DNA from: an uncultured Thermoplasmata archaeon
GTDB lineage: Archaea > Thermoplasmatota > Thermoplasmata > RBG-16-68-12
Assembly: GCA_963768855.1 (NCBI GenBank)
Contig: CAVYJM010000006.1
Span: forward strand, 736,001 to 800,000
Length of the DNA: 64,000 bases
Direction of reading: 5' to 3'
Made by a program: the position numbers and the translations under genes. Below are positions 1 to 64,000 of the stretch, in pieces. How positions within the stretch are numbered: position 1 is the first letter of the stretch; each line of letters begins with the position of its first letter. Below the pieces are notes generated by a model, which was given only the letters and a program-made list of their open reading frames with translations, searched no databases and had not been told where the DNA came from.

Positions 1-2
1 CG

Positions 3-1001
3 GGGTGCGGCGTCCGCTTTGCCTCCGAGGAGGAGGCTGGACTGGCTGCCGCGGAGCCTTCCCCCCCGCAGGAACGTCCTCCTCCTGCATCCGTGTCTCC
101 AGCCGCGCCCGCCGCGTCGGCCTCCCCAGCGGCTCCCAGGCCGCCTGACACCGTGAGGCTGGGGCTGGGCCCCAAGGTGGAAGGCCTCCGTGACGAGGTC
201 CGCAGCGAGCGTCGGGACATCCCGTACGGAGATCGCAAGCTCATCGCGCGAGAGTTGCCGCGGCTCGTCAACGAGGTCAAGCCTCTTCTGGTCAGCGCGA
301 AGCGGATCGGAGTCGGCATCGATGGCGGGAAGCGGCTCATCAACAGCGCCGTCGAGGCCGGGAAGCGCAAGGAGATGGAGAAGGCGGTCCGCCTGATCTC
401 GGATGCCCGCCACTCCCTCGATGTCGCGTTCGTCGACTTCGTCGGCAGCCGCCTGGTCGCGCTCGCCTCGGAGGTGGAGGCGGCCGGCCCCGGCGACGCC
501 GCGAATCTCGCTCGCCCCCAGCTCGAAGACGCTTTCGCCCGACTGAAGGATCGCGAGTACGACGCCGCATGGGACGCCCTCCAGGCCGCGAAGACTACGT
601 TCCAGTCCCAGGCCCGTGAGTACACGGAGGGACGCAAGATCCTGGAAGCGACCGAGCGGCTGCTCGGCGAGGTGCGGAGCCTCGGGATGGATTCGAAGGA
701 GGTCGAACGCCTGGTGCGGCAAAGCCGCGAGGCCGGCGAACGCCGCGATCTGCCCGGGTCCCTGCGACTCGCACGCCAGGCCCAGGAGCGCCTGCTCCAG
801 GCGGTGCCCGAGTTCGTGCAGGTCGAGATGCGCAATGCACGGGACCGCCTCTTGGACGTGAAGGTGCGGGGCGGAGATCTGTCCAAACCCGTCGGGATCC
901 TCAAGGAGGCCAGCGCGCACGTGAAGAACGAGGAGTGGAGCGAGGCCATCCGGTTCCTGAAGGAGTTCGAGAAGGAGATCTCCCGTCTGCCGAAAGCCTG
1001 A
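3..1001 (+). CDS. Hypothetical coiled-coil protein, 5'-partial (frame open from the window edge)
   Basis: The frame of ORF 93..1001 is open back to position 3 (GCGVRFASEEE..., possibly the end of a Zn ribbon). A Pro/Ala linker is followed by helical heptad-rich sequence. Confidence 0.7.
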   Translation, partial: GCGVRFASEEEAGLAAAEPSPPQERPPPASVSPAAPAASASPAAPRPPDTVRLGLGPKVEGLRDEVRSERRDIPYGDRKLIARELPRLVNEVKPLLVSAKRIGVGIDGGKRLINSAVEAGKRKEMEKAVRLISDARHSLDVAFVDFVGSRLVALASEVEAAGPGDAANLARPQLEDAFARLKDREYDAAWDALQAAKTTFQSQAREYTEGRKILEATERLLGEVRSLGMDSKEVERLVRQSREAGERRDLPGSLRLARQAQERLLQAVPEFVQVEMRNARDRLLDVKVRGGDLSKPVGILKEASAHVKNEEWSEAIRFLKEFEKEISRLPKA

Positions 1002-1013
1002 CCGACCTGGCGG

Positions 1014-3125
1014 TCAACCGGCGCGGACGACTTCCATCTCCCGCTCGAGCATCCGGAGTTCCTGCTCCTTCACCGTCGCGGGTCCCAAGGAGATCAGGAA
1101 GATGTGGTGGCCCTCGGAGACCGTGTCGACGAGTCTCCGGACGAACTTGAGGACCGCGTCGAAGGAGTTGTTCGAAACGAGGTACTCGACGCCGTCCAGC
1201 ATGATCGAGCCCTGCGGCCGCTTCGACATGAAGCCTTCGATCTCGTAGACGATTCGCTCGAGCGCGGGGGCGATTGTCTCCTCCTTGCTCCCCTCGCGGT
1301 CCGTGAGCCAGAGGACGCGGACGGCATCGAGCGAGAAGGATTCCCGGACCCGTTTGGGGTTCGTTCGGGTGATGAGCAAGCCGCCCTTGGCTCCGTCGAC
1401 CGCCTTCGCGAAGAGCCGGTACGCCTGCTCCGGACGGTCCTCCTCGACTAGGTAGCTCCGTCCCGCCCGCAGGTCCTTCGGAACGCCGGACGGGGGAGCG
1501 GTCCTCGTCTCCTTCGTCGGCTCCACGACTTCCTGCCGCAGAACTTCCTTCGCGAGGTCCGCGGTGATCGGGCGCTCCATGAGCGACGAGAAGGCCACAA
1601 CGCGGTTCAGCGCGCCACCGAGCTCGCGAACGTTGTCCTCGACGAGGTTTGCGATGTACCGGAGGACGTCGGTGTCGACCGTCAGATGCGCGTCCTCCGC
1701 GCGCTGTCGCAGGATCTGAATTCGGGTGTCGAGTTCGGGTGCCTGGATGTTGGCGAGGAGGCCGGATTCGAACCGGGAGACGAGGCGGTCGTCGAGCTGC
1801 GTGATGGCCTTGGGAGGCCGGTCACAGGCGAAGACCAATTGTTTCCCGCCGTTCGAGAGCTCATCGAATATCCGCAGGACTTCCTCTTGGAGGTCGCCCT
1901 TCCCGCTGAGGAACTGCAGGTCGTCGAGAAGGAGGCAGTCAAGCGATCGGACGCGTTCGTGGAAGCCCCCCGATCCGCGGACGCCCCGCGACGCCTCGAG
2001 ATGGCCGGCGAGCGCCTCGCACGTGAGATACAGGACCTGCGACCCGGGACGGTGGGCGCGCAGGTAGTTGCCGACGGCGTTGAGGAGATGGGTCTTCCCG
2101 AGCCCGGGGCCCGACGTCACGACGAGGGGGTTGTATGCGCCGCCCGGTTGCTTCCCCGCGGCGATCGCGGCGCCGTAGGCGAAGCGGTTGCTCTCCCCCA
2201 CGATGAAGGCGTCGAAGGTGTACTGCTCGATGAGCTCGGTGGCCTGGTCGCGCGTCGGCGTGGGACCCTCGAGGACCTTGGCGACCTCTTCCCTCGACGG
2301 GGTGGGGATGTCGGACCGCATCGCTCCGCGTTGACGGAGCACGAGTTCGAGCACTTTCTTCGTCCGCTCCTGCGAGTCACGCTCCCTGGTGACCTCGATG
2401 CGGCGCCGCTCCTCGATTCGCTTGTAGCTCTCCACCGCATCCCGGAGGCTCTCGACCTCCGAGTCGATGTCCGGGTTGCGGAGTGGATCCCTCAGCTTCT
2501 GATGGAGGGCGGCCGCCCGCGCCTCGAATCCCCTGGTGTCGAGCCCTTTCAGCGTATCCTCGACGGCCTCCGCGCGGCGGATCGCCTCGAGCAGGGACAG
2601 ATAGGCTCCGGTGACCACGCCAGGATTCCCGTTGATCTGGTCCTGAACGGAGTTCACGACGAAGCCCCGCGTCCTCCACTCCGCGAGCTTGGCCTCAATC
2701 TCGGCCCGGTCGATTACCTGGGGCACTTTCGGCTTCTTGATCACCTTCGCCGGCCGCTCGAGGATCGCGTCCGCGTACTCCGCAATCAGGCCGTCCATGT
2801 CGATGCGAGCGTGGAGCTCGATGGTCGCCTCATCGACGTAGGAGTCTTGCCACACCCGCTTGAGTGCAGCTCGGCCTCGCTCCTGATCCTCCCCGCGCTG
2901 GTGGAGGCTCGCCTCGGGGCTTCCGGCGCGGAGCAGGACGATCCCCTCCGAGCGCACTCCGTCGCGCGTCAGGACGATTCGCACGTAGCCCGAGAAGGAG
3001 TACTTCTTGAGGTCGAGCAGGAGCTGTTTGAGGGCGCTGGCTCCGCCTCGCGTGGTGCGGATGAGTTTTCCTTCTGGGAGAAGAAGGTCCTGCGGCGTAG
3101 GACTTCCTCGAGACTCCCGAGCCAT
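1014..3125 (-). CDS. DnaA-like AAA+ ATPase fused to an N-terminal DUF2226-like region and a C-terminal DUF835 (inactive KaiC-like) domain; no DnaA domain IV
   Basis: YTFDAFIVGESNRFAY, Walker A GPGLGKTHLL, Walker B LLLDDLQFL, ACDRPP, RLVSRFESGL and sensor II NVRELGGALNR match DnaA domain III. C-terminal GLLITRTNP...VLWLT...IMLDGVEYLVSNNSF is DUF835-like. Confidence 0.8.
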   Translation of the reverse strand: MARESRGSPTPQDLLLPEGKLIRTTRGGASALKQLLLDLKKYSFSGYVRIVLTRDGVRSEGIVLLRAGSPEASLHQRGEDQERGRAALKRVWQDSYVDEATIELHARIDMDGLIAEYADAILERPAKVIKKPKVPQVIDRAEIEAKLAEWRTRGFVVNSVQDQINGNPGVVTGAYLSLLEAIRRAEAVEDTLKGLDTRGFEARAAALHQKLRDPLRNPDIDSEVESLRDAVESYKRIEERRRIEVTRERDSQERTKKVLELVLRQRGAMRSDIPTPSREEVAKVLEGPTPTRDQATELIEQYTFDAFIVGESNRFAYGAAIAAGKQPGGAYNPLVVTSGPGLGKTHLLNAVGNYLRAHRPGSQVLYLTCEALAGHLEASRGVRGSGGFHERVRSLDCLLLDDLQFLSGKGDLQEEVLRIFDELSNGGKQLVFACDRPPKAITQLDDRLVSRFESGLLANIQAPELDTRIQILRQRAEDAHLTVDTDVLRYIANLVEDNVRELGGALNRVVAFSSLMERPITADLAKEVLRQEVVEPTKETRTAPPSGVPKDLRAGRSYLVEEDRPEQAYRLFAKAVDGAKGGLLITRTNPKRVRESFSLDAVRVLWLTDREGSKEETIAPALERIVYEIEGFMSKRPQGSIMLDGVEYLVSNNSFDAVLKFVRRLVDTVSEGHHIFLISLGPATVKEQELRMLEREMEVVRAG

Positions 3126-3329
3126 CCCGAAGCCCCTCTAAATAGGTTGCAACGTAGTTACGAATGCTGAGAACACCCTCGGTTTCCGCTCCAGTGCGCC
3201 CGCATGTTCACGACCCGCAAAGGAGGCAGAGGCGGGCGTTGCCGGCGAAGTGTTTTCCCTCTTGACCGGAGCGCTCAGTAACGTCCTAAGCAAAACTCTA
3301 TTATCTTCTTGGATTTTGCCGCGATTGCC

Positions 3330-4577
3330 ATGGCCCGGGCTTTCTTCACGATGGATGATTTTGACCTCTCGGGTCGCACGGTGCTCCTCCGGGTCGACAT
3401 CAACTCGCCGATCGATCCGGCGACCAAGACGCTGCTCAACGACGCGCGCCTCCGCGAGCACCTCTCCACCATCCGCGACCTCCGGGGCTCAAAGGTCGTC
3501 GTACTTGCGCACCAGTCCCGTCCGGGAAAGGATGACTTCACGTCCCTCGCGCCGCACGCGGAGCGCCTCTCCAGCCTGCTCGGCCGCCCTGTTAAGTTCG
3601 TGGATGGCCTGTACAACCGGGAGGCCCTCGACGCCATCCGCGGCCTCGAGACGGGGGACGTCCTCGTCCTGGAGAACGTTCGGTTCTTCGCCGAGGAGGA
3701 CGCCCTCGCCGACTCAAAGATCGAGAAGATGGCCAAGACGCACATCGTCCGGAAGCTCGCACCGCTCGCGCAGTACTTCGTCCTCGACGCGTTCGCCGCC
3801 GCCCACCGGGCCCAGCCGAGCCTCGTCGGCTTCGTGGACGTGCTGCCGACCCTCGCGGGCCGCGTCATGGAGAAGGAGCTCACGATGCTCGATCGCGCGA
3901 TTCACAGCCAGGACCGCCCCAAGATCGCGATCTTCGGGGGCGTGAAGGCGGACGACAGCATCGCCGTTTCGAAACACATGCTCGAGAAGGGCGTCGTCGA
4001 CAAGGTGCTGACGACCGGCGGCGTCGCGAACATGTTCCTCCAGGCGGACGGAAAGGACCCCGGCCCCCTCACGACGGAGTTCATGAAGAAGGAGATCGAG
4101 GAGTACGACACATACGTCGGCCAGTGCAAGGAGCTCCTCGCGAAGTACCGGGACCGGATCCTCATGCCGACGGACGTCGTCCTGAACGACGGGGGCCAGC
4201 GGAGGCCCGCCCTCGTGAAGGAGCTGCCTTCCGCCCTGCAGGTCTACGATATCGGCCTCGACACGCTCGCGCGGTACATCGAGGAGATCCGCGCGGCGAA
4301 GACGGTCTTCTTCAACGGCCCCGCCGGCGTGTTCGAGAAGGACGAGTTCGCCGTCGGAACGCGGGAGCTCCTCCAGGCCATCGCGGAATCGGATGCCTTT
4401 TCGGTCGTCGGCGGAGGACACACGGTCGCCGCGGTGGAGCAGTACGGTCTCGAGGACGCGATGGGCCACGTGAGCACGGGCGGAGGCGCGCTGATCAACT
4501 ACCTGGCGGGCAAGGAGCTCCCCCTCGTCACGGCCCTGGAGCGATCCTACAAGAAGTTCTCCCAGAAGAAAGCGTAG
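3330..4577 (+). CDS. pgk: Phosphoglycerate kinase
   Basis: LLRVDINSP, VLAHQSRPG, LENVRFFAEE, DAFAAAHR, FFNGPAGVFE, VGGGHT and HVSTGGGA motifs. Start taken at ATG 3330. Confidence 0.95.
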   Translation: MARAFFTMDDFDLSGRTVLLRVDINSPIDPATKTLLNDARLREHLSTIRDLRGSKVVVLAHQSRPGKDDFTSLAPHAERLSSLLGRPVKFVDGLYNREALDAIRGLETGDVLVLENVRFFAEEDALADSKIEKMAKTHIVRKLAPLAQYFVLDAFAAAHRAQPSLVGFVDVLPTLAGRVMEKELTMLDRAIHSQDRPKIAIFGGVKADDSIAVSKHMLEKGVVDKVLTTGGVANMFLQADGKDPGPLTTEFMKKEIEEYDTYVGQCKELLAKYRDRILMPTDVVLNDGGQRRPALVKELPSALQVYDIGLDTLARYIEEIRAAKTVFFNGPAGVFEKDEFAVGTRELLQAIAESDAFSVVGGGHTVAAVEQYGLEDAMGHVSTGGGALINYLAGKELPLVTALERSYKKFSQKKA

Positions 4578-4610
4578 GCCGCGGCACAGGGTTCAAGTAT
4601 CCGGCGGAGG

Positions 4611-5984
4611 GTGGCTCCGCCGATGCGGTTCGGGGGTCTGAGGAAGCCTCAGGACTGGGGCGTCGAGCCGGTGCCTCCGGAGAAGCGCAACCTCCGCACG
4701 ATCGATCTCGGGGTCCTCTGGTTCAACCTGGGCGTCGGGCTCCTCGTCCTCTATGCGGGGACGTTCATCACGGGCTACGGGTTCGGGCTCATTCCCCTGC
4801 TCGGGATCGTCTTTGCGGGGTCCGTGCTCGGAAGCGTCTTCCTCGCGGGCGCCGGGACGATTGGCACACGCCACGGCGTGCCGACGATGGTCAGCCTCCG
4901 GCCAATCTTCGGGCGGCGCGGATCGTTCGCGCCCACCGCGCTCAACGCGGCCCAGCTCTTCGGCTGGACCGCGCTGGAAATCTGGGTCATGTCCGTGGCG
5001 GCGAACGCCTTGTCGGGCCCGTTCCTCGGAACCTTCACGGGCGTCTTCTGGGTCGTCCTGTTCGGCGCGTTCTGCGGGTTCCTCGCCTGGGGCGGACCCA
5101 TGGTGGTCGTCAAGGACTGGCTCGAGCGGATTGGCCTGTGGCTCGTCCTGGCGGGGGCCGGATGGATCACGTTCCGGCTCGTGACGGCCCCGGGCGTGGC
5201 CGCGTCGCTCCCCCTCTGGGGCGGCGACTGGACCAAGGCGGGTCTCGGGCTGGACCTGGTCATCGCGATGCCGATCTCGTGGTGGCCTCTCGTCGCGGAC
5301 TACAACCGGTTCGCGGAGTCGAACCGCAAGGCGTTCCTCGGCACGACGATCGGGTATGTCACGGCGAACACCTGGTTCTACCTCCTCGGAGCCGTCATGT
5401 TCCTGGTGCTTGGCCTTTCGAACGCGAGCGATGTCTTCGCAGCCGCCATCGTCGGCGTGTACGGGGCGCTTGCCCTGGTGGCCATCCTCGCAGACGAGAC
5501 GGACAACGGCTTCGCGAACATCTACTCGACGAGCGTCTCGCTCCAGAACATCCGGCCGAAGGCCACGCTCCGCCGCCTCGTGCCAATCGTGACCACCGCC
5601 GGACTCGCGGTCGCGGCGCTCCTGACGGCCCTGCCCCAGGCGAGCGTCCTCGTGTACCAGCCGTTCCTCTACTTCATCGGCGGCGTGTTCGTCCCGATGC
5701 TCGGCGTCGTCCTTGCGGACGTCTACGTGGTGCGTCGGTCCGGCTACGCGCCCGAGGAGTTCCGCGACGGCGGGAAACGTTCCTCCGTACCCGCCTTCAT
5801 GGCGTGGATCCTCGGCATGGCCACGTACTTCCCGATCTACCTCGTGAACTCGCAGTACGTCTCGCTCGACCTGGGAGGGCTCAATCTCCTGGGTGCCAGC
5901 GTGCCCTCGTTCGCGCTCTCGGCGGGGGTATACATCGCCGCGACGAGGCTCCTCGCCCCGGCCGATGAGCGCGCTCCCGCGTGA
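4611..5984 (+). CDS. NCS1-family (purine-cytosine permease / CytX-like) transporter
   Basis: About 12 hydrophobic segments; GTRHGVPTMVSLRPIFG, MPISWWPLVADYNRF and NIYSTSVSLQN motifs typical of NCS1. Confidence 0.85.
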   Translation: MAPPMRFGGLRKPQDWGVEPVPPEKRNLRTIDLGVLWFNLGVGLLVLYAGTFITGYGFGLIPLLGIVFAGSVLGSVFLAGAGTIGTRHGVPTMVSLRPIFGRRGSFAPTALNAAQLFGWTALEIWVMSVAANALSGPFLGTFTGVFWVVLFGAFCGFLAWGGPMVVVKDWLERIGLWLVLAGAGWITFRLVTAPGVAASLPLWGGDWTKAGLGLDLVIAMPISWWPLVADYNRFAESNRKAFLGTTIGYVTANTWFYLLGAVMFLVLGLSNASDVFAAAIVGVYGALALVAILADETDNGFANIYSTSVSLQNIRPKATLRRLVPIVTTAGLAVAALLTALPQASVLVYQPFLYFIGGVFVPMLGVVLADVYVVRRSGYAPEEFRDGGKRSSVPAFMAWILGMATYFPIYLVNSQYVSLDLGGLNLLGASVPSFALSAGVYIAATRLLAPADERAPA

Positions 5985-6082
5985 CCGGGTCGCTCGATAT
6001 CCAGCCGTAGGCCGTAGCTCCGATCAGGTTGCCGCATAAATGGAAGGTGGGAGCGGTGCGATCCGCCCCCTTGGATTTCCGT

Positions 6083-7450
6083 TCAGCTCTGGTAGCCCAC
6101 GATGACCTGGGGCAGCGGGAACGTCCCGCCGTTCTGCTGGAACGTGGCGAGCGTATCATCCGTGTAGACGACCGCGGCCTTCCCGTTCGCGTTGATGGAG
6201 ATCTCGAACAGGTCCAGCAAGGTCCTCGTGAGGAGCGGGTTCACGCAGCCCGTCCCGCTCGTGCAGATCACGCCGACGTGGTTCGCGTGGTCGGAGACGA
6301 CCGACTGGGAGAAGTGCACGCCGTCCGTGGACTGGCTCATGTAGGTGTTCCAGACCGCGCTCGGGTCGTCCTTGCTCGAAGCTGTCGTCCCGTAGTACGC
6401 GACGTCAATCAGGCCGTTGCGCGCCGCGATGGCGGGGAAGACGGCCGTGGCCGCGTTGCCCGTGTTCACGACGACCGCGGTCGACCAGGTGGTTCCGTGG
6501 TCCGCGCTCATGGAGACGGAGACGCCATGTGCATCCGACCAGGTCGCGAACAGGTTGCCGTTGCTCGGGTCCACCGCGAGCATGGGGAAGACGTTGTTCA
6601 GCGCCGTGAAGAGCGGCGCGTGGTACACGAGGCTCGCCTTCCACGTCCTCCCGAAGTCCGTGCTGCGGGAGACGAAGATGTTGTTGAAGTTCGCGCTCGT
6701 CCCCTTCTGGATCCCGGGCTGGCCCGCCGCGTAGACGGCGAAGACGTCGTGGGTCGTCGGGTCGGCCACGAGCTGTCCCTGGTCGTTGTTGAACGTCGCA
6801 TCGGCGGTCGTCCCATCCTGACCCACGACGGGGTTGCCGACCTTCACCCAGGTGAATCCATCGTCCATCGATCGTTGCACGTGGATGAGCGTGCTCGAGC
6901 CGCTGTCGTGGTAGGAGATGTAGACGACCGGTCCGTCCGACGTGATCCACTGGCGATCCGCCTGCGTCGTGTCGATGAGCTTCGCGGTGCACCCCGTGAA
7001 GTCGGACGCGGACGCGAAGTGTGGACATGCGATGGCGGACACGCCTAGCTGGGCCGCGTTCATCGTCGGGTTGAAGATGAACATGAGCGTGGACGCGTGG
7101 AGCGTGCCCGTGGACCCGAAGTCCAGGTCCTCGTCACCGCCGCCGATTCCGGTCCCGATGTGCGCGTCAATGGGTCCGATGGCGGCCGGCGCCGTCCCGA
7201 AGGAACCCTTCCAGACGTCCGTCTGGAACTGGAACCAGTCGAGTCCGCCGAGGACCACGGTGCCATCCGGGCCGATCGTGACCGCGGGCTCGCTGCCGCC
7301 CATGCCGGGCGAATCGGGTTGCAGCAGGAAATTCGAGAAAGTCACGGTCGTCGAGGGGGGCTTCGCGTAGGCTCCGGTTCCGAAACCGACCGCGGCGACC
7401 ACCGAGCCGACCAACGCCAAGCTCACGAACAGGGCGAGTGCGATACGCAT
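6083..7450 (-). CDS. Secreted BNR/Asp-box beta-propeller protein (sialidase-like fold)
   Basis: Signal peptide MRIALALFVSLALVGSVVAAVG after a GGAGG SD; Asp-box repeats SMDDGFTW, STDFGRTW, SADHGTTW. Confidence 0.8.
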   Translation of the reverse strand: MRIALALFVSLALVGSVVAAVGFGTGAYAKPPSTTVTFSNFLLQPDSPGMGGSEPAVTIGPDGTVVLGGLDWFQFQTDVWKGSFGTAPAAIGPIDAHIGTGIGGGDEDLDFGSTGTLHASTLMFIFNPTMNAAQLGVSAIACPHFASASDFTGCTAKLIDTTQADRQWITSDGPVVYISYHDSGSSTLIHVQRSMDDGFTWVKVGNPVVGQDGTTADATFNNDQGQLVADPTTHDVFAVYAAGQPGIQKGTSANFNNIFVSRSTDFGRTWKASLVYHAPLFTALNNVFPMLAVDPSNGNLFATWSDAHGVSVSMSADHGTTWSTAVVVNTGNAATAVFPAIAARNGLIDVAYYGTTASSKDDPSAVWNTYMSQSTDGVHFSQSVVSDHANHVGVICTSGTGCVNPLLTRTLLDLFEISINANGKAAVVYTDDTLATFQQNGGTFPLPQVIVGYQS

Positions 7451-7572
7451 GCTTCGCTCCTCCTCCAAGAGGTGCGCGGGCGAAGACGGGAGCGTGTCAA
7501 ATACCTTTCCCCAAGGAGAAACGTTGTTCTCAACGGTGAGAGGAAAGCATGGGCCACCGGGGAGCTGGGAAG

Positions 7573-7587
7573 AAGCCACCGCAGGGA
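7573..7587. repeat. att-like direct repeat copy (AAGCCACCGCAGGGA), identical to the tRNA-Thr 3' end at 8519..8533
   Basis: Exact 15-bp match read directly at 7573..7587 and 8519..8533. Confidence 0.85.
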
Positions 7588-7804
7588 AGCAGCCCAAGAA
7601 TGGGTATGCAACCAAGTAGTCCCCGGATAACGTGCCCGCTCGGGGGCGGCGGAGGCGGGCACCTTTCCTTTATGACCACCTGTGACTCTCTCGGGGGCGG
7701 GTGATGCTTTGCCAGCGACCGGTGAAAGCCTGAAACGGAGGCGACCAGGTCCGTCCATCTCCTCCTCGAGAAGCCCCATCGACCTATGCCGTGACGGGTG
7801 AGCC

Positions 7805-7942
7805 ATGGGCGCATGCGCTGAATGCGGAGCGGAGACAGAGTTCGAATGGGCCCGGCCGGATGTATCGAAGCAGAAGATTGAACAGGTCGGACCCAAGGAC
7901 CTCATCTGCCTGCGATGTTACATGCGCCTCCATTGGTCGTAG
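7805..7942 (+). CDS. 45-aa CxxC...CxxC zinc-finger microprotein (below the ORF-track size cutoff)
   Basis: MGACAECGAETEFEWARPDVSKQKIEQVGPKDLICLRCYMRLHWS; SD-like GGGTGA just upstream of the ATG. Confidence 0.7.
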   Translation: MGACAECGAETEFEWARPDVSKQKIEQVGPKDLICLRCYMRLHWS

Positions 7943-8087
7943 GGCTTTGACAAGCTGGAAGGACATCACATCGTGTCGTGAGTGGTGTCGCCTCCGCGAG
8001 CGCAACTGATTCGCGGCGGTGGACGGCCTCAAAACCGAAGCGCGGGCACCTTCCCTGTTCGCGGCCATCGAGGTAAGCGTTCTCTGG

Positions 8088-8435
8088 TTATTCGATATGC
8101 GCATGGACAAACGAGTTTGTGCTTTCGGCCTTCTGAAGGAATGTTAGGAGTCGTTTGAGTCCCTGCTTCAGTGGCGAAGTCAAGAGTGCTCCAACCTCGG
8201 AACCTTCGGTGACCAAGTACTCGATGTCTCGCACCAACGCAGGGATTTCATCCGGCGAGAAGGTCTCGTCCGAGCAGGCTGGTGCAGGTCCCAATCGGCG
8301 GAGTTGTCGCAACTCCCGCGTGAGTCTTCCGATGAGCTTCCATAGTTCGTCTTCGACGTGGTCGTCCAGAGAAATGGCCTTCGGCGCTCGGTAGGCGTCC
8401 GCTACTGTCCGCCCCGAACTTATCGAAATCGGCAT
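8088..8435 (-). CDS. Orphan hypothetical protein (~115 aa) inside the tRNA-Thr element
   Basis: ORF MPISISSGRTVADAYRAPK...; helical amphipathic pattern, no recognisable family. Confidence 0.45.
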   Translation of the reverse strand: MPISISSGRTVADAYRAPKAISLDDHVEDELWKLIGRLTRELRQLRRLGPAPACSDETFSPDEIPALVRDIEYLVTEGSEVGALLTSPLKQGLKRLLTFLQKAESTNSFVHAHIE

Positions 8436-8519
8436 TGGTCTTTCCAGATGTGTCAGCGTCCTCCTCGAATCCTTTCTCCCGGCATAGCCCTTCCGGCCGC
8501 TCGGGGGAGACGGGAGGCA

Positions 8520-8593
8520 AGCCACCGCAGGGATTCGAACCCCGGACCTGCAGTTTACGAAACTGCCGCTCTAACCGGCTGAGCTACGGTGGC
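8520..8593 (-). tRNA. tRNA-Thr(CGT)
   Basis: GCCACCGTAGCTCAGCCGGTTAGAGCG-GCAGT TT CGT AA ACTGC-AGGTCCGGGGTTCGAATCCCTGCGGTGGCT folds as a cloverleaf; no encoded CCA, no intron. Confidence 0.95.
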
Positions 8594-8689
8594 GCGAGTC
8601 GCGCTGAAAGGTTCCTGCCCCATAAAGATTCCGTGCTCGGTCCGTGCCTCTCCGCCAACGTTTAAACCTGTCCGGACCATCGGCCCGTC

Positions 8690-9817
8690 GTGCCCCGCGT
8701 CTCCGGTTGGTACTACGACGGCCGCGGATTCAAGGCGGGGACGGTCGGATGGGAGGACGGCGTCATCGTGGAGGCCCGCTCCGGCCGCGTGCGGGACGCA
8801 CTCGCCGAAGGCCTCGTGATCCCTGGCCTTTGGAACGCACACACCCACCTCGGAGACGCGGTCGTGACCCAGGAGCTACGGGGAACGATCGAGGACCTCG
8901 TGGCCCCTCCGGACGGCCTGAAGCACCGGGTACTCGCCAAGGCGACGGACGAGGCGGTCATCGCGGCGATGCGCCGCGCGATGGCCACCATGCTCCGCAC
9001 CGGAACGACAGGGTTCTCGGACTTCCGCGAGGGGGGTCTCCGTGGGCTGAAGCAGCTCTACGCGGCCCTCGTCGTCCTCCCGCTGGAAGGCGTCACCCTC
9101 GGACGTCCGGTCGGCCTGAGATACGATCCACGCGAGGTCTCCGCGCTGATCCGTGCCAGTGACGGCATCGCGGTGAGCTCCTACATCGACTGGCCCGCCG
9201 CTGATCTCGCGAAGATCGCGGCCGACGTGAGGCGGGCGAAGAAGGTCTTCGCCATCCATTGCTCCGAACGGGTCCGGGAGGACATCGATGCCGTGCTGGA
9301 CCTCAAGCCGTCGTTCCTGGTCCACATGATCCAGGCGACCGATCCGGACCTGGAACGGGTCGCAGACTCGGGCGTGCCGATCGTGGTCTGCCCGCGATCC
9401 AACGCCTTCTTCGGTCTCACGCCGGACATCCCCCGGATGCTCGCCGCGGGGGTCGAGCTCCGCCTCGGGACCGATAACGCGATGATCAACGTGCCGTCCG
9501 TCTTGCGCGAGATGGACTTCGCCTATCGCGTCGCCCGAATGAAGGGCGGGATTCCCGCCCGCGAGGTCTTCGAGATGGCCCTGCGCGGCCGTCGCCTGAA
9601 AGATCCGAAGGCCGCGTGTGCGATCCGTGTGGGCGAACCTGCCGACCTCCTTGTGCTCGACCTTCCCGGGGGCGCGGACGGGTTCGCCTCGGTCCTGCGC
9701 GCGTCCGCGAGCGACGTCCGGCTCGTCGTGTCCCGCGGACGCATCTGGGACGTTTCGCCATCCGCCCGCTCGACCCACGCCACGCGCCCTCCGCGGAATC
9801 GGAAATCCGCAACGTGA
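8690..9817 (+). CDS. Metal-dependent amidohydrolase (cytosine/5'-deoxyadenosine deaminase-like)
   Basis: NAHTHLGD, IHCSE, LVHM, VVCPRSN and GTDN metal-binding motifs; TTTAAA box about 25 nt upstream of the GTG. Confidence 0.85.
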   Translation: MPRVSGWYYDGRGFKAGTVGWEDGVIVEARSGRVRDALAEGLVIPGLWNAHTHLGDAVVTQELRGTIEDLVAPPDGLKHRVLAKATDEAVIAAMRRAMATMLRTGTTGFSDFREGGLRGLKQLYAALVVLPLEGVTLGRPVGLRYDPREVSALIRASDGIAVSSYIDWPAADLAKIAADVRRAKKVFAIHCSERVREDIDAVLDLKPSFLVHMIQATDPDLERVADSGVPIVVCPRSNAFFGLTPDIPRMLAAGVELRLGTDNAMINVPSVLREMDFAYRVARMKGGIPAREVFEMALRGRRLKDPKAACAIRVGEPADLLVLDLPGGADGFASVLRASASDVRLVVSRGRIWDVSPSARSTHATRPPRNRKSAT

Positions 9818-9878
9818 TCGTTCGCCCGGCACCGCGCGACCCCATCCTTTATGACAATCCCTCCCTTTCCCGGCCGGG

Positions 9879-11369
9879 ATGGCCTCTTACGAGGACCTCA
9901 TGTCCCTCTCCGTCCGCCGCGGGTTCCTGTGGCCCGCGGTCGATCTGTACGGAGGATTCGCCGGATTCTACGATTACGGCCACAACGGCGCCCTGCTGCG
10001 GAGGCACTGGGAGGACGCGTGGCTCGAGCACTTCCTCGGCCTGAACGACAACTACTACCTCATCGACACGACGACGATCCTGCCACACGCCGCCCTCAAG
10101 GCATCGGGACACGTGGACCACTTCACGGACCTCCTCGTCACCTGCACCCGCTGCGGGGAATCCTACCGCGCGGACCATTTGCTCGAGGCGGCGACCCACG
10201 AGGAGCACGAGGGCATCACCGCGGCCGAGACGGATGCGAAGATCAAGGCCGTCGGCGTGCGCTGCCCGAACTGTAAGGGGGAGCTGGGACCCTCCCGCCC
10301 GTTCAACATGATGTTCCCCCTCGGCGTGGGCCCGACCGGCCAGGACTCCGCCTTCCTGCGACCCGAGACGGCCCAGGGCGCCTTCCTCAACTTCAAGCGG
10401 GAGTTCGAGGCCCTCCGGCGCAAGCTGCCCATGGGGCTCGCGATCGTCGGCCGCGCGTACCGGAACGAGATCAGCCCGCGGCAGGGGACGTATCGGATGC
10501 GGGAGTTCCTCCAGGCCGAGCTGCAGATCTTCTTCGATCCCGCGACGTTCGCGGACCAGGTGCCGTACTCCGAAGTGGCCGACGTCGCCGTGCGGCTCTG
10601 CTGGGCCGCGGAGAAGAACCAGCCGATCGCGCACGAGCTCGCCGCGAAGGACCTCGTGGCCCGCGGCCTCCCCTCGTGGTACGTGTACCACATGGCGAAG
10701 GTCCAACAGTTCTACATGGACGTGCTCCAGATCCCGCGGGAGCGTTTCCGGTTCGCGGAGCTCGATGAGAAGGAACGCGCGTTCTACAACAAGATCCACT
10801 TCGATGTCCAGGTGAACCAGGACAGCCTCGGCGGGTTCAAGGAGGTCGGGGGCGTCCACTACCGCACGGACCACGACCTGACGGGCCACGAGGCCGGCTC
10901 CCACCAGAAACAGGCCGTGACCGTCGGGACGAACCGGGTCGTCCCCCATGTCCTCGAGCTCTCCTTCGGCGTCGACCGCAACGTCTGGGCGCTCCTCGAT
11001 CTCGGGTATCGACCCGGGGAGCGCGCGGTCCTCCGGGTCCCGCCTCGGCTCGCGCCGATCACCATGGCCGTCTTCCCTCTCGTGAACAAAGACGGTCTGC
11101 CCGAGCGCGCCGAGGCCATTTATCGACGGACCCGGAAGCAGATCACCGCGTTCTACGACGACGCGGGATCGATTGGGAAGCGCTATGCCCGGATGGACGA
11201 GATCGGGACGGCGTTCTGCGTGACCGTGGACCACGAGACCTTGGAGGGGAAAGGGGTGACGCTCCGGGACCGGGACTCGCAGAAGCAGGTCCGGGTCGCG
11301 GACGCGGATCTCGTCTCGCACCTCGAACGCCTGCTGTCCGGTGAGGCGCACTTCGGCGACCCGGCGTGA
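9879..11369 (+). CDS. glyS: Glycyl-tRNA synthetase (archaeal/eukaryotic alpha2 type)
   Basis: GFYDYGHNG, SGHVDHF, FLRPETAQG, YRNEISPRQG, EFLQAELQIF, PHVLELSFGVDR and the anticodon domain SIGKRYARMDEIGT. Confidence 0.95.
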   Translation: MASYEDLMSLSVRRGFLWPAVDLYGGFAGFYDYGHNGALLRRHWEDAWLEHFLGLNDNYYLIDTTTILPHAALKASGHVDHFTDLLVTCTRCGESYRADHLLEAATHEEHEGITAAETDAKIKAVGVRCPNCKGELGPSRPFNMMFPLGVGPTGQDSAFLRPETAQGAFLNFKREFEALRRKLPMGLAIVGRAYRNEISPRQGTYRMREFLQAELQIFFDPATFADQVPYSEVADVAVRLCWAAEKNQPIAHELAAKDLVARGLPSWYVYHMAKVQQFYMDVLQIPRERFRFAELDEKERAFYNKIHFDVQVNQDSLGGFKEVGGVHYRTDHDLTGHEAGSHQKQAVTVGTNRVVPHVLELSFGVDRNVWALLDLGYRPGERAVLRVPPRLAPITMAVFPLVNKDGLPERAEAIYRRTRKQITAFYDDAGSIGKRYARMDEIGTAFCVTVDHETLEGKGVTLRDRDSQKQVRVADADLVSHLERLLSGEAHFGDPA

Positions 11370-11373
11370 CCGC

Positions 11374-12036
11374 ATGCGCGCCGACGGCCTCACGTCCCGT
11401 GCGCTCGTCCGGCTGGATGCGGAGATTGCGCGGACGGTCGCGAGCCGGGATCGGATCGTCCTCGCCTTCTCGGGCGGCCTGGGCAGCCTGCTCGTTGCTG
11501 CGCTCGCCCGAAAACGGTGCGACCTGCATTGCGTCGTGGTCGGGAGCCGTACCTCGGCCGATGTGGGGGCCGCGCTCGTGGCCCAGAAGTTCCTCGACTA
11601 CCCGGTGACCGTCCTGAGCCCGAGCGCCGAACGAGCGCGGACCGTCGGGAGACGGATCCGCTCGGCCGACCCGCTCCTCCCTCTCGAGGAAGTCCTCGCC
11701 CTCGTCCCCCTGGAGTTCGTGGAGGAGCGTCATCCTCTCGAGCCGGTCGTCTCCGGGTTTGGGCTGACGGCACGGACCCCATCCCTTCGCAGGGCGCTCG
11801 AGTCCAAGGCCGGTCGCTGCCCCGGGCTCCGACTGCAGGTCTCGCACTCGACGCGGGTCCCGCTGACCCGGATGGCGGAGGCCACAGGCCTTCCGGTCTC
11901 GTTCATCCGGGCGGCCCCCCGGAGCCCTCTGGAGGGATCCGGCCTAGGTCCTGCCCTGCGTGAGCTGGCGCGCTCTCGGAGGGTCTCGCTCGACCGCCTC
12001 CTCTCCGTCGATAGTCCGTTGCGTGAGAATCAATAA
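11374..12036 (+). CDS. Asparagine-synthase C-terminal-like adenine nucleotide alpha-hydrolase protein (no glutaminase domain)
   Basis: IVLAFSGGLGSLLVAALA resembles the SGGLDS PP-loop but with D to G; follows glyS directly. Confidence 0.6.
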   Translation: MRADGLTSRALVRLDAEIARTVASRDRIVLAFSGGLGSLLVAALARKRCDLHCVVVGSRTSADVGAALVAQKFLDYPVTVLSPSAERARTVGRRIRSADPLLPLEEVLALVPLEFVEERHPLEPVVSGFGLTARTPSLRRALESKAGRCPGLRLQVSHSTRVPLTRMAEATGLPVSFIRAAPRSPLEGSGLGPALRELARSRRVSLDRLLSVDSPLRENQ

Positions 12037-12084
12037 CGCCCGGGCCGGCACGTCATTCCCGAATCATCGGCTGTTGACTAACAG

Positions 12085-12093
12085 TTATAAATA
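12085..12093 (+). promoter_or_regulatory. TATA box of the longin-like membrane protein gene
   Basis: TTATAAATA in a GC-rich background, preceded by a CTGTT-N4-AACAG inverted repeat at 12071..12084. Confidence 0.65.
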
Positions 12094-12160
12094 GCTCGCG
12101 CGCGAATCATTACGTTCGCCGTCGTCCGCTCCTTCTGGAGCACAAGTTGGGGGGCATCCA

Positions 12161-13174
12161 CTGACCGAACGTGCACGGGCGCGCACCGCGAGGAGTCTCC
12201 TCGCGCTTCTCGCCATCAGCTTCACGGCGGTCCTCGTGCTCAGCCTTTCGCTGCCCGCTTCTGCGTCCCAGCCACGCTCGAACTACGCGCTCACGGTCCT
12301 GATCAACGACTCGCGATCCCCGAAGCTCGGCATCATCCTCGAGATGGATCAGATCACCGGGGACTCCTCGTTCACCTACTGGGCGGAGAACATGACGGCG
12401 AACGTGACCCTCGGCCCTGAGCTCTCCTGGACCGAGGACGGGGCCGCTCTCGGATCCACGATGCAGTTCCAGAACAACGTGAGCGGGATGACGTACTTCA
12501 ACTTCACCGCGTACATCGCGCCCGGCACGCGCGCGAACATGACCGCCGAGCCGAATGAGACCGTGTTCGCCTCGTTCACCACGACGATGGTCTACACCGA
12601 CAACCTCGGAGCGAACCCGCGCACCATCCAGCGTTCCGTTTCCTTCGCGTTGAACTACATCCCGCCGGCTCCTCCGCCCGTCGTCGCCCTCTTACCGGCC
12701 GCCCTCCTAGGCGTGGGCGGCGCCAGCGGGATCGGCGCGATCCTCTACGTTCGCCGACGCGCGCGGCTCGATGAGCTGTACTTGATGCATGACAGCGGGA
12801 TGCTCATCCGCCACTGGTCCCGCGCGCAGGGCAACCCGCACGACAGCGACATCATGAGCGGGATGCTCATCGTCCTCCAGGAGTTCGTCCGGGACACGTG
12901 GAAGACCCACGGAGACGAGGACGCGCCGCTCCAGCAGCTCCGGTTCGGACCCGAGCGGGTCCTGCTCGCGCGAGGTTCGCACACGGTCCTAGCGGCCGTC
13001 GTGCACGGGCGGTACCTGAACGGGCTCCCCACGAGGCTCGCGAGCGCGGTTCAGGAGTTCGAGCGCTCCAACGCGGAACGGCTCGTCGACTGGAATGGAA
13101 ACGTTGACGTGTTTCCGAAAGTGGACCTAATCGCCCAGCAATTCCTCGGGACCCATTCCCGCCCCGCCGCATGA
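12161..13174 (+). CDS. Single-pass membrane protein: signal peptide, extracellular domain, TM helix and cytoplasmic longin/roadblock-like domain
   Basis: C-terminal DELYLMHDSGMLIRHW...DIMSGMLIVLQEFVRDTW...WNGNV pattern; TM ALLPAALLGVGGASGIGAILYV. A full signal peptide needs a start at CTG 12161; GTG 12236 truncates it. Confidence 0.7.
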   Translation: MTERARARTARSLLALLAISFTAVLVLSLSLPASASQPRSNYALTVLINDSRSPKLGIILEMDQITGDSSFTYWAENMTANVTLGPELSWTEDGAALGSTMQFQNNVSGMTYFNFTAYIAPGTRANMTAEPNETVFASFTTTMVYTDNLGANPRTIQRSVSFALNYIPPAPPPVVALLPAALLGVGGASGIGAILYVRRRARLDELYLMHDSGMLIRHWSRAQGNPHDSDIMSGMLIVLQEFVRDTWKTHGDEDAPLQQLRFGPERVLLARGSHTVLAAVVHGRYLNGLPTRLASAVQEFERSNAERLVDWNGNVDVFPKVDLIAQQFLGTHSRPAA

Positions 13175-13205
13175 GGGCAGGGTATTCGCACATCTGACAT
13201 CCAGC

Positions 13206-13220
13206 GGAAAAGCGTTATAA
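13206..13220 (+). promoter_or_regulatory. BRE/TATA promoter of the small GTPase gene
   Basis: GGAAAAGCGTTATAA about 30 nt upstream of ATG 13251, consistent with a leaderless transcript. Confidence 0.7.
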
Positions 13221-13250
13221 GAGGGTGCCTCGCATCGGAAGCGCTGCGCT

Positions 13251-14072
13251 ATGACTGACGATCGCATCAAGCGCAAGGTTCTCCTCCTCGGAGACGGCGC
13301 TGTGGGCAAGACCTCGCTCATCCGCCGCTTCGTGGTCGACAAGTTCTCCGACGACTACATCACCACGATCGGCACGAAGGTCACGAAGAAGGACCTCCGC
13401 ATCGAGTCGCCGGGCAAGGTCACCGATGTGACCTTCATGATCTGGGACGTCCTCGGCCAGAAGGGCTACCGGAACATCCAGGAGAGCTCCTTCCAGGGAG
13501 CGAAGGGCGCACTCCTCGTCTACGACGTCTCCCGGAAGGACACGCTCCGGTCCGTCCAGGAGTATTGGATTCCTCACCTCATCGAGATCACGAAGCCCAT
13601 CCCGATCGTGCTCGTCGGGAACAAGGTCGACCTCGTGAAGGACCGGGCGGTCGCGCGCGACCAGCTCGAGGACGCGATTGAGGAGCTCCACATCACCGGC
13701 TTCCTGAGCTCCGCGAAGACGGGGGAGAGCGTCGAGGCGAGCTTTGCCTGCCTTGCGAAGGAGGTCATCCGCGAAGCGGAATCGAAGCTCCGGCGCGGCG
13801 AGCGCGTCGAGGAGGACGTCCCGAACGAGCTGATCGCGGTATGCGACCAGATCCTCATGGATTCGTGCGACTCCCTGGGGGGACAGGAGGCTGCGATGCC
13901 CATCGTCCGTCAGCAGATCCTGAAGGCGGGGGTCGACGTCCGGTCGCCGACCGTGGAAGGCCTCAAGCTCGCGGTCGAGTACCTTGCGGAGGCCGAGAGC
14001 GGCTTCCGGAACGCGGAGGACGTCGAGGCGAGCAAGCTCAAGCGGCTGGGCTGGATCAAAGCGATCGCGTGA
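13251..14072 (+). CDS. Rab/Ras-like small GTPase with a C-terminal helical extension
   Basis: G1 GDGAVGKT, G2 YITTIG, G3 WDVLGQ, G4 NKVD, G5 SAKTG, plus ~90 extra C-terminal residues. Confidence 0.9.
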   Translation: MTDDRIKRKVLLLGDGAVGKTSLIRRFVVDKFSDDYITTIGTKVTKKDLRIESPGKVTDVTFMIWDVLGQKGYRNIQESSFQGAKGALLVYDVSRKDTLRSVQEYWIPHLIEITKPIPIVLVGNKVDLVKDRAVARDQLEDAIEELHITGFLSSAKTGESVEASFACLAKEVIREAESKLRRGERVEEDVPNELIAVCDQILMDSCDSLGGQEAAMPIVRQQILKAGVDVRSPTVEGLKLAVEYLAEAESGFRNAEDVEASKLKRLGWIKAIA

Positions 14073-15620
14073 TCAGAGCCCGCGGATCATGTAGGGCTTC
14101 TCGAGGCGGTATCCGAGCGAGCGGTAGTACCCGCGGACCCCGACCCCGGCCGTCACGCGCAGATTTCGCGCGCGGAACTCGTCTCGCGCGACGCGTTCGC
14201 ATTCCTCCATCAGCCGGCGGCCGAGGCCGCGGTGCTGCCACCGGGATCCGGACGGTTCGTGGATCGGCACGAGCCGACCGAAGACCTTGAGCTCCCGTAC
14301 AATCGCATGGTCCCGGTCCGCGCGGAGCCGCGCGTAGGCGACGAGGACCTCCCGCTCCGAATCCTCCAGGCTCAGGAACACCTCCTGCCCTCCCGAGGAC
14401 TCGTAATCCTCTCGCATGAGGCGGATGGCTTCTTCCCGCGGCTCGATCCCCCGGAACCCCACCTCGCGGCACCGCACGCAGTGACACGCTAGCCCGCGGG
14501 CTCGGAGGCGCTCCCTCGCCAGAACACGAAGGTCCCCTTTCGTGGGCCCTCCGTCGATGTACGGAGCACCGATCTCCCGCTGGACCCGCTGGATTCGGCA
14601 CCACCGGGGGACGAACGCCTTCACCCGCGCCACGATCTCGATGGCGTCCTCCATCGAGAGCGGCCGGTAGAGACCGTGCTCCCACATCTCGTGGAGGGCC
14701 GTGTCCTCGAGGACGAGGGTGGGATAGATCTTCAGGAAGTCCGGTCGGTACGCCGGATCGTCGAAGAGGAGGCGGAAAGACTCCAGGTCCCTGTCGAGGT
14801 CGGATCCGGGGAGGCCCGGCATCATGTGGACCCCCACCTTGAGCCCCGCCTCCTTGGCCCGCCGGAGCGCCTCCCGGCTCTGGGCGTCCGTGTGGCCGCG
14901 ATGGACACGCTCGAGGACGTCGTCGTGGGTGGACTGGAGGCCGAGCTCCACGCGGGTGGTCCCTAGGGCGAGGGAGTGCGCGACCTCTCGTCCGAGGAAG
15001 CAGTCCGGCTTCGTCTCCACGGTGAGCCCGATGCATCGGACCGGAGCAGCCTCGTTCGCTTCCTGGGCCGCCTCCAGGTCTGCCGCGATCTCTCCGTTCA
15101 TCGCGTCCAGGCAGCCCTTCACGAACCACTCCTTGTAGCCGTCTTCCATCGAGGTGAACGTCCCCCCGAGGATGATGAGGTCCACCTTGTCCGTTCGATG
15201 GCCGATCTCCTGGAGGGCCCGCACCCGGGAGAGGGTCTGCGCGTGCGGGTCATACCGGTGGTCCGCCGCCCGCCGCGCCGCGGGCTCGGTCCCCGTGTAG
15301 GACTGGGGCGTGTGGAACCGCGGGCCTCCAGGGCAATAGACGCAGACCCCATGCGGGCAGGCGTGGGGCGCGGTCATGACCGTGACCACCGCCACGCCGC
15401 TCGCGGTGCGGGCAGACTTCGTCCTCAGGAGGTCCTCGAACACGTCCCGATCCGCGTCGGAGAGCTGCCCGAGGATCGTCGCATCGCTCGGGACGCCGCC
15501 GAGGCGGTGGACGCGCGCGAGCCGGAGCTTGGTCTCGTGGAGCTGAACCTTGTTCTGGGGAGGGTCCGCCCTCAGCGTTTCGACCAGCTCGTCATAGAAG
15601 GCCGCCTCGGATGCGAGCAT
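14073..15620 (-). CDS. elp3: Elongator Elp3 tRNA uridine(34) acetyltransferase (radical SAM + GNAT)
   Basis: RTASGVAVVTVMT, CPHGVCVYC, SYTGTEPA, LGGTF, ETKPD, VELGLQS, KIYPTLV, QRVQREI, VRELKVFG and WQHRGLG. Start at ATG 15620. Confidence 0.92.
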   Translation of the reverse strand: MLASEAAFYDELVETLRADPPQNKVQLHETKLRLARVHRLGGVPSDATILGQLSDADRDVFEDLLRTKSARTASGVAVVTVMTAPHACPHGVCVYCPGGPRFHTPQSYTGTEPAARRAADHRYDPHAQTLSRVRALQEIGHRTDKVDLIILGGTFTSMEDGYKEWFVKGCLDAMNGEIAADLEAAQEANEAAPVRCIGLTVETKPDCFLGREVAHSLALGTTRVELGLQSTHDDVLERVHRGHTDAQSREALRRAKEAGLKVGVHMMPGLPGSDLDRDLESFRLLFDDPAYRPDFLKIYPTLVLEDTALHEMWEHGLYRPLSMEDAIEIVARVKAFVPRWCRIQRVQREIGAPYIDGGPTKGDLRVLARERLRARGLACHCVRCREVGFRGIEPREEAIRLMREDYESSGGQEVFLSLEDSEREVLVAYARLRADRDHAIVRELKVFGRLVPIHEPSGSRWQHRGLGRRLMEECERVARDEFRARNLRVTAGVGVRGYYRSLGYRLEKPYMIRGL

Positions 15621-15654
15621 GTCCCCGTTGGGAGTCGCCAGAGCTGGACGCCGC

Positions 15655-15898
15655 CATAAAGGCTCCGTCCGGCATCCGCTGCACTCGAGCGTCGACGGGC
15701 TCACCATGGGCATTGCGTTCCTGGCAAACCGCCCATGGGCCTTCCCAGGAGCGCTCGCCCTGGGGTCGTGGTTCGCGGTGGTGCTTGCGCCGTCCGAGGA
15801 ACGCGAGCTCCGCGCCCTGTTCGGCCCGGCCGAGGAGTCCTACATGGAGACGACGCGGCGGTTCCTGCCCTTTCGCCGGCGTCGACTGCGGCGCCGCG
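15655..15898 (+). pseudogene. C-terminal remnant of an isoprenylcysteine carboxyl methyltransferase / PEMT-family membrane methyltransferase
   Basis: KGSVRHPLHS resembles GPYRxVRHPxY; EERELRALFGPAEESYMETTRRFLP matches the family C-terminus. The N-terminal half is absent because the elp3 start lies 35 nt upstream. Confidence 0.55.
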
Positions 15899-16177
15899 CT
15901 ACCCGTACATCGTCCCGTGCTTCTCGGGAGGCGGGGCCTCTCCGGCTACCTGCTCGAGCACGTCGACGGTGAGGATGACGTGGAGGGGGATGATGCGGAG
16001 CTTTCCTTTCAGCTCCTGGTGGCTCTCGTCCAGCTCGATGACGAGCGCGTCGTCCGGGCCGATGGCCGCGTAGCCCCGGAAGATTCCCTTCGTGACCTTC
16101 GTGTGGTCGCGCGTCTCCATCGACTCGACCCGGTAGCGGGAGCCCTTCGTCAGCGCCACGATGCCCGGTTCCGGCAC
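15899..16177 (-). CDS. Small hypothetical beta-rich protein (92 aa), co-transcribed with the wHTH gene
   Basis: GGAGGTGA SD then GTG; codon usage like neighbouring genes. Confidence 0.75.
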   Translation of the reverse strand: MPEPGIVALTKGSRYRVESMETRDHTKVTKGIFRGYAAIGPDDALVIELDESHQELKGKLRIIPLHVILTVDVLEQVAGEAPPPEKHGTMYG

Positions 16178-16181
16178 AGGG

Positions 16182-16637
16182 TCACCTCCGCTGCTCTCCG
16201 AGCTTCTGGATGTGGTCCACGGTCTTGCGGTAGTTCTCCATCGCGATCTCCACGTTCGATTCGACGAAGTTCCAGGCCTTGGAGAGGTTCCCGTAGCGGA
16301 TGCGGTATCCCTTGCGGACCGAGCCGCGCTCGTTCACGTTGACCTCGTCGAGGAGGTCCATGTCCTTGAGCTTGTTGATGTGTCGGTAGATGGTGGCCTT
16401 CGTGGTCTTGAGCTTCGCCGCGAGCTGTTCGACCGTCCACCCCTTGTCCATGCGGCCCAGGAGGCACTCGACGAAGAGTCGGTACGGGACGGAGTCCCGG
16501 ACGGAGCTCGCGTCCGTCTTCGGGTCGTACCCCTTCGGGATGTAGCCGATCTGCGTGAGGAACAGGAGGGCGACGTCGTCCAGGTCCTTGAGCGGAGTGA
16601 GGGGCGTGTTGCTGACGACGGTGATCTCGAATGGCAA
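16182..16637 (-). CDS. Winged helix-turn-helix transcription regulator
   Basis: WTVEQLAAKLKTTKATIYRHINKLKDMDLL HTH plus wing; TTG start. Confidence 0.8.
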   Translation of the reverse strand: MPFEITVVSNTPLTPLKDLDDVALLFLTQIGYIPKGYDPKTDASSVRDSVPYRLFVECLLGRMDKGWTVEQLAAKLKTTKATIYRHINKLKDMDLLDEVNVNERGSVRKGYRIRYGNLSKAWNFVESNVEIAMENYRKTVDHIQKLGEQRR

Positions 16638-17051
16638 ACCAGGACCCCCGGTCGACGGGTATCGATTCTACCTAGTTAAGCGTTGTGATTGAAAAGTGGC
16701 GGTGTGGCCATGGAAAAGACGCGCTTTGACGTGGATAAATTCACGTTGCAGTATCGGCCCGATTTCCGCAAGGGCCTGGTCTTGCGGCGAGGCGGGCCCC
16801 GTCTACGGCCATGCATGCCCACGAATTGGGGCCGCTGGGGGCCGTCGGCATTGGCGTGGGTGTAGAAAACGGTGTCGATTCGGCCCGCTCGTTCGTCAAT
16901 CGCTCCGGAGCCTCCCTCCGTGGCGGAATTCTCGCGTCCGGTGCACTTTCACCGACCCGCCGGCGAAGGGTTTTTCCGTGGAATGCGTCTGCGGGACCGG
17001 GGAGCGATGGATTCCCGCATCCGTTCCGAGGAGCTGGCGCATTCCGGCGTG

Positions 17052-17324
17052 ATGGTGCACATCCCGCCGGCCCTGCGGTCCTTCACAGAGGGCCAAGATG
17101 AGGTGCTCTTGGAGGCCGGCGATGCCGCCTCCCTCCTCCGGGCTCTGGATGCCGCCTTCCCCGGCATCCGGGAACGGATTCTCGACGAGATGGGTCGACC
17201 GCGGCCGTACGTGAACGTGTTCGTGAACGACGAGCTCGTGCGCGGCCCGCTCGAGCAGGTCGCCCTCTCTCGAGGAGACGCGGTACACATCCTTCCGAGT
17301 GTCGCAGGTGGTTCTCTTGCCTAG
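17052..17324 (+). CDS. MoaD/ThiS/SAMP ubiquitin-like sulfur-carrier protein ending GG-SLA
   Basis: VHIPPALRSFTEG...YVNVFVNDE...GDAVHILPSVAGGSLA. Confidence 0.85.
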   Translation: MVHIPPALRSFTEGQDEVLLEAGDAASLLRALDAAFPGIRERILDEMGRPRPYVNVFVNDELVRGPLEQVALSRGDAVHILPSVAGGSLA

Positions 17325-17325
17325 A

Positions 17326-18417
17326 GTGAAGAAGGACGGTACGGTCGTGCTCGTGGGTACGAAGAAGGGCGGTTTCGTCTTCCACTCTCCGGATCGACGG
17401 CGCTGGTCCGTCCTCGGGCCGTACCTCCCGGGGATGCCTGTGTACCACATGATCCTGGATCCGCGGGACGGGCGCACCGTCTATGCCGCGTCCCTGAATC
17501 CCGGGGAGGTATGGGGGCCCGGCCTCTATCGAGGGCTGCTTGGAAGCGTGCCCGCCCTTACGAAGTCCGCGCCGAAGTTCCGGGAGGGGAGCGGCCTCGC
17601 GGTCAAGGCTCTGTGGCACATCGAGCCCGGCCCCGAGGATGCTCCCGGCTCCCTCCTAGCCGGCGTGGAGCCCGCAGCCCTCTTCCGGTCCGATGATCGC
17701 GGAGACAGCTGGTCGGGGTACGACGCCCTGAACCGCTACCCCGGGCGCGAGAACTGGTCGCCGGGGTTCGGCGGGCTCTGCGCCCACTCCGTCCTCCTGG
17801 ACCCGCGGGATTCGCGACATCTGGTCGTCGGGATCAGCGCGGTCGGAACGTTCGAGTCCAAGGATGGTGGCGCCTCGTGGAAACCGGAGAACGGCAACGT
17901 GCGCGCCGGATTCCTCCCCAACCCGTATCCGGAGACCGGGCAGTGCGTCCACCACCTCGTCTGGGACTCCGCGCGAGATGGCTCGATCTTCCACCAGAAC
18001 CACTGCGGCACCTATCACCGCGGGCCCGAAGGCGGCCCGTGGACCGAGGTCACGAAAGGTCTCCCCTCTGACTTTGGTTTCGCGATCGCGGCCCACCCCC
18101 ACGAGAAGCACACCGCGTACGTGGCGCCGCTGATCGGCGGCGAGAACCGGGTCCCGCCGAAGTCTCAACTCGCCGTCTGGAAGACCTCGAACCGGGGCCG
18201 CAGCTGGAAGCGGCTGAACAAGGGCCTCCCCGGCCCCGGGGCCTACATGGGCGTCTTGCGGGAAGCGATGTCGGCAGACGGCGGGGATCCGGCGGGCCTC
18301 TACCTGGGCACGAACACGGGGCAGTTGTACGCGAGCCGGGACGAAGGGGCCTCCTGGAAGCCGATCGCCACGACGTTACCCCCGATCCTCTCCGTCTCCG
18401 CCGGGCTGGCCCGCTAG
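17326..18417 (+). CDS. Cytoplasmic BNR/Asp-box beta-propeller protein
   Basis: VLVGTKKGGF, SDDRGDSW, SKDGGASW, HQNHCG, DFGFAIAAHP, TSNRGRSW and SRDEGASW; no signal peptide; GTG start 1 nt after the MoaD stop. Confidence 0.8.
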   Translation: MKKDGTVVLVGTKKGGFVFHSPDRRRWSVLGPYLPGMPVYHMILDPRDGRTVYAASLNPGEVWGPGLYRGLLGSVPALTKSAPKFREGSGLAVKALWHIEPGPEDAPGSLLAGVEPAALFRSDDRGDSWSGYDALNRYPGRENWSPGFGGLCAHSVLLDPRDSRHLVVGISAVGTFESKDGGASWKPENGNVRAGFLPNPYPETGQCVHHLVWDSARDGSIFHQNHCGTYHRGPEGGPWTEVTKGLPSDFGFAIAAHPHEKHTAYVAPLIGGENRVPPKSQLAVWKTSNRGRSWKRLNKGLPGPGAYMGVLREAMSADGGDPAGLYLGTNTGQLYASRDEGASWKPIATTLPPILSVSAGLAR

Positions 18418-18489
18418 GTAGTGGTTGCCAGAAAGGGGAAGGGGCGGCGCCGCTCGGGCGCCGCGGGTTGTGCCTTGTCTTCGCCTCGC

Positions 18490-18789
18490 TCAGAGCAGGA
18501 TGATGACGACCACGACTGCGCCGATCAGCGCGGCGATCCTCAGGCCGGTCCCGTTCGACTCGCCCATGCCGGCGAACGCGCCCAGGAACAGGGCTACCGC
18601 CACGAAGAACGCGCCGAATCCGCCGAGCGCGGCGGCCACGAACGAGACGGCCGCCGTCGCCGTGAAGTAGGCGGCGAAGGAGCGCAGGATGACGCCGGCC
18701 AGCAGGGAAAAGAGGCCGAAGACCAGGAAGGTCAGGTTCTGCGGCGGCGACTTGCCGATTTCCCAGAGCTTCTCACCCATCGTTGGCAT
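18490..18789 (-). CDS. Small hypothetical membrane protein (3 TM)
   Basis: 99 aa with three hydrophobic segments. Confidence 0.7.
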   Translation of the reverse strand: MPTMGEKLWEIGKSPPQNLTFLVFGLFSLLAGVILRSFAAYFTATAAVSFVAAALGGFGAFFVAVALFLGAFAGMGESNGTGLRIAALIGAVVVVIILL

Positions 18790-18798
18790 GGAGCCACC

Positions 18799-19161
18799 TC
18801 ACAGGAAGAAGGTGGCCGGGCTCGCCAGGATCAGGAGAACAGCGACGAAGGCCAGGATCATCAGGAACAGGCGCACGAACACATCGAGATCTTCCAGTAC
18901 GGCGACTGCAAACAGGAGGCCGCTGACCAGGAAGAACAGGCCGATGTCCATCAGCGTGGGTCCCCAAACGGCGACGAGGTTCGCGTTGTTTGCCGCTTGC
19001 TCCGGGGTCGGGGCCACGATTAGCGTGTGGCCGGCGTTGATTACGGCGCCCCCGATCATGAGGAGCAACAGGCCCAGAAACACGAGGCCGACGACGATCA
19101 ACCGATTCCGAGACACCATGGGCTGTATCATCATTGGGGGTGGAGGTCCCTGCATCATCAT
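18799..19161 (-). CDS. Small hypothetical membrane protein (3 TM, Pro/Met-rich N-terminus)
   Basis: MMMQGPPPPMMIQPMVSRNRLIVVGLVFLG...; only the 3' part of ORF 18799..19500 looks coding. Confidence 0.7.
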   Translation of the reverse strand: MMMQGPPPPMMIQPMVSRNRLIVVGLVFLGLLLLMIGGAVINAGHTLIVAPTPEQAANNANLVAVWGPTLMDIGLFFLVSGLLFAVAVLEDLDVFVRLFLMILAFVAVLLILASPATFFL

Positions 19162-19193
19162 CCCATCCTTGGGCGCCTTAATCATGTCTGCAT

Positions 19194-19240
19194 TAATATA
19201 AATTACGATGGATGGCGGATTCTCGCTAATATAAATTGCG
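19194..19240. promoter_or_regulatory. Tandem AT-rich direct repeat TAATATAAATT(A/G)CG, spacing 33 bp
   Basis: Copies at 19194..19207 and 19227..19240 upstream of the two-gene membrane operon. Confidence 0.6.
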
Positions 19241-19393
19241 GGAGCCAGCGGGAAGCAGACCCATGGTTCCCCCGGGAGTCGAGGCCTCCCCGCCCGGCGC
19301 TCGCTCGCCGCGGGCGCTGGACGTCGTCGGGCGGAGACTCCGCCCGCGGCGCACCCGGAACCCGGGTTGGACGAGCTATGCGCGGGCGAGCAC

Positions 19394-19522
19394 CTACCGG
19401 GTGCACGCCTTGCGATTCGGAGTCGCGTATTCGTTGTGCTCCAGGCGCATCGGGATTCAGTCCTCCGGGAGCTCGAGCAGCTCGTCCTCGTCGCATTCAA
19501 TCTTGTGGAGCTTCGCTTTCAT
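19394..19522 (-). pseudogene. Mini-ORF with an internal TGA: MKAKLHKIECDEDELLELPED*IPMRLEHNEYATPNRKACTR*
   Basis: Gene-like codon usage continues past the TGA at 19459..19457; a degenerate promoter GAAAGCGTTGT lies upstream. Confidence 0.4.
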
Positions 19523-19594
19523 GGGGATCCGGTCGTCTGCGTTTCCGAGTGACCGCACAACGCTTTCGTCCCGATGCTCGCGACTGATTCCTCT

Positions 19595-20584
19595 CTAGAC
19601 GACGACCGGGCCATTTCCGAGGATGCGCAGGCTGCCCGGGCCGCGGAGGACCGTGAGGAAGGCGGTCTCTCCCGGTACGACGGGCATCGGGCGATCCGCG
19701 ACGGCCTTCAGGGCTCCGTCGATCTCGCGGAGGACGACCGGCCGGGGATACAGTCCGACCTGGAGATGGAAGCCTCTCGCGCCCGCCTCGAGAGGGTCCT
19801 TCGCGAACTCGACCCGATGGAAGGGCTTGACGGTCGCCTCGGCCTGGGAGACGACGGCGCCGTCCGCGGTCAGGAGGAAACCCCGCTCGATCTCGTCTGC
19901 CTCGACGCCCTTCAGCGCGACGCCGACCCGGCTCCCCGTCGGCGCCTCCGTCTGGTCCTCGTCGAACCGCTGGATCGAACGGACCAAGACGCTCTTGTCC
20001 AGAGGAACGAGCCGTAGCTCGTCGTGCACGCGCAGCGTGCCTCGTCGCACGAAGCCGAGCGCCACGGTCCCGACCCCGCGGACCGCGAACGCGTGGTCCA
20101 GGACGACCGTGCACAGCGAGGACGGCTCGCGCGGAACGGTCATCCCGGGGATGAACTCTCGGAAGCGCCTCAGGGAATCCTCTCCGGACCACTCCATCGC
20201 GACCCAGCCGCGGAGGCGGTCCTTCACCATCGCCCGAGCACGGTCCGCGGTCTCCGGGTTGCGCAGGATCAGGAGTCCTCGCTTCCCTGCGGCGGCGAGA
20301 CCGATTGCGGTTTCCCCGAACGCCGCGTCCAAGGAGTCGACCGGGAGGACCGCCGCGTCACAGAGCGACGCCACCTGGAGCATCGGTACCACGCGCTCAG
20401 GATAGGTCGCGGGCGCGATCGCGGTGATCGCGAGATCGCCCTCCTTCTTGTTCCAGAACAGCAGGTCGCTCTCCGTGCCCTTCTTCCCGATCGTGGAGCC
20501 CAGCTGCTTCAGGAAGTCGAGGTCCGTGCCGAAGAGTCCCAGGGTGAGCGAGTTCGCGGGGGGCGCCACGATGCACGCATCCAA
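19595..20584 (-). CDS. SelB-II-like / EF-Tu domain II protein with a degenerate G domain
   Basis: LDHAFAVRGVGTVALGFVRRG, VRSIQRFDED and GSRVGVALKGV match EF-Tu domain II. The N-terminal GKKGTESDL region has no P-loop. Confidence 0.75.
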   Translation of the reverse strand: MDACIVAPPANSLTLGLFGTDLDFLKQLGSTIGKKGTESDLLFWNKKEGDLAITAIAPATYPERVVPMLQVASLCDAAVLPVDSLDAAFGETAIGLAAAGKRGLLILRNPETADRARAMVKDRLRGWVAMEWSGEDSLRRFREFIPGMTVPREPSSLCTVVLDHAFAVRGVGTVALGFVRRGTLRVHDELRLVPLDKSVLVRSIQRFDEDQTEAPTGSRVGVALKGVEADEIERGFLLTADGAVVSQAEATVKPFHRVEFAKDPLEAGARGFHLQVGLYPRPVVLREIDGALKAVADRPMPVVPGETAFLTVLRGPGSLRILGNGPVVV

Positions 20585-20746
20585 TGACAGGATTTGGGAC
20601 TTTCGCTTTGGCGCGGCGCCCCCTCCATGGGCCTAAGGAGGGCTTCAAAATGACCATAACATAGCTATCTCGACGTCGTCGTCGGACGCTTCTAAGGGAG
20701 GGAAACGCTTTTGACACCCTAGTGCATGGAGGGGATGAGGTCAAAC

Positions 20747-20935
20747 ATGCCGTACACGTACCAGGGATGGACGCTGTACTCGCGAGAGGTGAAGCTGAAG
20801 AAGGGACCGAAAGTCACGATCTACTTCTTCAGCAAGAGGAAGCCGAAATCGGGCAAGCCCATGGACGAGATGCCCAAGAACCGGAAGGTCGGCGTGAACA
20901 AGCGCACGGGCCTGCCGTTCCTCCGGAAGGCCTGA
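20747..20935 (+). CDS. Small basic conserved-looking protein (62 aa)
   Basis: MPYTYQGWTLYSREVKLKKGPKVTIYFFSKRKPKSG...GVNKRTGLPFLRKA; has its own promoter, SD-like site and terminator. Confidence 0.8.
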   Translation: MPYTYQGWTLYSREVKLKKGPKVTIYFFSKRKPKSGKPMDEMPKNRKVGVNKRTGLPFLRKA

Positions 20936-20958
20936 CCACCAATCTCTCGACGAGATCA

Positions 20959-21000
20959 GCCGAGGCGCACGGGGAGGCCCTCGGCACCTTTACTTTCTTC
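20959..21000 (+). terminator. Hairpin plus pyrimidine tract after the small basic protein gene
   Basis: GCCGAGG...CCTCGGC stem followed by ACCTTTACTTTCTTC. Confidence 0.55.
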
Positions 21001-21154
21001 CGGGACTCGGCGGGTCATCGTGCAGCCTGCTTGTCCGCATTTGCCGTGTGCGGCCTCCCGGTGCCCACTCGTCAATCGCCCTCCAGGCCACGCCGTTCGG
21101 ATTTGATAACGGGAGGCACGACCTTTTTAATGCTCAACCCGCGTCCGCGGTCTC

Positions 21155-21616
21155 GTGGCCATTCCCCCACCCATGGGAGGCCCCACGTCACCGGCTCGAG
21201 CGAAGCTGGTGGCCGAGGAGCTCCTGCTGTACGACCGGGACGGGCAATCCCTCCTGGATGACCACGCCCTCCGCATCCTGATCGCGCTGCACCAGGAGAC
21301 GCTCACCGCCCAGGAAATCTCCCAGCGCTACAAGATCCCGATCGCGCCGTGCTACCGGCGCATCCGGCGGCTCGTCTCCCTCGGGCTCATCTCCGAAGCG
21401 GGATACGTCACGGAGGGCCGCCGCCGGCCCGCCCACCTCTACAAGTCCGAAGTCGACCGGTTCACGATCGCGTACGGCAGCGGGGAGATGACCCTCCACC
21501 TGATTCTGCGGAGCGGGACGGCCGCAACGGCCGTCGTCCATCTTCGGGACGACACGGTGTCTATGCGAACAGAGGCTCCAGTCCCGGGCGGTATCGGGGA
21601 AGGTCCGACCGCATGA
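21155..21616 (+). CDS. Winged-HTH (ArsR-like) transcription regulator
   Basis: LLDDHALRILIAL...TAQEISQRYKIPIAPCYRRIRRLVSLGLI; CTTTTTAA box upstream. Confidence 0.75.
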   Translation: MAIPPPMGGPTSPARAKLVAEELLLYDRDGQSLLDDHALRILIALHQETLTAQEISQRYKIPIAPCYRRIRRLVSLGLISEAGYVTEGRRRPAHLYKSEVDRFTIAYGSGEMTLHLILRSGTAATAVVHLRDDTVSMRTEAPVPGGIGEGPTA

Positions 21617-22619
21617 CATCGGGGTTCGCCCTCCTCGCGACGGCCACATAGTACGCGACGAACTGCAGCGGGACCACGGACACGATCGGCCGGAGCGGCT
21701 GGGGCATCGTCGGGGTGCGGACGTCCGCGTCGGCGGCTTCCCCCACCGTCGCGATCGTGGCCCCCGTGCGTGCGAAACCTCGGAGGAGCACGGCCTCGCG
21801 CTCATCGTCGTCGTTCGACCGGAGGGCCACAACGGCCTCGCGGCGATCGAGGGAAAGGAACGGGCCATGCAGGAATTGCTCGACGTGGTAGCCGTTCGCG
21901 GGCATGCTGCAGGTCTCGCGGATCTTCAGGGCGGCCTCCAGTGCGGTGATCTCGTCCAGCCCGCTCCCGAGGAAGGTCACCCGGCCGAGGGTTGCAAGAC
22001 TCTTCGAAAGGCGGCGGATGGCGGCCTCGCATTCGAGCGTCTCTTGCAGGACTTGAGGGATGCGGTCCACCCCGCCCGGGAAGAGGTCCTCGGGCTCCGG
22101 GGCCGCAGCCTCGGCGAGCTTCGCGAACGCCGCCAGCTGGGTCGTGTAGCTCATCGTGTTCGCCCACGAGTGGTCGTGCACGGAACCCGTGATCAGCATC
22201 GTCTCCGCCACTTCCGCCATGCGGCTGGCCGGGAGGCCGCACAGGCCCCGCGTCGCCACGCCGGAGCGGCGTGCGAGGCCGAGGGCCTCGTTCGTCGTCG
22301 AGGTCGTCCCGCTGTGGCTCACGCCCAGGACGACGCAGTCCGACGGCAGGACGAAGCCGTGGAGGAGGTCGTATGCATGCACCGCGCGGACGATCGTCGC
22401 GTCCCCGAGCGCTTCCTGGAGCAAGCGGGATCCGATTATCGCGGCGTGGAATGAGGTCCCGCAGCCCGTGACGATCAGGTTCCGCGAGGTCCCAAGGAAC
22501 GCACGGGCGTCGACCTCGCGGAGCCGCTCGAGCGTCTCGCGCACGAACGCGGGCTGGCCCCGGATCATGTCGTGCATGTGGAACGGGTGGCGCGAGCGCG
22601 GGTTCTCGAAATGGACCAT
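21561..22619 (-). CDS. Double SIS-domain sugar-phosphate isomerase/deglycase (GlmS C-terminal/FrlB/AgaS-like)
   Basis: GCGTSFHA, GVSHSGTT, NTMSYT, EAALKIRE and EQFLHGP motifs; no glutaminase domain. Confidence 0.85.
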   Translation of the reverse strand: MVHFENPRSRHPFHMHDMIRGQPAFVRETLERLREVDARAFLGTSRNLIVTGCGTSFHAAIIGSRLLQEALGDATIVRAVHAYDLLHGFVLPSDCVVLGVSHSGTTSTTNEALGLARRSGVATRGLCGLPASRMAEVAETMLITGSVHDHSWANTMSYTTQLAAFAKLAEAAAPEPEDLFPGGVDRIPQVLQETLECEAAIRRLSKSLATLGRVTFLGSGLDEITALEAALKIRETCSMPANGYHVEQFLHGPFLSLDRREAVVALRSNDDDEREAVLLRGFARTGATIATVGEAADADVRTPTMPQPLRPIVSVVPLQFVAYYVAVARRANPDVMRSDLPRYRPGLEPLFA

Positions 22620-22663
22620 GCGCGCCCGATGCCGCGACGGGGCTTAAACGTCGCCGCGCCCGC

Positions 22664-23701
22664 TCAGACGTAGAGGAAGTGGTTCGGCACCCCGAACGTC
22701 TGGAGGAGGACGACCGCCAGGAGGGAAATCATGAAAAGCCCGCCGTAGTCGCGGTTCAAGATGAACGCGAACCCCACGAACCAGAGGGGCCACGAGTCCT
22801 TGGGGTAACCTTCCGGCGGCCCCGCCGGCTTCGACGCACGGAACACCTTGACCGCGAGGCGCGCGCGGGGAAGGCTCAGGAACACGAGGAGGACGAGCCA
22901 GGGGAGCCAGCCGACGAGGACGAACGGAACCACCAGGACGTACATGAGCGCGAAGATCGCGATCGAGGCGGTCCGCGCCCTCCGCTCCCCGAGGAGGACG
23001 GGCAGCGTGTGGATCCCCTTCTTCGTGTCGTCCTCGATCTTGTCGATGTGCTTCCCGAAGAGGACGCCCGTGGTCCCCAGCGCGTAGGGGATGGAGGCCA
23101 GGATGACCCAGAGCGGGAGCGTGCCCGTGATGCAGAAGTACGAGCCCCCGACCATCAGCGGACCCCAGGTCAGGAACACGGCCGGCTCGCCGAGTCCGAG
23201 ATACTTCAGCGGAAACGGCTTCCCCGCGTAGCTCATCATGACGAAGCCGCCCAGGAGAGCGAAGACGATGACGAGGGGTCCCTGGACCCAGGCGAGGTAC
23301 AGGCCGATCGCGACGGGGACGACCGTCGTGCCGATCGCCCAGGTCAGGAGCTGCCTCTCCGTGAAGAGGCCGGCCACGAGCGGATGAGGCCCGTACTGCG
23401 CGCGGAAGTAGTTGTCCGTGTCCACTCCCTGCTTGAAGTCCCAGTAGTCGTTGAAGAGGTTGCTCGCGCCGTGCGCGACGACGAGCCCGACGGCCACGAG
23501 GATGTAGAGCCCCGCGTTGAACCGGCCTTCCAGGGCCGCGAACAGCCCGCCGAGCGAGGCGGAGAGGAACGTCATCACGAGGACCGCGCCACGCGTCGCG
23601 ATGAGCCAGCGCGCGAAGGGATCGAGCCGGTTGAACTCGTCCTTCTCGATGCGCGGGATCACCCGAAGCGCCGCGACCCACATCCTCGGATTCACCGTCA
23701 T
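22664..23701 (-). CDS. menA: UbiA-family prenyltransferase, MenA-like (copy 1)
   Basis: SNLFNDYWDFKQGVD, KYLGLGEPAVF and KHIDKIEDDTKKGIHTLPV motifs; multi-TM. Confidence 0.82.
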   Translation of the reverse strand: MTVNPRMWVAALRVIPRIEKDEFNRLDPFARWLIATRGAVLVMTFLSASLGGLFAALEGRFNAGLYILVAVGLVVAHGASNLFNDYWDFKQGVDTDNYFRAQYGPHPLVAGLFTERQLLTWAIGTTVVPVAIGLYLAWVQGPLVIVFALLGGFVMMSYAGKPFPLKYLGLGEPAVFLTWGPLMVGGSYFCITGTLPLWVILASIPYALGTTGVLFGKHIDKIEDDTKKGIHTLPVLLGERRARTASIAIFALMYVLVVPFVLVGWLPWLVLLVFLSLPRARLAVKVFRASKPAGPPEGYPKDSWPLWFVGFAFILNRDYGGLFMISLLAVVLLQTFGVPNHFLYV

Positions 23702-23838
23702 GTCGGTCCCCCGTGTTCGCCATGGCGCCGTTCCACATGAGACTGTAAGGCCACCCTCGGGTATAGCCATCCGCGGTCCCATGTGCCGCGTTTCCGAGAG
23801 GGGAAGGCTTTTCCGCCCTGCTCCCTTCGTATCCTCCG

Positions 23839-24729
23839 ATGCGTCTCCTCGCGTGGGTGCGTGCGTCCCAGGCCGTCCTCTTCGAGGCGGCGATCGTGCC
23901 CGCCTGCGTCGGGACGGTCGCCGCCGTGGCTGCGGGCGCTCCCTTCAACGCGCTGTACTTCGCCCTCATCCTCGTCTCCCTCGTGGCCATCCAGGCGGGC
24001 GCGAACCTGCTCAAGGGCTACTACGAGGCTCAGGATCGCACCGTGTCCCCGTCCTCCCCGGGCTCCTGGATTGCGTTCGACAGCGGTGCGGCGGTCGGGC
24101 TCACGCGGGATCCCCGGACCGTCCTCCGGGTCGCGTGGACGTGCATGGCGCTCGGCGTCCTCGCGGGGCTCGCGCTCGTTGCGCTGACCGGAAGCGTGTG
24201 GCTCCTCCTGTTCGGATTGGCGGGGTTCCTCCTGGCCTGGAGCTACAGCTCGCCGCCCCTCAAGCTCAGCTACCGCGGAATCGGGGAGATCTCGACGTTC
24301 CTGGCCTTCGGTCCCATCATGACCGTGGGGGCGACGTTGGCGTTTGGCAGCCGCGGACTCGTCGGGAGCCTGCTCGCCTCCGTAATCCTTGGGTTCCTCG
24401 CCGCGGCGATCTCCTTCAGTCGCTACTTCCCGAACGAGGTCGAGGACCGCGCGAAGGGGAAGCGGACGCCCGTGACGCTCCTGGGGAGGCAGCAGTCCGT
24501 TTCGGTCCTCGTCGCGCTGTGGTGGTCCCCCGTCTGCCTCGCCCTCCTGTGGTACTCCCAGGATCCGCAGCTGCTCCCTGCGCTCCTCCCGCTTCCCTGG
24601 CTCCTGGCAGCCTCGGCCGTCCTGCCGGGAGCGCAGGCTCGCACGCGCGCCCGCTCCCTCGCGATCGGACTCACCGTGCTGGCCCATCTGTTCGCCGGCA
24701 TCGGGCTCCTCGTGGCGTTCCTCACGTAG
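23839..24729 (+). CDS. UbiA-family MenA-like protein with a degenerate first Asp-rich motif (copy 2)
   Basis: ANLLKGYYEAQD replaces NxxNDYxD; YSSPPLKLSYRGIGEISTF and EDRAKGKRT are retained. Confidence 0.75.
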   Translation: MRLLAWVRASQAVLFEAAIVPACVGTVAAVAAGAPFNALYFALILVSLVAIQAGANLLKGYYEAQDRTVSPSSPGSWIAFDSGAAVGLTRDPRTVLRVAWTCMALGVLAGLALVALTGSVWLLLFGLAGFLLAWSYSSPPLKLSYRGIGEISTFLAFGPIMTVGATLAFGSRGLVGSLLASVILGFLAAAISFSRYFPNEVEDRAKGKRTPVTLLGRQQSVSVLVALWWSPVCLALLWYSQDPQLLPALLPLPWLLAASAVLPGAQARTRARSLAIGLTVLAHLFAGIGLLVAFLT

Positions 24730-24801
24730 TCGGACCCGCGGCCTCGAGCATCCTCCGGGGAGAGGGGCGCCCGCCCAGTCTCCTTGGACGACGGGGAGGC
24801 G

Positions 24802-25722
24802 TCACAGGAACGTCAGGAGGAGGTACGCCAGGGTGAGGCCGACCCCGAGGAGGAGCACCGCTTGGATGGTGCCCGCGTTCGCGGGCATGTGCCTCGGATA
24901 CTCGCGATAGTACGTCCGGAGGATCCGGATCGACTTCAGCAGGGGAGGCACCGCAACGAGGCCGAGGAGCGCGAGCCACGGGATCCCGCCCACGGCGACG
25001 AACCCCAGGAGGAGGACGACAGCGGCCGCGACCAACGCGAGGTAGATCCGATAGGAACGCTCGAGGCCGAGCCTTGCCGGGATTGTGCGCTTCCCGCCTC
25101 GCGGATCCGTCTCATGCTCCGGCATCTCGTTCACGAACAGGAACGCCGCGACGAGAATTCCGAGGGGGATCGACGCGAGGAACGCTTCGGTGGATAGACG
25201 GCCCGTCTGGACCGCGTAGGCCCCGAGGGTCACGATGGGCCCGAAAACCACGCCGACGGCCACGTCGCCCAGGCCGTGGTACTGGAGGGAGAACGGCGGG
25301 AGGGTGTAGAAGACACCGAGGGCGCCACCCACGATCCCGAGTGCCAGGAGGAGCCCTCCGTTCGGTCTCGTCGCGGCCAGCGCCACGCCGAGGAGACCGC
25401 CGACGGCGTAGAGGGCGATCCACGCGCGGCGGTGCGCCGAGACGGTCAGCTCGCCTTCCGGCAAGACCCGCGCGCCGCCCGTGAAGGGGCTCACCAGATG
25501 CGGCGGAAGGTCGTCCACGCCATGGAGGAAGTCCACCGTGTCGTTGCTCATGTTCGTGGCCGCCTGGAGGGCGACGACGCCGAGGAGGGTCGCGACGAAT
25601 GCGGGTCCGTCGAAGGCTCCCGCCCGGGCGTAGGCGATCGCGGTCCCCAGGAAGACGCCGACCGCCGAGGCGACGAAGGAGTGGGGCTGGGTCGCCTTGA
25701 ACCAGGTCCGCAGCGAGGCCAT
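24802..25722 (-). CDS. menA: UbiA-family prenyltransferase, MenA-like (copy 3)
   Basis: TNMSNDTVDFLHGVD, FTGGARVL, YTLPPFSLQYHGLGD and NEMPEHETDPRGGKRT. Confidence 0.82.
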   Translation of the reverse strand: MASLRTWFKATQPHSFVASAVGVFLGTAIAYARAGAFDGPAFVATLLGVVALQAATNMSNDTVDFLHGVDDLPPHLVSPFTGGARVLPEGELTVSAHRRAWIALYAVGGLLGVALAATRPNGGLLLALGIVGGALGVFYTLPPFSLQYHGLGDVAVGVVFGPIVTLGAYAVQTGRLSTEAFLASIPLGILVAAFLFVNEMPEHETDPRGGKRTIPARLGLERSYRIYLALVAAAVVLLLGFVAVGGIPWLALLGLVAVPPLLKSIRILRTYYREYPRHMPANAGTIQAVLLLGVGLTLAYLLLTFL

Positions 25723-25726
25723 CCGA

Positions 25727-26101
25727 CTAATCCCACTCCGTCTGGTCCTTCCGGAGCACGCGGACCTCGAGGAGCGTAAGCGGGTCCGGTCCGGGGTTGA
25801 CGACCGTGTGGGTCTCTCCGTGGATCATCCGGACCACGTCGCCCGGCCCCACCTCGACGGGCGCCGCGTCGTCGAGGACGATCTGCCCCCGTCCCTCGAG
25901 GAAGTAGAAGATCTGGGCGTACCGGTGGCGGTGTGGCGGCGAGTGCACCCCCGGCTCCATCCTCGCGATGCCCATGAGCATGAAGTTGCTGTCGTTCGAC
26001 CCCATGATCTTCTTGTCCACGATCCCTGGGCCGATCCCCTTCTCCCACGCCTCCGCCGGGAGACGGCGGACCGCCGAACGCTTGTCGATCATCGCTTCCA
26101 A
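25727..26101 (-). CDS. Cupin-domain protein
   Basis: PPHRHRYAQIFYFLEGRG and GDVVRMIHGETHTVVN cupin motifs. Start TTG 26101 (after GGAGGT) or ATG 26092. Confidence 0.85.
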   Translation of the reverse strand: MEAMIDKRSAVRRLPAEAWEKGIGPGIVDKKIMGSNDSNFMLMGIARMEPGVHSPPHRHRYAQIFYFLEGRGQIVLDDAAPVEVGPGDVVRMIHGETHTVVNPGPDPLTLLEVRVLRKDQTEWD

Positions 26102-26164
26102 AGTCCGACCTCCGTACGTCCGAGGCCGAGGGTCTATTAGTAGGCGGATGATTACGTGTAATCT

Positions 26165-26845
26165 ATGGCCTTCTGGCGGATTAGCGTCGGGCTCCCGTCC
26201 GCGCCCCTCGTGCAGGCCGGCCTCTTGCCCCCCGCCTTCTTCCGGCACAACGAGTCGATCGAGATCCTGCGGGTGTATGCCTTCCAGCCGCGCGAGCAGA
26301 TGCTCCTCGCCCGGATCACGCGGTCGGGACGCCCGTGGTCCGCGGAAGAGATCGGGCGTCGTCAAGAGGCGTTGCGCCGGCGTTATAGGCTCCGCGACTT
26401 CGAGATCGTGGAGGTGGGCCCGGAAGGCCGCACGTACGTGGCCCTCCTGCGGCAGGAGACGCCCGGGATCCTCGAGGGGCTCCTCGAGGAGCTGGGAGCC
26501 GGGGTCACCCCGACACCGCCGACCTGGATCGGGCGGGACCGCGCCGTCCTGACCTTCTTGGCGGACGAGGCCGCCGAGAGGAGGATTCTCGGGCTGCTCC
26601 GCTCCCTGGACGTCGCGTACGAGTTGAAGAGCCGTCGGCGGGCTTCCGGAGACCGAGGGAACGCCGGCGACCTCACCGCGCGCCAGAGGGAGGTGCTCAG
26701 TCTCGCATGGAATCTGGGGTACTTCGATGTCCCCGCGCGGGTGGGGTTGGGGAAGATCGCCTCCCTCACCGGGATGAGCCGGAACACTGTGAGCCAGCAT
26801 CTTCGCCGCGGAGTGCGGCGCATCCTCCGGGAGCGGATGGCCTGA
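26165..26845 (+). CDS. Bat-type (HTH_10) transcription regulator
   Basis: C-terminal LTARQREVLSLAWNLGYFDVPARVGLGKIASLTGMSRNTVSQHLRRG; divergent from the cupin gene. Confidence 0.82.
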   Translation: MAFWRISVGLPSAPLVQAGLLPPAFFRHNESIEILRVYAFQPREQMLLARITRSGRPWSAEEIGRRQEALRRRYRLRDFEIVEVGPEGRTYVALLRQETPGILEGLLEELGAGVTPTPPTWIGRDRAVLTFLADEAAERRILGLLRSLDVAYELKSRRRASGDRGNAGDLTARQREVLSLAWNLGYFDVPARVGLGKIASLTGMSRNTVSQHLRRGVRRILRERMA

Positions 26846-26942
26846 CCGGTTTGGGGTCCCCGAAGCGCGGTATGTATCCCGCGGTAGGTTACCGCACGAA
26901 GGGTTCTTGGCCCCGCGCTGCATCGTATGCCCGGTGCTTCGC

Positions 26943-27320
26943 ATGATCCAGTTCTACACGCTCGAGTTCTTCCAAGAGATCGCACGTCGGCTCAATGCGG
27001 ACTCCGAGTGGGCGAAGGCGATGAAGGGATACGACATGCGGATGGTTTGCAGCGCCAGCGACAAGAAGCGCTGGTTCCTGATTTCCGTGAAGGACGGTGT
27101 GGTCATGACCACGGAGGCCGGCCCGGACACGCGGGCCGACTATCGCTTCGAGGGACGCTACGCCGCGTGGGTCCAGCTCTGCAAAGGGGAGGCCGAGATG
27201 GATCGACTCATCCAGCAGGGCAAGATCCGGCTCGCCGGATCAATGACGGACGCGATGGGGATGATGGGGCCGCTGAATCGGATCGTGATGGCGGCGCGGA
27301 GCTTCCCCAAGGAATTCTGA
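26943..27320 (+). CDS. SCP2 sterol/lipid-carrier domain protein (paralogue 1)
   Basis: ADYRFEGRYAAW...LIQQGKIRLAGSM; C-terminus FPKEF resembles the paralogue at 41356. Confidence 0.8.
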   Translation: MIQFYTLEFFQEIARRLNADSEWAKAMKGYDMRMVCSASDKKRWFLISVKDGVVMTTEAGPDTRADYRFEGRYAAWVQLCKGEAEMDRLIQQGKIRLAGSMTDAMGMMGPLNRIVMAARSFPKEF

Positions 27321-27534
27321 CACACGCCCCCGCGGGGACCGCGACCCCGAGACCGCACTCGCTCGCGAGGCTCGCCGAGTTGACTTCGAAGCCCACCCGT
27401 CGGTGCTCGCGGCCGTGACATGCTGGGTTCGGTCCGGCGCGGGTCCATGAGTTTGGTCTCCCTAAATTCCCACCGCGTTCGGGAAAGAGTTATACACCCT
27501 AGCGGGTTACCGAGCGCCGCGAGAAGGGAGTTGA

Positions 27535-28404
27535 GTGCAGCCGCGCGCGTTCGCATACGTTCGGGCTTCGACCGTGTCCCAGGCGGTCGATCTCCTCAAG
27601 AGAAATGGGGACCGCGCGAAGGTCCTCGCGGGGGGCCAGAGCCTCATCCCACTGATGAAGTTGCGTCTCGCCGACCCGCAACTCCTCATCGACATCAGCC
27701 GCATTCGCTCGCTGTCGGCACTCCGCGAGACGGGGAACGGACTCTTGATCGGCGCGATGACGCGGGACCGCGAGTTCGAGCAGTCCAAGATCGTGCAGAG
27801 CAGCTATCCGATCTTGGCAGATGTCGTGAAGGTCCTCGGGGATCCGGAGGTCCGCAATCTCGGGACGATCGGCGGCTCCTTGGCGCACGCGGATCCCGCC
27901 GGAGACTGGGGCACGGCGCTGCTCGCGCTGGACGCGGAGCTCGTCCTGACGGGTCCGAACGGCGAGCGCACCGTGTCGATCGACGGTTTCTTCAAGGACA
28001 CGTTCGCGACCGAGCTCCACTCGGACGAGCTGTTGACCGAGATCCGAATCCCGAAGCCGGGCCCGGGGACGGGGAGCGCGTACAAGAAGCTTAAACGAAA
28101 GACCGGCGACTTCGCCACCGTCGCGGTCTCCGCGGGCATCGAACTCGACTCGAAGGGGACCATCGCGAAGGTCCGTCTGGGTTTGGGCGCGGTCGGCCCG
28201 ACACCCTTCCGGGCGAAGCGCGCGGAGACGTCCCTCGTCGGCAAGTCCCCGGGCGAGGCCGCGTTCAACGAGGCGGGTCGCCTCGCCGCGCAGGAGTCGA
28301 GCCCCGCCTCAGATCTGCACGGGAGCGAGGCCTACAAGCGCGCCATGGTCCAAGTCTTCACGAGGCGGGCGCTCGAGGCCGCGGTCGAGCGGGCGCGGAG
28401 GTGA
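27535..28404 (+). CDS. Molybdenum hydroxylase FAD subunit (CoxM/CutM-like)
   Basis: [36 protein letters not shown] and [12 protein letters not shown]. Confidence 0.9.
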
Positions 28405-28408
28405 GCGC

Positions 28409-28975
<567 letters not shown>

Positions 28976-29168
28976 GACCATGGCGCCGCGGACCTGGCCT
29001 TAGCGATCTCCGTCTTCTCGGAGGCGAGCTCTCTCCACGAGCATGCGCTTCCGCATCGGGGTGGCCAGATGGACCTGGAAGCCCATGTCTCGGTCGGCCA
29101 CGTTGCGTTCTTTCCCGAGTGTCTCAAGCGCCGACTCCCCGGAGGCAAACGGCCCGAGCGTGTCCGCC
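28976..29168 (-). pseudogene. Probable degenerate IS110-family transposase N-terminal fragment
   Basis: SALETLGKERNVADRDMGFQVHLATPMRKRML, then in a shifted frame ASEKTE. This resembles the IS110 pattern ALEATG...GFEVHLAHP...KTD (comparison from memory). Confidence 0.45.
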
Positions 29169-29999
29169 CTACTCGTCCGTCCGGACGAGCGTCCGTCCCT
29201 GCCGCACGGAAACGATCTCCGCGAGGATTGCGAGGGCGATCTCCGCGGGAGTGCGCCCACCAAGGTCGAGACCGATCGGCGTGTGGACGGAGCCGAGGAA
29301 CGACTCCGGGATGCCTTCGGTCCGGAGGGCCTCGAAATTCTGCTTCGTGCGGGTCCGGCTCGAGAGCATGCCCACGTAGCCGGCGTGGACCTTCGAGAGG
29401 GCACGTAGCACGATCAGGTCGCGGTCTCCCTTGGTCAGGACCACGACCGCGTCGCGCGGGCCGAACGGGTACTTCGACAGGTCGAAATCAAGATCCCGGA
29501 TCGTCTCGTCCGGCTGCTCCGAGAGCATCGGCAGGTGATCGACCACGACGACCTCGTAGCCGAGGCGCTTCCCCAGGTGGACCAGGTGATCCTCGAGTTC
29601 GTCCCGCCCGCCTTGGCCGATGATGACGAGGCGATTCGGTGGAAGGTAGGGCTCCACGTAGATCTCCATGACGCCGCCGCAGTTCGTCTCGACGAAGATC
29701 TCGTCCGGGGTGTCTGCCGCGACGGTCCCCGCGACCGCCTTCGACACGTCGACAAGATGGACGCGGACGACTCGGGGCACCCCCGTCTCCATGGTCTCCA
29801 GACCGACCTGGACGATCGGACCGTCCGGGCAGCCCCCGCCCAGGGTCCCGTGGACGATATCTCCCTCTTTCGAGATGACGATCTTGAATCCCGGCTTACC
29901 GAGGGTCGATCCCTCCGTCTTCACGACCGCCGCGACGGCAAAGGGTTCCCGTCGGGCGGCGAGAGTCGAGATGGTGCGAACGTACGATGCCGGATCCAC
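29169..29999 (-). CDS. xdhC: XdhC/CoxI-family Mo-hydroxylase maturation factor
   Basis: GSTLGKPG, GTLGGGC, ETNCGGVMEIYVEP, GMLSSR, VHTPIGLDLGGRTPAEIALAILAEI. Confidence 0.85.
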   Translation of the reverse strand: MDPASYVRTISTLAARREPFAVAAVVKTEGSTLGKPGFKIVISKEGDIVHGTLGGGCPDGPIVQVGLETMETGVPRVVRVHLVDVSKAVAGTVAADTPDEIFVETNCGGVMEIYVEPYLPPNRLVIIGQGGRDELEDHLVHLGKRLGYEVVVVDHLPMLSEQPDETIRDLDFDLSKYPFGPRDAVVVLTKGDRDLIVLRALSKVHAGYVGMLSSRTRTKQNFEALRTEGIPESFLGSVHTPIGLDLGGRTPAEIALAILAEIVSVRQGRTLVRTDE

Positions 30000-30467
30000 C
30001 CTTTCCCTCGGAAAGCCACCACCCCGGCATCGCTTATAGATTTTGATGGGTCTGGAACGGATGGCGTCCGCGCGTTCGCCCTTGGAGGCAGGATCCAGGT
30101 TCCCGAGCCATCGCGGACGTCGAGCCCGTGGGTTCTGCGGATTGGCTCACCTCGCGCGAGGGGCGGCCGGTCCGTTTCTAGAACCCGTCTCGGTTCCCCG
30201 ATCTGCCGGTCTTGAGAGCCGGCCTCTGGGCCGCTCGACGCGGGAACGGAGCACGAGTCCCCTGGGAGTGTTGATGTCCACGGGGGTCCGATTTCGGACA
30301 TCGGGCAGGTCGTTCGGCCCTCGCGACCGCGACGGTTGGTGGATCGTCAGGTCGATTACGGGTCCGGATGTCCCGCGCGAGGGGATCGAAGCCGCTTCCC
30401 GTGCGGGGGATGAACCGGACGAATAGGCTCTATATTTGCAGACCGCGATTTCGAGCCCATTTTCTCC

Positions 30468-30497
30468 TTACATGACGTAACAAAAGCCTTTATAAAA
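30468..30497 (+). promoter_or_regulatory. BRE/TATA promoter of the ABC ATPase operon with an adjacent imperfect palindrome
   Basis: TTACATGACGTAA (30468..30480) directly followed by CAAAAGCCTTTATAAAA. Confidence 0.65.
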
Positions 30498-30598
30498 TGC
30501 CCTCCATCCCCGCATATGGCGCTCTCGGTGACGGGCCCGGCTCGCCTTACGGGGAGGCGCCCGCGGGATGATTTGTCGGAGGTACACGGAGGCGCTGG

Positions 30599-31567
30599 GT
30601 GCCACTTTTAGAGGTCAAGGATCTCAAAGTGTACTTCAGCACGCCCGAGGGCGACGTGCGGGCCGTTGACGGCGTTACCTTCTCCCTCGACGAGGGAGAG
30701 TCCCTCGGCCTCGCGGGCGAGAGCGGTTGCGGGAAGACGACCGCGGCCCTTTCCATCATGCGTCTCCTCCCCAAGAACGGCCGGATCGTCGGCGGCTCCA
30801 TCAACTACCAGGGGTACGACTTGGCCACGCTGACCCAGCCCCAGCTGCGTAGCGTCCGGTGGCACCACATCTCCATCATCTTCCAGGGCGCGATGAACGC
30901 CCTGAACCCGGTGCAGCGGATTGGGCGGCAGATTGCCGAACCCATCAAGCTCCACGAGCATGTCGATGATGACGAGGCGAACAAGCGCGTGGGCGAGCTC
31001 CTCGAGCTCGTCGGGATTCATAAGGACCGGGCGACCGAGTACCCCCACGAATTCTCCGGCGGGATGCGGCAGCGCGTGATGATCGCGATGGCGCTCGCCT
31101 GCAACCCGAAGCTCGTCATCGCGGACGAGCCGGTCACCGCGCTGGACGTCATGATCCAGGCGCAGATCCTCGAACTGCTCGAGCGCCTGAAGCGGGAGCT
31201 TGGTCTCTCCATGATTCTGATATCGCACGATCTGTCCGTGATGGCGGAGACGTGCGACAAGATGGCGATCATGTATGCCGGGAAGATGGTGGAGACCGGC
31301 AGCGTCCGGGACGTGTTCAAGAACTCGAAGCATCCCTACACGAAGGACCTCATCGCCGCCTTCCCCGACATCAAGGGCGCCCGCGTCCTGCCCGCGTACA
31401 TCCCTGGGGACATCCCGAGCCTGATCCACCCGCCGACAGGATGTCACTTCCACCCGCGGTGCAAGTTCGCGTGGAACCTGTGCAAGGAGCAGGAGCCCGG
31501 ACTCCTTCCGGTCTCGGATGGGCACTGTGCGGCCTGCCACCTGAACACGAAGGAGTCCTCCCCATGA
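30599..31567 (+). CDS. Peptide/nickel-type ABC transporter ATP-binding protein (OppD/DppD)
   Basis: GESGCGKT, IFQGAMNALNP, EFSGGMRQR, IADEPVTALD and C-terminal GCHFHPRC...C...CHL. Confidence 0.92.
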   Translation: MPLLEVKDLKVYFSTPEGDVRAVDGVTFSLDEGESLGLAGESGCGKTTAALSIMRLLPKNGRIVGGSINYQGYDLATLTQPQLRSVRWHHISIIFQGAMNALNPVQRIGRQIAEPIKLHEHVDDDEANKRVGELLELVGIHKDRATEYPHEFSGGMRQRVMIAMALACNPKLVIADEPVTALDVMIQAQILELLERLKRELGLSMILISHDLSVMAETCDKMAIMYAGKMVETGSVRDVFKNSKHPYTKDLIAAFPDIKGARVLPAYIPGDIPSLIHPPTGCHFHPRCKFAWNLCKEQEPGLLPVSDGHCAACHLNTKESSP

Positions 31568-33324
31568 CCGATCGCGAACCGTACCTGGCCCTGCGGGATT
31601 TCAAGGTCTGGTTCTCCAAGCGTCGCGGGTTCGTTGAAGCCCTCCGCCGATCGGATCCGGGCTACGTCCGCGCGGTGGACGGACTCAACCTCACGATCGG
31701 CAAGGGGGAGATCTACTGCCTCGTCGGAGAGAGCGGGTGCGGCAAGACCACGACGGGAAAGGGCATCCTGAGGCTGGTCGAACCCACCCACGGCGACGTC
31801 TTCCTGAATCCGACCGCGGAGGAACTGGCCCAGTACGAGGCGGCGAAGGCGGGGGGGAAGGCGGCCGAACTCGAGGAGTTCCGGAAGCACAAGTCCCTCA
31901 CATACAGCGAGAAGGTCCACCGGAGTATCAAGGACTGGGCCTTGGGATTCCTGCTCGGAACCGCCAGCCTGATCGTGGCCACCCTCGTTGGATTCGCGCT
32001 CGTCCTGGGTTTCCGGGCAATCGACGCGGGGTCCGTGGAATCCCTCGCCTACCTGATCCTCGGAATTCCGCTGGCCCTCGTGGGGACGCTCCCTTGGGTC
32101 AAGATCAGCCGCCGCGTTCCCCAGCTGCTGACCGTTGCTTCGATTGCCGCGAGCACGGCGACTCAGGTGCTCGGGGTCTACGCGTCCCAGGCGGCCGCCG
32201 GGCTGCCCGCCGATTTCGGTGCCGTCTTCGGCGTCTACAACAACTACATGCAAGAGAACACGGTCTTCCTCGCCCTGGTTCAGTTGGGCCTCGCCGCGCT
32301 CGCCACTTGGGTTGCCTCCGGCGTGTTCTCGCGCCTCTGGGCCCGCCGGCGCGGCGTCGAGACGGACCGTCTCCGGAAGCTCCGCACACGGTTGCAGATC
32401 ATCTTCCAAGACCCCTACGAGTCGCTCAATCCGAGACACACGGTCTACAGCATCGTCGCGGAGCCCCTGCTCGTGAACCGGATTACCCGGAGCCGGTCCG
32501 AAACCGAGGCACGCGTCGAGCAGGCCCTGCAGGACTCGGGCCTGCGGCCGCCGAAGGAGTATCTCCTCCGCTACCCCCACGAGCTGTCGGGAGGGCAGAG
32601 GCAGCGCGTGGGCATCGCGGGTGCCCTCGTCCTCGAGCCGGAGTTCCTCGTCGCGGACGAGCCGGTCTCCATGCTGGACGTTTCCATCCGCACCGAGATC
32701 ATCGAACTCCTCCTCGAACTCCGCCAGAAGCGCAGCCTCACGTACCTGTTCATCACTCATGACCTCTCCCTCGCGTACGTCCTCGCGGACCGCATCGGAG
32801 TCATGTACTTGGGCCAGATCGTCGAGGAAGGACCCACGGAGCAGCTCATCTCGAACCCGCGTCATCCGTACACGAAGGCCCTCATCTCCGTGGTCCCCAT
32901 GCCGGACCCAGACCGGAAGCGGGAGCGGATCATCCTCAAGGGAGAGCGGCCGGATCCCTCGGACATCCCCTCGGGATGCCGGTTCCACCCGCGGTGTCCC
33001 GTCGCCTTCGAGCGATGCGGCTGGACCTCGGACGAGGTGCTCGAGTCCCTCCGTCACCGCGCGGCCGGGGCGGAGTCGGCCTACCTTCAGGATGCCGTGG
33101 TGCAGGGGCCGGACGCGATCGTCTGGCCTCACGTGGCGGACGGATTCGAGCCGTGGCTCCGCGGGCTCATCGCGTCGCGGTCGGAGGAGGATCGCGCCCT
33201 GACGGCGATCCAATCCATCGAGAAGACGGGCGCGGGCGCGAAGGTGATCCTCCACGCGTTCGAGGAGCCCGCACTGAAGACGGCCGCTCCCAACGTCATG
33301 GTCGCATGTCATCTCTACGGCTGA
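31564..33324 (+). CDS. Peptide/nickel-type ABC ATP-binding protein (OppF/DppF) with an internal ~4-helix hydrophobic insertion and a second insertion in the Cys-motif domain
   Basis: GESGCGKT, QIIFQDPYESLNP, ELSGGQRQR, ADEPVSMLD and GCRFHPRC...C...CHLY. 586 aa against 322 aa for the partner. Confidence 0.88.
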   Translation: MTDREPYLALRDFKVWFSKRRGFVEALRRSDPGYVRAVDGLNLTIGKGEIYCLVGESGCGKTTTGKGILRLVEPTHGDVFLNPTAEELAQYEAAKAGGKAAELEEFRKHKSLTYSEKVHRSIKDWALGFLLGTASLIVATLVGFALVLGFRAIDAGSVESLAYLILGIPLALVGTLPWVKISRRVPQLLTVASIAASTATQVLGVYASQAAAGLPADFGAVFGVYNNYMQENTVFLALVQLGLAALATWVASGVFSRLWARRRGVETDRLRKLRTRLQIIFQDPYESLNPRHTVYSIVAEPLLVNRITRSRSETEARVEQALQDSGLRPPKEYLLRYPHELSGGQRQRVGIAGALVLEPEFLVADEPVSMLDVSIRTEIIELLLELRQKRSLTYLFITHDLSLAYVLADRIGVMYLGQIVEEGPTEQLISNPRHPYTKALISVVPMPDPDRKRERIILKGERPDPSDIPSGCRFHPRCPVAFERCGWTSDEVLESLRHRAAGAESAYLQDAVVQGPDAIVWPHVADGFEPWLRGLIASRSEEDRALTAIQSIEKTGAGAKVILHAFEEPALKTAAPNVMVACHLYG

Positions 33325-33414
33325 CGCCGCAAACGGATCTCGCGAAATCGGGGGGCCGAAGGACCTATCTTCCCGTGGGTCTTAGCCTGAGATGACGGGC
33401 GCAGGGGGCGGTCG

Positions 33415-34863
33415 ATGGCACACGCAAGGCTCACGGTCCTATCGCGCGACGAAATCGAGGCTATCCACGGCGCCACCCTGACGCTTCTCGAACGGGTGGG
33501 CGTCAACGTCCGGGAACCGAGCGCCCTCCGGCTTCTCGTGGATGCGGGTGCGGTCCACGAGGAGGGGACCGAGCGAGTCCGGATACCCGAGCCGTTGCTT
33601 ATGGAGGCCGTCCGTGGCGTCCCGAAGCAATGGACGTGGCATGCCCGGGAGGCCTCGAAGAGCTTCCGGCTCGGCGACGGGGGCCGCACTCGCCTGGGCC
33701 CCGGTTCCGCATGCACGAACATTGTCGACTACGCGACCGGGCAGGCCCGTGCGCCCACCGAGAAGGACGGCGACGACCTCGTGCGGTTGATGGATGCCCT
33801 CGAGTTCGCCGACATCAACTATACGCCGGTTTCCCTCGGCGCCTCCTCGGATTCCTCCGGGTACCGCGAGGTCGCCACGCTCGTGCGGGACCTCCGCAAC
33901 ACGTCGAAGGTCTTCGTGGGTCCCTCGTACGACGGGACCATGGCGAGGGAGGGTCTCGAGATCGCGAAGCTTCTGGCCGGCGGTGAGGAGGCCCTCCGCA
34001 AGCGGCCGATGATGGCGGGATACTGCGACCCCGTCAGCCCGCTGACCCACGACCGCATGATGACGGAGACCCTCCTCGAGTATGCGCGGTGGGGACAGCC
34101 CGTGTTCTTGATGTGCCTCGATCTCGCGGGCGCATCCGCCCCGGCCAGCCTCGCGGGAACCCTGGTGCAGCAGAACGCGGAGATCCTGAGCGGAGTGCTG
34201 ATCGCATTCCTGGTCAATCCGCAGACCCCGGTCGTCTACGGGAGCGTCAGCGGGACGATGGACATGAAGGCGGGAAACGCGGCGGTGGGCGGTCCGGAGT
34301 TCGGGCTCATGAGCGCCGCCTCGGTCCAGGTCGCCCACTTCTATGGCTTGCCTTGTTCCACGGGAGGGCAGTCCGACGCGAAGATCCATGATGCCCAGGC
34401 GGCGTTCGAGAAGGGCGCCTCGCTGCTCGCCTCCATGCTCGCGGGCGCCGACATGGTCGACCTCTACTTCGGCTCCTATGAAGGGTTCAACGCGACGAGT
34501 CCAGAACAGATCCTCATCGATCACGAGATCGCGGGCTACGCCCACCGCTACGCCCGCGGGATCGAGGTCGACGAGAGCAGCCTTTCCCTCGATCTGATTG
34601 GAACCGTGGGGCCGGGGGGTAGCTTCCTGAAGGATCCCCGATCGCTCCGGGATACGATGTCTCGGATGAGGACGGAGTGGTATCTCCCCCGGCTGTTCGA
34701 CCGGAAGGTCCCGGACCCGACCGCGCCGCGCAAGACGGTCCTCGAGATCGCCCATGAGGCCGCTGCGGCGATCCTCCGCGAGCACGTTCCGACGCCGCTC
34801 GACCCGGAACTCCTGAAGGAGGCGAACGCGATCCTCCAGCGGATCCGGAAACAAGCGGCGTGA
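33415..34863 (+). CDS. mttB: Trimethylamine methyltransferase (MttB) superfamily protein, non-pyrrolysine (copy 1)
   Basis: LSRDEIEAIHGATLTLLERVGV, PVSPL, AGASAPASLAGTLVQQNAE, GGPE and YGLPCSTGGQSDAK; no in-frame TAG. Confidence 0.9.
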   Translation: MAHARLTVLSRDEIEAIHGATLTLLERVGVNVREPSALRLLVDAGAVHEEGTERVRIPEPLLMEAVRGVPKQWTWHAREASKSFRLGDGGRTRLGPGSACTNIVDYATGQARAPTEKDGDDLVRLMDALEFADINYTPVSLGASSDSSGYREVATLVRDLRNTSKVFVGPSYDGTMAREGLEIAKLLAGGEEALRKRPMMAGYCDPVSPLTHDRMMTETLLEYARWGQPVFLMCLDLAGASAPASLAGTLVQQNAEILSGVLIAFLVNPQTPVVYGSVSGTMDMKAGNAAVGGPEFGLMSAASVQVAHFYGLPCSTGGQSDAKIHDAQAAFEKGASLLASMLAGADMVDLYFGSYEGFNATSPEQILIDHEIAGYAHRYARGIEVDESSLSLDLIGTVGPGGSFLKDPRSLRDTMSRMRTEWYLPRLFDRKVPDPTAPRKTVLEIAHEAAAAILREHVPTPLDPELLKEANAILQRIRKQAA

Positions 34864-34951
34864 ATGGCACTCCGTGCTTAGGCTGACCGAAATCTTAAGC
34901 CAAGACACCGCATCCTCTCAGGAAAGGCCGGGAGGCGATTCGGTGGTATCG

Positions 34952-36127
34952 ATGCAACACGGGGCCTCGACGACGCGGAGAAGGAAAGCCGGAGACCGAT
35001 TAGCGGCGCTGCGCGCGGTCGATCGACCCCTCCATCGTGCTGCCACCTTGCCCGGGTCGTTCTTCAGCGATCCCGATGTGTTCGCACGGGAAAACCGGGC
35101 GCTCTTCCAGCGCTCGTGGATGTGCGTGGGGCGGGAGGACGAGATTCCCCATCTGGGCGACTTCCGCACCTACGAGGTCGGAGGATCCGGCGTCTTCGTA
35201 CTGCGAGACACGGATGGCCGCCTCCGCGCATTCCACAACGTGTGTCGCCACCGCGGCACGCGACTCCTCGAGGACGCCTCGGGGAGCGGGCTGAGCGTCA
35301 TCCGGTGTCCCTACCACGCCTGGACCTACGACCTGAAGGGCCTCCTCGTCGGCGCCCCCCACATGGAGGGGGCCGAGGAATTCCCCCACGAAGACTATGG
35401 CCTGTACCCTGTCCGCGTCGAGACATGGCGCGGCTTCCTGTTCCTCAGCCTCAGCGGGAACGCGGAACCCCTGAAGGACTACCTCGGCGAGTTCGTGGAC
35501 CGGGCCGCTCCATATCCCTTGGAGCGTCTCCGGCGGGCTCACCGGTACGTGTACGAGATCGCCGCCAACTGGAAGCTCGTCGTCCAGAACGCGAACGAAT
35601 GCTATCATTGCCCGGGAATCCACCCGCAGCTCGTGCGGCTCACGCCCTATCGATCCGGGGAGGAGGACCTGAGGAAGGGACCCGTGTTCGGAGGATGGAT
35701 GGATTTCGTGGACGGGGCGCGTACCCTCACGCCGGACGGGCGCACGCCCCGCCGGACGTTCCCCGGTCTCTCGAAAGAAGACCTCGGACGGGTGTACTAC
35801 TATGTCCTGTACCCGAGCAACTTCCTCAGCCTCCTGCCCGACTACGTCACCCTGGACTGGTTCATCCCGCTCTCCGCCGACCGCACGCGTCTCGTCTTCG
35901 ATCTCTACGTCGACCGGGACGAGGGTGACGCGGCGACGGACGCGATGGACTTCTGGGACACGACGAACCGCCAAGACTGGCACATCTGCGAGATGGCGCA
36001 CCTCGGCTCCCGGACGATCGCCTATACGCAGGGCCGCTATAGCAGCGAGGAGGAGGTCGTTCACCTCATCGACCGGTACTATCTCAAGCGGATGGGGCTG
36101 CTCCCGCGGGCCGGCCGAAGGTCCTAG
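34952..36127 (+). CDS. Rieske non-heme iron oxygenase alpha subunit (choline/glycine-betaine/stachydrine monooxygenase-like)
   Basis: Rieske CRHRG...CPYHAW, ANWK, mononuclear Fe NECYHC..IH and DWHICE. Confidence 0.9.
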   Translation: MQHGASTTRRRKAGDRLAALRAVDRPLHRAATLPGSFFSDPDVFARENRALFQRSWMCVGREDEIPHLGDFRTYEVGGSGVFVLRDTDGRLRAFHNVCRHRGTRLLEDASGSGLSVIRCPYHAWTYDLKGLLVGAPHMEGAEEFPHEDYGLYPVRVETWRGFLFLSLSGNAEPLKDYLGEFVDRAAPYPLERLRRAHRYVYEIAANWKLVVQNANECYHCPGIHPQLVRLTPYRSGEEDLRKGPVFGGWMDFVDGARTLTPDGRTPRRTFPGLSKEDLGRVYYYVLYPSNFLSLLPDYVTLDWFIPLSADRTRLVFDLYVDRDEGDAATDAMDFWDTTNRQDWHICEMAHLGSRTIAYTQGRYSSEEEVVHLIDRYYLKRMGLLPRAGRRS

Positions 36128-37056
36128 CCGCCTTTCGTGGCTCCGCCGCGGCGCTTCAGGGCAGGGTTCAGGATTTCCTCGATCCCGTACCCAAGCATGG
36201 CGAACCCCAGCACGAGGACCGTGATGCAGATTCCGGGCGGGAGGAACCACCACCACTTCCCGGTCAGCATCGCACTGGCGGTGTAGGCGTAGTTGACCAT
36301 CTGGCCCCAGGTCTCGACGCCCTGCGGCCCCAGCCCGAAGAAGGAAAGGAACGCCTCCGTGAAGATCGCGCTCGAGACCGTGAGCACGGCCTCGGCCCAG
36401 ACGAGGGGCATCACGTTGGGGAGGATGTGACGAGCGAGGATGTATGCCTTCCCCGCGCCGACCGCCCGTGCGCGTTCAATGAACTGACGTTCCTTCAGGG
36501 ATAGCACCTGGGATCGGATGACGCGAGTCGTCGTCGGCCAGCTCACGAGAGCGATCGCGAAGACGATGGTCGCGAGGCTGTTGCCCAGGATGGACACGAT
36601 GACCAGCACGAACGGAAGCCACGGGACCACGAGGAAGAAGTCCGTGATCCGGGAGAGGATCTGGTCCGTCACCTTCCCGTAGTAGCCGGCGATCAGACCA
36701 AGGGACGTCCCGAGGATCATCGCGGCCAAGGATGCCACAAAACCAATGAGCAGGGAGATCTGGCTCCCGTAGACGATGACGTTCAGGATATCCTTCCCGA
36801 AGTGGTCCGTCCCGAGGAGGTGGGCGCTGGACGGCGGAAGGTCGTTCGGATACAGGGTCAGGAAGCTCTGGTAGGGCCCCACCAAGTAGGGAGCGAAGAC
36901 GGCCAGGACAACGAAGAACACGATGATGACCATCCCGGCCAAGGACAGCTTGTTGCGCAAGATCTGAATGAAGGTCTTCTTGCCCCGCGCGAGGGTTGCC
37001 AGAAGACGCTCCCGAAAAAGGGAGTAACTATCCGGTGTCGCGGTCGCGGTCCCCAT
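36124..37056 (-). CDS. ABC transporter permease (OppC/DppC)
   Basis: LLGTDHFGKD, RSQVLSLKERQFIERARAVGA, HILPN and WWWFLPPG. Confidence 0.9.
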   Translation of the reverse strand: MGTATATPDSYSLFRERLLATLARGKKTFIQILRNKLSLAGMVIIVFFVVLAVFAPYLVGPYQSFLTLYPNDLPPSSAHLLGTDHFGKDILNVIVYGSQISLLIGFVASLAAMILGTSLGLIAGYYGKVTDQILSRITDFFLVVPWLPFVLVIVSILGNSLATIVFAIALVSWPTTTRVIRSQVLSLKERQFIERARAVGAGKAYILARHILPNVMPLVWAEAVLTVSSAIFTEAFLSFFGLGPQGVETWGQMVNYAYTASAMLTGKWWWFLPPGICITVLVLGFAMLGYGIEEILNPALKRRGGATKGG

Positions 37057-37059
37057 GGA

Positions 37060-38067
37060 TCAGGTCTCCTGCACGCGCGGATCGAGGAACATGTAGAGCA
37101 CGTCCGCGACCGCGTTGGCAATCACGACCCCAATTGTTGCGATGAGGAACACCGCGGACAGGACGGGGAAGTTCTGGTTCTGGGTCGCGGTCCACGTGAG
37201 AAGGCCGATGCCGCTGATGTTGAACACGGTCTCGATGACGATCACGCCACTTACGACCCAGCCAAAGTACAGGGCAGACGCGGTGACGACGGGCAGGCGA
37301 GCGTTCGGCAGGGCGTGCCATCGGAGTTGCTGCCTCTCGTTGAGGCCTTTTGCCGCCGCGGTCACCATGTAGTCCTCCGGGAGGACCTCCGTCAGGGAGT
37401 TCCGGAGGGTCAGGGAGAACCAAGCGACGTTCGTGATGACGAACACGAGGATCGCGGGGATGTAGTAGTAGAGCGTGGCGATCGAGTCTTGGATTGGCTC
37501 TCCGACGAGATGGAGCATGCCCGGCTGCGGGAAGAGTCGGACCTCATACGTGAATGCGAAGACGATGACGAGAGACACCCAAAACGAGGGCATGGAATAC
37601 CCGGCTAACGTGGAGAGGGTGATCGTGACATCGGTCTTCGAACCGCGTCTCCAGCCGGACACCCGGCCGAGGACCATGCCCGCCCACATCGTGACCACGG
37701 TCGCGATGCCAATGAGGGTCAGGGTGACACTCAGTGCGGGGGCAATGATCTGCACGACGGGTACGCCGCCCAGGGGCTTGGTCAGTGAGGTTCCTAGGTT
37801 CCCCTGGAGGAGATTACCCATGTAGATGACGAACCTCTGCAGGATTGGCTTGTCGAGCCCCCATTCTGCGATGAGCTGCTTTCGGATCGCGCACTCGCCG
37901 CCGCCTCCGACAGAGCTGTTGCCTCCCCCGCCGCACCCCCTCGGGGTCACGCTGAACGTGGGGTCTCCGGGCAGGACCTGAAAGATGAAGAAATTTAGGG
38001 CGGTGATGAGGAAGATTGTCACCACGATGAGGACGGCTTTCCTCAGGAGGTACCTCCGGAAGTTCGT
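37060..38067 (-). CDS. ABC transporter permease (OppB/DppB), probable ACG start
   Basis: WGLDKP, GNLGTS, MPSFW, EDYMVTAAAKGL, HALPNA and VIETVF. The conserved N-terminal RYLLRK lies upstream of the first GTG. Confidence 0.88.
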   Translation of the reverse strand, partial: TNFRRYLLRKAVLIVVTIFLITALNFFIFQVLPGDPTFSVTPRGCGGGGNSSVGGGGECAIRKQLIAEWGLDKPILQRFVIYMGNLLQGNLGTSLTKPLGGVPVVQIIAPALSVTLTLIGIATVVTMWAGMVLGRVSGWRRGSKTDVTITLSTLAGYSMPSFWVSLVIVFAFTYEVRLFPQPGMLHLVGEPIQDSIATLYYYIPAILVFVITNVAWFSLTLRNSLTEVLPEDYMVTAAAKGLNERQQLRWHALPNARLPVVTASALYFGWVVSGVIVIETVFNISGIGLLTWTATQNQNFPVLSAVFLIATIGVVIANAVADVLYMFLDPRVQET

Positions 38068-38112
38068 TCTAGCGCCTCCTCAGGGTTTCCTCATCACCTT
38101 GGTTCTCCGTTG

Positions 38113-40995
38113 CTACGGCTTCGGCGGGAGTTCGATCTTCGCCTCCGCTTCCTCCTTCTTCTTTCGCCGTCTCATCATGTACACAGCCAGGATGGCCGCA
38201 GCCACAATGACCACCACCGCGACGATCGCCCCAATGATTAGCGGGGTGAACAGCGGTTCCGGCGTGGTCGTTGGGGCAAGGGCGAAGTTGACAACCGCCG
38301 CCGAGCCCGAGGTGACCGAGATGCCCGTCTTCGACTGGGTAGCGTAGCCCGTTGCGCTGGCGTTGACCGTGTAGGTCCCGGGTTCCACGCTGATGTTGAA
38401 CTGTCCCGCGCTGTTCGTGGAGCCGGAGGTCTGCTGCCCGTTGCTCGCGGTCACATAGATCGCGGCGGCCGCAATCACGGCGTTCGTTTGCGAGTCCGTG
38501 ACGGTCCCGGTGATCCATCCGAGAGCGGGGGTCAGCGAGAAGTCCTTCGTGGTCGTCGCGTTCGCGGTTATCGTCACGGACTGCGCTGCCGACGTGACGT
38601 AGAAGTGCGCCGAAGCGACCGCATCGTACGTCCCCGGGGCCAGCGTGATATTGTATAACCCGCTGGCCGGCGTCGTTGATGAGGACGCGCCGCCCGGCAT
38701 CGTGGCGACGACCGCGTCCTTGATCGGGCTGCCAGAGGTGTCTTTCACGACTCCCGCTAGCCAACCGATGATTGGCGGCGCCTCAGTCACGTTCAGGTAC
38801 ACCGGACCTTGCGTCGTCACGCCCGTGTATCCGTCCGACACGGTCGCGCGGATCGTGTAGTTGCCCGTGCGATTCCAGTAGTGCGTACCCGTTGTGCTGC
38901 CTCCGGAGGCGGTGCAGTTCGTCACCGTCTGGTCGTGCGGGCAGTAGGTCGTGGTCCCATCGCCCCAGTCCCACGTGAAGTTCAGTGTGTCCGGGGGGAC
39001 CGTGGGGTCCGTCGACGTGGCGGTGAGGCTCAGGCTCGTGTTCACGATCCAGCTGGCGTAGGTCGGATAGTGGATCACGGGCGAGGTCGGCGGCTGGTTC
39101 TGGACGATCGCAGAGCAGGTCGGGCAGGTGATGTTGAAGAACAGCGGGTTGGCACCCCAGAACGCGTTCATCTGCATGTACGGGTCGTGGTTCCAGTCGC
39201 CCCAGTTCGTCCACACGTCCGTCCGCATCGCCCATTCCCCGTACGGATAGACGTAGATGATGTACGGGGCCATGTCGTAGTTGATCTTCTGCGCCGCGTG
39301 GACGTCTTTGATCCGCTGGTTCAGGTCGAAGTCCGCGAGCTGCGCCAGATAGTAATGGTTGTACGTCGCGTTGTTCCAGAAGTTGTCATTCCAGTCGTCC
39401 AGCGTCCAGGACGATTGCATGGACAGGATGTAGTTCGGGTCGGGGTCCGCGGACCAGTACCAAATGTACATCTCCACCGCGCCGGCATACACGTCGGCGC
39501 TCAGGATGTCCTCCGTCGTCTCGGGTTTGAGGACGATCTGGATCCCGATCCGGGCGTACTCTTGCTGGAGGTACTGCGCCGTGGCGTACTCCTCGGGGAA
39601 ATCACCCGAGGGACGGGTGGCGAGGGTGAATGCGATCTTCGTCCCGGCCTTGATCGTCTTCGTCACGTTCGGCGGATCCGTCATCTGATAGGAGCCCCAG
39701 CCCGTCTGGTAGTCCACGACGATGTCGTTCCTGGCCTCCCGGTAGCCGTTCCCGAACGTCCCGCCGCTCCACAAGTCGTATCCGGACTGATTGAGAAGCG
39801 CGTTCGCTGCCTGGATGTTGTAGGTTAGATTGTCGCCACCCGCGACCGGGTCATACCACCACTGCGGCGTGACGGGGGAGACCAGCGTGTCGCCCCGCTT
39901 GCCCTCGCCATCGTAGAAGTGCTGGATGATGTAGTCCTTGTTCGTGGACATGGCCATCGCCCGCCGGACGTTGATATCGAAGCGGGCGAGGTTGAGAGAG
40001 CTCCCCGGTTTGTCATACTGGCTGATCCCAATCTCGTTCCACTCCTGGATGACCTGCAGGCCCGACTGGACGAGGATGTTCGTCTGGCCTCGAGCGGGTT
40101 CGATCGTCGACGGCGAGAACTGAGCCAGCTGGACACCTCCGCTCAGGAGGTTCGAGGCGAGGGAGTTCGGGTCGCTGAAGAACTTGAGGTAGATGTTCTG
40201 GATGTGGATATTGTCCGACCCGCTGACGTTCGCCCCGACTGCATGGTAGGAGGGGTTCCTCGACACGTGGATGTATCCGCCCGGGCTGAGCGCCGTCAGG
40301 AACTGGTTGTAGATGTTGGAGTCGGCGATGAAGGGGCCCGTGCCGATCGGGTTCGCGTTCGCGTAGGGGATGCCCCCAGGGCAGCCGGCGGTCCCGCCCG
40401 CGCACGATGGGTCGACCGTCCTCCACTGCGCTTGCTGCACGATCGGACCGAAGATGTCCTCGCCCGCGACGAAGGGGATCTTGAAGTAGAGGATCACCTG
40501 CCACGGGTTCGTGGAGGAGATTACGGCGCCGCAGTGGGGTCGGGTCTTCGAGGTACACTGCACGACCTGGTTGAAGTACGGCTCGTATGCCCACAGGGAC
40601 GCGAGGTTCTGGCTGTCGTAGTTCCAGGTGAACGCGACGTCGGCGGCCGTGAGATCCGTGCCGTCCGACCACTTCACGCCCTGGCGCACGGTGTAGGTCC
40701 AGTTGAAACCCGCCGCATCGTGCGTGGCACTCGTGATGATGTTGGGAATGAACGTCCCTTGTCCATCGAATGCAAACGGATAGTCGTACAGTAGGCCGTA
40801 GAGGAAGTAGGATGGGTCATTGATCCCGCGGTACGGATTCAAGTAATCGATTGTCTGCAGGAAGCCGATTGTGAGGTCCGGCGCCGGTACGGCTTTCGCG
40901 GTGATCGCGAGCCCGACTGGCCCGACCACCAAGGTCTGCAGCAACAACGCGACGGTCACTAGTCCACAAATCAACGCGACGTTCAAGGACTTCGT
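38113..40995 (-). CDS. Family-5 ABC substrate-binding protein with PKD-like and two carboxypeptidase-regulatory-like domains and a C-terminal TM anchor
   Basis: YTVRQGVKWSDGTDLTAADVAFT, IGTGPF, NVRRAMAM; PKD-like FTWDWGDG; repeated G.ITG.V.D...GTYTV.AS units; TM then RRRKKK. Start ACG 40995 proposed; ATG 41061 and TTG are alternatives. Confidence 0.86.
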   Translation of the reverse strand, partial: TKSLNVALICGLVTVALLLQTLVVGPVGLAITAKAVPAPDLTIGFLQTIDYLNPYRGINDPSYFLYGLLYDYPFAFDGQGTFIPNIITSATHDAAGFNWTYTVRQGVKWSDGTDLTAADVAFTWNYDSQNLASLWAYEPYFNQVVQCTSKTRPHCGAVISSTNPWQVILYFKIPFVAGEDIFGPIVQQAQWRTVDPSCAGGTAGCPGGIPYANANPIGTGPFIADSNIYNQFLTALSPGGYIHVSRNPSYHAVGANVSGSDNIHIQNIYLKFFSDPNSLASNLLSGGVQLAQFSPSTIEPARGQTNILVQSGLQVIQEWNEIGISQYDKPGSSLNLARFDINVRRAMAMSTNKDYIIQHFYDGEGKRGDTLVSPVTPQWWYDPVAGGDNLTYNIQAANALLNQSGYDLWSGGTFGNGYREARNDIVVDYQTGWGSYQMTDPPNVTKTIKAGTKIAFTLATRPSGDFPEEYATAQYLQQEYARIGIQIVLKPETTEDILSADVYAGAVEMYIWYWSADPDPNYILSMQSSWTLDDWNDNFWNNATYNHYYLAQLADFDLNQRIKDVHAAQKINYDMAPYIIYVYPYGEWAMRTDVWTNWGDWNHDPYMQMNAFWGANPLFFNITCPTCSAIVQNQPPTSPVIHYPTYASWIVNTSLSLTATSTDPTVPPDTLNFTWDWGDGTTTYCPHDQTVTNCTASGGSTTGTHYWNRTGNYTIRATVSDGYTGVTTQGPVYLNVTEAPPIIGWLAGVVKDTSGSPIKDAVVATMPGGASSSTTPASGLYNITLAPGTYDAVASAHFYVTSAAQSVTITANATTTKDFSLTPALGWITGTVTDSQTNAVIAAAAIYVTASNGQQTSGSTNSAGQFNISVEPGTYTVNASATGYATQSKTGISVTSGSAAVVNFALAPTTTPEPLFTPLIIGAIVAVVVIVAAAILAVYMMRRRKKKEEAEAKIELPPKP

Positions 40996-41071
40996 CCGAA
41001 ACCCTCCCGTCCGCGCCGGTCCTTGCGGCCCGACGTCTTTAAGTGATTGACGGACCCCCATAAAAGGGTAC

Positions 41072-41081
41072 TGTCATGACA
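41072..41081. promoter_or_regulatory. Perfect palindrome TGTCATGACA next to the substrate-binding protein promoter
   Basis: 10-bp self-complementary site immediately upstream (minus strand) of a CCCTTTTAT box. Confidence 0.5.
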
Positions 41082-41188
41082 CTAGTACTCCATGCGTGCA
41101 AGAGCGTCCTTGCGAGCTTTTTGTCTGCGTCGATAGTACGCTTTCGTGCGACACAACCGGACGTATCCGAGGGCCATCCCTTGAGGGA

Positions 41189-41273
41189 TGCGTGGGCCAG
41201 GATTCGAACCTGGGAACCCCTGCGGGAAGGGATCTTGAGTCCCTCGCCTTTGACCTGGCTTGGCTACCCACGC
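41189..41273 (-). tRNA. tRNA-Leu(CAA)
   Basis: GCGTGGGTAGCCAAGCCAGGTCAAAGGCG-AGGGA CT CAA GA TCCCT-long variable arm-CCAGGTTCGAATCCTGG-CCCACGCA. Confidence 0.95.
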
Positions 41274-41355
41274 ACGGTGCGCGGAGCGTGGCCTTCTCCT
41301 ATAATCTTTGTCGCGGGCCGGCGGGGCCCCGAAGCGTTTTTGTCGTGGCGCCGCC

Positions 41356-41754
41356 ATGGCCCGCCGGGGTCGCATCGTGGTCTCGTACTTCTCGAAAGAG
41401 TTCTTCGACGCCCTGGCGAGCGCGTTGAACGCAGATGCCGAGTGGATGAAGAAGTCGTCGAATTCGACCTTCAAGGCCGTCATCACCCTCACGGACCGTT
41501 CGAAGTCGTACCTGCTCGACGTCGTGAGCGGACGGGTGGCGGTGAGCGAGGTCGCGCCGGACGTGCCCGCCGACTTCAAGTTCGAGGGGCCGTACGACGC
41601 CTGGGTCATCTTGGGCAAGGGCGAGAAGGACTTCCAGTCGCTGGTGATGGGAGGCAAGATCAAGTTCCGGGGATCGATGCCCAAGGTGATGGGCATGATG
41701 GGCCAGTGGAACCGGCTCATCAAGGTGGCTCAGGAGCTCCCGAAGGAGTTCTAA
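41356..41754 (+). CDS. SCP2 sterol/lipid-carrier domain protein (paralogue 2)
   Basis: ADFKFEGPYDAW...LVMGGKIKFRGSM...LPKEF. Confidence 0.8.
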   Translation: MARRGRIVVSYFSKEFFDALASALNADAEWMKKSSNSTFKAVITLTDRSKSYLLDVVSGRVAVSEVAPDVPADFKFEGPYDAWVILGKGEKDFQSLVMGGKIKFRGSMPKVMGMMGQWNRLIKVAQELPKEF

Positions 41755-41919
41755 TCGGAGCTCACGGTCGCTCCGGTGCTGAACACCTTCACGCGCTCAA
41801 CCGGATCGATTCGAAAAACGGTTCCGGCTTGAACCTTCGCCCGTCGGCGACGAGCCGCTCAAACGATTAAATAGCGAGGGACCCATTCGCATCCCAGATC
41901 GGGGAGACCGGGGGAGACC

Positions 41920-43074
41920 ATGGTCGATTTTGAGCTCACGGAAGAGCAGAAGCTCATGCAGAAGACCGCGCACGAGTTCGCCGAGAAGGAGATGCGGCCG
42001 ATCGCCCTGGAGTATGACAAGAAGGCAGTCATGCCGTGGGACATCGTGAAGAAGGCGCATGCGCTCGGCTTGGACACGGCCTTCATCCCCGAAGAGTACG
42101 GCGGCGGGGGCATCGCGTCGACGCTCACGCACTGCATCGTGATGGAGGAACTGAACTGGGGATGTGCGGGGATCGCCACGGGGCTCCTCGGCGCGGGACT
42201 CGCGTATCTCCCGATCATCCACATGGGGACCGAGGATCAGAAGAAGCGCTTCCTCGTCCGCTTCACCGGGCCCGAGCCGCGCCTCGGCGCCCTCTGCCTG
42301 ACCGAGCCCGACGCCGGCTCCGACAACCAGAACATCTCCACCACCGCGGTAAAGGAAGGGAACGAGTGGGTCCTGAACGGTGTCAAGCGGTTCATCACGA
42401 ACGGGGGCATCGCCGATGTCCACGTCGTCTTCGCCACGATTGACAAGAGCCTCCGGTTCCTCGGGGTCCGTGGGTTCGTCGTGGAGCACGACACCCCCGG
42501 GCTCAAAGAGGGCAAGGTCGAAGACAAGATGGGGGTGCGCGCGAGCCACACCTCGGAGGTCCTCCTGGACAACTGCCGCATCCCGGGCGACAACATGCTG
42601 GGCTCCGAGGACAGCTCCGCCTTCTACGGCGCGATGAAAACGCTCGAGTCGTCGCGCCCGCTGGTCGCCGCCGGCGCCGTCGGGATCGCCCGGGCGGCGT
42701 ACGAGTACGCGCTGGACTACGCTCGGAAGCGCAAGCAGTTCGGCGGGCCGATCGCGAAGAAGCAGGCGATCGCCTTCATGCTCGCGGACATGAAGACCAA
42801 GGTGGATGCGGCGCGCATGCTCGTCTACCGGGCCGCCTGGATGCTCGACCAGGGGATGCCCATGAACAAGGAGGCGAGCGAAGCGAAGCTATTCGCCGCG
42901 GACATCGCCATGGACGTGACCACGGACGCCGTGCAGATCCTGGGCGGCGCGGGCTACATGAAGGACGAGCCCGTCGAAAAGTGGATGCGCGACGCGAAGG
43001 TCTTCCAAATCTGGGAAGGCACGTCGCAGATTCAGCGGCTCATCATCTCCCGGGACGAGATCGGCGAGCTGTGA
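41920..43074 (+). CDS. Acyl-CoA dehydrogenase
   Basis: LCLTEPDAGSD, LNGVKRFITNGG, KMGVRAS, YARKRKQFG, QILGGAGY and QIWEGTSQIQR. Confidence 0.93.
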   Translation: MVDFELTEEQKLMQKTAHEFAEKEMRPIALEYDKKAVMPWDIVKKAHALGLDTAFIPEEYGGGGIASTLTHCIVMEELNWGCAGIATGLLGAGLAYLPIIHMGTEDQKKRFLVRFTGPEPRLGALCLTEPDAGSDNQNISTTAVKEGNEWVLNGVKRFITNGGIADVHVVFATIDKSLRFLGVRGFVVEHDTPGLKEGKVEDKMGVRASHTSEVLLDNCRIPGDNMLGSEDSSAFYGAMKTLESSRPLVAAGAVGIARAAYEYALDYARKRKQFGGPIAKKQAIAFMLADMKTKVDAARMLVYRAAWMLDQGMPMNKEASEAKLFAADIAMDVTTDAVQILGGAGYMKDEPVEKWMRDAKVFQIWEGTSQIQRLIISRDEIGEL

Positions 43075-43116
43075 CTGCCCGCTAGGCTTAAGGCCGTCCG
43101 CGGCCGATGCGGACCC

Positions 43117-43728
43117 ATGGCCGTGCCCGCCCTCTCTGTTGCCGCCCCGCTTCCGGAACCGCTGCGTCTCCCGCGCGGAAGTGTCCACGGCCTGCTCGTG
43201 ATCGTCCTCATGGGCACGTTCGTGTATCTCCTCAACCGCGACCGCGCCGCGCCCCAGGTCCTGGTGAACGCCGTGGTCGTCTGCCTCGCGTTCTACTTCG
43301 GGAGTCACGGGACGATTCCGGCCGGCCTTGGAGCCTCCGGGGGCACGTCGAGCCCCGGGAGGCGCCCCCGGATCGTCCGAGGTCTCCTCCTCGCGGGGTT
43401 CGCCGGGCTCGCGGGATGGTTCCTGTACTCGGGCGTGCCGTTCGACCAGCTTCCCTCCCCGCTGGTCGAGATATGGGAGGTGCTGGGCGGCTATCTCCTG
43501 GGACTCACGCTCTCCTGGGTGTTCCATCGGCGGGCCCATGAGACGGACGCGCGACGCCGCCTGGCCACCGTGTTCCGCGACCTGAGCGCCCTGGGCGCGC
43601 TCGGGTTCACACTGTTCGCGTGCTACGCGATGGCCACGGGCCTCGTGAGCGCCTTCGGTCAGACGGTCGAGCAGGGGCTCTCCCTCGTCATCACGTACTA
43701 CTTCGGTTCGCGGGTCATCGCCCACTGA
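43117..43728 (+). CDS. Hypothetical multi-pass membrane protein with a duplicated YFGS-ending unit
   Basis: PLRLPRGSVHGLL...AFYFGSH and ...TYYFGSR; about 6 TM. Confidence 0.7.
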   Translation: MAVPALSVAAPLPEPLRLPRGSVHGLLVIVLMGTFVYLLNRDRAAPQVLVNAVVVCLAFYFGSHGTIPAGLGASGGTSSPGRRPRIVRGLLLAGFAGLAGWFLYSGVPFDQLPSPLVEIWEVLGGYLLGLTLSWVFHRRAHETDARRRLATVFRDLSALGALGFTLFACYAMATGLVSAFGQTVEQGLSLVITYYFGSRVIAH

Positions 43729-43738
43729 GGAGGGCCGC

Positions 43739-44650
43739 CTACTCGGTGATCTCCGCGACCCCTTTCGCGGGGACGCGGAACAGAAGGGGCAGCAGGCTCA
43801 TCCACGCGGTTTCGAAGATGAGAGCCGTGATGGCGGGCAGGCTTGCCAGGGGCCCGAAGACGTTGAAGGCCAAGACCACCGTCAGGCCGAGATTCTTGAA
43901 CCCCGCGAAGGTGACGGCGGCGATTCGCGTTTCTCGAGGAGTCCGGAGGAGCACCGTGACCGCGAGGATCATCAAGCCGAGACCAATCGTACGCGCGAAG
44001 GCCAGGAGGGACAGGCCGGCGGCCAGGCCCGGCTCGCTCAGGAGGGTGGCGCGGGTGGACCCCGCGATGGCCATGACGAGGACGAAGAAGGAGACGCATA
44101 CCGCGACGGGCCGAACCTCATGGACAGGCTTCCAACCCCGCAGCGGCCTCGAGAGGATGGTCGGGACGCCGATCAGCAGCAGCGTCTGGACCGCAAGGGT
44201 CTCCACGGGCACCGCCTCTCCCAGGAACAGCAGACTCAGTCCGGGCACCATGGCGAGTCCCGTGAAGTAGAGGACCGACTCCGAGATCAGGGCGCGCCGG
44301 ACATTCCCCCGGAGGAGTGACGTGATGGGGACCACGGCGACCGCCGGCGGCACGGCCCCCATGAGAACCCACCCGCTGCGGACCTGGGGGTCTGGGGTGA
44401 GGAGGCCGATGGCGATGACGAGCGACCCAAGGACTCCGTACGTCATCGCGGACGAGAGCGCGAGGCCGCGGAGCTCCGCACCCGGAGAGATGCCGCGGAA
44501 GGAGATCTCCGTGAGGGAGAACGCCATGGCGACGATCAGGGTGGCCTGCTGGATGATCCCGGAGAGGTTTGCGGGGAAGCCCCCCGTCAAGAAGCCGACG
44601 ACGAGGCCCGCGCCGACCATGAACGGGAAGTTTCTCCAGAACCGGAACAC
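43739..44650 (-). CDS. Bile acid:sodium symporter-like (BASS/ACR3 superfamily) transporter
   Basis: About 9-10 TM; GAVPPAVAVVP and FAGFKNLGL motifs. Confidence 0.7.
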   Translation of the reverse strand: MFRFWRNFPFMVGAGLVVGFLTGGFPANLSGIIQQATLIVAMAFSLTEISFRGISPGAELRGLALSSAMTYGVLGSLVIAIGLLTPDPQVRSGWVLMGAVPPAVAVVPITSLLRGNVRRALISESVLYFTGLAMVPGLSLLFLGEAVPVETLAVQTLLLIGVPTILSRPLRGWKPVHEVRPVAVCVSFFVLVMAIAGSTRATLLSEPGLAAGLSLLAFARTIGLGLMILAVTVLLRTPRETRIAAVTFAGFKNLGLTVVLAFNVFGPLASLPAITALIFETAWMSLLPLLFRVPAKGVAEITE

Positions 44651-44706
44651 GCGGCCACGACCGATGCCGGGCGCTTAAACCTTGACGTCGCCTCGAGCCT
44701 CGCGGC

Positions 44707-45555
44707 TCACAAGCTCACGAGGGCCGCGCCGACGATCGCGAGGCCCACGGCAATCTTCTGCGCACGGGTCATCTCTTCCTCCATCCAGAACCGGCGGAAC
44801 AGAATGGCCACGATCGGGTACGCGGTCGTGAGCGGCACGACGACGGCGAGAGGTCCCAGCCCGATCGCGAGGAAGATCGTGATGCCCGCGGCCGCGAAGA
44901 GGATGAGGGTGGGCTGCGCGGCCCGGATGTCCGCCCGGGCGACGGGCCCGCGCTTGCGGGATTCGCGCCATCCGAAGGCGAGCATCATGGGGGTGGAGAC
45001 GAGGACGTAGATTCCCGCGTTTCCTGCGAATCCCATCGAGGCGATCGCGAGCTTCTCGAAGACGCCCCAAGCTCCCCAGAGAAGGACTGCCACGACCATC
45101 GGAGCGAGCCAGGCGCGGCTGACCGACTTCTTGTCGGACTCTTCGACCCATCCGAGGAGGAACGCCGCGCCCACGAGGAAAGCGATGCTCACGGCCTGGA
45201 GGGGGAGAAGGGTCGCGCCGAGGCCGACGACGGCGGCCACCACCGTGACGACCGGGTACGCGGCGGTGAACCCGCTGACCACCGACGCCTCGCCGGATTC
45301 CATGGCCACGAACCAGAGCATGTTGCCGATCGTCCCGCAGAGGGCCGAGGCCACACCGAAGGCGATGCCCGTGGCCGTCAGGGAACCGCCACCGCTCCCG
45401 AGCAGGAACCAGCCCGCGTAGATCGGGACGCTATAGAGAGAATACAGGGCGAGCATCCGGCCTGGACCCAGCCGGACCGTCGGCTCTTTGGAGAGGCCCT
45501 CGCCCAGGCCGTAGAGCACGACCGTGAGCAGGGCGCATGCGAGCCAGAGCTCCAT
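44707..45555 (-). CDS. EamA/DMT-family transporter
   Basis: Two repeats of about 5 TM with GEASVVSGFTAAYPVVT and LAVVVPLTTAYP. Confidence 0.85.
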   Translation of the reverse strand: MELWLACALLTVVLYGLGEGLSKEPTVRLGPGRMLALYSLYSVPIYAGWFLLGSGGGSLTATGIAFGVASALCGTIGNMLWFVAMESGEASVVSGFTAAYPVVTVVAAVVGLGATLLPLQAVSIAFLVGAAFLLGWVEESDKKSVSRAWLAPMVVAVLLWGAWGVFEKLAIASMGFAGNAGIYVLVSTPMMLAFGWRESRKRGPVARADIRAAQPTLILFAAAGITIFLAIGLGPLAVVVPLTTAYPIVAILFRRFWMEEEMTRAQKIAVGLAIVGAALVSL

Positions 45556-45759
45556 CTCGCCACTCTGCCGTTCGTCTGTCTTTGTCGGTGTCTTGTTCCA
45601 TGTCTGCAGACTCCGCGCGGAGACGCGCTCCGCATCCGAGTTGCGGGTGTCTCTTAGGCCGAGGTTTTCTTAAAGGTGCCGGTAAAAAAGTACGTCGCGA
45701 AAGATGAAAGTGGTAGGCGGGAGACGGATCTCCCGCCATCTTTGCACTACCTTCCCGAC

Positions 45760-46608
45760 TCACGGGGACATGCCGTACGTCTGCCGCGGAGGCGCGACGC
45801 CGAACATCGGGAGGCCCTGGAAATCCTCAGCGACTTTCCCCGTCGTGGCAAATCGGTAGAGCGCTGCGATCAGAATCGAACTCGCAGCGGACGAGATCAG
45901 GCCGAGGATGATCCAGTACACGACGGCGATCACGAGCCCCACGATCAGACCGACGATCCCCCCGATCACCGCTCCGAGAGCGATCGGCAGGATTCCTGCG
46001 AGGCCCGCGAGGACGAAAATGGCCCCCATACTGAAACCGCCCACGATCGTCTCGCCCCATGTCGCCTTGAAGATGTGGGCGCTCCGCTTCACGGAGGCCC
46101 AGGGACCGAGCTTCTCGTAGACTAGGACCGGCACCACGAAGTACGTTGCCAGGCTCCACGCGACGCCCACGAGCCCGATCACGATCCGTCCCAGGATTCC
46201 GCTCCGCTGCTGGATGGCGCGGAGGATCATCGCCACGGTCCCCGCGAAGAGGGCCCACAGGAAGATCCGCCCCACGTTCTCGCGGGCGATGCGCAGGCCG
46301 TCCCCGAGGGTCGGGTTCCCCCCGTTGAGGCGGATCGTCGCGGCGCCGATCACCGCGGCATTGAAGAAGATCGCCACGAAGAACGCGAAGATGTAATACA
46401 CCGCGAGCACGGGGATGAGGAGCCACGACGAGGGTCCGTTGAGGAACGCTTCGAACCCGACCAGGGCGAACATCCCGCCGAGGAACCCGCCGAGGATCAG
46501 GAGGAGGGCCAGCCCCGAGAGGAGCGGGAAGATGAGGAGCTCTTTGTCCTTTCGCAGCACACGCAAACTGGTTTTCGTCAGTTGCCAGCCGAGTCCGATT
46601 CGTCCCAT
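45760..46608 (-). CDS. DUF6159-like membrane protein
   Basis: GWQLTKTSLRVLRKDKELLIFPLLS and YFVVPVLVYE...SVKRS..IFKATWGE. Confidence 0.7.
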   Translation of the reverse strand: MGRIGLGWQLTKTSLRVLRKDKELLIFPLLSGLALLLILGGFLGGMFALVGFEAFLNGPSSWLLIPVLAVYYIFAFFVAIFFNAAVIGAATIRLNGGNPTLGDGLRIARENVGRIFLWALFAGTVAMILRAIQQRSGILGRIVIGLVGVAWSLATYFVVPVLVYEKLGPWASVKRSAHIFKATWGETIVGGFSMGAIFVLAGLAGILPIALGAVIGGIVGLIVGLVIAVVYWIILGLISSAASSILIAALYRFATTGKVAEDFQGLPMFGVAPPRQTYGMSP

Positions 46609-46684
46609 GTCCCTCTCTCCTCCGTTGTGTTGGGCGTTCGAAGAGCCCAGGGTCTCCTAAGACCTTCGACGGCATTCCCAGCTG

Positions 46685-48131
46685 CTACGTGGCGGCGAGC
46701 ACCTTCGTCGCGGGTCGCTTCAGGGCCCGCTTCACGAACGCGTTGAGCTTGGCCTCGACCGCGGGCTCCAGGGGTGGATCGACGACGTGCTCCCGGAGGA
46801 CCGCCTCGGCGCGACGCGCGGCCTTCTCCGCTACGTCCATTCCCTCCCGCGAGATGCGGGATCCCCGCAGGAACGTGTCCGGGAGGAAGTGTTCCTGGCG
46901 GAAGTGGGAGAGGGTGTGCGGGTGGGCGAGGTAGGATCCGCGGAAGCCCGCGGACTCGATCACCTCGGTCGCCAGGGTTTCCTCCGAGACCTCGATCCCC
47001 GTGAGGATGCGCCGCACGGATCCCGCGAGGTCTCCGTCCAACACGAGCTTCGCGTAGCTGGCGCTGAGGCTCGATTCGAGGCTCCCAGCGACGTCGTAAA
47101 TGAAGTCGAACCCGGCGAGGCCGGAGAGCAGGAGCGTCGTGGCCGATTCGGCCCCGGCCTGATAGTCCGGGGAGAGGGCCTCCGTGTTCCCTCCGGTCCC
47201 GCGGGAGGGGATGCCGTAGTACCGCGCAAGTTGCGCGGCGCCCAGGGAGATGAGGCCCGCCTCGGGGGCTCCGAGCGCGACCGCTCCCGTCCGCATGTCC
47301 AGAATCGTCGAGACGCTCCCGTAGAGGACCGGAGCCCCGGGATGGACGCACTGGGCGACAGCGATCGACGCGAGGACTTCGGCGTTCTGCTGGACGAGGA
47401 CGCCCGCCAGGGTGGACGGCGCGGTGCCGCCCGCCATGCATTCCGGCGGCATGATGCACGGCTGTCCCGCCCGCGCGAATGCGACGAGCCCTTCCGTCGT
47501 CTCCTTGGCCAGGGTCAGCGGGCTCACAGGGTTCGTGAAGCCCAGGAGGAGCGGTCGTGCCTCGAGCTCGTCGCGGCCTCCCGCGACGATGGCCGCCATG
47601 TCGATCGTGTCCTGCGCGTATTGCCGGCCCCAGTTGTAGCCGTCCAGGGACTTCGTGCTGAACTTGAATCCGTACAGGACCTCGTAGAGGTGGACCGCCT
47701 CGTTCGGGACGTCCCGCGGCCACACGACCCAGGACGCATGGTCCAGGAACGGCGAGGCGTCGACGAGGCGATAGAAGGATTCAACGTCCTTCAGCGTCGG
47801 CGGGCGCACGTCCCCGTGTCCGTTCTCCACCTGGACGGCCGTGCCCATGCTGCTGAAGTACGTGTTCCCCTCCCCGAAGGCGAGGACGTGATCCGGCGCG
47901 CGTCCGTAGAGGCGGAAGCGGCTCGGCGCCAGGCAGGAGGAGCTGCTTCAGGGCGGTCTCCGGGATCCGGACGACCTGGCTCACGTCGTCGTAGGATGCA
48001 CCCGCGGTCTCGAGGGCCTTTGCGGCCTCCGGGTCCAGGATCCGCACTCCGGTCCGCTCGAGTACGCGCACCGTGGCTGCGTGGATCTTCTGCAATTCCC
48101 CGCGCGTGAAGGGTTCCAGACGAATCGTCAA
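46685..48131 (-). pseudogene. mttB: MttB-superfamily methyltransferase (copy 2) split by a single +1 frameshift near 47935
   Basis: N-terminal LTIRLEPFTRGELQKIHAATVRVLERTG (TTG 48131) is in one frame. The remainder LAPSRFRLYGRAP...NPVSPL...YYGIPSRGTGGNTEA is in the next frame. Confidence 0.85.
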
Positions 48132-48229
48132 GCTCCCCGTCCCCCCAACCGACCGCTCCCGATGGGACGAACCATCGTCACGTCTCCCCGGGACCCCGTG
48201 GATCCCTGGGCAAACTTTCGCATGGACCC

Positions 48230-48248
48230 ATGGAACTAATAGTTCCAT
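48230..48248. promoter_or_regulatory. 19-bp perfect inverted repeat ATGGAACTA-A-TAGTTCCAT (candidate operator)
   Basis: Lies in the divergent intergenic region between mttB copy 2 and the activator operon. Confidence 0.7.
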
Positions 48249-48391
48249 CGTAATGACTGCATGATTGCCCCCTTTCCCGGATTCCTCAGGGGGAGTGTTC
48301 CGGGCAGATCGAGCGGACGCGTCCGCAGTTCGGGCGTGAAGGCTATGAGGGCCCGTCTCTCTTCCCCCGGCATGCGAGGTGGGGACCGACC

Positions 48392-48919
48392 GTGGACGCG
48401 GCCGACCGGGAAGTGACGCAGAGGGTCGGGGCGTTGCGCGGGGTCCTCCGCGTCGTGGCCTTGGCTCCCGAGGATCGCGAGGGCCTGATCCGGCACGGCA
48501 CCGCGGCGGCCGCCGAGAACCAGGGCGTGACGGAGGTCCTGTCCCGCCAGCGCGTTCTCTGCATCTTCAAAGACCCCTCGTTCCGTCCGCCGCCGGAGCC
48601 GACGCTCCTCCTGGTCGACGAGGCAGGGAAGGTCTTGGGTCGCGAACTCCTCCCCGGGGACGCGCCTCCCGCGGACCGTCGCGTCGCGCATCTGGGGAAG
48701 GATTTCGTGCTCTTCACCGGGGAGCGGCCGGAAGGGCACTACCGCTTCCTCCTCCCCCCGGTACGGTTCCCCGAGCTCGAATCGATCCCCCGCGTCGACC
48801 GCGTGGTCTCCGCGAGCCCCGACTCGCCGCAGGACGACTACCTACGTGCACGCTTCGACGTGCCGCTGGGACACCGGTACGCCTCCGTCCTCATCGGATA
48901 CGATGTGCGGAATCCTTAG
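48392..48919 (+). CDS. Hypothetical protein (175 aa) upstream of the corrinoid activator
   Basis: Clean ORF with SD-like GAGGTGG; distinctive FRPPPEPT, LGKDFV and SASPD motifs; function unknown. Confidence 0.75.
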   Translation: MDAADREVTQRVGALRGVLRVVALAPEDREGLIRHGTAAAAENQGVTEVLSRQRVLCIFKDPSFRPPPEPTLLLVDEAGKVLGRELLPGDAPPADRRVAHLGKDFVLFTGERPEGHYRFLLPPVRFPELESIPRVDRVVSASPDSPQDDYLRARFDVPLGHRYASVLIGYDVRNP

Positions 48920-48946
48920 GTAGCGTCACGCGCCTCCCTTCTCCGC

Positions 48947-50788
48947 TTGGCGCAGCCCGTCGCAATCTTCCAGCCGGAGGGACGCCGCACCCGCGTGGGC
49001 GTGCGGGAAGACCTCCTGGACGCCGCCCGCCGATGCGGGGTCGGCCTCGAGGATCTCTGCGCGGGGCGAGGTACGTGCGGGAAGTGCAAGGTGCTCGTGC
49101 GCCGCGGCTCGGAGCTCCTCCGGCCCCCCGGCCCCTTCGAGGCCCACCTCACCAAGGAGGACCGCCAGCGCGGCGTCCGTCTTGCGTGCCAGTGCCGCCC
49201 CGCGGGCGAGGGGATCATCGTCCTCGAGGTTCCCCCGGAGTCGCAGCGGGGATGGCAGCGCCTCCAGACCTCCGGGCTCATGCCCGCCCACGGACTGGCC
49301 CCGGACCTCCGCAGGGTGCGGGCGCCCCGGATCCTCACGCCGGCGCGAATCCGGTCGTCGGGATGGCGGGTCGCACCCGGAGCGCTCGACGCCCTGGTCC
49401 CTCACGAAAAGCGGCGACCGACCGCTCGGAGCCTCGTCGTCTGGCGGAAGGAGGTCCTCGCGTGCCAGTCCCCGTCGGACCGGATCCTCGGGATGGCCTT
49501 CGACATCGGCTCGACCAAGATCGCCGGCTTCCTGATGGACTTGGAGACGGGCGACCCCTTGGAGACCGTCTCCGCCCCGAACCCGCAGATGGTCCACGGC
49601 GAGGACATCATGTCTCGGCTGGCGTTCGCCCGCGGCGGGCCCGCACAGGAAACCCTCCTCCACGAGGAGATCCTCGGGACCCTGAACGATCTGATTCGAA
49701 AGGGGTGTGCACTGGCCCACCAGCCCGTGGAACGGGTCTTCGAGGTCGTGGCCGTCGGGAACACGGCGATGCACCACCTCTTCCTCGGCCTCCCGACGGA
49801 CGGCCTCTCGCGCGCCCCGTACACTCCCTCCACGAAGCGGGAGGAGACGCGGCGCGCCGGCGCCTTCGGGCTTCACGTCGCTCGTGCCGCTGCGGTCGTC
49901 GCGCCCCCGGTCGTCGCAGCCTTCGTGGGGAGCGACCTGGTCGCGGGGGTCCTCGCTACCCGCCTCCATCGTTCCTCGCGGTTGCGGGTGTTCATCGACG
50001 TCGGCACGAACACGGAGATCTGTGCCGGGGGCCGAGGGCGGCTCGTCGCGTGCTCGACGCCCTCGGGTCCTGCCTTCGAGGGCGCGCACATCCGGTTCGG
50101 CATGCGGGCCGCCGATGGCGCGGTGGAGCGCGTCGCGATTGAGCCGGACACGTTCCATGTGGACTACCGGGTCATCGGCCGCATGAAGCCTCGAGGGCTG
50201 TGCGGATCGGCACTCCTCGACCTCCTCGCCGATCTCTTCCGTACCGGGGCGATCGACTCTGCGGGGCGGCTCCAGCGGCGGGTCGCAGCGCGCCGGATCC
50301 GGCGTCTCGGAGACCAGCTCGCGTTCCTTGTGGTCGACGCGGACGAGACCTCGATCGGACAGGACCTCCTCCTGACTCAGGACGACATCGGCCAGCTCCA
50401 GCTTGCCAAGGCGGCGATCCACGCCGGCATCGATCTGCTCCTGGACACGCTCCACCGTCCCGTGTCCGACATCCAGACCCTCTACCTGGCGGGCGCCTTC
50501 GGCAGCTACCTCGCGCCCGAGAGTGCCCGGGCGGTCGGCATGCTCCCGGACTTGCCGCTCGAGCGCGTCCAGTTCGTCGGGAACACGGCCGGGTCGGGTG
50601 CGCGTCTGGCCCTCCTCTCCATCCGGGAGCGCAAGGCGATGCGGGATATCGCGAGGCGCATCCGTCACAATCCTCTCGCTGGCGACCCGCGTTTCCCCCG
50701 GGAATTCGCCGCCTCCCTGTTCCTCCCGCACCGGGACGCCACGCGGTTCCCGAGCGTCACGCCGCGGCGGCGCGCGCCTGCTCGATGA
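48947..50788 (+). CDS. ASKHA-type reductive activator of corrinoid proteins (RACo-like, N-terminal [2Fe-2S])
   Basis: CAGRGTCGKC...LACQC ferredoxin; FDIGSTK, HGEDIMSR, DVGTNTE, GPAFEG, GLCGS, LAGAFGSY and VGNTA. Confidence 0.9.
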   Translation: MAQPVAIFQPEGRRTRVGVREDLLDAARRCGVGLEDLCAGRGTCGKCKVLVRRGSELLRPPGPFEAHLTKEDRQRGVRLACQCRPAGEGIIVLEVPPESQRGWQRLQTSGLMPAHGLAPDLRRVRAPRILTPARIRSSGWRVAPGALDALVPHEKRRPTARSLVVWRKEVLACQSPSDRILGMAFDIGSTKIAGFLMDLETGDPLETVSAPNPQMVHGEDIMSRLAFARGGPAQETLLHEEILGTLNDLIRKGCALAHQPVERVFEVVAVGNTAMHHLFLGLPTDGLSRAPYTPSTKREETRRAGAFGLHVARAAAVVAPPVVAAFVGSDLVAGVLATRLHRSSRLRVFIDVGTNTEICAGGRGRLVACSTPSGPAFEGAHIRFGMRAADGAVERVAIEPDTFHVDYRVIGRMKPRGLCGSALLDLLADLFRTGAIDSAGRLQRRVAARRIRRLGDQLAFLVVDADETSIGQDLLLTQDDIGQLQLAKAAIHAGIDLLLDTLHRPVSDIQTLYLAGAFGSYLAPESARAVGMLPDLPLERVQFVGNTAGSGARLALLSIRERKAMRDIARRIRHNPLAGDPRFPREFAASLFLPHRDATRFPSVTPRRRAPAR

Positions 50789-52205
50789 GCTCGTCGAGCC
50801 TGCGGACCGTGTCGGCGGGCAACGGGTTGGGCGGGGCGTGGGTCAGGGCCTCCCGCACCTTGTCCCGGGCCCGGTCCTCCATGCTCCGGCTCCCGCTCGC
50901 GACCCAGAGGTCGTGGCTCCGGCGGTCCACGAGCCGCGGCTGAAAGTGTTCGGTCCGCAGGTGCTCCATCGTGTGCCGCTGCCCCAGGAACATGCCGCCG
51001 ATGCCCACCTTCTCGATCACGTCGAGCGCGAGATGATCCGCATCGACCATGATTCCGTCCGCGATGCGGCGGATCATGCTCACCATCTCGTCGTCGATGA
51101 AGAGCTGCTCCAGCCACAACGTCCGCGCGTCCTCCAGGAGTCCGATCCCGCAGATCAGGTCCGCGCCCCCGAGCACGAGCGACAGTCCGCTGGCAAACTG
51201 CTCCAGGGCGGCCTGCGTTCCGGGTACGGACGCCGTCGCGTCGAACCCGCCGCAGAGGCTTGGCACTCCATAGGCATGGGCGATCTGCGTCACGGCGGCG
51301 CCCGTGAGTCCATGCTCGGGCGACCCGCCGGCACGCGTGGTCGTCTTCATGTCGAGCGGGGCGATCCCCGTTCCCCAGATCACCGGGCACCCGGGATTCG
51401 CGAGCTGGCACATCGTGAGCCCGCTGAGGAATTCCATCGCCGCGACGACGACGGACCCCGCGAGCGTGACCGGCCCCGAGGTCCCCGGCCCCGGCATCGT
51501 GAAGATCGCCACGGGCACCCCGGCCTCCCCGAAGACGAACGCCGTGTCCATGTTCCCGCCATCGTGCTGGAGGGGGGCGATCGACGTGTGGACGGAGGAG
51601 ATGATGGGTCGCTTCCGGAGCGCTTCCCTCCCGCCGGTGACGGCTGCGGCCATGTCGACGAGCCGCCGTCCGTTCTCCGGCGTGACCGCCGTCGCGAACT
51701 GGACGTGCTTGTCCGTGTTCATCAATGAAACCTTGAGGTCGACGTAGGTCCGGATTCCGGGGGGCACATCTTGGGAGGTGACCATGGGCCAGAAGACATG
51801 GAGATTCTCGAGCGCGTTGGACACGATTGCCGTCTTGGCGAGGTCGGCCGCGGTCGAGGGGCGCCGCTCCCCCGTCTCGAAATCGATCGCGAGCGGTCCG
51901 TTCCCGTCGTTGCAGACGTGGACGTGCTGGAGATCGAGGTCCGCATCCTGGCTCGGACTCCGTCCGAACAGCGTGATGCGCTTCGCGGTGCGATTGAGCG
52001 CATCCTCGACCAGTGACGTCGGGATCCGCGCTACGTGGGTGGCCTCGTCCACGTGCGCGCCCGCCTCTGCAAGTAGCCGCCGTCCCCGGGCCGTCCCGAT
52101 CTTGACGCCGACCTTCTCGAGCTCGAGCAGGGCCGCTTGGTGGATCCGCCCGACGTCCTCTTTCGAGAGGACGGGATAGGGACGACGGATTGCGATCCCG
52201 CTCAT
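50757..52205 (-). CDS. mttB: MttB-superfamily methyltransferase, non-pyrrolysine (copy 3)
   Basis: LSKEDVGRIHQAALLELEKVGV, IAPL, GTSGPVTLAGSVV, GSPE and AYGVPSLCGGFDATA. Confidence 0.9.
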   Translation of the reverse strand: MSGIAIRRPYPVLSKEDVGRIHQAALLELEKVGVKIGTARGRRLLAEAGAHVDEATHVARIPTSLVEDALNRTAKRITLFGRSPSQDADLDLQHVHVCNDGNGPLAIDFETGERRPSTAADLAKTAIVSNALENLHVFWPMVTSQDVPPGIRTYVDLKVSLMNTDKHVQFATAVTPENGRRLVDMAAAVTGGREALRKRPIISSVHTSIAPLQHDGGNMDTAFVFGEAGVPVAIFTMPGPGTSGPVTLAGSVVVAAMEFLSGLTMCQLANPGCPVIWGTGIAPLDMKTTTRAGGSPEHGLTGAAVTQIAHAYGVPSLCGGFDATASVPGTQAALEQFASGLSLVLGGADLICGIGLLEDARTLWLEQLFIDDEMVSMIRRIADGIMVDADHLALDVIEKVGIGGMFLGQRHTMEHLRTEHFQPRLVDRRSHDLWVASGSRSMEDRARDKVREALTHAPPNPLPADTVRRLDELIEQARAAAA

Positions 52206-52849
52206 GAGTGCTTGCCGACGAGCTTCTGCGCCAGCCGCACCGCGCCGGACGCGTCGCCGGCCGTGCCGTCCGAGCCGATCTCCTTCGCGTACTGTTCCGT
52301 GACCGGCGCACCGCCGACGAGGAACTTCTCGCGCGAGCGGACGCCCTTCGTCTGCGCCGCGGCGAGCAGTTCCTTCATCCTCGGCATGGACGTCGTCATG
52401 AGGGCGGACACCCCGACGATCTCCGCGTTGATCTCCTTCGCCTTGGCGAGGATCGCGTCCGCGGGCTGGTTCACGCCCAGGTCGACGACGTCGAACCCGT
52501 TCGCCGTGAGCATCGTCCCGACGAGGTTCTTCCCGATCTCGTGAATGTCATCCTGCACGGTCGCGAGGACGACCTTGTGCGTCTCGCGCGCGGGCCCTCC
52601 CTTCGGCACGCGCGGTTCGAGGATCGCGACCCCGGTCCGCATCGTCTCCGCGGCCATGACGAGCTCGGGCAGGAAGCACTCGCCCGCACCGAACTTCTGG
52701 CCGACGTCGCGGATTCCAGCTCCCAACCCTTTCTCGATTCCGGCGAGCGGATCCATGCCGTGATCCAGAGCCTCCTTGGCCAGGGCGGGCATGCCTTCCA
52801 TGTCGTATTCCATGACGGCTTTCTTGAGTCGCGCTACGTAGTCCTCCGT
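52202..52849 (-). CDS. Corrinoid (B12-binding) methyl-carrier protein (MttC/MtbC-like), probable ACG start
   Basis: FLPELVMAAE cap; DIHEIGKNLV (DxHxxG), DLGV, SALMTTS, VGGAPVT and GTAGDA. Confidence 0.92.
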   Translation of the reverse strand, partial: TEDYVARLKKAVMEYDMEGMPALAKEALDHGMDPLAGIEKGLGAGIRDVGQKFGAGECFLPELVMAAETMRTGVAILEPRVPKGGPARETHKVVLATVQDDIHEIGKNLVGTMLTANGFDVVDLGVNQPADAILAKAKEINAEIVGVSALMTTSMPRMKELLAAAQTKGVRSREKFLVGGAPVTEQYAKEIGSDGTAGDASGAVRLAQKLVGKHS

Positions 52850-52977
52850 GGTGTTCACCTCCGCCGTGCGGTGAACCGGGACGTGCCGTGGGGTGGAAAA
52901 CCTTTTGGCTCTTACCTTGTGCCGCAAACCTTGACATACTCCTTCCGGTTTCCCGCTGCACCTCGGGAGGCGGTGGA

Positions 52978-54534
52978 ATCGCATCCTACGATGCTGTCGT
53001 CATCGGCGCAGGCCACAACGGTCTCGTCGCGGCGAACTACCTCGCGAAAGCGGGTCTTCGCGTCGCAGTGGTGGAGCGCTCGGACCGGGTGGGCGGGGCC
53101 AGTGTCACGGACGAAATCGCCCCGGGATTCAGGGTGAGCGCGGCCGCCTACGTGTCGGGCCTGTTCCGCCCGCAGATCATCGAGGACCTCGAGCTGGCGA
53201 AGTACGGCCTGCGTCAGATCGCCTTCGACCCGCAGGCCTTCTGCCCATTTCCGGATGGCCGCTCGCTCCTCCTGTGGAGTGACGTCGAGCGCACGTGCAA
53301 GGAAGTCGCCCGGTTCTCGAAGAAGGATGCGGAAGGGTACCGCCGCTACGCGGCCTTCTGGGACTCGTTCTACGAGCTGATCGAGCCGATGCTCCTGTCG
53401 CCTCCCGTCCCGGTGGCCGATCTCGTGGACCTGATGCGGGGGGCAGAGGCGGAGGAGCTCATGCGGCGCCTCCTGTTCTACAGCGCCGAGGAACTCCTCG
53501 ACGAGTACTTCGAGTCGCCGGAGGTGAAGGCCGCCCTGGCGAACCAGAGCATCATCGGGCATTTCGCGGGGCCGTCCTCCCCATGCACCGCATTCACGCT
53601 GAGCCACAACCTCCTGGGGAACATCAACGGCGTCGTGGGCGCATGGGGCTTCACGGTGGGAGGCATGGGTGGGATCCCGGACGCTCTTGCCAAGGCCGCG
53701 CGGGCGCGCGGCGTGGAGATTCTCCTGAACGCCCCGGTCGGACGGGTCGTCACCGCGAACGGGCGAACGACCGGGGTGAGGCTCGAGGACGGTCGTGTCC
53801 TCGAATCGAAAGCGGTCCTCTCCAGTGCCGATCCGAAACGGACCTTCCTGGGAATGGTCGAGCCCGACGCGCTTCCATCCGAATTCCTCCGGGCGGTCTC
53901 CCGTATCAAGATCCACGGAGCCGCGATGAAGGTCAACTGCGCATTGTCGGAACTTCCGGAGTGGACGGCGCGGCCCGGTGGTCCCGGTCCGCACCACCGT
54001 GGGTCGACGTACCTCTGTCCCTCCATCGAGTATGTGGAGGCGGCGTTCGCGGACGCCAAGCGCGGAATCCCATCCCGAGCTCCGTGGATGGAGGTCGTCA
54101 CCCAGAGCGTCCTGGATCCGAGCGTCGCCCCTCCGGGGAAGCACACCCTCTCCGTCTACGTGCAGTACACGCCGTACCATCTCGCATCGAACTCCTGGGA
54201 CGACATTCGGGAAGCGTACGCGGACACGGTCCTGGAGACCCTCGCGCAGTACGCTCCGAACGTCCCGGACGCGGTCCTCGCCCGCGAAGTCCTCACGCCT
54301 CTCGATCTGGAGCGCCGGTTCGGGCTCACGGAGGCGCATCAGTCGCACGGAGAGATGGGCCCGGACCAGTTCTTCTCCTTCCGGCCCGTGCCCGGCTGGT
54401 CCAACTACCGCATGCCGATCCGGGGCCTCTACCTCTGCGGCGCGGGAACGCACCCCGGCGGCGGAGTGATGGGCGCACCCGGATACAACGGCGCGCAGGC
54501 CGTGATCGAGGATTGGGCCAGCCTCAAGGCGTGA
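52978..54534 (+). CDS. COG1233 phytoene-desaturase-like FAD oxidoreductase, probable ATC start
   Basis: YDAVVIGAGHNGLVAANYLA, VGG, TPLDLE and GLYLCGAGTHPGGGVMGAPG. Confidence 0.88.
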   Translation: MASYDAVVIGAGHNGLVAANYLAKAGLRVAVVERSDRVGGASVTDEIAPGFRVSAAAYVSGLFRPQIIEDLELAKYGLRQIAFDPQAFCPFPDGRSLLLWSDVERTCKEVARFSKKDAEGYRRYAAFWDSFYELIEPMLLSPPVPVADLVDLMRGAEAEELMRRLLFYSAEELLDEYFESPEVKAALANQSIIGHFAGPSSPCTAFTLSHNLLGNINGVVGAWGFTVGGMGGIPDALAKAARARGVEILLNAPVGRVVTANGRTTGVRLEDGRVLESKAVLSSADPKRTFLGMVEPDALPSEFLRAVSRIKIHGAAMKVNCALSELPEWTARPGGPGPHHRGSTYLCPSIEYVEAAFADAKRGIPSRAPWMEVVTQSVLDPSVAPPGKHTLSVYVQYTPYHLASNSWDDIREAYADTVLETLAQYAPNVPDAVLAREVLTPLDLERRFGLTEAHQSHGEMGPDQFFSFRPVPGWSNYRMPIRGLYLCGAGTHPGGGVMGAPGYNGAQAVIEDWASLKA

Positions 54535-54632
54535 GCCGGAACCGCGGGACATCCCCTGGCCGCTCCCGGCGGAGTCCCCTGCCGTACTTACCATAGGCTC
54601 ATGATTTTTGAGCGGCTACCCGCCTCGCATGA

Positions 54633-54677
54633 CCCCGGGGACGGTGAGCGGTCGCTTCGGGCTCGCTCACCCCGGGG
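54633..54677 (+). other. Strong GC hairpin in the 5' leader of mttB copy 4
   Basis: CCCCGGG...GTGAGCG / CGCTCAC-CCCGGGG can pair; lies between an ATTTTTGA box and the SD at 54717. Confidence 0.5.
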
Positions 54678-54729
54678 CCTCGATGTCGCCCAGTGGCTCG
54701 GAGGCTCGAATTGACAGGAGGTGAAGGAC

Positions 54730-56160
54730 ATGGCGGTACTGCGGACGAAGTTCCTCGAGCGTGGCGAAGAAGACCTGATTCACGAGCAGAGCCTGAAGAG
54801 TCTGCAGGAAATCGGCGTCCTGATCCACAGCCCCGGCGTGCTCCAGATGCTGAAGGAGGCGGGGGCCGATGTCGACCTCAAGACGGAGATCGCGAAGATC
54901 CCGGAGTCCCTCGTCAAGGACGCGCTCAAGAAGGCCCCGAAGCGGATCCGGTACTGCGGCCGCGACTCGAAGCGCGACTTCGAGATCCCCACCGAGCGGT
55001 GGCCCTTCACCGCGACGAACGGCCTCGCGGTCCACATCGCCGACCTCGAGACCGGGAAGGATCATCCATCCACCCGTGCAGACCTCGCGGGTTTCTCGAG
55101 GCTCGCCGACGCCCTCGATCCAATCGACTACCTCTGGACATCGCTGACCGCCACGGACGTGCCCGAGGTGTCCCATGGTCTCCACGAGCTCTGGATCACC
55201 CTGCAGAACACGACCAAACATGTGGAGAGCATCACGGTGGCGGGTGCGGCCGATGCGAAGGCCCAGATCGCCCTGGCCGCCTTGGTGGCCGGCGGCGAGG
55301 ATGCCTTGAGGAAGCGGCCGCTGATGTCCGTGGTCTCGTGCCCTACGGCACCGCTCACGTTCAACCAGGTCGCGGTGGAGGCCCAGGTCGAGTTCGCAAA
55401 AGCCGGCGTCCCGGTCCTGTCGATGTCCATGTCGATGGGCGGCACGACGAGCCCCGTGACCGTCGCCGGGACGATCGTGAACATCAACACGGAGAACCTC
55501 GCGAGCCTCGCGATCGACCAGGTGGCCGCTCCAGGCTGCCCGCACATCTACACCTCGGATTCCACTCCAGTCGACATGAAAACTGGCTACATCGACTACA
55601 CGGCGTCCGAGACGCCGATGATCTGTGCTGCAGCGGTCCAGATGGCGAGACGGTACAAGCTCCCGTGCATGACGTCTGGATGGGGCGCCGCGGTCGGGAC
55701 GGAGGTCGGACTGCCGGCCTTCTCCGAGCTCGCGGGCATCATGGTCTCCGCCATGGGCGGCACGGACCTCTCCGCGGGAATGGGCGGACTCGACCACGCG
55801 AAGGGCGGCTCGTACGAAATGATGGTGCTCGACGCCGCGATCTGGGAGGACGTGCGCGCCTTCATGCGGGACATGACCGTCTCCGAGGAGACGATCGCGC
55901 TCGATGTGGTGCGGCAGGTGGGGCATGGCAACACCTTCCTGCGGCACCCGCACACCGTCCAGAACTTCCGGAAGGAGCTCTACTTCCGCGATGCCCAGAA
56001 GCTCGGCTGGCAGGCGACCCTTTCGAGCCGCATGATCCCGGAAGCCCGTGGCATCGCGAAGAAGATCCTGAAGGACCACGAGGTGCGGCGTTTCGACAAG
56101 GACGTCCTGCGCGACGGCGACGCGCTCATCCGTGCGTACGAGAAGGAGCACGCGTCCTGA
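54730..56160 (+). CDS. mttB: MttB-superfamily methyltransferase, non-pyrrolysine (copy 4)
   Basis: GGAGGTGA-N5-ATG; IHEQSLKSLQEIGV, PTAPL, GGTTSPVTVAGTIV and RYKLPCMTSGWG. Confidence 0.9.
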   Translation: MAVLRTKFLERGEEDLIHEQSLKSLQEIGVLIHSPGVLQMLKEAGADVDLKTEIAKIPESLVKDALKKAPKRIRYCGRDSKRDFEIPTERWPFTATNGLAVHIADLETGKDHPSTRADLAGFSRLADALDPIDYLWTSLTATDVPEVSHGLHELWITLQNTTKHVESITVAGAADAKAQIALAALVAGGEDALRKRPLMSVVSCPTAPLTFNQVAVEAQVEFAKAGVPVLSMSMSMGGTTSPVTVAGTIVNINTENLASLAIDQVAAPGCPHIYTSDSTPVDMKTGYIDYTASETPMICAAAVQMARRYKLPCMTSGWGAAVGTEVGLPAFSELAGIMVSAMGGTDLSAGMGGLDHAKGGSYEMMVLDAAIWEDVRAFMRDMTVSEETIALDVVRQVGHGNTFLRHPHTVQNFRKELYFRDAQKLGWQATLSSRMIPEARGIAKKILKDHEVRRFDKDVLRDGDALIRAYEKEHAS

Positions 56161-56164
56161 GTCC

Positions 56165-57622
56165 TCACGCCGCCTTCAGGAGCTGCTTGCTCCCTTCGGC
56201 AACGACTCGTGCCAAGTCCTCCTCGACGTCGCGGTCCAGCGGCGTCACCACATGCTCCCGCAGCAGCTCGCGCACCTTCTCGCGGGCGGTATCCTGGATG
56301 GGTCGGATGCCCTCCGTCCTCGCCCGCTCCATGGTCCGCTTGTCCCACAGCGGGGAGTTGCGCATCTCACCCTCCCGGAGATACTTCATCGTGTGACGCT
56401 GCGCGAGGAAGTTGCCCATCGGGCCGACCTTGTCGATCACGTCGAGCGCGAGGCGGTCCTCGTCCACCTCGATTCCTCGCACGATGCGGAAGATGTCCGA
56501 GTAGATCTCGTCGTCGATGACCGCCATCTCGAGGGAGGCGGCGTTCTCCCACGCGCCCCCGATCCCGGAGAGGTTGTCCGCGCCCGCGAGCGCGGGCGGA
56601 AGGGCCGCCATCATCCGCTCGAGGCCGATCTGCAGATCCCATCCGTTCGCGTCCGTCGTGACCCCGTAGACGTCCGCCGTCATGTGGTAGCGGTGGGCGA
56701 TCTGGACGGTCGCCGCGGAGACGAGCCCGAGCTCGGGCAGGCCCCATAGGTTCTTCCCGGAGCGGAGGTCGAGGAAGCTGAGCCGCCCCGAGTACTGGGT
56801 CGGCAGCTTCGGGTCCACGGTCTGGAGGAGCATCACGCCCGCCAGGAGCTCCGCGTTCTGCTGCGCCAGCCCTCCCGCCAGGGAGAGCGGAGCGGTACCT
56901 CCGCCGATCGGGCAGGGCACGACGTCGACGGGGATGCCGTTCTCGGCCGCGAGGACCATGACGTCGCACACGTGGGTGTCGTAGGTGAGCGGGCTGCTGG
57001 GCGATCCATACAGAGTGAAGAAGGGGCGCCTCTGCAGTGCCTCCGCGCCGCCAGCCACGCACGCGCCCATCCGAAGCAGGACGTCCATCTCGGCCGTCCG
57101 CAGGGCGTAACCGGGGACACACTTGGACGTGTTCTTGATCATCGCCTCCACGGTCTTGATGACCAGGAGGGGGCCGGGTGCGTCCGTTGCGACGACGAGG
57201 GGCGATGCGGTGTGGCAGTTCGGGAGCGCGTCCTGGAGGCGCGTGCTCTCCTCGACGTCCCTCAGGGTGGAACTTCGGATCATCCCGGTCTCGGAATCCA
57301 GGATGGCTGGGTTCCCGCCGAGGGCGTGCGCGAACGTGTGCTCCCCGTCGAACGTGACGTCGTTCTTCGGGTCTCGGGCGCAGTAGGTCCCATAGCGGGG
57401 GATGTGGCGAATCGCCTCTTCGACGACGGCCCGCGGGAAGGTCAGGACGTTTTTCCGCTCGGGGTGCCGCAGGGCGCCGAGTTGCTCGAGCCGCCGCCTC
57501 GCGTCCTCGCCGTCGAACCGCGCGCCGGTCCGTTCCAGCAACCGGAGGGACGCGTCGTGGATTGCCTCCACTTGGTCGTCCGTCAGCACCTTGAGACGCG
57601 CCGGATTCCGAATCCCCTGCAT
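56165..57622 (-). CDS. mttB: MttB-superfamily methyltransferase, non-pyrrolysine (copy 5)
   Basis: LTDDQVEAIHDASLRLLERTG, PSSPL, GGTAPLSLAGGLAQQNAE, GLPE and RYHMTADVYGVTTDAN. Confidence 0.9.
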   Translation of the reverse strand: MQGIRNPARLKVLTDDQVEAIHDASLRLLERTGARFDGEDARRRLEQLGALRHPERKNVLTFPRAVVEEAIRHIPRYGTYCARDPKNDVTFDGEHTFAHALGGNPAILDSETGMIRSSTLRDVEESTRLQDALPNCHTASPLVVATDAPGPLLVIKTVEAMIKNTSKCVPGYALRTAEMDVLLRMGACVAGGAEALQRRPFFTLYGSPSSPLTYDTHVCDVMVLAAENGIPVDVVPCPIGGGTAPLSLAGGLAQQNAELLAGVMLLQTVDPKLPTQYSGRLSFLDLRSGKNLWGLPELGLVSAATVQIAHRYHMTADVYGVTTDANGWDLQIGLERMMAALPPALAGADNLSGIGGAWENAASLEMAVIDDEIYSDIFRIVRGIEVDEDRLALDVIDKVGPMGNFLAQRHTMKYLREGEMRNSPLWDKRTMERARTEGIRPIQDTAREKVRELLREHVVTPLDRDVEEDLARVVAEGSKQLLKAA

Positions 57623-57742
57623 GCTCTCGCCTCTCGCGGGTCCCGCGCGCCGCATGCGCGGGTCGCAGGACCCTTCGCGACGGAGGTAGGGGGCTATGAA
57701 GGCTGAGCTCTTACAACTTGGGAAGAAAAGCGACGGCGAGGC

Positions 57743-58672
57743 TCAGGCGTCCCGAGGCAAGGCGTCTTCGAATCCGCGGTAGAGGTTCTCCAGGAGGGAC
57801 GGCACGAGGTCGGGCGGCGTGGCCCGCAACCCGCAGTCGGGCAGGACGAAGGCGAGGTGCTCGGGTGCAGCGGTTCGCACGATCTCCCGCAGCAGAGCCG
57901 CAACCTCGGAAGGTTTCATGACCTCCTCCGGTCGAGAGACCTGGACGTCGATGCACCCCGCCCCGAGGCGAAGGTCGCGGTCCTCCCAGGATCGAGGTTC
58001 GAGCAGGGCGCGGTTCTCCCGTTCCGCCTTGCCCGCGAAGGCCAGGCTCAGGACGGAGATCCGCTCCAGCCGGAACAGCGCGTCGAGGGCCTTCGTGCGC
58101 GCGAGCCCCCCGCAGACATGAAGGCTCATCCGTTCGCGCGGCAACTCAGAAGCGAGGAGATCGAGCCGGTGGATCTCCGGTCCGTAGTCCCGCATGCCCT
58201 GAGAAAGGATCGGCTCATCGAGCTGGAGGCTCGCGCCCCGGCGGCCGAGTTCGCGGGCGATGGGCCCGAGGGCCTCCGTGAGGTCGTCGTGGAGGGATGG
58301 GTCCATCGGCCCCCGGTAGGACGGGCCGGCACCGCTCGCCGCACAGGCGAGGAGGAAGGTCGCGGGTCCCGTGAGGCTCACCTTGAACGCGGCGCCTGGA
58401 TACAGGGACCGAAGTCGGTCGAGGTCGCGGACCTTCGTGAAACGGGCGGGGTCCTCCATGGGCCGGATGCGGCCCGTGATGCGGGGGACCCCGCGCCCTT
58501 CTTGGATTCCCGGGATCTCCGTGTACAGCGACAGCATGTCCCCGCGTTGCTCGCCGTCCGTCAGGAGCTCGATGCCGTGGGCGCGTTGCATTTCGACCGC
58601 GGCCTTCAGGGTCTCGTCCGGAGCACCGCCGAAGGGCGGAAGGCTGCCGATCAGGGTCAGGACGGGTCGCAT
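57743..58672 (-). CDS. Single-domain cobalamin-independent methionine synthase family protein (core MetE / MesA-like)
   Basis: IGSLP, LTDGEQR, LQLDEP, Zn ligands SLHVCG and PDCGL, GCID; 309 aa, no N-terminal folate-binding half. Confidence 0.8.
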   Translation of the reverse strand: MRPVLTLIGSLPPFGGAPDETLKAAVEMQRAHGIELLTDGEQRGDMLSLYTEIPGIQEGRGVPRITGRIRPMEDPARFTKVRDLDRLRSLYPGAAFKVSLTGPATFLLACAASGAGPSYRGPMDPSLHDDLTEALGPIARELGRRGASLQLDEPILSQGMRDYGPEIHRLDLLASELPRERMSLHVCGGLARTKALDALFRLERISVLSLAFAGKAERENRALLEPRSWEDRDLRLGAGCIDVQVSRPEEVMKPSEVAALLREIVRTAAPEHLAFVLPDCGLRATPPDLVPSLLENLYRGFEDALPRDA

Positions 58673-58820
58673 GCGAGGACCTTCTTCCGAGAGATTGCAT
58701 CCCGGCTAATGCGTCCTCGCGCTTCAATGTCGCGGCGGACGGCTCCCCTCGCCGGGCCCGAAGGGCGTCCTCCTGGAGTTCGCATTCCTTCCCGGAAAAC
58801 CTGTACTGCTCTTAGGGAGA

Positions 58821-58832
58821 CATTAAATAAAT
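58821..58832 (+). promoter_or_regulatory. TATA box of the metV-metF-methyltransferase operon
   Basis: CATTAAATAAAT, about 140 nt upstream of ATG 58971. Confidence 0.6.
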
Positions 58833-58866
58833 CCTGGGACGCTCGAATCCCTGGGAGGCCGCTGCA

Positions 58867-58950
58867 ATGCCGGGCGTGTGTACGTTCTCACATCCGATCA
58901 GGGTTCGAGTCCGTTCCGCCCCGCGTGGTCCGCGGTCCCGAAGGACGTAG
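58867..58950 (+). CDS. Possible 27-aa upstream ORF (leader peptide) MPGVCTFSHPIRVRVRSAPRGPRSRRT
   Basis: GGAGG-N8-ATG; stops 20 nt before the metV-like start. Confidence 0.3.
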   Translation: MPGVCTFSHPIRVRVRSAPRGPRSRRT

Positions 58951-58970
58951 GTGTCGCCAGGAGGTGGAAC

Positions 58971-59390
58971 ATGGAGACGAGCGAGCACGTGCCGGAAATG
59001 CTGGAGCCGATTGGGAAAGTCCTGCGTCGGCATCCCAAGGTGAACCGCCAACTCAATCGGGCCCTCGCGCCGTTTGAGAACTCGGCGAAGGTGCTGATGT
59101 TCAGCTGCAACATGTGCGGTCAATGTCTCCTCCACGAGAACGGCTACACCTGCTTGATGAACTGCCCCAAGCAGCTCCGGAACGGCCCCTGCGGCGGCGT
59201 CCGGATGAACGGGCACTGCGAGGTGAAGGCGGACATGGAATGCGTCTGGCTGAAGGCGGAGCGGCGCTCGCGCCGCTTCCCCGGACGCTACCTCTTCCTG
59301 CGGATTCATGCGCCCCTCGACTGGCGGAGGAAAGGAAGCTCCGCCATTCTGAACGCAATCGCAGGGTGGCCGGGTAACGGGAAGGAATGA
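58971..59390 (+). CDS. MTHFR-associated Cys-rich subunit (MetV-like)
   Basis: CNMCGQCLLHENGYTCLMNCPKQLRNGPCGG...CEV....ECVW. Confidence 0.85.
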   Translation: METSEHVPEMLEPIGKVLRRHPKVNRQLNRALAPFENSAKVLMFSCNMCGQCLLHENGYTCLMNCPKQLRNGPCGGVRMNGHCEVKADMECVWLKAERRSRRFPGRYLFLRIHAPLDWRRKGSSAILNAIAGWPGNGKE

Positions 59391-60427
59391 CCATGCTCCC
59401 CGCCGAGCCCCAGCGGGGCCGCTTCGAGCGCGCGCTGCGCTCGGGCCGTCCCGTGGTGACGTGTGAGATCGGCAGCCCGGATGGCGCGGATCCCGCCGAC
59501 ATCCGCAAGCGCGCGAAACTCGTGCGCGACTGGGTCGACGCGGTCAACGTCCCCGACAACACGGGCGGGGTCGTCCACGCGTCTCCCCTCGCGGCGTGCG
59601 CGATCCTCGTCCAGGAGGGAATCGACCCGGTCCTGCACATGACCTGCCGGGACCGGAACCGCATGGCCCTCCAGAGCGACATGCTCGGAGCGGCCCTCCT
59701 CGGAATCCGCAACATCCTGTGCCTCACCGGAGACCACATGATCCACGGCGATCAACCGGAGACCAAGCCGGTCTATGACGTCGACTCCGTGATCCTGCTC
59801 GAGATCGTGAACCACCTGACCCACCAGGGCAAGTATCTCAGCGGCCGAGAGATCGATCCTCCGCCGGACCTGTTCCCCGGCTGCGCCGCGGAACCCTTCG
59901 CCCCTCCCTACGAATACCGACCGCTCCGCCTCCAGAAAAAGGTCGAGGCGGGCGCCCAGTTCGTCCAGACGCAGATCGTGTTCAACGTGGACCGGTTCCG
60001 CGAGTACATGGGCCGGGTGCACGACCTCGGGGTCGACAAGCGGGTCCCGATCCTCGCGGGAGTCGCCCCGATCCGATCCGTCAAGGCCGCGACCTTCATG
60101 CGGGACGAGGTCCCGGGCATGGAAGTCCCGGACCGCCTCGTGCGCCGCATGGCGCAGGCGGGCGACGACAAGAAGAAGCGAGAAGCCGAGGGGATCGCGA
60201 TCTGCGTCGAGATCATCGAGGAGATCCGGAAGATCCCGGGCGTCGCGGGGTTCCACATCATGCCGATCAACTGGGAATCCGCGGTGGCCAAGATCTCCCG
60301 CGAGGCGCACCTGCAGCCCGCCATCGCCTCCCCGAAAGCGCCTGCCGATGTGGCGAAGGCCGTGGCGCCCGCCACGTTCGTCGCGCCCGCATCCGCCGTG
60401 TCTCTGTCGCTCCAGCCGAAGTCCTAG
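59387..60427 (+). CDS. metF: 5,10-methylenetetrahydrofolate reductase
   Basis: VTCEIGSP, NVPDN, HMTCRDRNRMALQSD, LCLTGDH, KVEAGAQFVQTQ and GFHIM. Confidence 0.9.
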   Translation: MTMLPAEPQRGRFERALRSGRPVVTCEIGSPDGADPADIRKRAKLVRDWVDAVNVPDNTGGVVHASPLAACAILVQEGIDPVLHMTCRDRNRMALQSDMLGAALLGIRNILCLTGDHMIHGDQPETKPVYDVDSVILLEIVNHLTHQGKYLSGREIDPPPDLFPGCAAEPFAPPYEYRPLRLQKKVEAGAQFVQTQIVFNVDRFREYMGRVHDLGVDKRVPILAGVAPIRSVKAATFMRDEVPGMEVPDRLVRRMAQAGDDKKKREAEGIAICVEIIEEIRKIPGVAGFHIMPINWESAVAKISREAHLQPAIASPKAPADVAKAVAPATFVAPASAVSLSLQPKS

Positions 60428-60438
60428 GAGGAGATTCG

Positions 60439-61347
60439 ATGAGGACCAATTTGTCGTCTGCAAAGAAGACTGTCGTGATCAGCCCGGACGATCCGTTCGT
60501 CGTGATCGGGGAACGGATCAACCCCACGAACCGCAAGAAGCTGGCCGAAGAGCTCCGCCGGTTCGACTACACGCGGGTGAAGGCCGACGCGTTGGCCCAG
60601 GTTGCGGCCGGCGCCCAGGTCGTGGATGTGAACTGCGGCGTGCCCGGGGCCGACGAGCCCGCGATCCTCAAAGGCGCCGTGGAAGTCCTCCAGGCCACGA
60701 TCGACGCCCCGTTGTCCCTTGACTCCTCCGTCGTGGAGGCGCTCGAGACCGCCCTCCCCGCGTACAAGGGGAAGGCGCTGATCAACTCGGTGACGGGCGA
60801 CGATCGCCTCCTGGACCGCCTCCTCCCGGTGGTCAAGAAGCACAATGCCGCGGTGATCGGCATCACGCACGACGAGTCCGGGATCAAGAACGATTCGAAG
60901 GCCCGGCTCGCGGTCGCCGAGAAGATCGTGAAGCGAGCGATGGAGCACGGGATCCCGAAGGAGGACGTGATCATCGACCCCATCTGCATGCCCATCGGCG
61001 CGAACACGAAGCTCGGCGCGATCACGCTGGATACGATCCGGCTGGTGAGGCAGGAGCTCGGGGTCAACATCTCCATCGGAGCGGGCAATGTCGGCTTTGG
61101 CCTGCCCGACCGGCCGACCCAGACTGCCGCGATCATCCTGCTCGGGATGTCCTTGGGGCTCACCGCCTCGATCGCGAACCCGCTCGAGCACGAGATCTAC
61201 CGCGCGGTGCTCGCCGGGGACCTCATGATGGGCCGGGACTCGTTCGGCATGAAGTGGATGGGCTACTACCGCAAGCGCGAGGCGGAGGCCAAGGCCGCCG
61301 CCGCGGCGGCGGGAGCAGCCGCGGAGCCGCCGAAACCCGTCGCGTGA
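60439..61347 (+). CDS. Pterin-binding methyl-corrinoid:tetrahydrofolate methyltransferase (MtgA/AcsE/MetH folate-domain-like)
   Basis: IGERINPT, VDVNCG, LSLDSS, LINSV, IIDP and GAGNVGFGLPDR. Confidence 0.88.
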   Translation: MRTNLSSAKKTVVISPDDPFVVIGERINPTNRKKLAEELRRFDYTRVKADALAQVAAGAQVVDVNCGVPGADEPAILKGAVEVLQATIDAPLSLDSSVVEALETALPAYKGKALINSVTGDDRLLDRLLPVVKKHNAAVIGITHDESGIKNDSKARLAVAEKIVKRAMEHGIPKEDVIIDPICMPIGANTKLGAITLDTIRLVRQELGVNISIGAGNVGFGLPDRPTQTAAIILLGMSLGLTASIANPLEHEIYRAVLAGDLMMGRDSFGMKWMGYYRKREAEAKAAAAAAGAAAEPPKPVA

Positions 61348-61429
61348 ACGTCGCGCCGGGGCCATCACCCGGGGTCGCCACCGGAAAGGTCTATCTTCCG
61401 GTCCGCGTACGAGGAATCGAGGCGGAGGC

Positions 61430-62785
61430 GTGGCGAAGTCGTCCAAACCCAGGGTCGGCGCGAAGGGCTCGTCCGAGTACTACTGGAAGAAGTACGAGCA
61501 GTACTTCCCGAAGTATTTCTGGGCCGACGAGACGCGGCTCGCGAACATCGTCCTCAAGAGCGCGAAGGGCTCGACGCTCGTCGACATGGACGGCAAGGAG
61601 TACATCGACCTCACGAGCCAATGGTCGACGAACAACCTCGGGAACGTCCATCCGGAGATCCTGGCGGCCACGGTCGACGCGCTCGAGCGGTACGGCTTCC
61701 TGATCTACTTCATGAACCCCCACCTCCCGATGATCGAGCTGGCGGAGAAGCTCCTCGAGATCCGGCCTTCCCCCAACCTCACCCGGGTCTTCCTCGAGCT
61801 CTCCGGAACCGGAGCGTCCGAGGCCGCCGTCAAGCACGCAATCGAGGGCACGCATCGCCCGCTGATCCTGAGCTTCATGGGCCAGTACCACGGCCTGAGC
61901 ATCGGGGCGACCGCCTTCGGGAGCTTGGGCGCGCGGTGGCGGCGATACTGGGAGGCGTTCTCCGGGGGAGCCGTCCACGCCCCCTATCCGCGGCCCTATC
62001 GCAAGCCGGAAGGGATGACGGACGCGGAGTACGGCGACTTCTGCCTCACGTTCCTGGAGGACCAGATCCTCCGCTATGTTGCGCATCCCGAGCGGATCGC
62101 GGGCCTCATCCTCGAGCCCGTGGCGCTCGAGGCCGGGGTCTGGATTCCGCCCGTCAACTTCGTGCGCGGGCTGAAGAAGCTGGCAGAGCAGTACGATTGG
62201 TTCTTCATCGCGGACGAGGTCGAGGCGGGACTCGGCCGTTGCGGGAAGATGTGGAGTATCGAGCACTTCGGCGTGTCTCCGGACATGATCTCGATCGGCA
62301 AGGCGCTCGGCGGCGGCCTCATGCCCATCTCCGCGGTCCTGGGGACCGACCGCGCGATGAGCGAACACGAGGTCGTCGCGGGGACGACGTTCGGCGGCCA
62401 TCCAGCCGCCTGCGTGGCGGCGAGCACCGCGATCGGCATCATGGTGCGGGACCGCATCGCCGAGAGGTCCGCGCGGCTCGGGGCCAAGGCGCTGAAGCGC
62501 GTGAAGGAGTGGGAGGATCTCCCCCTCGTCGGGGAGGTGCGAGGACTCGGCCTGGCGATCGGGGTCGAGCTCGTCTCGAGCAAGAAGTCGAAGGCCCGTG
62601 CTCTGAAGGCGACGCGATCCGTGTTCTTCGACTGTGTCGAGCACGGTGTCGTCCCGCTCTACGACTATGACATGAACGTTCTGCGAATCCAGCCGCCGCT
62701 CACGATCGAAGAAGCTTATCTGGATCGCGCCCTCGACGTGATGGAGGAATCTCTCCAGCGCGCGTCTCGTCGGGGAGCGGATTAG
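61430..62785 (+). CDS. Class III PLP aminotransferase (GabT/putrescine aminotransferase-like)
   Basis: DGKEYID, GNVHP, SGTGASE, YHG, ILEPV, FIADEV..GLGRCG, GKALGGG and TTFGGHP. Confidence 0.9.
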   Translation: MAKSSKPRVGAKGSSEYYWKKYEQYFPKYFWADETRLANIVLKSAKGSTLVDMDGKEYIDLTSQWSTNNLGNVHPEILAATVDALERYGFLIYFMNPHLPMIELAEKLLEIRPSPNLTRVFLELSGTGASEAAVKHAIEGTHRPLILSFMGQYHGLSIGATAFGSLGARWRRYWEAFSGGAVHAPYPRPYRKPEGMTDAEYGDFCLTFLEDQILRYVAHPERIAGLILEPVALEAGVWIPPVNFVRGLKKLAEQYDWFFIADEVEAGLGRCGKMWSIEHFGVSPDMISIGKALGGGLMPISAVLGTDRAMSEHEVVAGTTFGGHPAACVAASTAIGIMVRDRIAERSARLGAKALKRVKEWEDLPLVGEVRGLGLAIGVELVSSKKSKARALKATRSVFFDCVEHGVVPLYDYDMNVLRIQPPLTIEEAYLDRALDVMEESLQRASRRGAD

Positions 62786-62812
62786 GTCTTCCCCTCGTCT
62801 GGGCGGGTTTCT

Positions 62813-64000
62813 TCAGGCCTTCCGGTGGGGCGGGTCGTAGAATGGCCGCTCGACGACCGTGGCGGGGGCGCGCTTCCGTTCCCACTCGACCTCGACTTCG
62901 ATCTCGAGAGTCGTGCCAAGGTGGGCGTACTCGGAACGTACCGTCGCGATTCCGATGTACTTCTTGAGGGTCGGGGACCAGCAGCCGCTCGTGCCCCAGC
63001 CCACCTGGCGGAAACCGGAGTAGATGGGGACCTTCGACGTCCACGGATCCGACGGCGGGGTGGGAGGCAGCCCCAGGTCGGTGAAGTACTTCGAGGCGGT
63101 CGGCCAGTCGATTTCGATCCCGACGGTCCGACGAGGCACGCCTTGTCGTAGCTCCTGCGCGAGCGCGGGCTTTCCGACGAACGGTCCCTTGTTCATCGAG
63201 ACCGTCCAGTCGAGGCTGAGTTCGAAGGGAGAGTACCGTTGGGCGTCGATCAGCGCGCTCCTCGAGTGGATGTAGTCCACTTCGGCGAGGACGAATCCCG
63301 CCTCGATGCGGCAGACGTCCATGGCCACCTGGCCAGCCAGCTGCATATGGTGCGGTCCGCCGTACTTCATGATCGAGTCGAAGAGCTGCTCGGCCTGGTC
63401 GCGATCGACCCAGACCTCGTAGCCGAGGTCACCCGTGTATCCCGTGCGGGAGATCTCCACGGGGATTCCCTCGATCTTCGCCGTGGTGAATCGGAAGAAC
63501 TTGAGCTTGTCCAGTGCGGAGCCTGCTGCGTCCCGCAGGATGGCCTTCGAGCTGGGTCCCTGGAGGGAAAGCGTCCCGATGTCCTCCGACACATCCTCCA
63601 CGTGGACGTCTAGGCCAATCCCGTTGTCCTCGATCCACTTAAGGCTCGGCTGGGCCGAGGTGAGCCGGAAGCTGCCGTCGCCGTAGTTCCAGATCGTGCC
63701 GTCGTCGACGACCTTCCCCCGGTCGTCGCACCACGGGGTGTAGACGACGTGCCCTTTCGAGAACTTTCGGAGGTCCCGCGTCACGATCTTGTTGAGCACG
63801 CGCTGCGCGTCCTTGCCGTCGATCCGATACTTGTAGAGCGGGGATACGTCGATCAAGCCCGCGGTGTGTCGGATCGCGTAGTACTCCATGTAGGGGACGA
63901 CGGAGTACGAGCTCGCGGAGAGGTAGCCGGACCAGGCCTGCCATTCCCAGCTCTGGCACAGCGGAAATGTCCGCGAGTGAAAGGGTGATCCCTTCAGCAC
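62813..64000 (-). CDS. GcvT-family aminomethyltransferase / folate-binding protein (start at or beyond the window edge)
   Basis: EYYAIRHTAGLIDVSPL, DDGT, SLQGP, SRTGYTGDLGYE, RIEAG and SPTLKKYIG. Confidence 0.9.
   Translation of the reverse strand: MLKGSPFHSRTFPLCQSWEWQAWSGYLSASSYSVVPYMEYYAIRHTAGLIDVSPLYKYRIDGKDAQRVLNKIVTRDLRKFSKGHVVYTPWCDDRGKVVDDGTIWNYGDGSFRLTSAQPSLKWIEDNGIGLDVHVEDVSEDIGTLSLQGPSSKAILRDAAGSALDKLKFFRFTTAKIEGIPVEISRTGYTGDLGYEVWVDRDQAEQLFDSIMKYGGPHHMQLAGQVAMDVCRIEAGFVLAEVDYIHSRSALIDAQRYSPFELSLDWTVSMNKGPFVGKPALAQELRQGVPRRTVGIEIDWPTASKYFTDLGLPPTPPSDPWTSKVPIYSGFRQVGWGTSGCWSPTLKKYIGIATVRSEYAHLGTTLEIEVEVEWERKRAPATVVERPFYDPPHRKA

Follow-up and report, generated by a model that had tools for sequence, protein, structure and literature searches.

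DnaA is the textbook initiator of bacterial replication, whereas archaea start replication with Orc1/Cdc6. What, then, does the ATPase core of DnaA do in an uncultured wetland Thermoplasmata archaeon, where it is embedded in a fusion protein of 703 amino acids? We know of no activity of the DnaA ATPase domain outside replication control. The original prediction held that the protein is not an initiator but an ATP-switched scaffold or sensor built from a transferred dnaA. We analysed the gene within the window, that is, the whole stretch of 64,000 nucleotides, and among its relatives. The following features bear on the argument.

1014–3125, minus strand: whole open reading frame, 703 codons plus stop, frame open and intact
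2751–3086, minus strand: N-terminal alpha/beta domain, residues 14–125, kept in distant fusions
2256–2708, minus strand: helical spacer, residues 140–290, from AF2 secondary structure
1530–2240, minus strand: DnaA domain III (AAA+ IIIa and lid IIIb), residues 296–532, from Pfam, NCBIfam, PDB and Foldseek
2091–2111, minus strand: Walker A GPGLGKT, residues 339–345; K344 in 120/120 orthologues
1947–2021, minus strand: helices of the initiator-specific motif (ISM), residues 369–393, present in the model, with base-capture residues replaced
1920–1934, minus strand: Walker B LLLDD, residues 398–402; D401 in 120/120 and D402 in 116/120 orthologues
1773–1787, minus strand: Box VII RLVSR, with R447 (112/120) and the arginine finger R451 (115/120)
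1626–1628, minus strand: sensor II arginine R500, equivalent to E. coli R334; 120/120 orthologues
1470–1535, minus strand: flexible linker, residues 531–552, at the position of the hinge to domain IV in DnaA
1026–1463, minus strand: DUF835 (PF05763), residues 555–700, alpha/beta domain without a P-loop
1–1001, plus strand: 3' two thirds of a zinc-ribbon/helical neighbour (Pfam DZR plus a helical domain)
3309–4577, plus strand: phosphoglycerate kinase gene (pgk), divergent neighbour, syntenic in 11/14 loci; context only

From the N-terminus to the C-terminus, the protein thus consists of a weakly DUF2226-like N-domain, a helical spacer, DnaA domain III and DUF835. This layout agrees with the predicted one, and both Bac_DnaA and DUF835 score above the Pfam cut-offs. 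The start methionine is the same across the aligned orthologues. Because the full architecture is common to more than 120 database clusters (56–87% identity), the fusion is far beyond chance.

The identity of the core is clear. Bac_DnaA (PF00308) matches residues 300–457 with an E-value of 1.4e-48 (165.6 bits against a cut-off of 23), followed by a weak Pfam match to Hda_lid at residues 467–529. The domain finds B. subtilis DnaA in the PDB (8btg, E 1.4e-66), and its model superimposes on 8bv3 with a TM score of 0.95 and an rmsd of 1.1 Å at 48% identity (Foldseek); identity to genuine DnaAs is 44–48%, with B. subtilis DnaA at about 48%. The two Walker motifs, D435, R447 and R451 (the equivalents of E. 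coli R281 and R285) and R500 all align to B. subtilis DnaA and, as noted above for the listed motifs, are nearly invariant among 120 orthologues, so that the intact ATPase motifs claimed at the outset, sensor I included, are indeed present. At the level of sequence, these comparisons identify the core as true DnaA domain III, equipped with the full apparatus for ATP binding, hydrolysis and arginine-finger action.

The same conclusion follows from the model scores and the phylogeny, which place the AAA+ domain with DnaA rather than with Hda or DnaC/IstB. The full-length DnaA model TIGR00362 scores 278.7 bits, under its cut-off of 343.9, with profile positions 66–343 of 437 matched. The Hda model (TIGR03420) reaches 91.4 bits against a cut-off of 194.8, and the IstB/DnaC models also stay below their cut-offs (PF01695, 20.9 against 24.1; NF038214, 33.2 against 200; DnaC, 11.5 against 357). 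In an AAA+ tree rooted on E. coli DnaC, both E. coli Hda and DnaC fall outside the DnaA clade of 101 rows (SH-aLRT 93). Within the tree, the archaeal DnaA-III sequences branch inside the bacterial DnaAs, along a weakly supported backbone; hence, the predicted origin of the core by transfer of dnaA is plausible although weakly resolved.

What the protein lacks is equally informative. In DnaA, domain I binds the helicase and other partners, and domain IV is a helix-turn-helix that reads DnaA boxes. Neither DnaA_N nor Bac_DnaA_C matches anywhere in the whole protein or in its C-terminal 164 amino acids scanned alone at E<=10; canonical DnaA matches do carry DnaA_N (PF11638). Bac_DnaA_C (PF08299) has no match anywhere in the 93.6%-complete genome, with 10 bacterial controls positive. 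Both outcomes named as fatal to the original prediction, a Bac_DnaA_C match and a grouping of the AAA+ domain away from DnaA, are thereby absent. As anticipated, DUF835 occupies the place of domain IV.

The ISM has been remodelled as well. In B. subtilis DnaA, the ISM residues N187, I190, I193, R202, K222 and E228 capture bases of the DnaA-trio DNA; the corresponding residues in the fusion are G, E, R, H, K and E. Across the family, a hydrophobic residue stands in the I190 column in 6 of 120 orthologues and in the I193 column in none, the latter being R or K in 97, whereas both are hydrophobic in 65/65 canonical DnaAs; N187 is kept in 5/120 orthologues compared to 58/65 canonical DnaAs. The K222 column is basic in just 59/120 orthologues, R202 is kept in 99/120, and E183 and E228 are also retained. 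Thus, compared to the known domain III structures (8BV3/8BTG; T. maritima 2Z4R; A. aeolicus 2HCB/3R8F), the AAA+ fold, the ISM helices and the lid are shared, but N187, I190 and I193 are replaced and domains I and IV are gone, along with DnaA boxes and a dnaN neighbour. Around the gene, we found no repeat cluster, AT-rich tract or dnaN that would mark an origin; its neighbours are pgk and the zinc-ribbon gene. Furthermore, the genome encodes two intact Orc1/Cdc6 proteins, both on contigs other than that of the fusion gene. These genes, the lack of domains I and IV and the altered base-capture residues all add support to the view that the protein is not an initiator. In these archaea, then, the DnaA ATPase domain is strongly conserved while its DNA-reading features are gone. 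That the fusion protein is a cytoplasmic, non-replicative AAA+ switch is a prediction to which we give about an even chance.

A precedent for non-initiator use of this module is Hda, which is likewise a DnaA-family AAA+ protein without a DNA-binding domain. Hda is a stand-alone RIDA regulator of about 230 amino acids that acts on DnaA together with the beta clamp; to our knowledge, neither DnaA nor the beta clamp is to be expected in this archaeon. In contrast to Hda, the fusion is a multi-domain protein, and its AAA+ domain differs in model score and tree position as described above.

The remaining modules are more difficult to place. The N-domain is modelled with a pLDDT of 87 and has no Pfam match at E<=10. 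The predicted likeness to DUF2226 has weak support from its homologues, 5 of 14 of which match PF09987 (best E 1.6e-4), but is not seen in the protein itself. Searches for a solved fold yielded no relative, with E>=0.04 in Foldseek and a best Z of 5.9 in VIA, below the noise level of that tool. The spacer, which in the AF2 model includes one helix of about 50 residues, matches no family in a Pfam scan and shows no similarity to the zinc-ribbon/helical neighbour protein. The linker varies in length and sequence among homologues, with a pLDDT below 50 over residues 531–548.

DUF835 itself is unambiguous (PF05763, residues 563–697, E 2.5e-28, 99 bits against 33.1, profile positions 3–136 of 136). 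The AF2 model has an alternating beta/alpha pattern, and the P-loop signature GxxxxGK[ST] is absent from residues 549–703. Comparisons with FlaH/ArlH yielded weak matches (E 0.088 and 0.029); against PDB sequences, the profile retrieved the one weak FlaH match (E 0.029) and otherwise designed-repeat noise, and an hhalign comparison of shallow alignments with the neighbouring KaiC-like family gave no signal (probability 0.2). Galperin et al. 2018 (PMC5847659) term DUF835 'iKaiC', for inactivated KaiC. These two matches and the literature hint weakly at kinship of DUF835 to KaiC/ArlH. That census catalogues REC-DUF835 and PAS-DUF835 as archaeal signalling proteins, and its accessible text does not list a combination of DnaA-III with DUF835. 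The fusion resembles such proteins in carrying an output-type DUF835 at the C-terminus of a modular protein, but its input is an initiator-clade AAA+ ATPase instead of a REC, PAS or transmembrane sensor.

The genomic context suggests partners. The zinc-ribbon/helical gene, which begins 438 nt before the window, is convergent with the fusion gene and adjoins it in 14/14 loci, one of them from another order; being convergent, the two genes are not co-transcribed. A 240-amino-acid single-domain KaiC-like ATPase (67–82% identity) lies near the fusion in 11/14 loci, and the usual super-locus also contains a coiled-coil-DZR gene, a giant CARDB-DZR surface protein and a FlaI-like T2SSE/T2SSF pilus-type locus. 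Family f52 (G327/G333) keeps just the zinc-ribbon neighbour beside the fusion; no KaiC or pilus genes were found there within about 18 kb. Given that the housekeeping gene pgk is equally syntenic, part of this synteny may mirror relatedness within one order. The locus is reminiscent of ArlH/FlaH with ArlI/FlaI, where a KaiC-superfamily domain likewise occurs near FlaI-like ATPases; ArlH binds the ArlI ATPase (PMC8978795), and KaiC-family ATPases are predicted regulators of archaeal type IV pili (PMC4858521). However, DUF835 lacks the P-loop, its FlaH match is weak, and the KaiC-like neighbour scores 30 bits against an ArlH cut-off of 215. No DnaA-type module has been described in these archaellum and type IV pilus systems; 'DnaA' occurs 0 times in PMC4858521.

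The DUF835 fusion belongs to a wider DnaA-III radiation that the original prediction had not seen. In the survey across Thermoplasmatota that the prediction called for, other lineages proved to have repeatedly and independently joined DnaA-III to DUF835, to zinc ribbons, to a membrane anchor, to a KaiC operon or to a FlaI-like ATPase, and never to domain IV. In one genome (G032), SP-FN3-TM-DnaA-III, a KaiC-like gene and a 7TM-DUF835 gene follow one another in a tight operon. Further architectures include HEAT-DnaA-III-DUF835-Zn ribbon, N-domain-DnaA-III-DZR and MshEN-DnaA-III, and DnaA-III and DUF835 also occur as split gene pairs. We also found a DnaA-III::FlaI-like fusion, which initially appeared to be strong Rosetta-stone evidence and was downgraded: it is a database singleton cluster, and its DnaA part is 60–67% identical to Clostridia DnaA, which points to a separate recent acquisition. 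It could even be an assembly chimera, though its GC content is uniform.

Considering these observations together, we propose that the protein works outside replication as a switch or scaffold that oligomerises with ATP, within a module of KaiC and zinc-ribbon proteins that is probably associated with the envelope; we consider this prediction evenly poised between right and wrong. Under this model, ATP binding would make the subunits assemble head to tail by way of R451, in the manner of DnaA filaments. The oligomer would cluster the N-domains and the flexibly tethered DUF835 domains into a multivalent platform for recruiting or gating partners. These would be the adjacent zinc-ribbon/helical protein and the single-domain KaiC-like ATPase close by; less certain candidates are the pilus ATPases of FlaI type and the CARDB surface protein, which has zinc-ribbon tails. 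ATP hydrolysis would then reset the assembly. Elsewhere in the phylum, the same idea might be realized where a membrane-anchored DnaA-III shares an operon with KaiC and 7TM-DUF835. The predicted ATP-switched scaffold or sensor would thereby be refined towards a module associated with KaiC, zinc-ribbon and pilus proteins. More tentatively, the DnaA ATPase core may have become domesticated in Thermoplasmatota as a general-purpose module that polymerises with ATP and serves membrane-associated machinery of the KaiC type. It would do so fused to, or in operons with, DUF835, double zinc ribbons, KaiC-like ATPases, membrane anchors and parts of FlaI/MshE-type pilus ATPases.

Could the gene simply be the decaying remnant of a dnaA acquired by transfer, without any function today? 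Two of the four domains of DnaA are missing, as might be expected of a relic, but the pattern of conservation refutes this explanation, which we regard as wholly improbable: the 703-codon frame is intact, the catalytic residues are invariant, the gene is single-copy in 40/41 relatives searched (43–86% identity) and present in 16/16 high-quality genomes, and the full architecture recurs in the many database clusters mentioned above. A far stronger competitor, although still an unlikely one in our estimate, is that the protein serves the archaeal KaiC signalling network as a generic adaptor, with no tie to pili or the envelope. DnaA-III would then sense the ATP/ADP (energy) state, and its oligomeric state would be read via DUF835 as a hub-docking output domain. 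The 13 DUF835 domains of the genome, on carriers as diverse as 7TM and other membrane sensors, TPR proteins and even isoleucyl-tRNA synthetase, fit such an adaptor, as do the REC- and PAS-DUF835 proteins catalogued in PMC5847659 and the retention of the zinc-ribbon neighbour alone in f52 genomes. The adaptor leaves unexplained the recurring membrane and pilus-type partners, namely the TM-anchored DnaA-III, MshEN, the FlaI-like fusion and the super-locus. It is essentially the version of the original prediction and overlaps heavily with the oligomerising switch that we favour; the chief difference is the downstream target.

Less probable again is a chromosome- or replication-linked factor: an AAA+ protein that resembles Hda or modulates Orc1, or else a nucleic-acid filament, with partner domains taking the place of domain IV in reaching DNA. 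The close similarity of domain III to genuine DnaAs and the retention of E183, R202 and E228 are compatible with such a role. In another genome (G094), a DnaA-III gene is followed by a SAP-DUF835 gene, whose SAP domain may bind DNA and which keeps a nucleic-acid role open, and DUF835 is elsewhere accompanied by zinc ribbons and HhH domains. In addition, an Orc1/Cdc6 paralogue is followed by a DUF835 gene 18–20 nt downstream in 30/30 genomes of the same order, forming an operon with it; as a general rule, this linkage was rejected, being found in 0/29 genomes outside the order. Weighing against a replication-linked role are the missing domains I and IV, the loss of N187 and of the hydrophobic base-separating residues, the erosion of K222, the low Hda score, the surroundings devoid of origin-like repeats and AT-rich tracts, and the location of the fusion gene on a contig that carries neither orc1 gene.

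If the oligomerising switch is borne out, an initiator-clade AAA+ filament former would be re-usable as a signalling or assembly switch, and DUF835/iKaiC domains would gain a first concrete partner; the broader domestication, if true, would give the DnaA engine its first role away from both replication and DNA, backed by a radiation of architectures. In the literature searched, we found no paper on the fusion family, none joining 'DUF835' with 'DnaA' and none relevant on DnaA in archaea. The proposed function, if true, would also be a warning against automatic annotation: the family is already in databases under the names DnaA/Hda or DUF835, and public records annotate these archaeal genes as 'chromosomal replication initiator protein DnaA'.

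The fusion is a single open frame of 703 codons on the minus strand (window 1014-3125) that comprises the following parts, given in fusion residues.

14-125: alpha/beta N-domain (AlphaFold2 model)
140-290: helical spacer (AlphaFold2 model)
300-457: Bac_DnaA (Pfam, E 1.4e-48, 165.6 bits)
300-530: AAA+ domain and lid (AlphaFold2 model)
555-703: DUF835 domain, beta/alpha alternating (AlphaFold2 model)
563-697: DUF835 (Pfam, E 2.5e-28, 99 bits)

A Pfam scan of the whole protein found neither DnaA_N nor Bac_DnaA_C, placed a sub-threshold Hda_lid match between Bac_DnaA and DUF835, and, when the C-terminal 164 residues were scanned alone at E<=10, recovered only DUF835 and a weak DUF7504. The original prediction that DUF835 takes the place of the DnaA-box-binding domain IV (Bac_DnaA_C) is thus borne out. 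The NCBIfam DnaA equivalog covers profile positions 66-343 of 437 with 278.7 bits, under its cut-off of 343.9; the Hda and IS21 helper models score 91.4 and 33.2 bits. The closest solved relatives are Bacillus subtilis DnaA (8btg, E 1.4e-66; 8bv3), followed by the DnaAs of T. maritima and A. aeolicus, with Hda structures ranking after these (E about 1e-7). The AlphaFold2 model, built from 30 homologues (mean pLDDT 80), contains an AAA+ part that superposes on domain III of B. subtilis DnaA (Foldseek; TM 0.95, rmsd 1.1 A, 48% identity) and is separated from DUF835 by a disordered stretch (531-548); given the pTM of 0.44, the relative placement of the modules is undefined. The predicted DUF2226-like N-terminus held up only in part: because the N-terminal 130 residues matched no Pfam family and DUF2226 (PF09987) was matched by five of 14 homologous N-domains (best E 1.6e-4), the label denotes a weak, remote resemblance. 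Modelled by itself, the N-domain reached a pLDDT of 87, and a search of this model against solved structures returned no convincing relative.

We aligned domain III (DnaA-III) of 120 close orthologues (the own clade), 23 other DUF835 fusions, 42 further sequences lacking domain IV and 65 canonical DnaAs with domain IV. In the cryo-EM structure of the B. subtilis origin-opening complex, the DnaA-trio bases are held by N187, I190, I193, R202, K222 and E228 (PMC10721633). Conservation in the own clade was as follows, pocket columns being in B. subtilis numbering.

Walker A K344: 120/120
Walker B D401: 120/120
D435: 120/120
R447: 112/120
Arginine finger R451: 115/120
Sensor II R500: 120/120
N187 column: N in 58/65 canonical DnaAs; N in 5/120 of the own clade
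I190 column: I/V in 65/65 canonical; hydrophobic in 6/120 (mostly E, A, T)
I193 column: I/L/V in 65/65 canonical; hydrophobic in 0/120, R/K in 97/120
K222 column: K/R in 64/65 canonical; K/R in 59/120 (M in 43)

E183, R202 and E228 are mostly retained. The anticipated DnaA-III core is therefore present, with Walker A and B, D435, the box VII arginines and the sensor II arginine all kept. Because the ATPase and oligomerisation residues are near-invariant and the I190, I193 and N187 columns are replaced, the alignment indicates that the ATPase engine and the subunit interface are under selection and that the base-capture pocket is remodelled in the own clade. The rebuilt pocket would argue against DnaA-like strand opening by the fusion; the groove of its initiator-specific motif (ISM) helices may accept another ligand.

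The genomic context likewise agrees with the prediction of a non-initiator. The assembly (2.87 Mb, 24 contigs, 93.6% complete) encodes two intact Orc1/Cdc6 proteins (contigs C17 and C9), one Bac_DnaA domain, 13 DUF835 domains and, as far as this assembly reaches, no Bac_DnaA_C; around the fusion gene, no origin-like repeats or AT-rich tract were seen. The organism can do without the fusion as a replication initiator. A third, seemingly degraded Orc1/Cdc6-like gene (G000:C15:87125-88238, minus strand) consists of three separate matches, one with an in-frame TGA. At G000:C9:37712-40248, minus strand (locus L036, 715-3251), two DUF835 genes lie downstream of an Orc1/Cdc6 paralogue, the nearer of them 18 nt away and encoding 195 aa. 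A TATTTA hexamer (minus-strand reading) lies at window 3139-3144, 14-19 nt upstream of the fusion ATG; the canonical archaeal TATA box for leaderless mRNA is farther from the ATG than this.

The full architecture is common to more than 120 database clusters (56-87% identity), variously named 'DnaA/Hda family protein', 'DUF835 domain-containing protein' and, by JGI, 'chromosomal replication initiator protein DnaA'. Of 41 relatives from this order, 40 carry a single copy (43-86% identity), the exception being a genome that is 53% complete, and DnaA-III matches occur in at least 43 of 301 Thermoplasmatota genomes. Full-length matches among named records are from Thermoplasmata or 'Methanobacteriota' MAGs, and near-identical DNA is present in wetland and freshwater-sediment metagenomes, no RNA run being among the matches listed. 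The next-ranked matches, bacterial DnaAs from many phyla with a domain III identity of 40-49%, point to no clear donor. In an IQ-TREE phylogeny of 110 rows (LG+G4, quick search) with E. coli DnaC as the root, all archaeal DnaA-III sequences, including the fusion, group with bacterial DnaA (SH-aLRT 93, 101 rows), with E. coli Hda outside; 33 of 35 DUF835 fusions fall into one unsupported group, and E. coli DnaA lies outside the group of archaeal and mostly Terrabacteria-type DnaAs. A FastTree phylogeny of 214 rows agrees in outline. Because the backbone is weak and the bacterial sample skewed to the best matches, the proposed transfer of a bacterial dnaA is best regarded as likely, number and age of transfers aside.

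We compared gene neighbourhoods at 14 loci from seven families and two orders.

Window 1-1001, start 438 nt before the window, convergent with the fusion: double-zinc-ribbon/helical gene, tail-to-tail with the fusion in 14/14 loci (spacing 2-25 nt)
Next genes in 11/14 loci:
KaiC-like ATPase, 240 aa, single-domain, intact Walker A (PF06745, E 8.8e-33; 67-82% identical between families)
Coiled-coil double-zinc-ribbon protein
CARDB surface protein, >1100 aa, with cytoplasmic zinc ribbons

In family f52, the zinc-ribbon neighbour is the only one retained. Farther out lies a pilus-type locus with the gene arrangement T2SSE-T2SSF-T2SSF-T2SSE, kept in six further genomes checked, one of them from the other order; its first ATPase best fits the FlaI model, with a score of 416 bits that does not reach the cut-off (550). 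The second, FlaI-like T2SSE, a single continuous frame in relatives, is broken here into two ORFs that overlap in different frames (C6:726998-728813, L003 4998-6813, about 7.2-9 kb before the window), reflecting either a frameshift or an assembly error. Because pgk on the opposite flank of the fusion is syntenic to the same degree, synteny alone is no proof of function.

Recombination of the same parts in other genomes is the stronger argument.

G032:C218 (L214) 3452-6954, minus strand: membrane-anchored DnaA-III operon
G094:C80 (L212) 9363-11796, minus strand: split DnaA-III / SAP-DUF835 pair
G021:C1 (L210) 9832-12294, plus strand: DnaA-III::FlaI-like fusion

The tight G032 operon (gaps of 12, -1 and 2 nt) encodes, in this order, DnaA-III preceded by a signal peptide, an FN3-like ectodomain and a TM helix, a KaiC-like ATPase and 7TM-DUF835, which places the DnaA ATPase core in a receptor-like setting; a related arrangement occurs in G041 (C154, L215). 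G166 encodes HEAT-DnaA-III-DUF835-zinc ribbon, and in G094 the gene for N-domain-DnaA-III-double zinc ribbon precedes one for a second protein carrying the N-domain and zinc ribbons; at a separate place, G094 holds the fusion in split form, with DnaA-III in a protein of 427 aa and SAP-DUF835 in the next one, of 273 aa, whose SAP domain may bind DNA. Metagenomes contribute a 1876-aa MshEN-DnaA-III-...-DnaA-III protein (about 1900 aa for the P0123/P0124 type) and many tandem proteins of about 650-700 aa with two DnaA-III copies (P0121-P0133), the second copies forming a divergent clade in the tree. The G021 gene, first in a T2SSF-T2SSF operon, is an 821-aa in-frame fusion in which the ATPase part is orthologous to the first pilus ATPase of the window genome (E 2e-177). 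This database singleton shares 60-67% identity with Clostridia DnaA in its DnaA part, retains the canonical ISM there and has a uniform GC content, which points to a separate, recent transfer or, less likely, a chimera. None of these recombined architectures (G032, G166, G094, metagenomic, G021) includes domain IV.

ATP-bound DnaA domain III assembles head-to-tail through the box VII arginine into a spiral, which is open because the ISM wedges adjacent protomers apart. Since the residues needed for DnaA assembly are all kept, ATP-dependent self-assembly of the fusion would be the most economical inference. With DUF835 on a flexible linker, and with the N-domain and the long helices, such an oligomer could act as a multivalent platform that recruits or gates partners. 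We therefore propose an ATP-controlled assembly switch that acts on KaiC-family and zinc-ribbon partners and probably works at the envelope. The proposal draws on the kept assembly residues, on DUF835, which a census of signalling proteins in archaea lists as an inactivated KaiC-like domain (PMC5847659), and on links of KaiC to pili: KaiC-family ATPases have been predicted to regulate archaeal type IV pili (PMC4858521), and KaiC-like ArlH binds or releases the ArlI ATPase according to its own phosphorylation state (PMC8978795). What is observed here is the domain content, the motif pattern, the conservation and the associations between genes and between domains; that the protein oligomerises, which partners it has and which way control runs is what we infer.

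An adaptor of a KaiC hub that works independently of pili would differ from the assembly switch mainly in its target, and we consider it a rather unlikely alternative. A replication or nucleic-acid role appears improbable: it draws on the SAP-DUF835 partner in G094 and on the orc1-DUF835 pair, which is order-wide (30 of 30 relatives) but occurs at none of 29 orc1 loci from other Thermoplasmatota families. Conservation rules out a dead relic.

The nearest paralogue of the fusion DUF835 (40% identity) lies in the same genome outside the window (G000:C7:82788-86936, minus strand, L123), in a 1383-aa isoleucyl-tRNA synthetase (tRNA-synt_1, Anticodon_1, DUF5915) whose C-terminal part holds HhH, a double zinc ribbon and DUF835. 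Other Thermoplasmatota genomes contain open frames (1349-1450 aa) that likewise close with a similar DUF835.

Follow-up and report, generated by a model that had tools for sequence, protein, structure and literature searches.

A predicted four-helix membrane domain nested inside the ATPase domain of an archaeal OppF-type ABC importer subunit

In textbook ABC importers, ATP is hydrolyzed in soluble subunits, and the coupling helices of the permeases are the only route by which force is passed to the membrane. The canonical OppF and DppF ATPases of the PepT family (TC 3.A.1.5, type I importers) are soluble, peripheral proteins of ~330 residues. Their reference structures are E. coli OppF in the OppBCDF complex (8z21 chain D) and DppF in DppBCDF (8z1v/8z1w chain D) (PMC12136057). 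DppF is paired with the C subunit in E. coli DppBCDF, and its iron-sulfur cluster ligands are Cys293, 299, 306, and 323 (PMC12136057). Our full-text literature search, which most subscription journals lie outside, returned no paper on membrane helices nested in the nucleotide-binding domain (NBD) of an ABC importer, and such a layout was not found in the solved structures that we searched.

Here we describe an OppF from an uncultured Thermoplasmata archaeon of wetland/soil origin that retains the PepT-family core and carries what appears to be a membrane domain within its NBD. In the window (the whole stretch of DNA analyzed, 64,000 nucleotides), oppF is a continuous open frame at 31564-33324 on the plus strand that encodes 586 residues, in agreement with the first-pass annotation, which had proposed an OppF with a continuous frame and a hydrophobic insertion inside the NBD. 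Its ATG overlaps the stop codon of oppD, directly upstream, as ATGA, and the opposite strand carries oppC, oppB, and oppA at 36124-41061, so that the operon partners (OppD, two permeases of the BPD_transp_1 type, and a binding protein of family 5) are all present. Both permeases are complete, each having 5-6 hydrophobic peaks and an EAA-type motif. At its C terminus, OppA has a membrane anchor (38173-38235) and, after it, the basic tail RRRKKK. The genes are as follows.

30599-31567, plus strand: oppD, the partner ATPase, 322 residues, of ordinary length and without the insert (Pfam ABC_tran and oligo_HPY)
31564-33324, plus strand: oppF, with two inserts (Pfam ABC_tran in two pieces, and oligo_HPY)
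36124-37056, minus strand: oppC, a permease of ordinary size with the EAA-type coupling motif ARAVGAGKAYILARHILPN (Pfam BPD_transp_1 and OppC_N)
37060-38025, minus strand: oppB, a permease (Pfam BPD_transp_1)
38113-41061, minus strand: oppA, a 982-residue family-5 binding protein with PKD and CarboxypepD_reg domains (Pfam)

OppF resembles PepT-family ATPases in its motif set, its four-cysteine oligo_HPY domain, its fold, and its operon partners. The full ABC motif set is present, including the catalytic glutamate of Walker B; the earlier statement that the catalytic motifs are intact thus holds from GESGCGKT through to H399. Conservation was assessed in 116 sequences.

31726-31749, plus strand: Walker A, GESGCGKT, residues 55-62, invariant
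32395-32415, plus strand: Q-loop region, QIIFQDP, residues 278-284, with Q278 and Q282 invariant
32584-32598, plus strand: signature motif, LSGGQ, residues 341-345, invariant or nearly so
32644-32661, plus strand: Walker B, FLVADE, residues 361-366, invariant or nearly so
32668-32679, plus strand: D-loop, SMLD, residues 369-372, invariant or nearly so
32758-32760, plus strand: H-loop, H399, invariant or nearly so

Pfam ABC_tran matches OppF with an E-value of 9.5e-27, split in two pieces. The E. coli proteins rank first against the OppF model in both Foldseek (TM-score of 0.87 on the target) and VIA-align, the latter giving Z 39.9 for OppF (8z21_D; rmsd 2.2, 324/328 residues, 44% identity) and Z 39.4 for DppF (8z1w_D). 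Sequence and model together indicate that the complete OppF core is retained: RecA-like, ABC-beta, and helical subdomains and the Fe-S C-terminal domain. The scores against curated NCBIfam models fall below their cut-offs (297.7 versus 408 for NF008453; 287.3 versus 540 for the OppF model NF011659; 267.1 versus 660 for the DppF model NF043071), because the match is split. We place the protein in the broad PepT family; the scores do not name a substrate.

The C-terminal domain carries all four expected cysteines, and [4Fe-4S] binding is predicted. Spacing is identical to that of E. coli DppF for the first three; the last interval is 97 residues versus 17. In this interval, between the third and fourth cluster cysteines, sits an added domain of 80 residues that distinguishes the protein from canonical OppF/DppF and that has no match in Pfam or NCBIfam. 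The first-pass annotation had described a single insert; the one between Walker A and the Q-loop stands, but this second one has to be added to it. Long C-terminal regions also occur in the OppFs of other families of the order.

32821-33018, plus strand: oligo_HPY domain (PF08352, E 1e-21) with Cys472, Cys478, and Cys485, the first three of the four expected [4Fe-4S] ligands, invariant or nearly so
33022-33261, plus strand: second insert, ~80 residues (487-566), a small alpha/beta domain (OppD alignment; pLDDT 84-93)
33307-33309, plus strand: Cys582, the fourth expected cluster ligand, invariant

The first insert is the larger. In OppF, 215 residues separate Walker A from the Q-loop, compared with ~44 in its operon partner OppD and 39 in a different OppF paralog, and the extra module comprises ~185 residues (84-268). 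It consists, in order, of a charged helical hairpin, a SLTY strand, four hydrophobic helices, and a strongly basic return segment that runs into the strand ending in the Q-loop. The SLTY strand probably replaces the ABC-beta strand that follows the G-x-I-x-F-x-G strand of ordinary OppF. The interval previously marked, 31921-32349 (residues 120-262), coincides exactly with the hydrophobic block, and the residues named as bounding its helices (W125, F150, L161, W178, L188, A212, V234, W259) are correctly numbered; the estimate of ~140 extra residues is right for this block but too small for the whole insert, since the hairpin and the SLTY strand precede the helices. Hydropathy values below are Kyte-Doolittle means over a 19-residue window.

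31813-31893, plus strand: charged helical hairpin, residues 84-110 (AlphaFold2 helices 85-97 and 100-110), with R107 nearly invariant
31894-31905, plus strand: SLTY strand, residues 111-114, with S111 and L112 at least 90% conserved (strand call at 111; aligns with SINYQ of OppD)
31927-32019, plus strand: membrane helix 1, residues 122-152, hydropathy 2.15 (AlphaFold2 helix 122-152, pLDDT 88-96)
32041-32091, plus strand: membrane helix 2, residues 160-176, hydropathy 1.94 (AlphaFold2 helix 160-174), with G167 nearly invariant
32083-32115, plus strand: cytoplasmic loop GTLPWVKISRR, residues 174-184, mean net charge +2.2 (116 sequences)
32116-32196, plus strand: membrane helix 3, residues 185-211, hydropathy ~1.0 (AlphaFold2 helix 185-211)
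32197-32259, plus strand: outer loop with a short helix, residues 212-232 (AlphaFold2 helix 218-230), net charge -1.1 (116 sequences)
32260-32349, plus strand: membrane helix 4, residues 233-262, hydropathy 1.78 (AlphaFold2 helix 233-262)
32350-32394, plus strand: basic return segment RGVETDRLRKLRTRL, residues 263-277, net charge +5 (116 sequences)

Hydropathy, charge, helix number, and structure prediction support the view that the insert is a genuine N-in/C-in membrane domain within an otherwise intact OppF. Across 116 sequences, the mean net charge of the predicted cytoplasmic segments is +2.05, +2.23, and +4.97, and that of the two outer loops is -0.15 and -1.14, a pattern that fits the positive-inside rule and an N-in/C-in topology. 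The number of helices is even throughout, being 4 or 6 in the 116 relatives and 2 or 4 in the sister genus, and in the 6-helix variants the extra pair comes with a new K/R-rich cytoplasmic loop. AlphaFold2 models OppF with a mean pLDDT of 87.7 and a pTM of 0.78, with values of 86-96 across the insert. Helix 3 is the least hydrophobic of the four here (~1.0; 1.8-2.9 in relatives), which speaks against a membrane location. With four predicted membrane helices inside its NBD, OppF departs from the soluble, peripheral state expected of PepT ATPases.

The insert is conserved. It is kept in all 120 of the best homologues (55-81% identical, ~100% coverage), in which 202-287 residues, including hydrophobic helices, separate Walker A from the Q-loop; its conserved positions are R107, S111, L112, G167, T175, P177, G264, and R274. 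The best conserved motif is the GTLPWVKISRR loop (T175, P177), and in the return segment, for which AlphaFold2 gives a helix at 269-276 and a strand at 277-280, G264, R271, L273, and R274 are conserved. Metagenome contigs of independent runs, from two studies, span both junctions, so the insert is not a chimera; the layout is common to more than 115 independent assemblies. The G+C content of the insert (0.64-0.68) is like that of its flanks. No intein, Hint, or homing-endonuclease family of Pfam or NCBIfam matches OppF, and the C-terminal junction (RRRGVETD) lacks a His-Asn followed by Cys, Ser, or Thr. On the insert itself, Pfam at E-values up to 1 gives nothing but TcpE at 0.27, NCBIfam gives no match, and a phmmer search of residues 85-270 against 1.84 billion representatives yielded no free-standing homologue, the single match belonging to the same family. 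None of the refuting outcomes named in the first-pass annotation occurred: relatives have the insert, independent assemblies support it, and it bears no signature of an intein or mobile element. These results support the proposal of a membrane-tethered NBD or an accessory or regulatory module, and the TM-like stretches agree with the hydropathy values. Candidate insert-free alleles were rejected: the joints in read layouts that skip the insert (e.g., from 31748 to 32393) match over no more than 25 letters on either side, connect the Walker A motif with that of the Q-loop, and are best explained by ordinary ABC genes of other organisms.

Homologous inserts are present in three OppF paralog types of the same genome and in 30 of the 37 other genomes of the genus, and a fourth paralog of the same genome has a different membrane block, located after the Q-loop. 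The sister genus has unrelated 4-helix and 2-helix inserts at the same loop, and ten genomes from other families of the order have no pre-Q-loop membrane insert. Although the inserts are homologous, a single origin on the NBD tree was rejected by the AU test. Single-sequence and profile searches of the class and phylum (400 genomes by profile) did not find the insert in other families, but they likewise failed to pick up the inserts of equivalent architecture in the sister genus, so that the layout is under-counted. Three weak matches from other families were to multi-helix membrane proteins that are unrelated and lack ABC motifs. In a scan of genome contigs, 79 of the 80 loci turned out to be ordinary oppD-oppF tandems, bacterial or from other archaea, in which the match was long because it ran over two genes and not because of an insert. 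The ESM Atlas, queried with an OppF homologue, returned ordinary OppF clusters only.

We consider it probable (roughly 0.7) that OppF is both a functional ABC ATPase and an integral membrane protein, and that the insert acts as an accessory anchor or assembly module beside OppC. By sequence and model, the 185-residue module interrupts the surface loop between the ABC-beta strands and the short helix and strand that lead up to the Q-loop. It leaves the NBD as the charged hairpin, is predicted to cross the membrane four times, and comes back via the basic segment. From the known ABC fold, we take this loop to be at the outer, membrane-near edge of the NBD, and for this reason the bundle may lie beside the OppC half of the OppBC channel. 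There it could serve as a permanent anchor and as an extra contact fixing the ATPase to its own translocator; it would lie outside the substrate path, both permeases being complete and the coupling motif kept. The specific role, anchoring or assembly specificity, is a guess. About 11 Opp-type systems coexist in this genome with different ATPase inserts (membrane bundles, zinc ribbons, and coiled coils), and for that reason the inserts may keep paralogous systems from mixing subunits. Against an anchor role, ordinary OppF has no need of one, and this genome has further Opp systems that work in its absence.

A conserved membrane domain that runs through a catalytic domain and adjoins the Q-loop breaks the separation of soluble ATPase and membrane. 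If the bundle is an anchor or assembly tag, it shows how subunits are kept sorted in a cell that has many near-identical transporters; if it is a regulator, it offers a new route from the membrane to the ABC motor. Annotation pipelines may mislabel such OppFs or call them broken, because family models see split matches only. A broader reading, which we put forward tentatively, is that these proteins represent a so far unrecognised class of ABC importer that has a true membrane protein as one of its ATPase subunits. The bundle would then be a functional third membrane component that docks the anchor helix of the giant binding protein or relays a membrane signal to the Q-loop, with hairpins added stepwise (2, 4, 6) and exchanged among paralogous ATPases, repeatedly in archaeal peptide importers.

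The bundle might instead be a regulator that senses lipid state, membrane potential, or an external ligand and gates ATP hydrolysis via the basic segment and the Q-loop strand. Regulatory additions to importer NBDs have precedents in the C-terminal domains of MalK and MetN, the insert ends only ~15 residues before the Q-loop strand, which links the ATP site to the permease, and conservation within the insert is highest in the cytoplasmic motif GTLPxVK and in the return segment. However, there is no visible ligand-binding feature, the outer loops being short (~9 and ~21 residues) and poorly conserved, and a helix number that varies between 2, 4, and 6 suits a loose anchor better than a tuned sensor. 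We regard this role as unlikely.

Less likely still is that the bundle serves as a membrane dock for the C-terminal anchor helix of the very large OppA, keeping the binding protein by its translocator. The three systems of this genome with pre-Q-loop inserts, as well as that of L008, have binding proteins of ~720-1050 residues with a C-terminal membrane helix and a basic tail, and several insert-free systems have binding proteins of ~575 residues without such an anchor. This sample is tiny and its members are related, however, and two systems (C6, near 1,063 kb, and C17) have C-terminally anchored binding proteins although their OppFs lack the membrane insert.

It is very improbable that the hydrophobic block stays out of the membrane, either as the core buried within a soluble helical domain or as a peripheral patch on the membrane surface. 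The moderate hydrophobicity of helix 3 in OppF would suit such a reading, as would fold matches to helical bundles that include designed soluble ones, but three helices exceed 1.7 on the 19-residue window (all four in relatives), the helices are 25-31 residues long and always even in number, and the charge distribution is positive-inside. An assembly chimera, a frameshifted fusion, an intein, or another mobile insertion, for which nothing speaks beyond the odd architecture itself, has a negligible chance and is refuted, as far as sequence data can do so, by the continuous frame, the flank-like G+C content, the recurrence across assemblies, the contigs of two studies over both junctions, and the lack of intein, Hint, or endonuclease matches and of a free-standing homologue.

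Large modules nested inside an ABC domain are known from SMC/Rad50 (a coiled-coil arm) and UvrA (inserted domains). As in OppF, these lie between the Walker A half and the signature/Walker B half, with antiparallel helices at their ends and the core intact; they differ in being soluble, DNA-binding modules of non-transporters, inserted at other loops. Among transporters, the type VII systems (MacB; FtsEX, LolCDE, HrtBA, YtrEF) share with the insert an N-in/C-in four-helix bundle and a conserved cytoplasmic loop between helices 2 and 3. The best structural neighbors of the isolated insert in VIA-align are FtsX (8tzj_C, Z 7.6, rmsd 4.3 over 129 residues; 8hd0_C, Z 7.3) and YtrF (9o9x_C, Z 7.1), although even the highest of these lies within the chance level for helical bundles (Z up to ~13), and Foldseek on the isolated insert gave nothing at E-values up to 1. 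There is no FtsX-type similarity in sequence or Pfam that would make the insert a type VII member, and we treat the modeled resemblance as a lead rather than a relationship. The type VII membrane domain is a separate protein or sits at an end of the NBD, never nested, whereas the insert here is nested inside it, and the loop between helices 1 and 2 has 9 residues here versus a large outer domain in FtsX and MacB. The 6-helix variants have their additional material between helices 1 and 2, the site of that outer domain.

The OppF ATPase of the window is a 586-aa protein in which 215 residues separate Walker A from the Q-loop; the spacing is ~44 in the adjacent OppD, and a further OppF paralog has 39. 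Its motifs are complete (Walker A, Q-loop, LSGGQ, Walker B, D-loop, H-loop), and Pfam matches ABC_tran in two pieces together with the oligo_HPY domain. An AlphaFold2 model with 116 family members as input has a mean pLDDT of 87.7 and a pTM of 0.78, with pLDDT of 86-96 across the membrane insert (aa 84-268). E. coli OppF (8z21_D) superimposes on this model with Z 39.9 and rmsd 2.2 Å; as 324 of its 328 residues are aligned, the entire canonical OppF is present, with an intact ATPase core, and the remaining ~260 residues are additions. The first-pass annotation had described a hydrophobic insertion of about four helices inside the nucleotide-binding domain (NBD), and its coordinates and residue labels match the hydrophobic block (aa 120-262) exactly.

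Additions to OppF, by residue (AlphaFold2 model for helices; + strand)
aa 85-97 and 100-110: charged helical hairpin at the start of the membrane insert
after the hairpin, before aa 122-152: conserved SLTY strand
aa 122-152: membrane helix 1
aa 160-174: membrane helix 2
between helices 160-174 and 185-211: conserved cytoplasmic loop, GTLPWVKISRR
aa 185-211: membrane helix 3
between helices 185-211 and 233-262: outer loop with a short helix
aa 233-262: membrane helix 4
after helix 233-262: strongly basic return segment leading into the strand that ends at the Q-loop
aa 487-566 (window 33022-33261): C-terminal insert, an 80-aa small alpha/beta domain delimited by alignment

Four independent lines (hydropathy, positive-inside charge, helix number and helix length) point to a membrane location for the first addition (aa 84-268). 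The 19-residue hydropathy means of helices 1-4 are 2.15, 1.94, ~1.0 and 1.78 in OppF itself, and all four helices are clearly hydrophobic in its relatives. Across 116 sequences, the three predicted cytoplasmic segments of the insert carry net charges of +2.05, +2.23 and +4.97 and the two predicted outer loops -0.15 and -1.14, which fits the positive-inside rule. As both ends of the insert are cytoplasmic, the crossings must be even in number; six family members have six helices, the extra pair following helix 1 and creating a new K/R-rich cytoplasmic loop, sister-genus OppFs come in four-helix and two-helix forms, and no odd count was seen among the family members and sister-genus forms inspected. 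Helix lengths in the model are 25-31 residues. We therefore consider it very probable (roughly 0.85-0.9) that the insert is a genuine membrane domain with both termini inside.

For practical purposes the data exclude an assembly chimera or artefact, since all 120 of the best homologues (55-81% identity over their full length, drawn from many separate assemblies, some labeled Thermoplasmata archaeon) carry 202-287 residues at the insert site, contigs of wetland metagenomes from two separate studies span both junctions at ~96-97% identity (X3 records 9 and 11, X4 records 17 and 20), and G+C is even along oppF. An intein-like or mobile origin, another concern raised in the first-pass annotation, fell away as well, as searches of Pfam and NCBIfam found no such resemblance. 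Identity per alignment column is 0.83-0.89 for the NBD, against 0.44 for the membrane block and 0.56 for the C-terminal insert. Within the membrane insert, R107, S111, L112, G167, T175, P177, G264, R271, L273 and R274 are invariant or nearly so; judged from the alignment, this pattern is that of a structural module in the membrane, fixed at a few contact points facing the cytoplasm.

Neither Pfam nor NCBIfam has a family model that matches the insert, no chain among solved structures covers it, and Foldseek returned no match for it in isolation. Four-helix membrane domains from type VII ABC systems come closest in structure to the isolated insert (Z 7.6 and 7.3 for FtsX, 7.1 for YtrF), with MlaE next at 6.8; these scores are within chance for helical bundles, and the likeness serves here only as a lead. 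Our full-text literature search found no description of membrane helices nested in the NBD of an ABC importer, an architecture that is well supported here and would surprise ABC-transporter specialists.

The gene lies among other components of a peptide-type importer.

Importer genes around oppF
30599-31567, + strand: oppD, upstream of oppF, its stop overlapping the oppF start as ATGA
31564-33324, + strand: oppF, beginning within that overlap
38113-41061, - strand: oppA, 982 aa, family-5 binding fold, PKD, CarboxypepD_reg and a membrane helix at the C terminus with RRRKKK after it

On the oppF strand, genes for an MttB-family methyltransferase and a Rieske oxygenase follow on the 3' side, while oppC, oppB and the binding-protein gene lie on the opposite strand. 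Because these two enzymes are enclosed by importer genes, the substrate may be a methylated amine instead of a peptide. The order oppD-oppF-mttB (window 30599-36127) is conserved in further species of the genus (loci L003 and L004).

The OppB and OppC permeases are complete and retain the coupling motif, and the insert is added to OppF at a loop on its surface. In the ABC fold, the Q-loop strand is an edge strand of the core sheet, beside the helical subdomain and the coupling groove, and its N-terminal end is on the outer edge of the NBD dimer. From this known fold, a module emerging there could extend to the membrane alongside the permease. The F subunit of E. coli DppBCDF is paired with permease C (PMC12136057), so the OppF bundle would adjoin OppC. 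We favor a reading in which the bundle would act as a permanent anchor and extra contact, stabilizing the assembly of OppF with its own translocator and perhaps giving that assembly specificity, which matters where about eleven similar Opp systems run in one cell. Alternatively, the bundle could serve to dock the large binding protein through its C-terminal anchor helix: such an anchored protein occurs in all four pre-Q-insert systems inspected, but equally in two insert-free systems. Binding proteins in the other pre-Q-insert systems share the build of OppA. The bundle could also convey regulation from the membrane to the Q-loop; the first-pass annotation had proposed either a tether or a regulatory or accessory module.

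Within the genome, which has about eleven Opp-type systems, the pre-Q insert occurs in three OppF paralog types: the window oppF, C11:277390-279261 and C21:107555-109783, the last with near-duplicates on contigs C23 and C24. These copies of one Opp locus (C21:105500-111709, C23, C24:17000-24730) are nearly identical and look like strain variants or an unresolved assembly repeat rather than three true paralogs; the genome's contamination estimate is 7.7%. A profile built solely from window-oppF orthologues detects the other two types (E 1.5e-25 and 4e-14) and nothing further among 11,742 ORFs, so the three inserts are homologous. In a tree of the genome's OppD and OppF proteins built on the NBD core with insert columns removed, the window and C11 types group as a clade (support 100), the C21 type lies outside a starred branch that takes in three insert-free paralogs, and placing all insert-bearing OppFs in a single clade is rejected by an AU test (p 0.0016). 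Homologous inserts in non-monophyletic OppFs suggest loss in some paralogs, transfer between paralogs or long-branch error, the last because branches of the insert-free rows in question are very long.

The insert profile matched 30 of 37 further genomes in the genus (1-4 copies each), none of six from the sister genus, none of 35 others of the order and, in a 400-genome sample of the phylum, three sequences that were all false, counts that understate the architecture, as sister-genus forms were missed and surfaced through whole-protein search and frame inspection. One such OppF (L117, G274:C112) has four hydrophobic helices at the same loop without sequence similarity to the insert, and a zinc-ribbon-like segment further on; two others (L154, G238:C123; L155, G135:C65) bear a long, charged, coiled-coil-like arm tipped by a two-helix hairpin. 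Together with the family forms they could make up a series of 2, 4 and 6 helices. The closest OppFs in ten genomes from the six other families of the order lack hydrophobic helices in the NBD, so the membrane insert is, as far as sampled, a feature of this Thermoplasmata family. In a species-genome collection, only one of 80 loci carried the insert, present there twice (Thermoplasmata archaeon SMAG_U3968), and the rest were ordinary oppD-oppF tandems.

Several of the closest OppFs from those other families have a long C-terminal region; the C-terminal insert thus predates the membrane insert and is found more widely. It separates the third from the fourth cysteine of the expected [4Fe-4S] site and had no family match; the corresponding cysteines of E. 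coli DppD and DppF bind a [4Fe-4S] cluster (PMC12136057).

Outside the window, another OppF paralog (C6:1106057-1107496, 470 aa; L088:2058-3470, minus strand) has normal Walker A to Q-loop spacing and, past the Q-loop, ~110 hydrophobic residues (3-4 helices) inserted into the helical subdomain, giving 169 residues from Q-loop to signature versus the usual ~60. This block is kept in 35 protein clusters (63-99% identity), is not detected by the pre-Q insert profile and is unrelated to that insert in sequence; membrane helices have thus entered the NBDs of this lineage at least twice. OppD-type partners carry large soluble inserts (C6:1107466-1109157, C8:57824-59140, C21:94415-96925, C17:35365-36846, C23:3212-5002), among them zinc-ribbon-like segments (CxxC...CxxC) within the helical subdomain, coiled-coil-like arms ahead of the Q-loop and a single insert of ~250 aa. 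With such variety in OppF and OppD, NBD decoration of peptide-type importers is a habit of the lineage. Nearly every Opp system of the genome has a differently decorated NBD.

Follow-up and report, generated by a model that had tools for sequence, protein, structure and literature searches.

The quaternary-amine:tetrahydrofolate (THF) systems of Eubacterium limosum employ the MttB-family methyltransferases MtcB, MtpB, MtyB and MthB with a shared MtqC, MtqA and RamQ. In this scheme several pyrrolysine-free MttB-family enzymes (MT1) serve one corrinoid protein, whose methyl group is moved to THF by a pterin-binding methyltransferase (MT2); a RACo/Ram-type activator repairs the cofactor. A glycine betaine:THF system, MtgB/MtgC/MtgA, operates in Desulfitobacterium hafniense (PDB 2QNE, 9YCE), and the trimethylamine system of methanogens (MttB/MttC/MtbA/RamA; PDB 7XCL) draws on the same MT1 fold family and corrinoid protein family. 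Gene sets of a similar kind have already been published for the Thermoplasmata lineage RBG-16-68-12: mttB and mttC occur in non-methanogenic Thermoplasmata MAGs of the orders RBG-16-68-12 and UBA10834 (Zinke et al., bioRxiv 10.1101/2020.03.09.984617; Rasmussen et al., PMC11264602). The main texts of PMC9038741 and PMC9239135, both on order RBG-16-68-12, do not mention MttB. Asgard Atabeyarchaeia and Freyarchaeia carry non-pyrrolysine MttB-like genes beside a corrinoid protein, for which a role in non-methanogenic methylotrophy, with THF or H4MPT as methyl acceptor, has been proposed (PMC11291895).

The stretch of DNA analysed here (the window; 64,000 nucleotides) comes from an uncultured wetland Thermoplasmata archaeon that respires oxygen by gene content. 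Pfam searches confirm the inventory of a first-pass annotation, namely five MttBs, a DxHxxG corrinoid protein, a [2Fe-2S] RACo, a pterin-binding methyltransferase, MetV/MetF, core MetE and a GcvT-like protein (Table 1). We estimate at about 70% the probability that this aerobic, non-methanogenic archaeon uses the cluster as a corrinoid-dependent methyl-transfer network. Set side by side by description, with gene content and co-occurrence as the basis, the cluster resembles the E. limosum scheme in its multiple MT1s, its MT2 and its activator; unlike E. limosum, the host is archaeal and aerobic and lacks acetyl-CoA synthase (ACS), nine of the ten MttB paralogues in the genome lack a conserved arginine, and the cluster has its own MetVF and core MetE. 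The published Thermoplasmata MAGs share the lineage, the pyrrolysine-free MttB with a corrinoid protein and the lack of MtaA and Mcr; what goes beyond them, as far as seen, is the whole array of partners (RACo, MeTr, dedicated MetVF, core MetE), their presence or absence as a block within one genus, the aerobic host and the loss of the conserved arginine. The Asgard loci are likewise archaeal, with a pyrrolysine-free MttB-like gene adjoining a corrinoid protein, but their hosts are anaerobic, with Wood-Ljungdahl genes and MtrH, whereas the host described here has neither the H4MPT marker Mch nor ACS.

Table 1. Features of the methyl-transfer cluster and its neighbours (positions within the window)
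Feature	Positions	Strand	Match and remarks
Two Opp/Dpp-type ABC ATPase genes	30599-33324	+	Pfam ABC_tran + oligo_HPY; directly upstream of MttB1, same strand
MttB1	33415-34863	+	PF06253, E 3e-94; without pyrrolysine
Rieske non-haem iron oxygenase alpha subunit	34874-36127	+	Pfam Rieske + Ring_hydroxyl_A
ABC permeases (OppC-like, OppB-like) and family-5 solute-binding protein	36124-41061	-	Pfam
SBF-like transporter, EamA/DMT transporter, DUF6159 membrane protein	43739-46608	-	Pfam; downstream of MttB2, same strand
MttB2	46685-48248	-	PF06253: 46685-47848 (E 5e-89) plus N-terminal piece 47781-48248
RACo-type reductive activator of corrinoid enzymes	48947-50788	+	Pfam Fer2 + RACo_middle + RACo_C_ter
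MttB3	50757-52205	-	PF06253, E 4e-87
MttC-type corrinoid protein	52202-52984	-	Pfam B12-binding_2 + B12-binding
CrtI/PYROXD2-like FAD amine oxidoreductase	52888-54534	+	Pfam Amino_oxidase; divergent from MttC
MttB4	54721-56160	+	PF06253, E 6e-70
MttB5	56165-57655	-	PF06253, E 4e-83; downstream of core MetE, same strand
Core MetE	57743-58672	-	Pfam Meth_synt_2; zinc thiol methyltransferase without folate-binding barrel
MetV, Cys-rich Fe-S subunit	58878-59390	+	PF12225
MetF, second methylene-THF reductase, module-specific	59387-60427	+	PF02219
Methyl-THF:corrinoid methyltransferase (MeTr; MT2; MtgA/MtqA/AcsE type)	60439-61347	+	Pfam Pterin_bind
Class III aminotransferase	61430-62785	+	Pfam Aminotran_3
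GcvT-like folate-binding aminomethyltransferase	62813-64000	-	Pfam GCV_T + GCV_T_C; ORF complete at 64000

The host is aerobic rather than anaerobic, because a haem-copper oxidase subunit I is encoded on the same contig as the cluster and ACS (CdhC) is absent from the genome, as it is from the genus. The 'bacterial-style' analogy with anaerobic bacteria drawn in the first-pass annotation therefore holds for the enzymes but not for the physiology. The genome contains no mcrA, Mch, PylS or tRNA-Pyl, and CoM methyltransferase is missing from window and genome alike (the sole URO-D match is HemE-like, at 419 bits); with the archaeal 16S gene on the contig, this agrees with the earlier description of a non-methanogenic Thermoplasmata host and of a window devoid of mcr and CoM methyltransferase genes. 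An estimated genome contamination of 7.7%, a contig (C1) that duplicates part of another (C6) at 96% identity and a probable assembly error in MttB2 might together raise the suspicion that binning or assembly misjoined bacterial DNA to an archaeal genome, a reading to which we attach next to no probability. The cluster resides on a 1.13-Mb contig with the archaeal 16S gene ~150 kb from the window, GC content is uniform, the synteny is common to Thermoplasmata MAGs of RBG-16-68-12/Ca. Angelarchaeales type, at least ten Thermoplasmata MAGs that other studies produced have the same cluster on their contigs, and outside the clade RACo finds its nearest named relatives in archaea (Bathyarchaeia, Korarchaeota, Nitrososphaerota). 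Contig continuity and conserved synteny refute an artefact in practice and, together with the lack of mcrA, show that the genome is neither a methanogen nor a bacterial chimera.

The MttB assignments rely on Pfam MTTB (PF06253), matched by all five proteins at around E 1e-70 or better, and all five align over their full length to the solved MtgB and MttB structures (147-270 bits to MtgB, E down to 3e-79). None is a pyrrolysine gene, since none of the five frames contains an in-frame stop; unlike in the methanogen system there is no UAG codon, Pyl334 of MttB aligns to Asp322 in MttB3, and the methanogen-type MttB model TIGR02369 gives 380 bits, under its cut-off of 525. MttB2 is the most MtgB-like paralogue (270 bits). 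MttB1 scores higher against MtgB (9YCE; 263 bits) than against MttB (7XCL; 225 bits), and MttB5 does so too (208 versus 198 bits). MttB3 and MttB4 score best against the methanogen trimethylamine MttB (MttB3: 220 bits to 7XCM, 211 to MtgB; MttB4: 205 bits to 7XCL versus 147 to MtgB), MttB4 being the paralogue nearest to the pyrrolysine-type enzyme, albeit without pyrrolysine. Orthologues of MttB1 (58-65% identity) adjoin MttC or RACo in related loci L006 and L008-L011, those of MttB3 (68-89% identity; dN/dS 0.09) occur in L002-L008, and those of MttB4 (82-87% identity) in L003 and L004. The five non-pyrrolysine genes of the first-pass annotation are thus present and free of in-frame stops, but the assembly has an additional base at 47934 that splits the second. 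Because this base is missing in contigs from four independent metagenomes (four runs, each from a different study), and the orthologue lies in a single frame in four relatives (L004-L007), the frameshift is probably an assembly error. The notion of five paralogues funnelling into one carrier fits the window but not the genome, which has two MttC genes and 10 distinct MttB loci.

Every MttB-family enzyme whose function is known acts on acidic quaternary amines and keeps an arginine at one position (R312 in MtgB; PMC13080624). This arginine is found in only one of the ten paralogues in the genome, MttB2; the corresponding residues in the other nine are S, L, M, D, L, C, S, L and M, with Ser in MttB1 and Asp in MttB5. 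Unlike in D. hafniense MtgB, the full glycine-betaine motif Y97/R312/H348/F356 is present in none of the five window MttBs as aligned to MtgB (S/S/L/F in MttB1, G/R/D/S in MttB2, none of the four in the others), and the paralogues do not keep the aromatic glycine-betaine-binding residues of MtgB (PMC13080624). An acidic quaternary amine is probably the substrate of MttB2; the other paralogues, without the carboxylate-binding arginine, may act on a different kind of substrate, and demethylation of 'several quaternary amines', as originally proposed, is not borne out. It is conceivable, if somewhat doubtful, that most paralogues use non-betaine methylated compounds (non-acidic amines, sulfonium compounds or other donors), in which case the first substrate list would be wrong for most of them. 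The arginine pattern and the preference of MttB3 and MttB4 for the trimethylamine enzyme point this way, as does the lack of a BCCT or OpuA-type betaine transporter adjoining any paralogue. However, loop alignments at 30-35% identity are uncertain, another residue could bind the carboxylate, a GbcA-like Rieske enzyme adjoins MttB1, and betaine catabolism genes are enriched in order RBG-16-68-12 (Diamond et al., PMC9038741).

The partner proteins are recognisable to differing degrees. MeTr, which is MtgA-like, passes NCBIfam NF005719 (276 bits; cut-off 259). MttC carries its DxHxxG motif as DIHEIG at residue 146 and falls slightly below the NCBIfam cut-off (TIGR02370: 197 bits, cut-off 215), and it is MtgC-like (195 bits to the MtgC model); its true start is probably downstream of 52984, and the 4-base overlap of its stop with the MttB3 start suggests one operon. 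RACo has an N-terminal [2Fe-2S] ferredoxin domain (Cys38/44/47/81). Core MetE scores 112 bits to NF002119, under the cut-off of 258, retains H185-x-C187 and C280, and is a candidate methyl-corrinoid:homocysteine methyltransferase. The order RACo-MttB3-MttC-...-MttB4-MttB5-coreMetE-MetV-MetF-MeTr is kept in independent MAGs at 65-91% protein identity, with dN/dS of 0.09-0.28. Among 37 other genomes of the genus, 12 MttB-positive and 25 MttB-negative, RACo and MeTr are each found in 11 of the 12 positives, and cluster-type MetF (at least 70% identity) and core MetE each in nine; none of the four occurs in any of the 25 negatives. MttBs, RACo, MeTr, second MetF and core MetE thus show an all-or-none co-occurrence pattern within the genus. 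A housekeeping MetF (C11:168004), 45% identical to the cluster type, is near-universal there.

MeTr enzymes are reversible in known systems (AcsE, MetH). Combined with the module-specific, adjacent core MetE, second MetF and MeTr and the retained His/Cys zinc ligands of core MetE, this lends some appeal to a different view, in which MetVF, MeTr, MttC, core MetE and RACo form a split MetH-like methionine synthase fed by folate C1 units, with the MttBs as side inputs to a mainly anabolic module for methionine/SAM supply instead of catabolic methylotrophy. We regard it as unlikely. The module is absent from 25 members of the genus and so is not a housekeeping methionine synthase, and core MetE is missing from G055 and G071, two MttB-positive genomes in which RACo and MeTr are both found. 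Ten diverged MttBs under purifying selection, several of them beside transporters, indicate that a broad range of substrates is taken in, more than methionine supply by itself would require.

Under the preferred reading of a methyl-transfer network, the substrates in particular, but also the direction of flux and each of the catalytic steps, are inferred. The pyrrolysine-free MttBs, of which the window has five and the genome ten, would each transfer a methyl group from their own small methylated compound onto the Co(I) of a shared MttC, from which MeTr would pass it to THF. The cluster MetVF would then oxidise methyl-THF to methylene-THF, which FolD and Fhs, both encoded elsewhere in the genome as had been suggested for checking, could convert to formate, unless it enters biosynthesis. 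A second outlet is likely to run through core MetE beside MttB5, which would move the methyl group from the corrinoid to homocysteine and so yield methionine. RACo would reduce MttC again after oxidation to Co(II), as should often be needed in an oxygen-respiring host. The proposed route to THF is plausible, because MeTr scores above its curated cut-off and MetVF, FolD and Fhs are present, and MttB, RACo and MeTr co-occur in the genus. The methyl groups cannot feed acetogenesis, as there is no ACS. 'Complete', the word first used for the system, is too strong: the corrin synthesis genes CbiC and CobS and a BtuC-type permease were not found in the genome.

The genes flanking this core are conserved to a lesser extent. 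The aminotransferase does not follow MeTr in L007, and the GcvT-like protein, which NCBIfam places closest to the C-terminal half of TMAO demethylase (268 bits, under cut-off), was counted as part of the cluster in the first-pass annotation; both are neighbours that are not conserved members, and their tie to the module is uncertain. The FAD enzyme (best NCBIfam matches CrtO and CrtI family, both under cut-off) has orthologues with 73-78% identity in MttB-negative genomes as well, and is probably a neighbour outside the module. The Rieske gene starts 11 bases after MttB1 and adjoins transporter genes in L006 too; its product is distantly GbcA-like (best NCBIfam match GbcA, 211 bits, far under the 670 cut-off). 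The Opp-like permeases with the family-5 solute-binding protein, which has 982 aa and carries PKD and CarboxypepD_reg domains, are a candidate substrate importer, and the three genes adjoin the MttC/MttB cluster in L006. Finally, the order MttB2-EamA-SBF-like is kept in L004, L006 and L007.

Within RBG-16-68-12, an aerobic order of archaea, one sub-lineage carries a strongly conserved corrinoid methyl-transfer gene set. The first-pass annotation had proposed a corrinoid-to-folate system fed by five MttB-family methyltransferases, and every gene it named was recovered in the window with Pfam and NCBIfam models (see table). The five MttB proteins match PF06253/COG5598 (MttB superfamily) over their full length, scoring 236-316 bits where the cut-off is 25. 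The MttC-type corrinoid protein scores above the cut-offs of PF02607 and PF02310 and just under that of NCBIfam TIGR02370 (197 versus 215 bits), with its DxHxxG motif at residue 146. With PF00111, PF17651 and PF14574 each above cut-off and Cys38, Cys44, Cys47 and Cys81 present, the activator is a predicted RACo/RamA-type reductive activator with [2Fe-2S] ferredoxin, middle and ASKHA ATPase domains. The pterin-binding protein passes the curated cut-off of the methyl-THF:corrinoid methyltransferase family (MeTr; 276 versus 259 bits). Finally, the core MetE, a protein of 309 aa, matches PF01717 (37 bits, cut-off 21), falls short of NF002119 (112 bits, cut-off 258) and retains H185, C187 and C280, the zinc ligands of the MetE catalytic barrel; folate-independent core methionine synthases were defined here by a MetE barrel with zinc ligands, without the N-terminal folate barrel, and by a methyl-corrinoid donor.

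Features of the corrinoid methyl-transfer cluster and its neighbours (window coordinates)
Feature	Position	Strand	Basis or remark
MttB1	33415-34863	+	MttB-family, Pfam
MttB2	46685-48248	-	MttB-family, Pfam; two frames in assembly
RACo activator	48947-50788	+	Fer2, middle, ASKHA domains
MttB3	50757-52205	-	MttB-family, Pfam
MttC-type corrinoid protein	52202-52984	-	Pfam; DIHEIG motif
MttB4	54721-56160	+	MttB-family, Pfam
MttB5	56165-57655	-	MttB-family, Pfam
Core MetE	57743-58672	-	Pfam
MetV	58878-59390		
MetF	59387-60427		
Pterin-binding methyltransferase (MeTr)	60439-61347		NF005719 match
Class III aminotransferase	61430-62785		
GcvT-like gene	62813-64000		complete at the window's edge

The reading frame of MttB2 switches at about 47930-47937. 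The base at 47934 is absent from contigs of four public metagenome runs belonging to four studies (wetland and freshwater sediment), and without it the gene reads on as ...KQLLLLAPSRFRLYGR..., consistent with the family; the MttB2 pieces also share one frame in four related MAGs (loci L004-L007). Because the base is missing in four runs and the frame is continuous in four MAGs, the frameshift most probably arose during assembly; a mutation specific to the strain is less likely. Judged from sequence, all five MttB genes of the window should be counted functional in the population. In run X3 alone, one further base is missing at 48268, a position 5' of where MttB2 probably starts. A look-up of RNA runs containing this stretch listed none.

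The genome under study (G000) comprises 2.87 Mb in 24 contigs at 66% GC and is estimated to be 93.6% complete and 7.7% contaminated; the window spans positions 736001-800000 of contig C6. A full-length archaeal 16S rRNA gene (1494 bits) lies ~150 kb upstream of the window on the same 1.13-Mb contig. Relatives of RACo with 56-85% identity come from contigs that bear the label Thermoplasmata archaeon, including RBG_19FT_COMBO_69_17; together with the literature, these labels lead us to infer membership of GTDB order RBG-16-68-12 (Ca. Angelarchaeales or Ca. Yaplasmales). In practice a bacterial chimera can be dismissed, since the contig runs without a break at even GC content and at least ten independent MAGs carry the same cluster. 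Within the RACo clade, Thermoplasmata-labelled proteins range from 98 to 56% identity; the next named relatives (41-45%) are from Bathyarchaeia, Korarchaeota and Nitrososphaerota, and in the rest of the class the top match is at 40-43%. Since RACo is 40-45% identical outside its clade and its nearest named relatives there are archaeal, the description of the system as 'bacterial-style' stands for its design, but not for its origin, and a recent bacterial origin of RACo is unsupported.

Twelve MTTB matches were found in G000, two of which are the halves of MttB2. Another lies on contig C1, within a stretch (C1:1-8129) that is a 96.3% identical copy, ~8 kb long, of C6:866847-874987 on the contig of the cluster; the MttB proteins of the two copies are identical. 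The C1 stretch is probably a strain variant and C1 probably a second strain in the bin, which agrees with the contamination estimate. A count of eleven MttB genes is thus corrected to ten distinct loci, MttB1-5 in the window and MttB6-10 elsewhere. Paralogue pairs are mostly 27-39% identical (exceptions are MttB3/MttB6 at 66%, MttB3/MttB7 at 49% and MttB4/MttB10 at 52%), whereas orthologues in other MAGs share 58-89% identity with dN/dS of 0.09-0.27, which indicates that the duplications are old and that each copy has been maintained. A second MttC is located on contig C17, preceded by two MFS transporters and followed by MttB6 and MttB7; the proposal of a single carrier consequently holds within the window but not for the genome. 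The C17 MttC (L013:7452-8084) is 95% identical to the window MttC at the protein level, whereas the adjoining MttB is only 66% identical to MttB3, which points to gene conversion or to a carrier that is far more tightly constrained than the methyltransferase. The expansion itself is not unique, as two other Thermoplasmata families in a class-wide sample hold 8-33 MttB candidates per genome.

The distribution of these genes argues that they form one module. Among 79 genomes of the order, MttB occurs in 13, all of one genus, and in none of 42 genomes from other genera; copies number 2-13 per genome, with at least seven in 10 of the 12 positives other than G000. Across the 37 other genomes of the genus (12 MttB-positive, 25 MttB-negative), RACo and MeTr are each present in 11 of the 12 positives, and cluster-type MetF (at least 70% identity) and core MetE each in nine; all four are absent from the 25 negatives. 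The sole MttB-positive genome without RACo and MeTr is just 53% complete. The closest relatives of G000 by Fhs identity (73-92%) are without exception MttB-positive, and four further positives are as distant by Fhs (66-71%) as the negatives, so that several losses or several gains are needed to explain the distribution. Not all adjacent genes belong to the set. The FAD amine oxidoreductase (CrtI/PYROXD2-like) has 73-78% orthologues in MttB-negative genomes, and in the related locus L007 neither GcvT nor the aminotransferase comes after MeTr; all three are therefore treated as neighbours.

What metabolism does the module serve? The absence of mcr extends from the window to the whole of G000 (93.6% complete), where no mcrA (MCR_alpha), no CoM methyltransferase of the MtaA/MtbA type and no Mch, the H4MPT marker, were found, which rejects a methanogen or methyl-reducing archaeon; the single URO-D match (419 bits) is, by its high score, probably HemE-like. 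FolD and Fhs, on which the proposed folate route depends, are both present, together with a housekeeping MetF adjoining FolD, and a haem-copper oxidase subunit I is encoded on C6, the same contig as the cluster. From this set of present and absent genes, the host is predicted to be an oxygen-respiring heterotroph. Acetyl-CoA synthase (CdhC) was not found in the 38 genomes of the genus, which rules out a Wood-Ljungdahl use of MeTr (the AcsE role); on gene content, methyl-THF could not reach acetyl-CoA by that pathway and must enter folate oxidation or biosynthesis. By analogy, an aerobic precedent may be seen in Sphingobium, which O-demethylates by a THF-dependent pathway (LigM, MetF). With regard to the cofactor, G000 has seven B12-binding domain matches, while the corrin synthesis proteins CbiC and CobS were sought in it and not found. 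A FecCD/BtuC permease was likewise not found in G000, nor above the family cut-off in any MttB-positive relative, one of which (G069) has a match of 22 bits, below cut-off.

Family membership and co-occurrence suggest the following scheme. An MttB paralogue (MT1) would methylate Co(I)-MttC, from which MeTr would move the methyl group to THF; the dedicated MetVF would then oxidize methyl-THF to methylene-THF, and FolD and Fhs would yield formate and ATP, or alternatively the C1 units would be assimilated. RACo would restore Co(I). The core MetE, with its histidine and two cysteines, may pass methyl groups from MttC straight to homocysteine. The module could for this reason also be read as a split methionine synthase with the MttBs as inputs, a reading that we rate lower because 25 relatives dispense with the module and ten MT1 genes with transporters indicate broad substrate use. 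A further-reaching reading, less likely than not at a probability of roughly 0.3, is that an oxygen-respiring soil or wetland archaeon without B12 synthesis of its own harvests methyl groups through a large network that depends on an oxygen-sensitive corrinoid, that most of its MttBs belong to new substrate classes, and that the methyl groups are split between folate oxidation (MetVF) and methionine (core MetE). If true, this would be aerobic archaeal corrinoid methylotrophy, a form so far undescribed.

The substrates were approached through the solved MtgB and MttB structures, against which bit scores were 263 and 225 for MttB1, 270 and 196 for MttB2, 211 and 220 for MttB3, 147 and 205 for MttB4, and 208 and 198 for MttB5, respectively. 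The glycine-betaine site of MtgB consists of Y97, R312, H348 and F356; R312 binds the acid group of the substrate and is invariant among the functionally characterized members, whose substrates are without exception acidic quaternary amines (PMC13080624). In columns anchored on HMMER alignments to 9YCE and 7XCL, arginine occupies the R312 position in MttB2 only, the other nine paralogues having S, L, M, D, L, C, S, L and M. The equivalents of the four residues are S, S, L and F in MttB1 and G, R, D and S in MttB2, and none is kept in MttB3-5; at about 30-37% identity, loop positions are less certain than R312. The full motif is found in none of the paralogues, and substrate assignment by this route failed. 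Given its arginine, MttB2 may reasonably be proposed to act on an acidic quaternary amine; for the other paralogues the proposed list of betaine-type substrates lacks support in the sequence, which calls for caution but is no disproof given the uncertain loop alignments. In the further-reaching reading given above, most of the ten MttBs, having lost the acid-binding arginine, would define new substrate classes in the superfamily. A pyrrolysine-type MttB is rejected, as had been proposed: the frames are open without a stop, no PylS scored above cut-off in the 38 genomes, no tRNA-Pyl or tRNA(CUA) was found in G000, and Pyl334 of Methanosarcina MttB, five residues past the R312 column, aligns to Asp322 of MttB3. 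TIGR02369 scored 380 bits against a cut-off of 525.

In soils and wetlands, methylated amines rank among the main osmolytes and sources of methane, and non-methanogenic demethylators compete with methanogens for them. The aerobic order RBG-16-68-12 (Ca. Angelarchaeales) is so far known for copper monooxygenases and peptide use. To our knowledge, substrates are known for only about six of the very many members of the MttB superfamily, and ten diverged paralogues in one genome provide test cases for new specificities. The cluster shares its architecture with bacterial quaternary-amine:THF systems, namely MtgBCA of D. hafniense and MtcB, MtpB, MtyB and MthB with MtqC, MtqA and RamQ of E. limosum, the likeness here being one of genes. 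Overall, the observation made in the first-pass annotation is confirmed and its interpretation partly supported. MAGs of RBG-16-68-12 and UBA10834 have already been reported to carry pyrrolysine-free mttB and mttC but neither mtaA nor mcr (Zinke et al., bioRxiv 10.1101/2020.03.09.984617; Rasmussen et al., PMC11264602), similar proposals exist for Asgard archaea (PMC11291895), and MttB goes unmentioned in the main text of two papers on the order (PMC9038741, PMC9239135). The gene type is already known in the lineage and the gain is incremental; what seems new is that the whole set of partner genes co-occurs strictly, that a second MetVF and a core MetE belong to the module, that the host is aerobic and apparently dependent on B12, and that nine of the ten paralogues have lost the conserved arginine.

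Several further observations concern the surroundings of these genes. MttB1, for which an exact-sequence look-up returned no record, sits within an Opp-type ABC transporter locus, and the gene after it encodes a Rieske oxygenase distantly similar to GbcA; after MttB2 come genes for membrane proteins of the DUF6159, EamA and SBF-like types. Past the window (L012:144-7976, equal to C6:800144-807976), two CrtI/PYROXD2-like flavoproteins, a thiolase and a family III CoA-transferase precede a fused 3-hydroxyacyl-CoA dehydrogenase/enoyl-CoA hydratase; with an acyl-CoA dehydrogenase at 41920-43074 in the window, they look like a beta-oxidation-type set beside the methyltransferases, and the downstream genes are suggestive of carbon-skeleton catabolism. 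On C17, MttB8 (L014:6719-8170) is flanked by a lysine-2,3-aminomutase-like radical SAM gene (1040-2482) and a GNAT acetyltransferase (8285-9178), a pair that resembles AblA/AblB for N-acetyl-beta-lysine; a PLP enzyme and a zinc alcohol dehydrogenase are encoded close by. RACo-like proteins also occur in MttB-negative genomes from other families of the order (G009-G015, G073, G074, G077); they match query residues 175-604 only, at 37-38%, do not reach the ferredoxin domain and probably work with a different corrinoid enzyme. At 52888-52984, the longest ORFs of MttC (-) and the FAD oxidoreductase (+) share 97 bases in head-to-head orientation. The initial ~40 residues of the MttC ORF do not look like coding sequence, so that at least one of the two true starts lies further in. 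Lastly, a tRNA-Leu(CAA) at 41186-41274 (-) lies inside the 5' part of an ORF at 41076-41870 (+), whose residues 38-67 are very highly conserved in L004 and probably represent the tRNA; a real protein, if any, would begin after about 41283.

Follow-up and report, generated by a model that had tools for sequence, protein, structure and literature searches.

Probable near-cognate translation starts behind Shine-Dalgarno motifs in a soil Thermoplasmata lineage

Start sites in the window

The window analysed here is a stretch of 64,000 nucleotides (positions 736001-800000 of its contig) from an uncultured soil archaeon of the Thermoplasmata, whose metagenome-assembled genome (MAG) comprises 2.87 Mb in 24 contigs at 66% GC, with a completeness of 93.6% and a contamination of 7.7%. 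The following sites in it bear on the choice of start codon:

1014..3098, minus strand: gene for a DnaA-type ATPase/DUF835 protein; candidate start ACG 3098-3096, Shine-Dalgarno (SD) motif GAGGA 3109-3105 with a 6 nt spacer, TATA-like CTATTTA 3145-3139
12161..13174, plus strand: gene for a membrane or secreted protein that belongs to no Pfam family; candidate start CTG 12161-12163, GGGGGG 12149-12154, 6 nt spacer
37060..38067, minus strand: gene for an oppB-type ABC permease; candidate start ACG 38067-38065, SD GAGGAGG 38081-38075, 7 nt spacer
38113..40995, minus strand: gene for an oppA-type solute-binding protein; candidate start ACG 40995-40993, SD GGAGG 41007-41003, 7 nt spacer
52202..52849, minus strand: gene for a corrinoid (B12-binding) protein; candidate start ACG 52849-52847, 5 nt after GGAGGTGA 52862-52855
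52895..52908, no strand: A/T-rich palindrome CCAAAAGGTTTTCC between the divergent corrinoid and COG1233 genes, conserved in relatives
52978..54534, plus strand: gene for a COG1233-like FAD-dependent oxidoreductase; candidate start ATC 52978-52980, SD GGAGG 52966-52970, 7 nt spacer
54717..54732, plus strand: canonical comparison site, with GGAGGTGA 54717-54724, 5 nt and ATG 54730

The full-length 16S rRNA of the source genome is archaeal and ends at its 3' side in GGAUCACCUCCU, which is complementary to the SD motifs before the near-cognate codons (GAGGAGG-N7 at oppB, GGAGG-N7 at oppA, GGAGGTGA-N5 at the corrinoid gene, GGAGG-N7 at COG1233 and GAGGA-N6 at 3098). A motif complementary to 16S rRNA thus lies 5-9 nt before the candidate codon; at CTG 12161 the only SD-like motif is GGGGGG-N6. 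The original prediction had placed near-cognate starts at oppB, oppA, COG1233, the corrinoid gene and CTG 12161, and all five can be read directly in the sequence with the predicted positions and spacings. The source genome alone does not decide the start of oppA, COG1233 or the corrinoid gene. Orthologous start regions from independent MAG assemblies of the same genus were therefore aligned by anchoring on the conserved protein.

Conservation of the start columns

At oppB, the source genome itself offers no canonical in-frame codon from the upstream stop down to the conserved N-terminus. An in-frame TGA (38082-38080) lies four codons before the ACG, and the first canonical codon (ATG, GTG or TTG) is GTG 38025, a start at which would remove NFRRYLLRKAVLI, the conserved NFRRYLLRK segment. 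In the protein read from ACG, the Pfam BPD_transp_1_N match sets in at residue 5; more generally, Pfam matches to N-terminal domains agree with the near-cognate starts. The TGA and the N-terminus lost from the first GTG had been predicted, and the comparison adds ACG in the same column at 10 orthologous loci whose proteins are 53-79% identical. In-frame stops lie 1-16 codons upstream at these loci (one TAG abuts the ACG), and 9 of the 10 have no canonical codon between stop and ACG. In six more distant orthologues the same column holds ATG (four), GTG (one) or TTG (one).

For oppA, the predicted GGAGG-N7-ACG arrangement is likewise present, and the ACG column is shared by 14 loci, with ATG at 3 and ATT at 4 further loci. 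An in-frame ATG occurs upstream at 41061 in the source genome, overlapped by a conserved TATA-like element (TTTTAT, 41065-41060) that is probably the TATA box. The counterpart of this ATG is out of frame in two relatives (G013 and G007), and at four loci (L055, L058, L059 and L070) in-frame stops are followed by ACG with no intervening canonical codon.

The COG1233 gene was found with GGAGG-N7-ATC as predicted, and its ATC is kept in five genomes including the source (relatives G013, G053, G009 and G023), while a sixth, G007, has ATG in this column. An in-frame GTG lies 30 codons 5' of the ATC, at 52888, in the source genome; three of the four relatives with ATC have an upstream in-frame TGA and nothing canonical before the GxGxxG loop. 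It is possible that the palindrome CCAAAAGGTTTTCC is the TATA region shared by the corrinoid and COG1233 genes. Transcription would then start about 25 nt from it on either side, so that the COG1233 mRNA would exclude GTG 52888.

The start of the corrinoid gene is more ambiguous. The predicted ACG geometry is real, and the ACG, found in five genomes, aligns with ATG, GTG or TTG in 10 orthologues and paralogues. However, an in-frame GTG (52858) lies three codons upstream, inside the SD motif, and the five genomes with ACG all retain this GTG within GGAGGTGA, so the stretch from upstream stop to conserved N-terminus does contain a canonical codon here. The comparison that had been drawn with GGAGGTGA-N5-ATG at 54730 holds, the geometry being the same. 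That gene too has an in-frame GTG inside its SD motif, yet all relatives keep ATG (four genomes) or GTG (one) at N5, which favours the N5 codon for the corrinoid gene. ACG is the likelier start of the corrinoid gene, and GTG 52858 a less likely but credible one.

Two further genes of the window belong to this set. Five genomes keep CTG 12161, and in G009, one of them, an in-frame TGA lies five codons upstream. ACG 3098 is kept in all six genomes compared; here an in-frame ATG at 3125 in the source genome is out of frame in G023 and, lying about 18 nt from the TATA-like box, is too close to it and so probably outside the transcript. In the source genome, upstream in-frame canonical codons thus exist for oppA, COG1233 and the gene at 3098, and they are excluded through relatives and the inferred promoters. 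For oppA, COG1233 and CTG 12161, at least one relative has no canonical in-frame codon after the upstream stop and before the conserved N-terminus. That the same codons stand in the same column in independent MAGs, and that this column is ATG, GTG or TTG in other orthologues, is more than chance would give. The positions of the codons, their conservation, their interchange with canonical codons and the absence of canonical alternatives are all direct observations on these alignments.

Frequency of near-cognate starts in the window and the genome

Across the window, 57 genes were called by codon log-odds and their starts aligned with syntenic DNA from five relatives. The onset of coding by this measure falls exactly at 38067 for oppB and at 52978 for COG1233. 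About 49 genes were resolvable, the starts of the genes at 15899-16165 and 35060-36127 being left out. Of these starts, about 30 are ATG, 10 GTG and 2 TTG; the non-canonical ones are those of oppB and oppA, ACG 3098, the ATC of COG1233 and CTG 12161, with the corrinoid gene undecided, so that their share is 5-6 of about 49 (10-12%). Very probably, then, around one gene in ten in the window starts at ACG, CTG or ATC behind an SD motif in the source genome and its genus. Relatives also depart from canonical starts of the source genome: TTG is replaced by CTG in two genomes and GTG by CTG in one, oppC has ATG in the source and ACG in two relatives, and one further gene varies between ATG, ATY and ACG. 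Two other candidates were dropped, namely the PGK gene at 3288, whose leaderless ATG start follows a conserved TATA-like box, and CTG 47932, which reflects a frameshift inside an MttB-family gene.

At the scale of the genome, the SD-anchored start census that had been proposed gave a divided answer. Simple counts over the whole genome (GGAGG and extended motifs, codon by spacing) showed no near-cognate enrichment, and ATG itself was only weakly enriched, because such counts are swamped by internal GGAGG/GAGGTG sites. Counts of GGAGGTGA-N4-5-codon in all 79 genomes of the order gave genus totals of 155 for ACG, 198 for ATG and 117 for ACC, an ACG/ACC ratio close to codon usage, which does not tell ACG apart from ACC. 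A stricter screen, which demands that at least 6 coding-like codons precede any in-frame canonical codon, was passed by 78 of 2504 called genes (3.1%), including those for NuoL, cytochrome b and an amine oxidase. Among its SD-led candidates near the onset of coding, ACG is the commonest codon, with 10 observed against 2.5 expected from usage (4x), followed by ATC and CTG. The same script returned 0.75% for a relative of 49% GC and 2.5% for an f7 relative of 64% GC, a comparison confounded by GC content. By this strict screen, at least 2-3% of genes genome-wide would start at a near-cognate codon.

Individual genes from the wider survey behave as those of the window do. NuoL starts with ACG in the source genome and in G005, and its other orthologues have ATG, ATG and GTG. 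AroC (chorismate synthase) has CTG in the source and GTG, GTG, ATG and ATG elsewhere. In a survey of NDK across the whole order, the genus, with about 38 genomes, has CTG in 5 of them and ACG in 1, and CTG, TTG and GTG alternate among genomes that are about 90% identical; in family f7, two genomes have CTG-ACG where their sisters have CTG-ATG. In these alignments, start codons change fast between close relatives. Orthologues in sister genomes, which had been named as a check, carry the same or another near-cognate codon, or ATG, GTG or TTG, in the same column.

The initiation machinery

Components that set the stringency of initiation were inspected, as had also been suggested, and no alteration was found in aIF1 or in the initiator tRNA (loop 1 and the CAU anticodon are intact). 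Two introns hid the initiator tRNA from ARAGORN and Rfam. It has the anticodon CAU, three G:C stem pairs (GGG/CCC) and an A1:U72 pair, and is the sole tRNA with A1:U72. An altered initiator tRNA was rejected as the cause, the anticodon and the G:C pairs being intact. The tRNA-Thr(CGU) is an ordinary elongator.

Two genes encode aIF1 (SUI1). One follows rpl29 and starts with ATG; the second lies behind GGAGG with TTG or ATC as its sole available starts and is confined to the source genus. In Pyrococcus aIF1 (Pa-aIF1), the loop-1 residues R31, Y32 and K34 have been found to matter (PMC6237735). Both copies keep loop 1 (TRRYGK), so that neither loss of aIF1 nor a change of loop 1 accounts for the near-cognate starts. 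Duplication of aIF1 was also rejected, since ACG starts are present in single-copy genomes and in family f7 as well, and the number of copies does not track ACG use.

Interpretation and alternative explanations

Altogether, the near-cognate codons at oppB, oppA, COG1233, 12161, 3098 and other genes appear, with a probability of about 0.8 and on comparative sequence evidence, to be genuine translation starts that reflect a lineage-wide relaxed choice of start codon at SD-led genes. Relaxed start-codon selection in this lineage had been put forward in the original prediction, and it is borne out by ACG, CTG, ATC and ATT in the start columns of many unrelated genes, among them those for transporters, NDK, AroC, NuoL, an FAD oxidoreductase and a DnaA-like ATPase. 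The genus shows such starts in many independent genomes, at least one further family of the order has them too, and the four codons swap with ATG, GTG and TTG between close relatives.

It can be proposed that strong SD pairing, 5-8 nt upstream, anchors the small ribosomal subunit and pre-positions the initiation complex, and that the ordinary Met-tRNAi (CAU) would then be allowed to pair with a codon mismatched at one position (ACG, CUG, AUC or AUU), so that the protein would begin with Met at the near-cognate codon. We infer both this use of Met-tRNAi and the reason for the tolerance of the machinery from the pattern of codons. GC-biased mutation may feed the changes from ATG to ACG and from TTG to CTG, which would be only weakly selected against. 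The non-canonical codons are indeed mostly GC-enriching neighbours of canonical starts (ACG from ATG, CTG from TTG), and together with their swaps between close species this points to GC mutation pressure acting on start codons whose identity is only weakly selected, rather than to gene-specific control.

Four other explanations have to be set against relaxed start choice. Ordinary starts may have been overlooked, the nearest canonical codon upstream or downstream being used and ACG, ATC and CTG being merely Thr, Ile and Leu codons; in the source genome, ATG 41061, GTG 52888, GTG 52858 and ATG 3125 are in frame and could serve. This is very unlikely and is excluded at most sites by the relatives, because oppB and 9 ACG-bearing orthologues offer no canonical alternative, relatives have the upstream codons of oppA, COG1233 and the 3098 gene in another frame or behind stops, downstream starts would delete conserved parts of N-terminal domains, and the near-cognate column coincides with the ATG, GTG or TTG of other orthologues. 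It is extremely unlikely that base-calling or assembly errors, or decaying pseudogenes, are being observed. Although the MAG has an estimated 7.7% contamination and some duplicated contigs, and the neighbouring MttB-family gene carries a frameshift, many MAGs assembled independently of one another share these codons position for position, in reading frames that are intact and conserved, and this conservation across genomes effectively refutes the explanation.

Both remaining explanations accept that the codons mark starts. Editing of mRNA from C to U, in the manner of plant organelles, would make AUG of ACG and UUG of CUG ahead of translation, and ACG and CTG, the most frequent of the non-canonical codons, are each one such change away from a canonical start. 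However, C-to-U editing could not repair the ATC of COG1233 or the ATT found in the start columns of oppA orthologues, whereas tolerance of a single mismatch covers every codon type at once; we rate editing as highly unlikely, and archaea are not known to edit their mRNA in this way. Weak starts might instead have been selected gene by gene to lower or couple expression, as in transporters and methyltransferase partners, perhaps on top of a permissive machinery. The long retention of ACG in oppA and oppB and of ATC in COG1233, among species at 50-80% protein identity, speaks for such regulation, as does the second aIF1 gene, whose choice of TTG or ATC alone behind GGAGG recalls infC. Nevertheless, the affected genes are functionally unrelated and include housekeeping functions (NDK, AroC and NuoL), and close relatives differ at the same gene, for example in the CTG, TTG or GTG of NDK at about 90% identity. 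Some genes may be dampened individually, but as the general explanation such regulation is very unlikely, given how many classes of gene are affected.

Beyond the genes of the window, it is likely that relaxed start choice extends to a whole lineage of soil Thermoplasmata, possibly several families, with lowered start stringency and with ACG, beside CUG and AUY, as a regular start in a few per cent of genes. If this is true, a change in the proofreading step of aIF1, aIF2 or the ribosome would be implied or, less likely, C-to-U editing of mRNA.

Relation to known systems and consequences

In eukaryotes and their viruses, near-cognate initiation occurs at ACG and CUG, as in AAV VP2 and Sendai C', and eIF1 sets its stringency (PMC4705826). 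The pattern described here resembles it in that ACG, CUG and AUY are used and AAG/AGG are not, consistent with tolerance of a single Met-tRNAi mismatch, and archaea share the eIF1/eIF1A/eIF2-type core. Eukaryotic near-cognate starts are, however, rare and mostly give minor or regulatory isoforms through scanning, whereas here they would be the SD-positioned sole starts of about one gene in ten. Rare non-canonical starts are known in bacteria, with AUU in infC and pcnB and with CUG, AUC and AUA in NCBI table 11. Like those of infC and pcnB, the starts described here are SD-led with one mismatch, and a gene for a proofreading factor, the second aIF1, lacks both AUG and GUG. Bacteria, however, use them in a handful of genes per genome; here the frequency is far higher and ACG is the commonest non-canonical start. 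To our knowledge, ACG is absent from the table 11 starts and is not an accepted prokaryotic start.

Plant organelles also have genomic ACG where a start is needed, and C-to-U RNA editing makes AUG from it; unlike in plant organelles, the ATC and ATT starts found here are left unexplained by editing. In the archaeon Haloferax volcanii, about 30% of alternative initiation peaks in ribosome profiling were near-cognate and were set aside as possible false positives (PMC7261190). Both systems are archaeal, with GUG/UUG starts and putative near-cognate initiation sites, but the Haloferax peaks are not the main starts of conserved genes, whereas comparative genomics suggests main starts for the codons described here. 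Literature searches on ACG starts in archaea found no report.

Archaea combine eukaryote-type aIF1, aIF1A and aIF2 with SD anchoring of the bacterial type, and a lineage that accepts ACG, CUG and AUY would be a natural experiment on proofreading stringency and on GC pressure at start codons. The start-codon rule seems looser in the source genus than textbooks state. Gene finders restricted to ATG, GTG and TTG would shorten or overlook several per cent of the proteins in these genomes, and truncation would remove signal peptides, first transmembrane helices and nucleotide-binding loops; such annotation errors would distort predictions of metabolism and protein localisation in a soil group that is widespread. 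As a separate observation, leaderless genes such as that for PGK keep ATG.

Initiation factor and tRNA genes

The source genome contains two genes for aIF1, the SUI1 initiation factor, and an initiator tRNA gene (locus L181) carrying two introns. Also present is a tRNA(CAU) that resembles tRNA-Ile and has an intron in its T-loop.

Contig C11, 50630-50965, plus strand: aIF1/SUI1 gene
Contig C7, 100472-100770, minus strand: aIF1/SUI1 gene
Contig C11, 139916-140050, plus strand: initiator tRNA gene, two introns
Contig C6, 1074410, and contig C16, 1434: tRNA(CAU), identical copies

Across the order's 79 genomes, the second aIF1 copy was found in this genus alone, where at least 15 of 37 genomes carry it; behind the GGAGG motif of this copy only TTG or ATC is available. 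One intron of the initiator tRNA lies 3' of position 37 and the other in the T-loop; the gene was detected neither by ARAGORN nor by the Rfam tRNA model. The identical tRNA(CAU) copies, together with a GTPase gene start that is the same in contigs C20 and C24, suggest that the assembly contains duplicated contigs.

Additional features of the window

3288-3340, plus strand: leaderless PGK start, conserved CTATTAT box about 27 nt upstream of the ATG
15899-16165, minus strand: small gene behind GGAGGTGA
46685-48248, minus strand: MttB-family (trimethylamine methyltransferase-like) gene, split by a 1-nt insertion
52895-52908: palindromic A/T-rich element CCAAAAGGTTTTCC in the intergenic region of the divergent corrinoid/COG1233 gene pair

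PGK is a leaderless gene, and its upstream box is retained in the same-genus relative G007 despite a frame shift there. At the putative start of the small gene, the N7 codon varies among relatives (GTG, GTT, ACG, GTG, GCG). The insertion near 47932-47935 breaks the MttB-family gene in two. In four relatives this region is a single uninterrupted frame, its coding sequence containing ATG; the split may reflect a frameshift or an error in the assembly, or the gene may be a pseudogene. The position does not correspond to a pyrrolysine site. The palindrome between the corrinoid and COG1233 genes is kept in relatives and may constitute a bidirectional TATA region.
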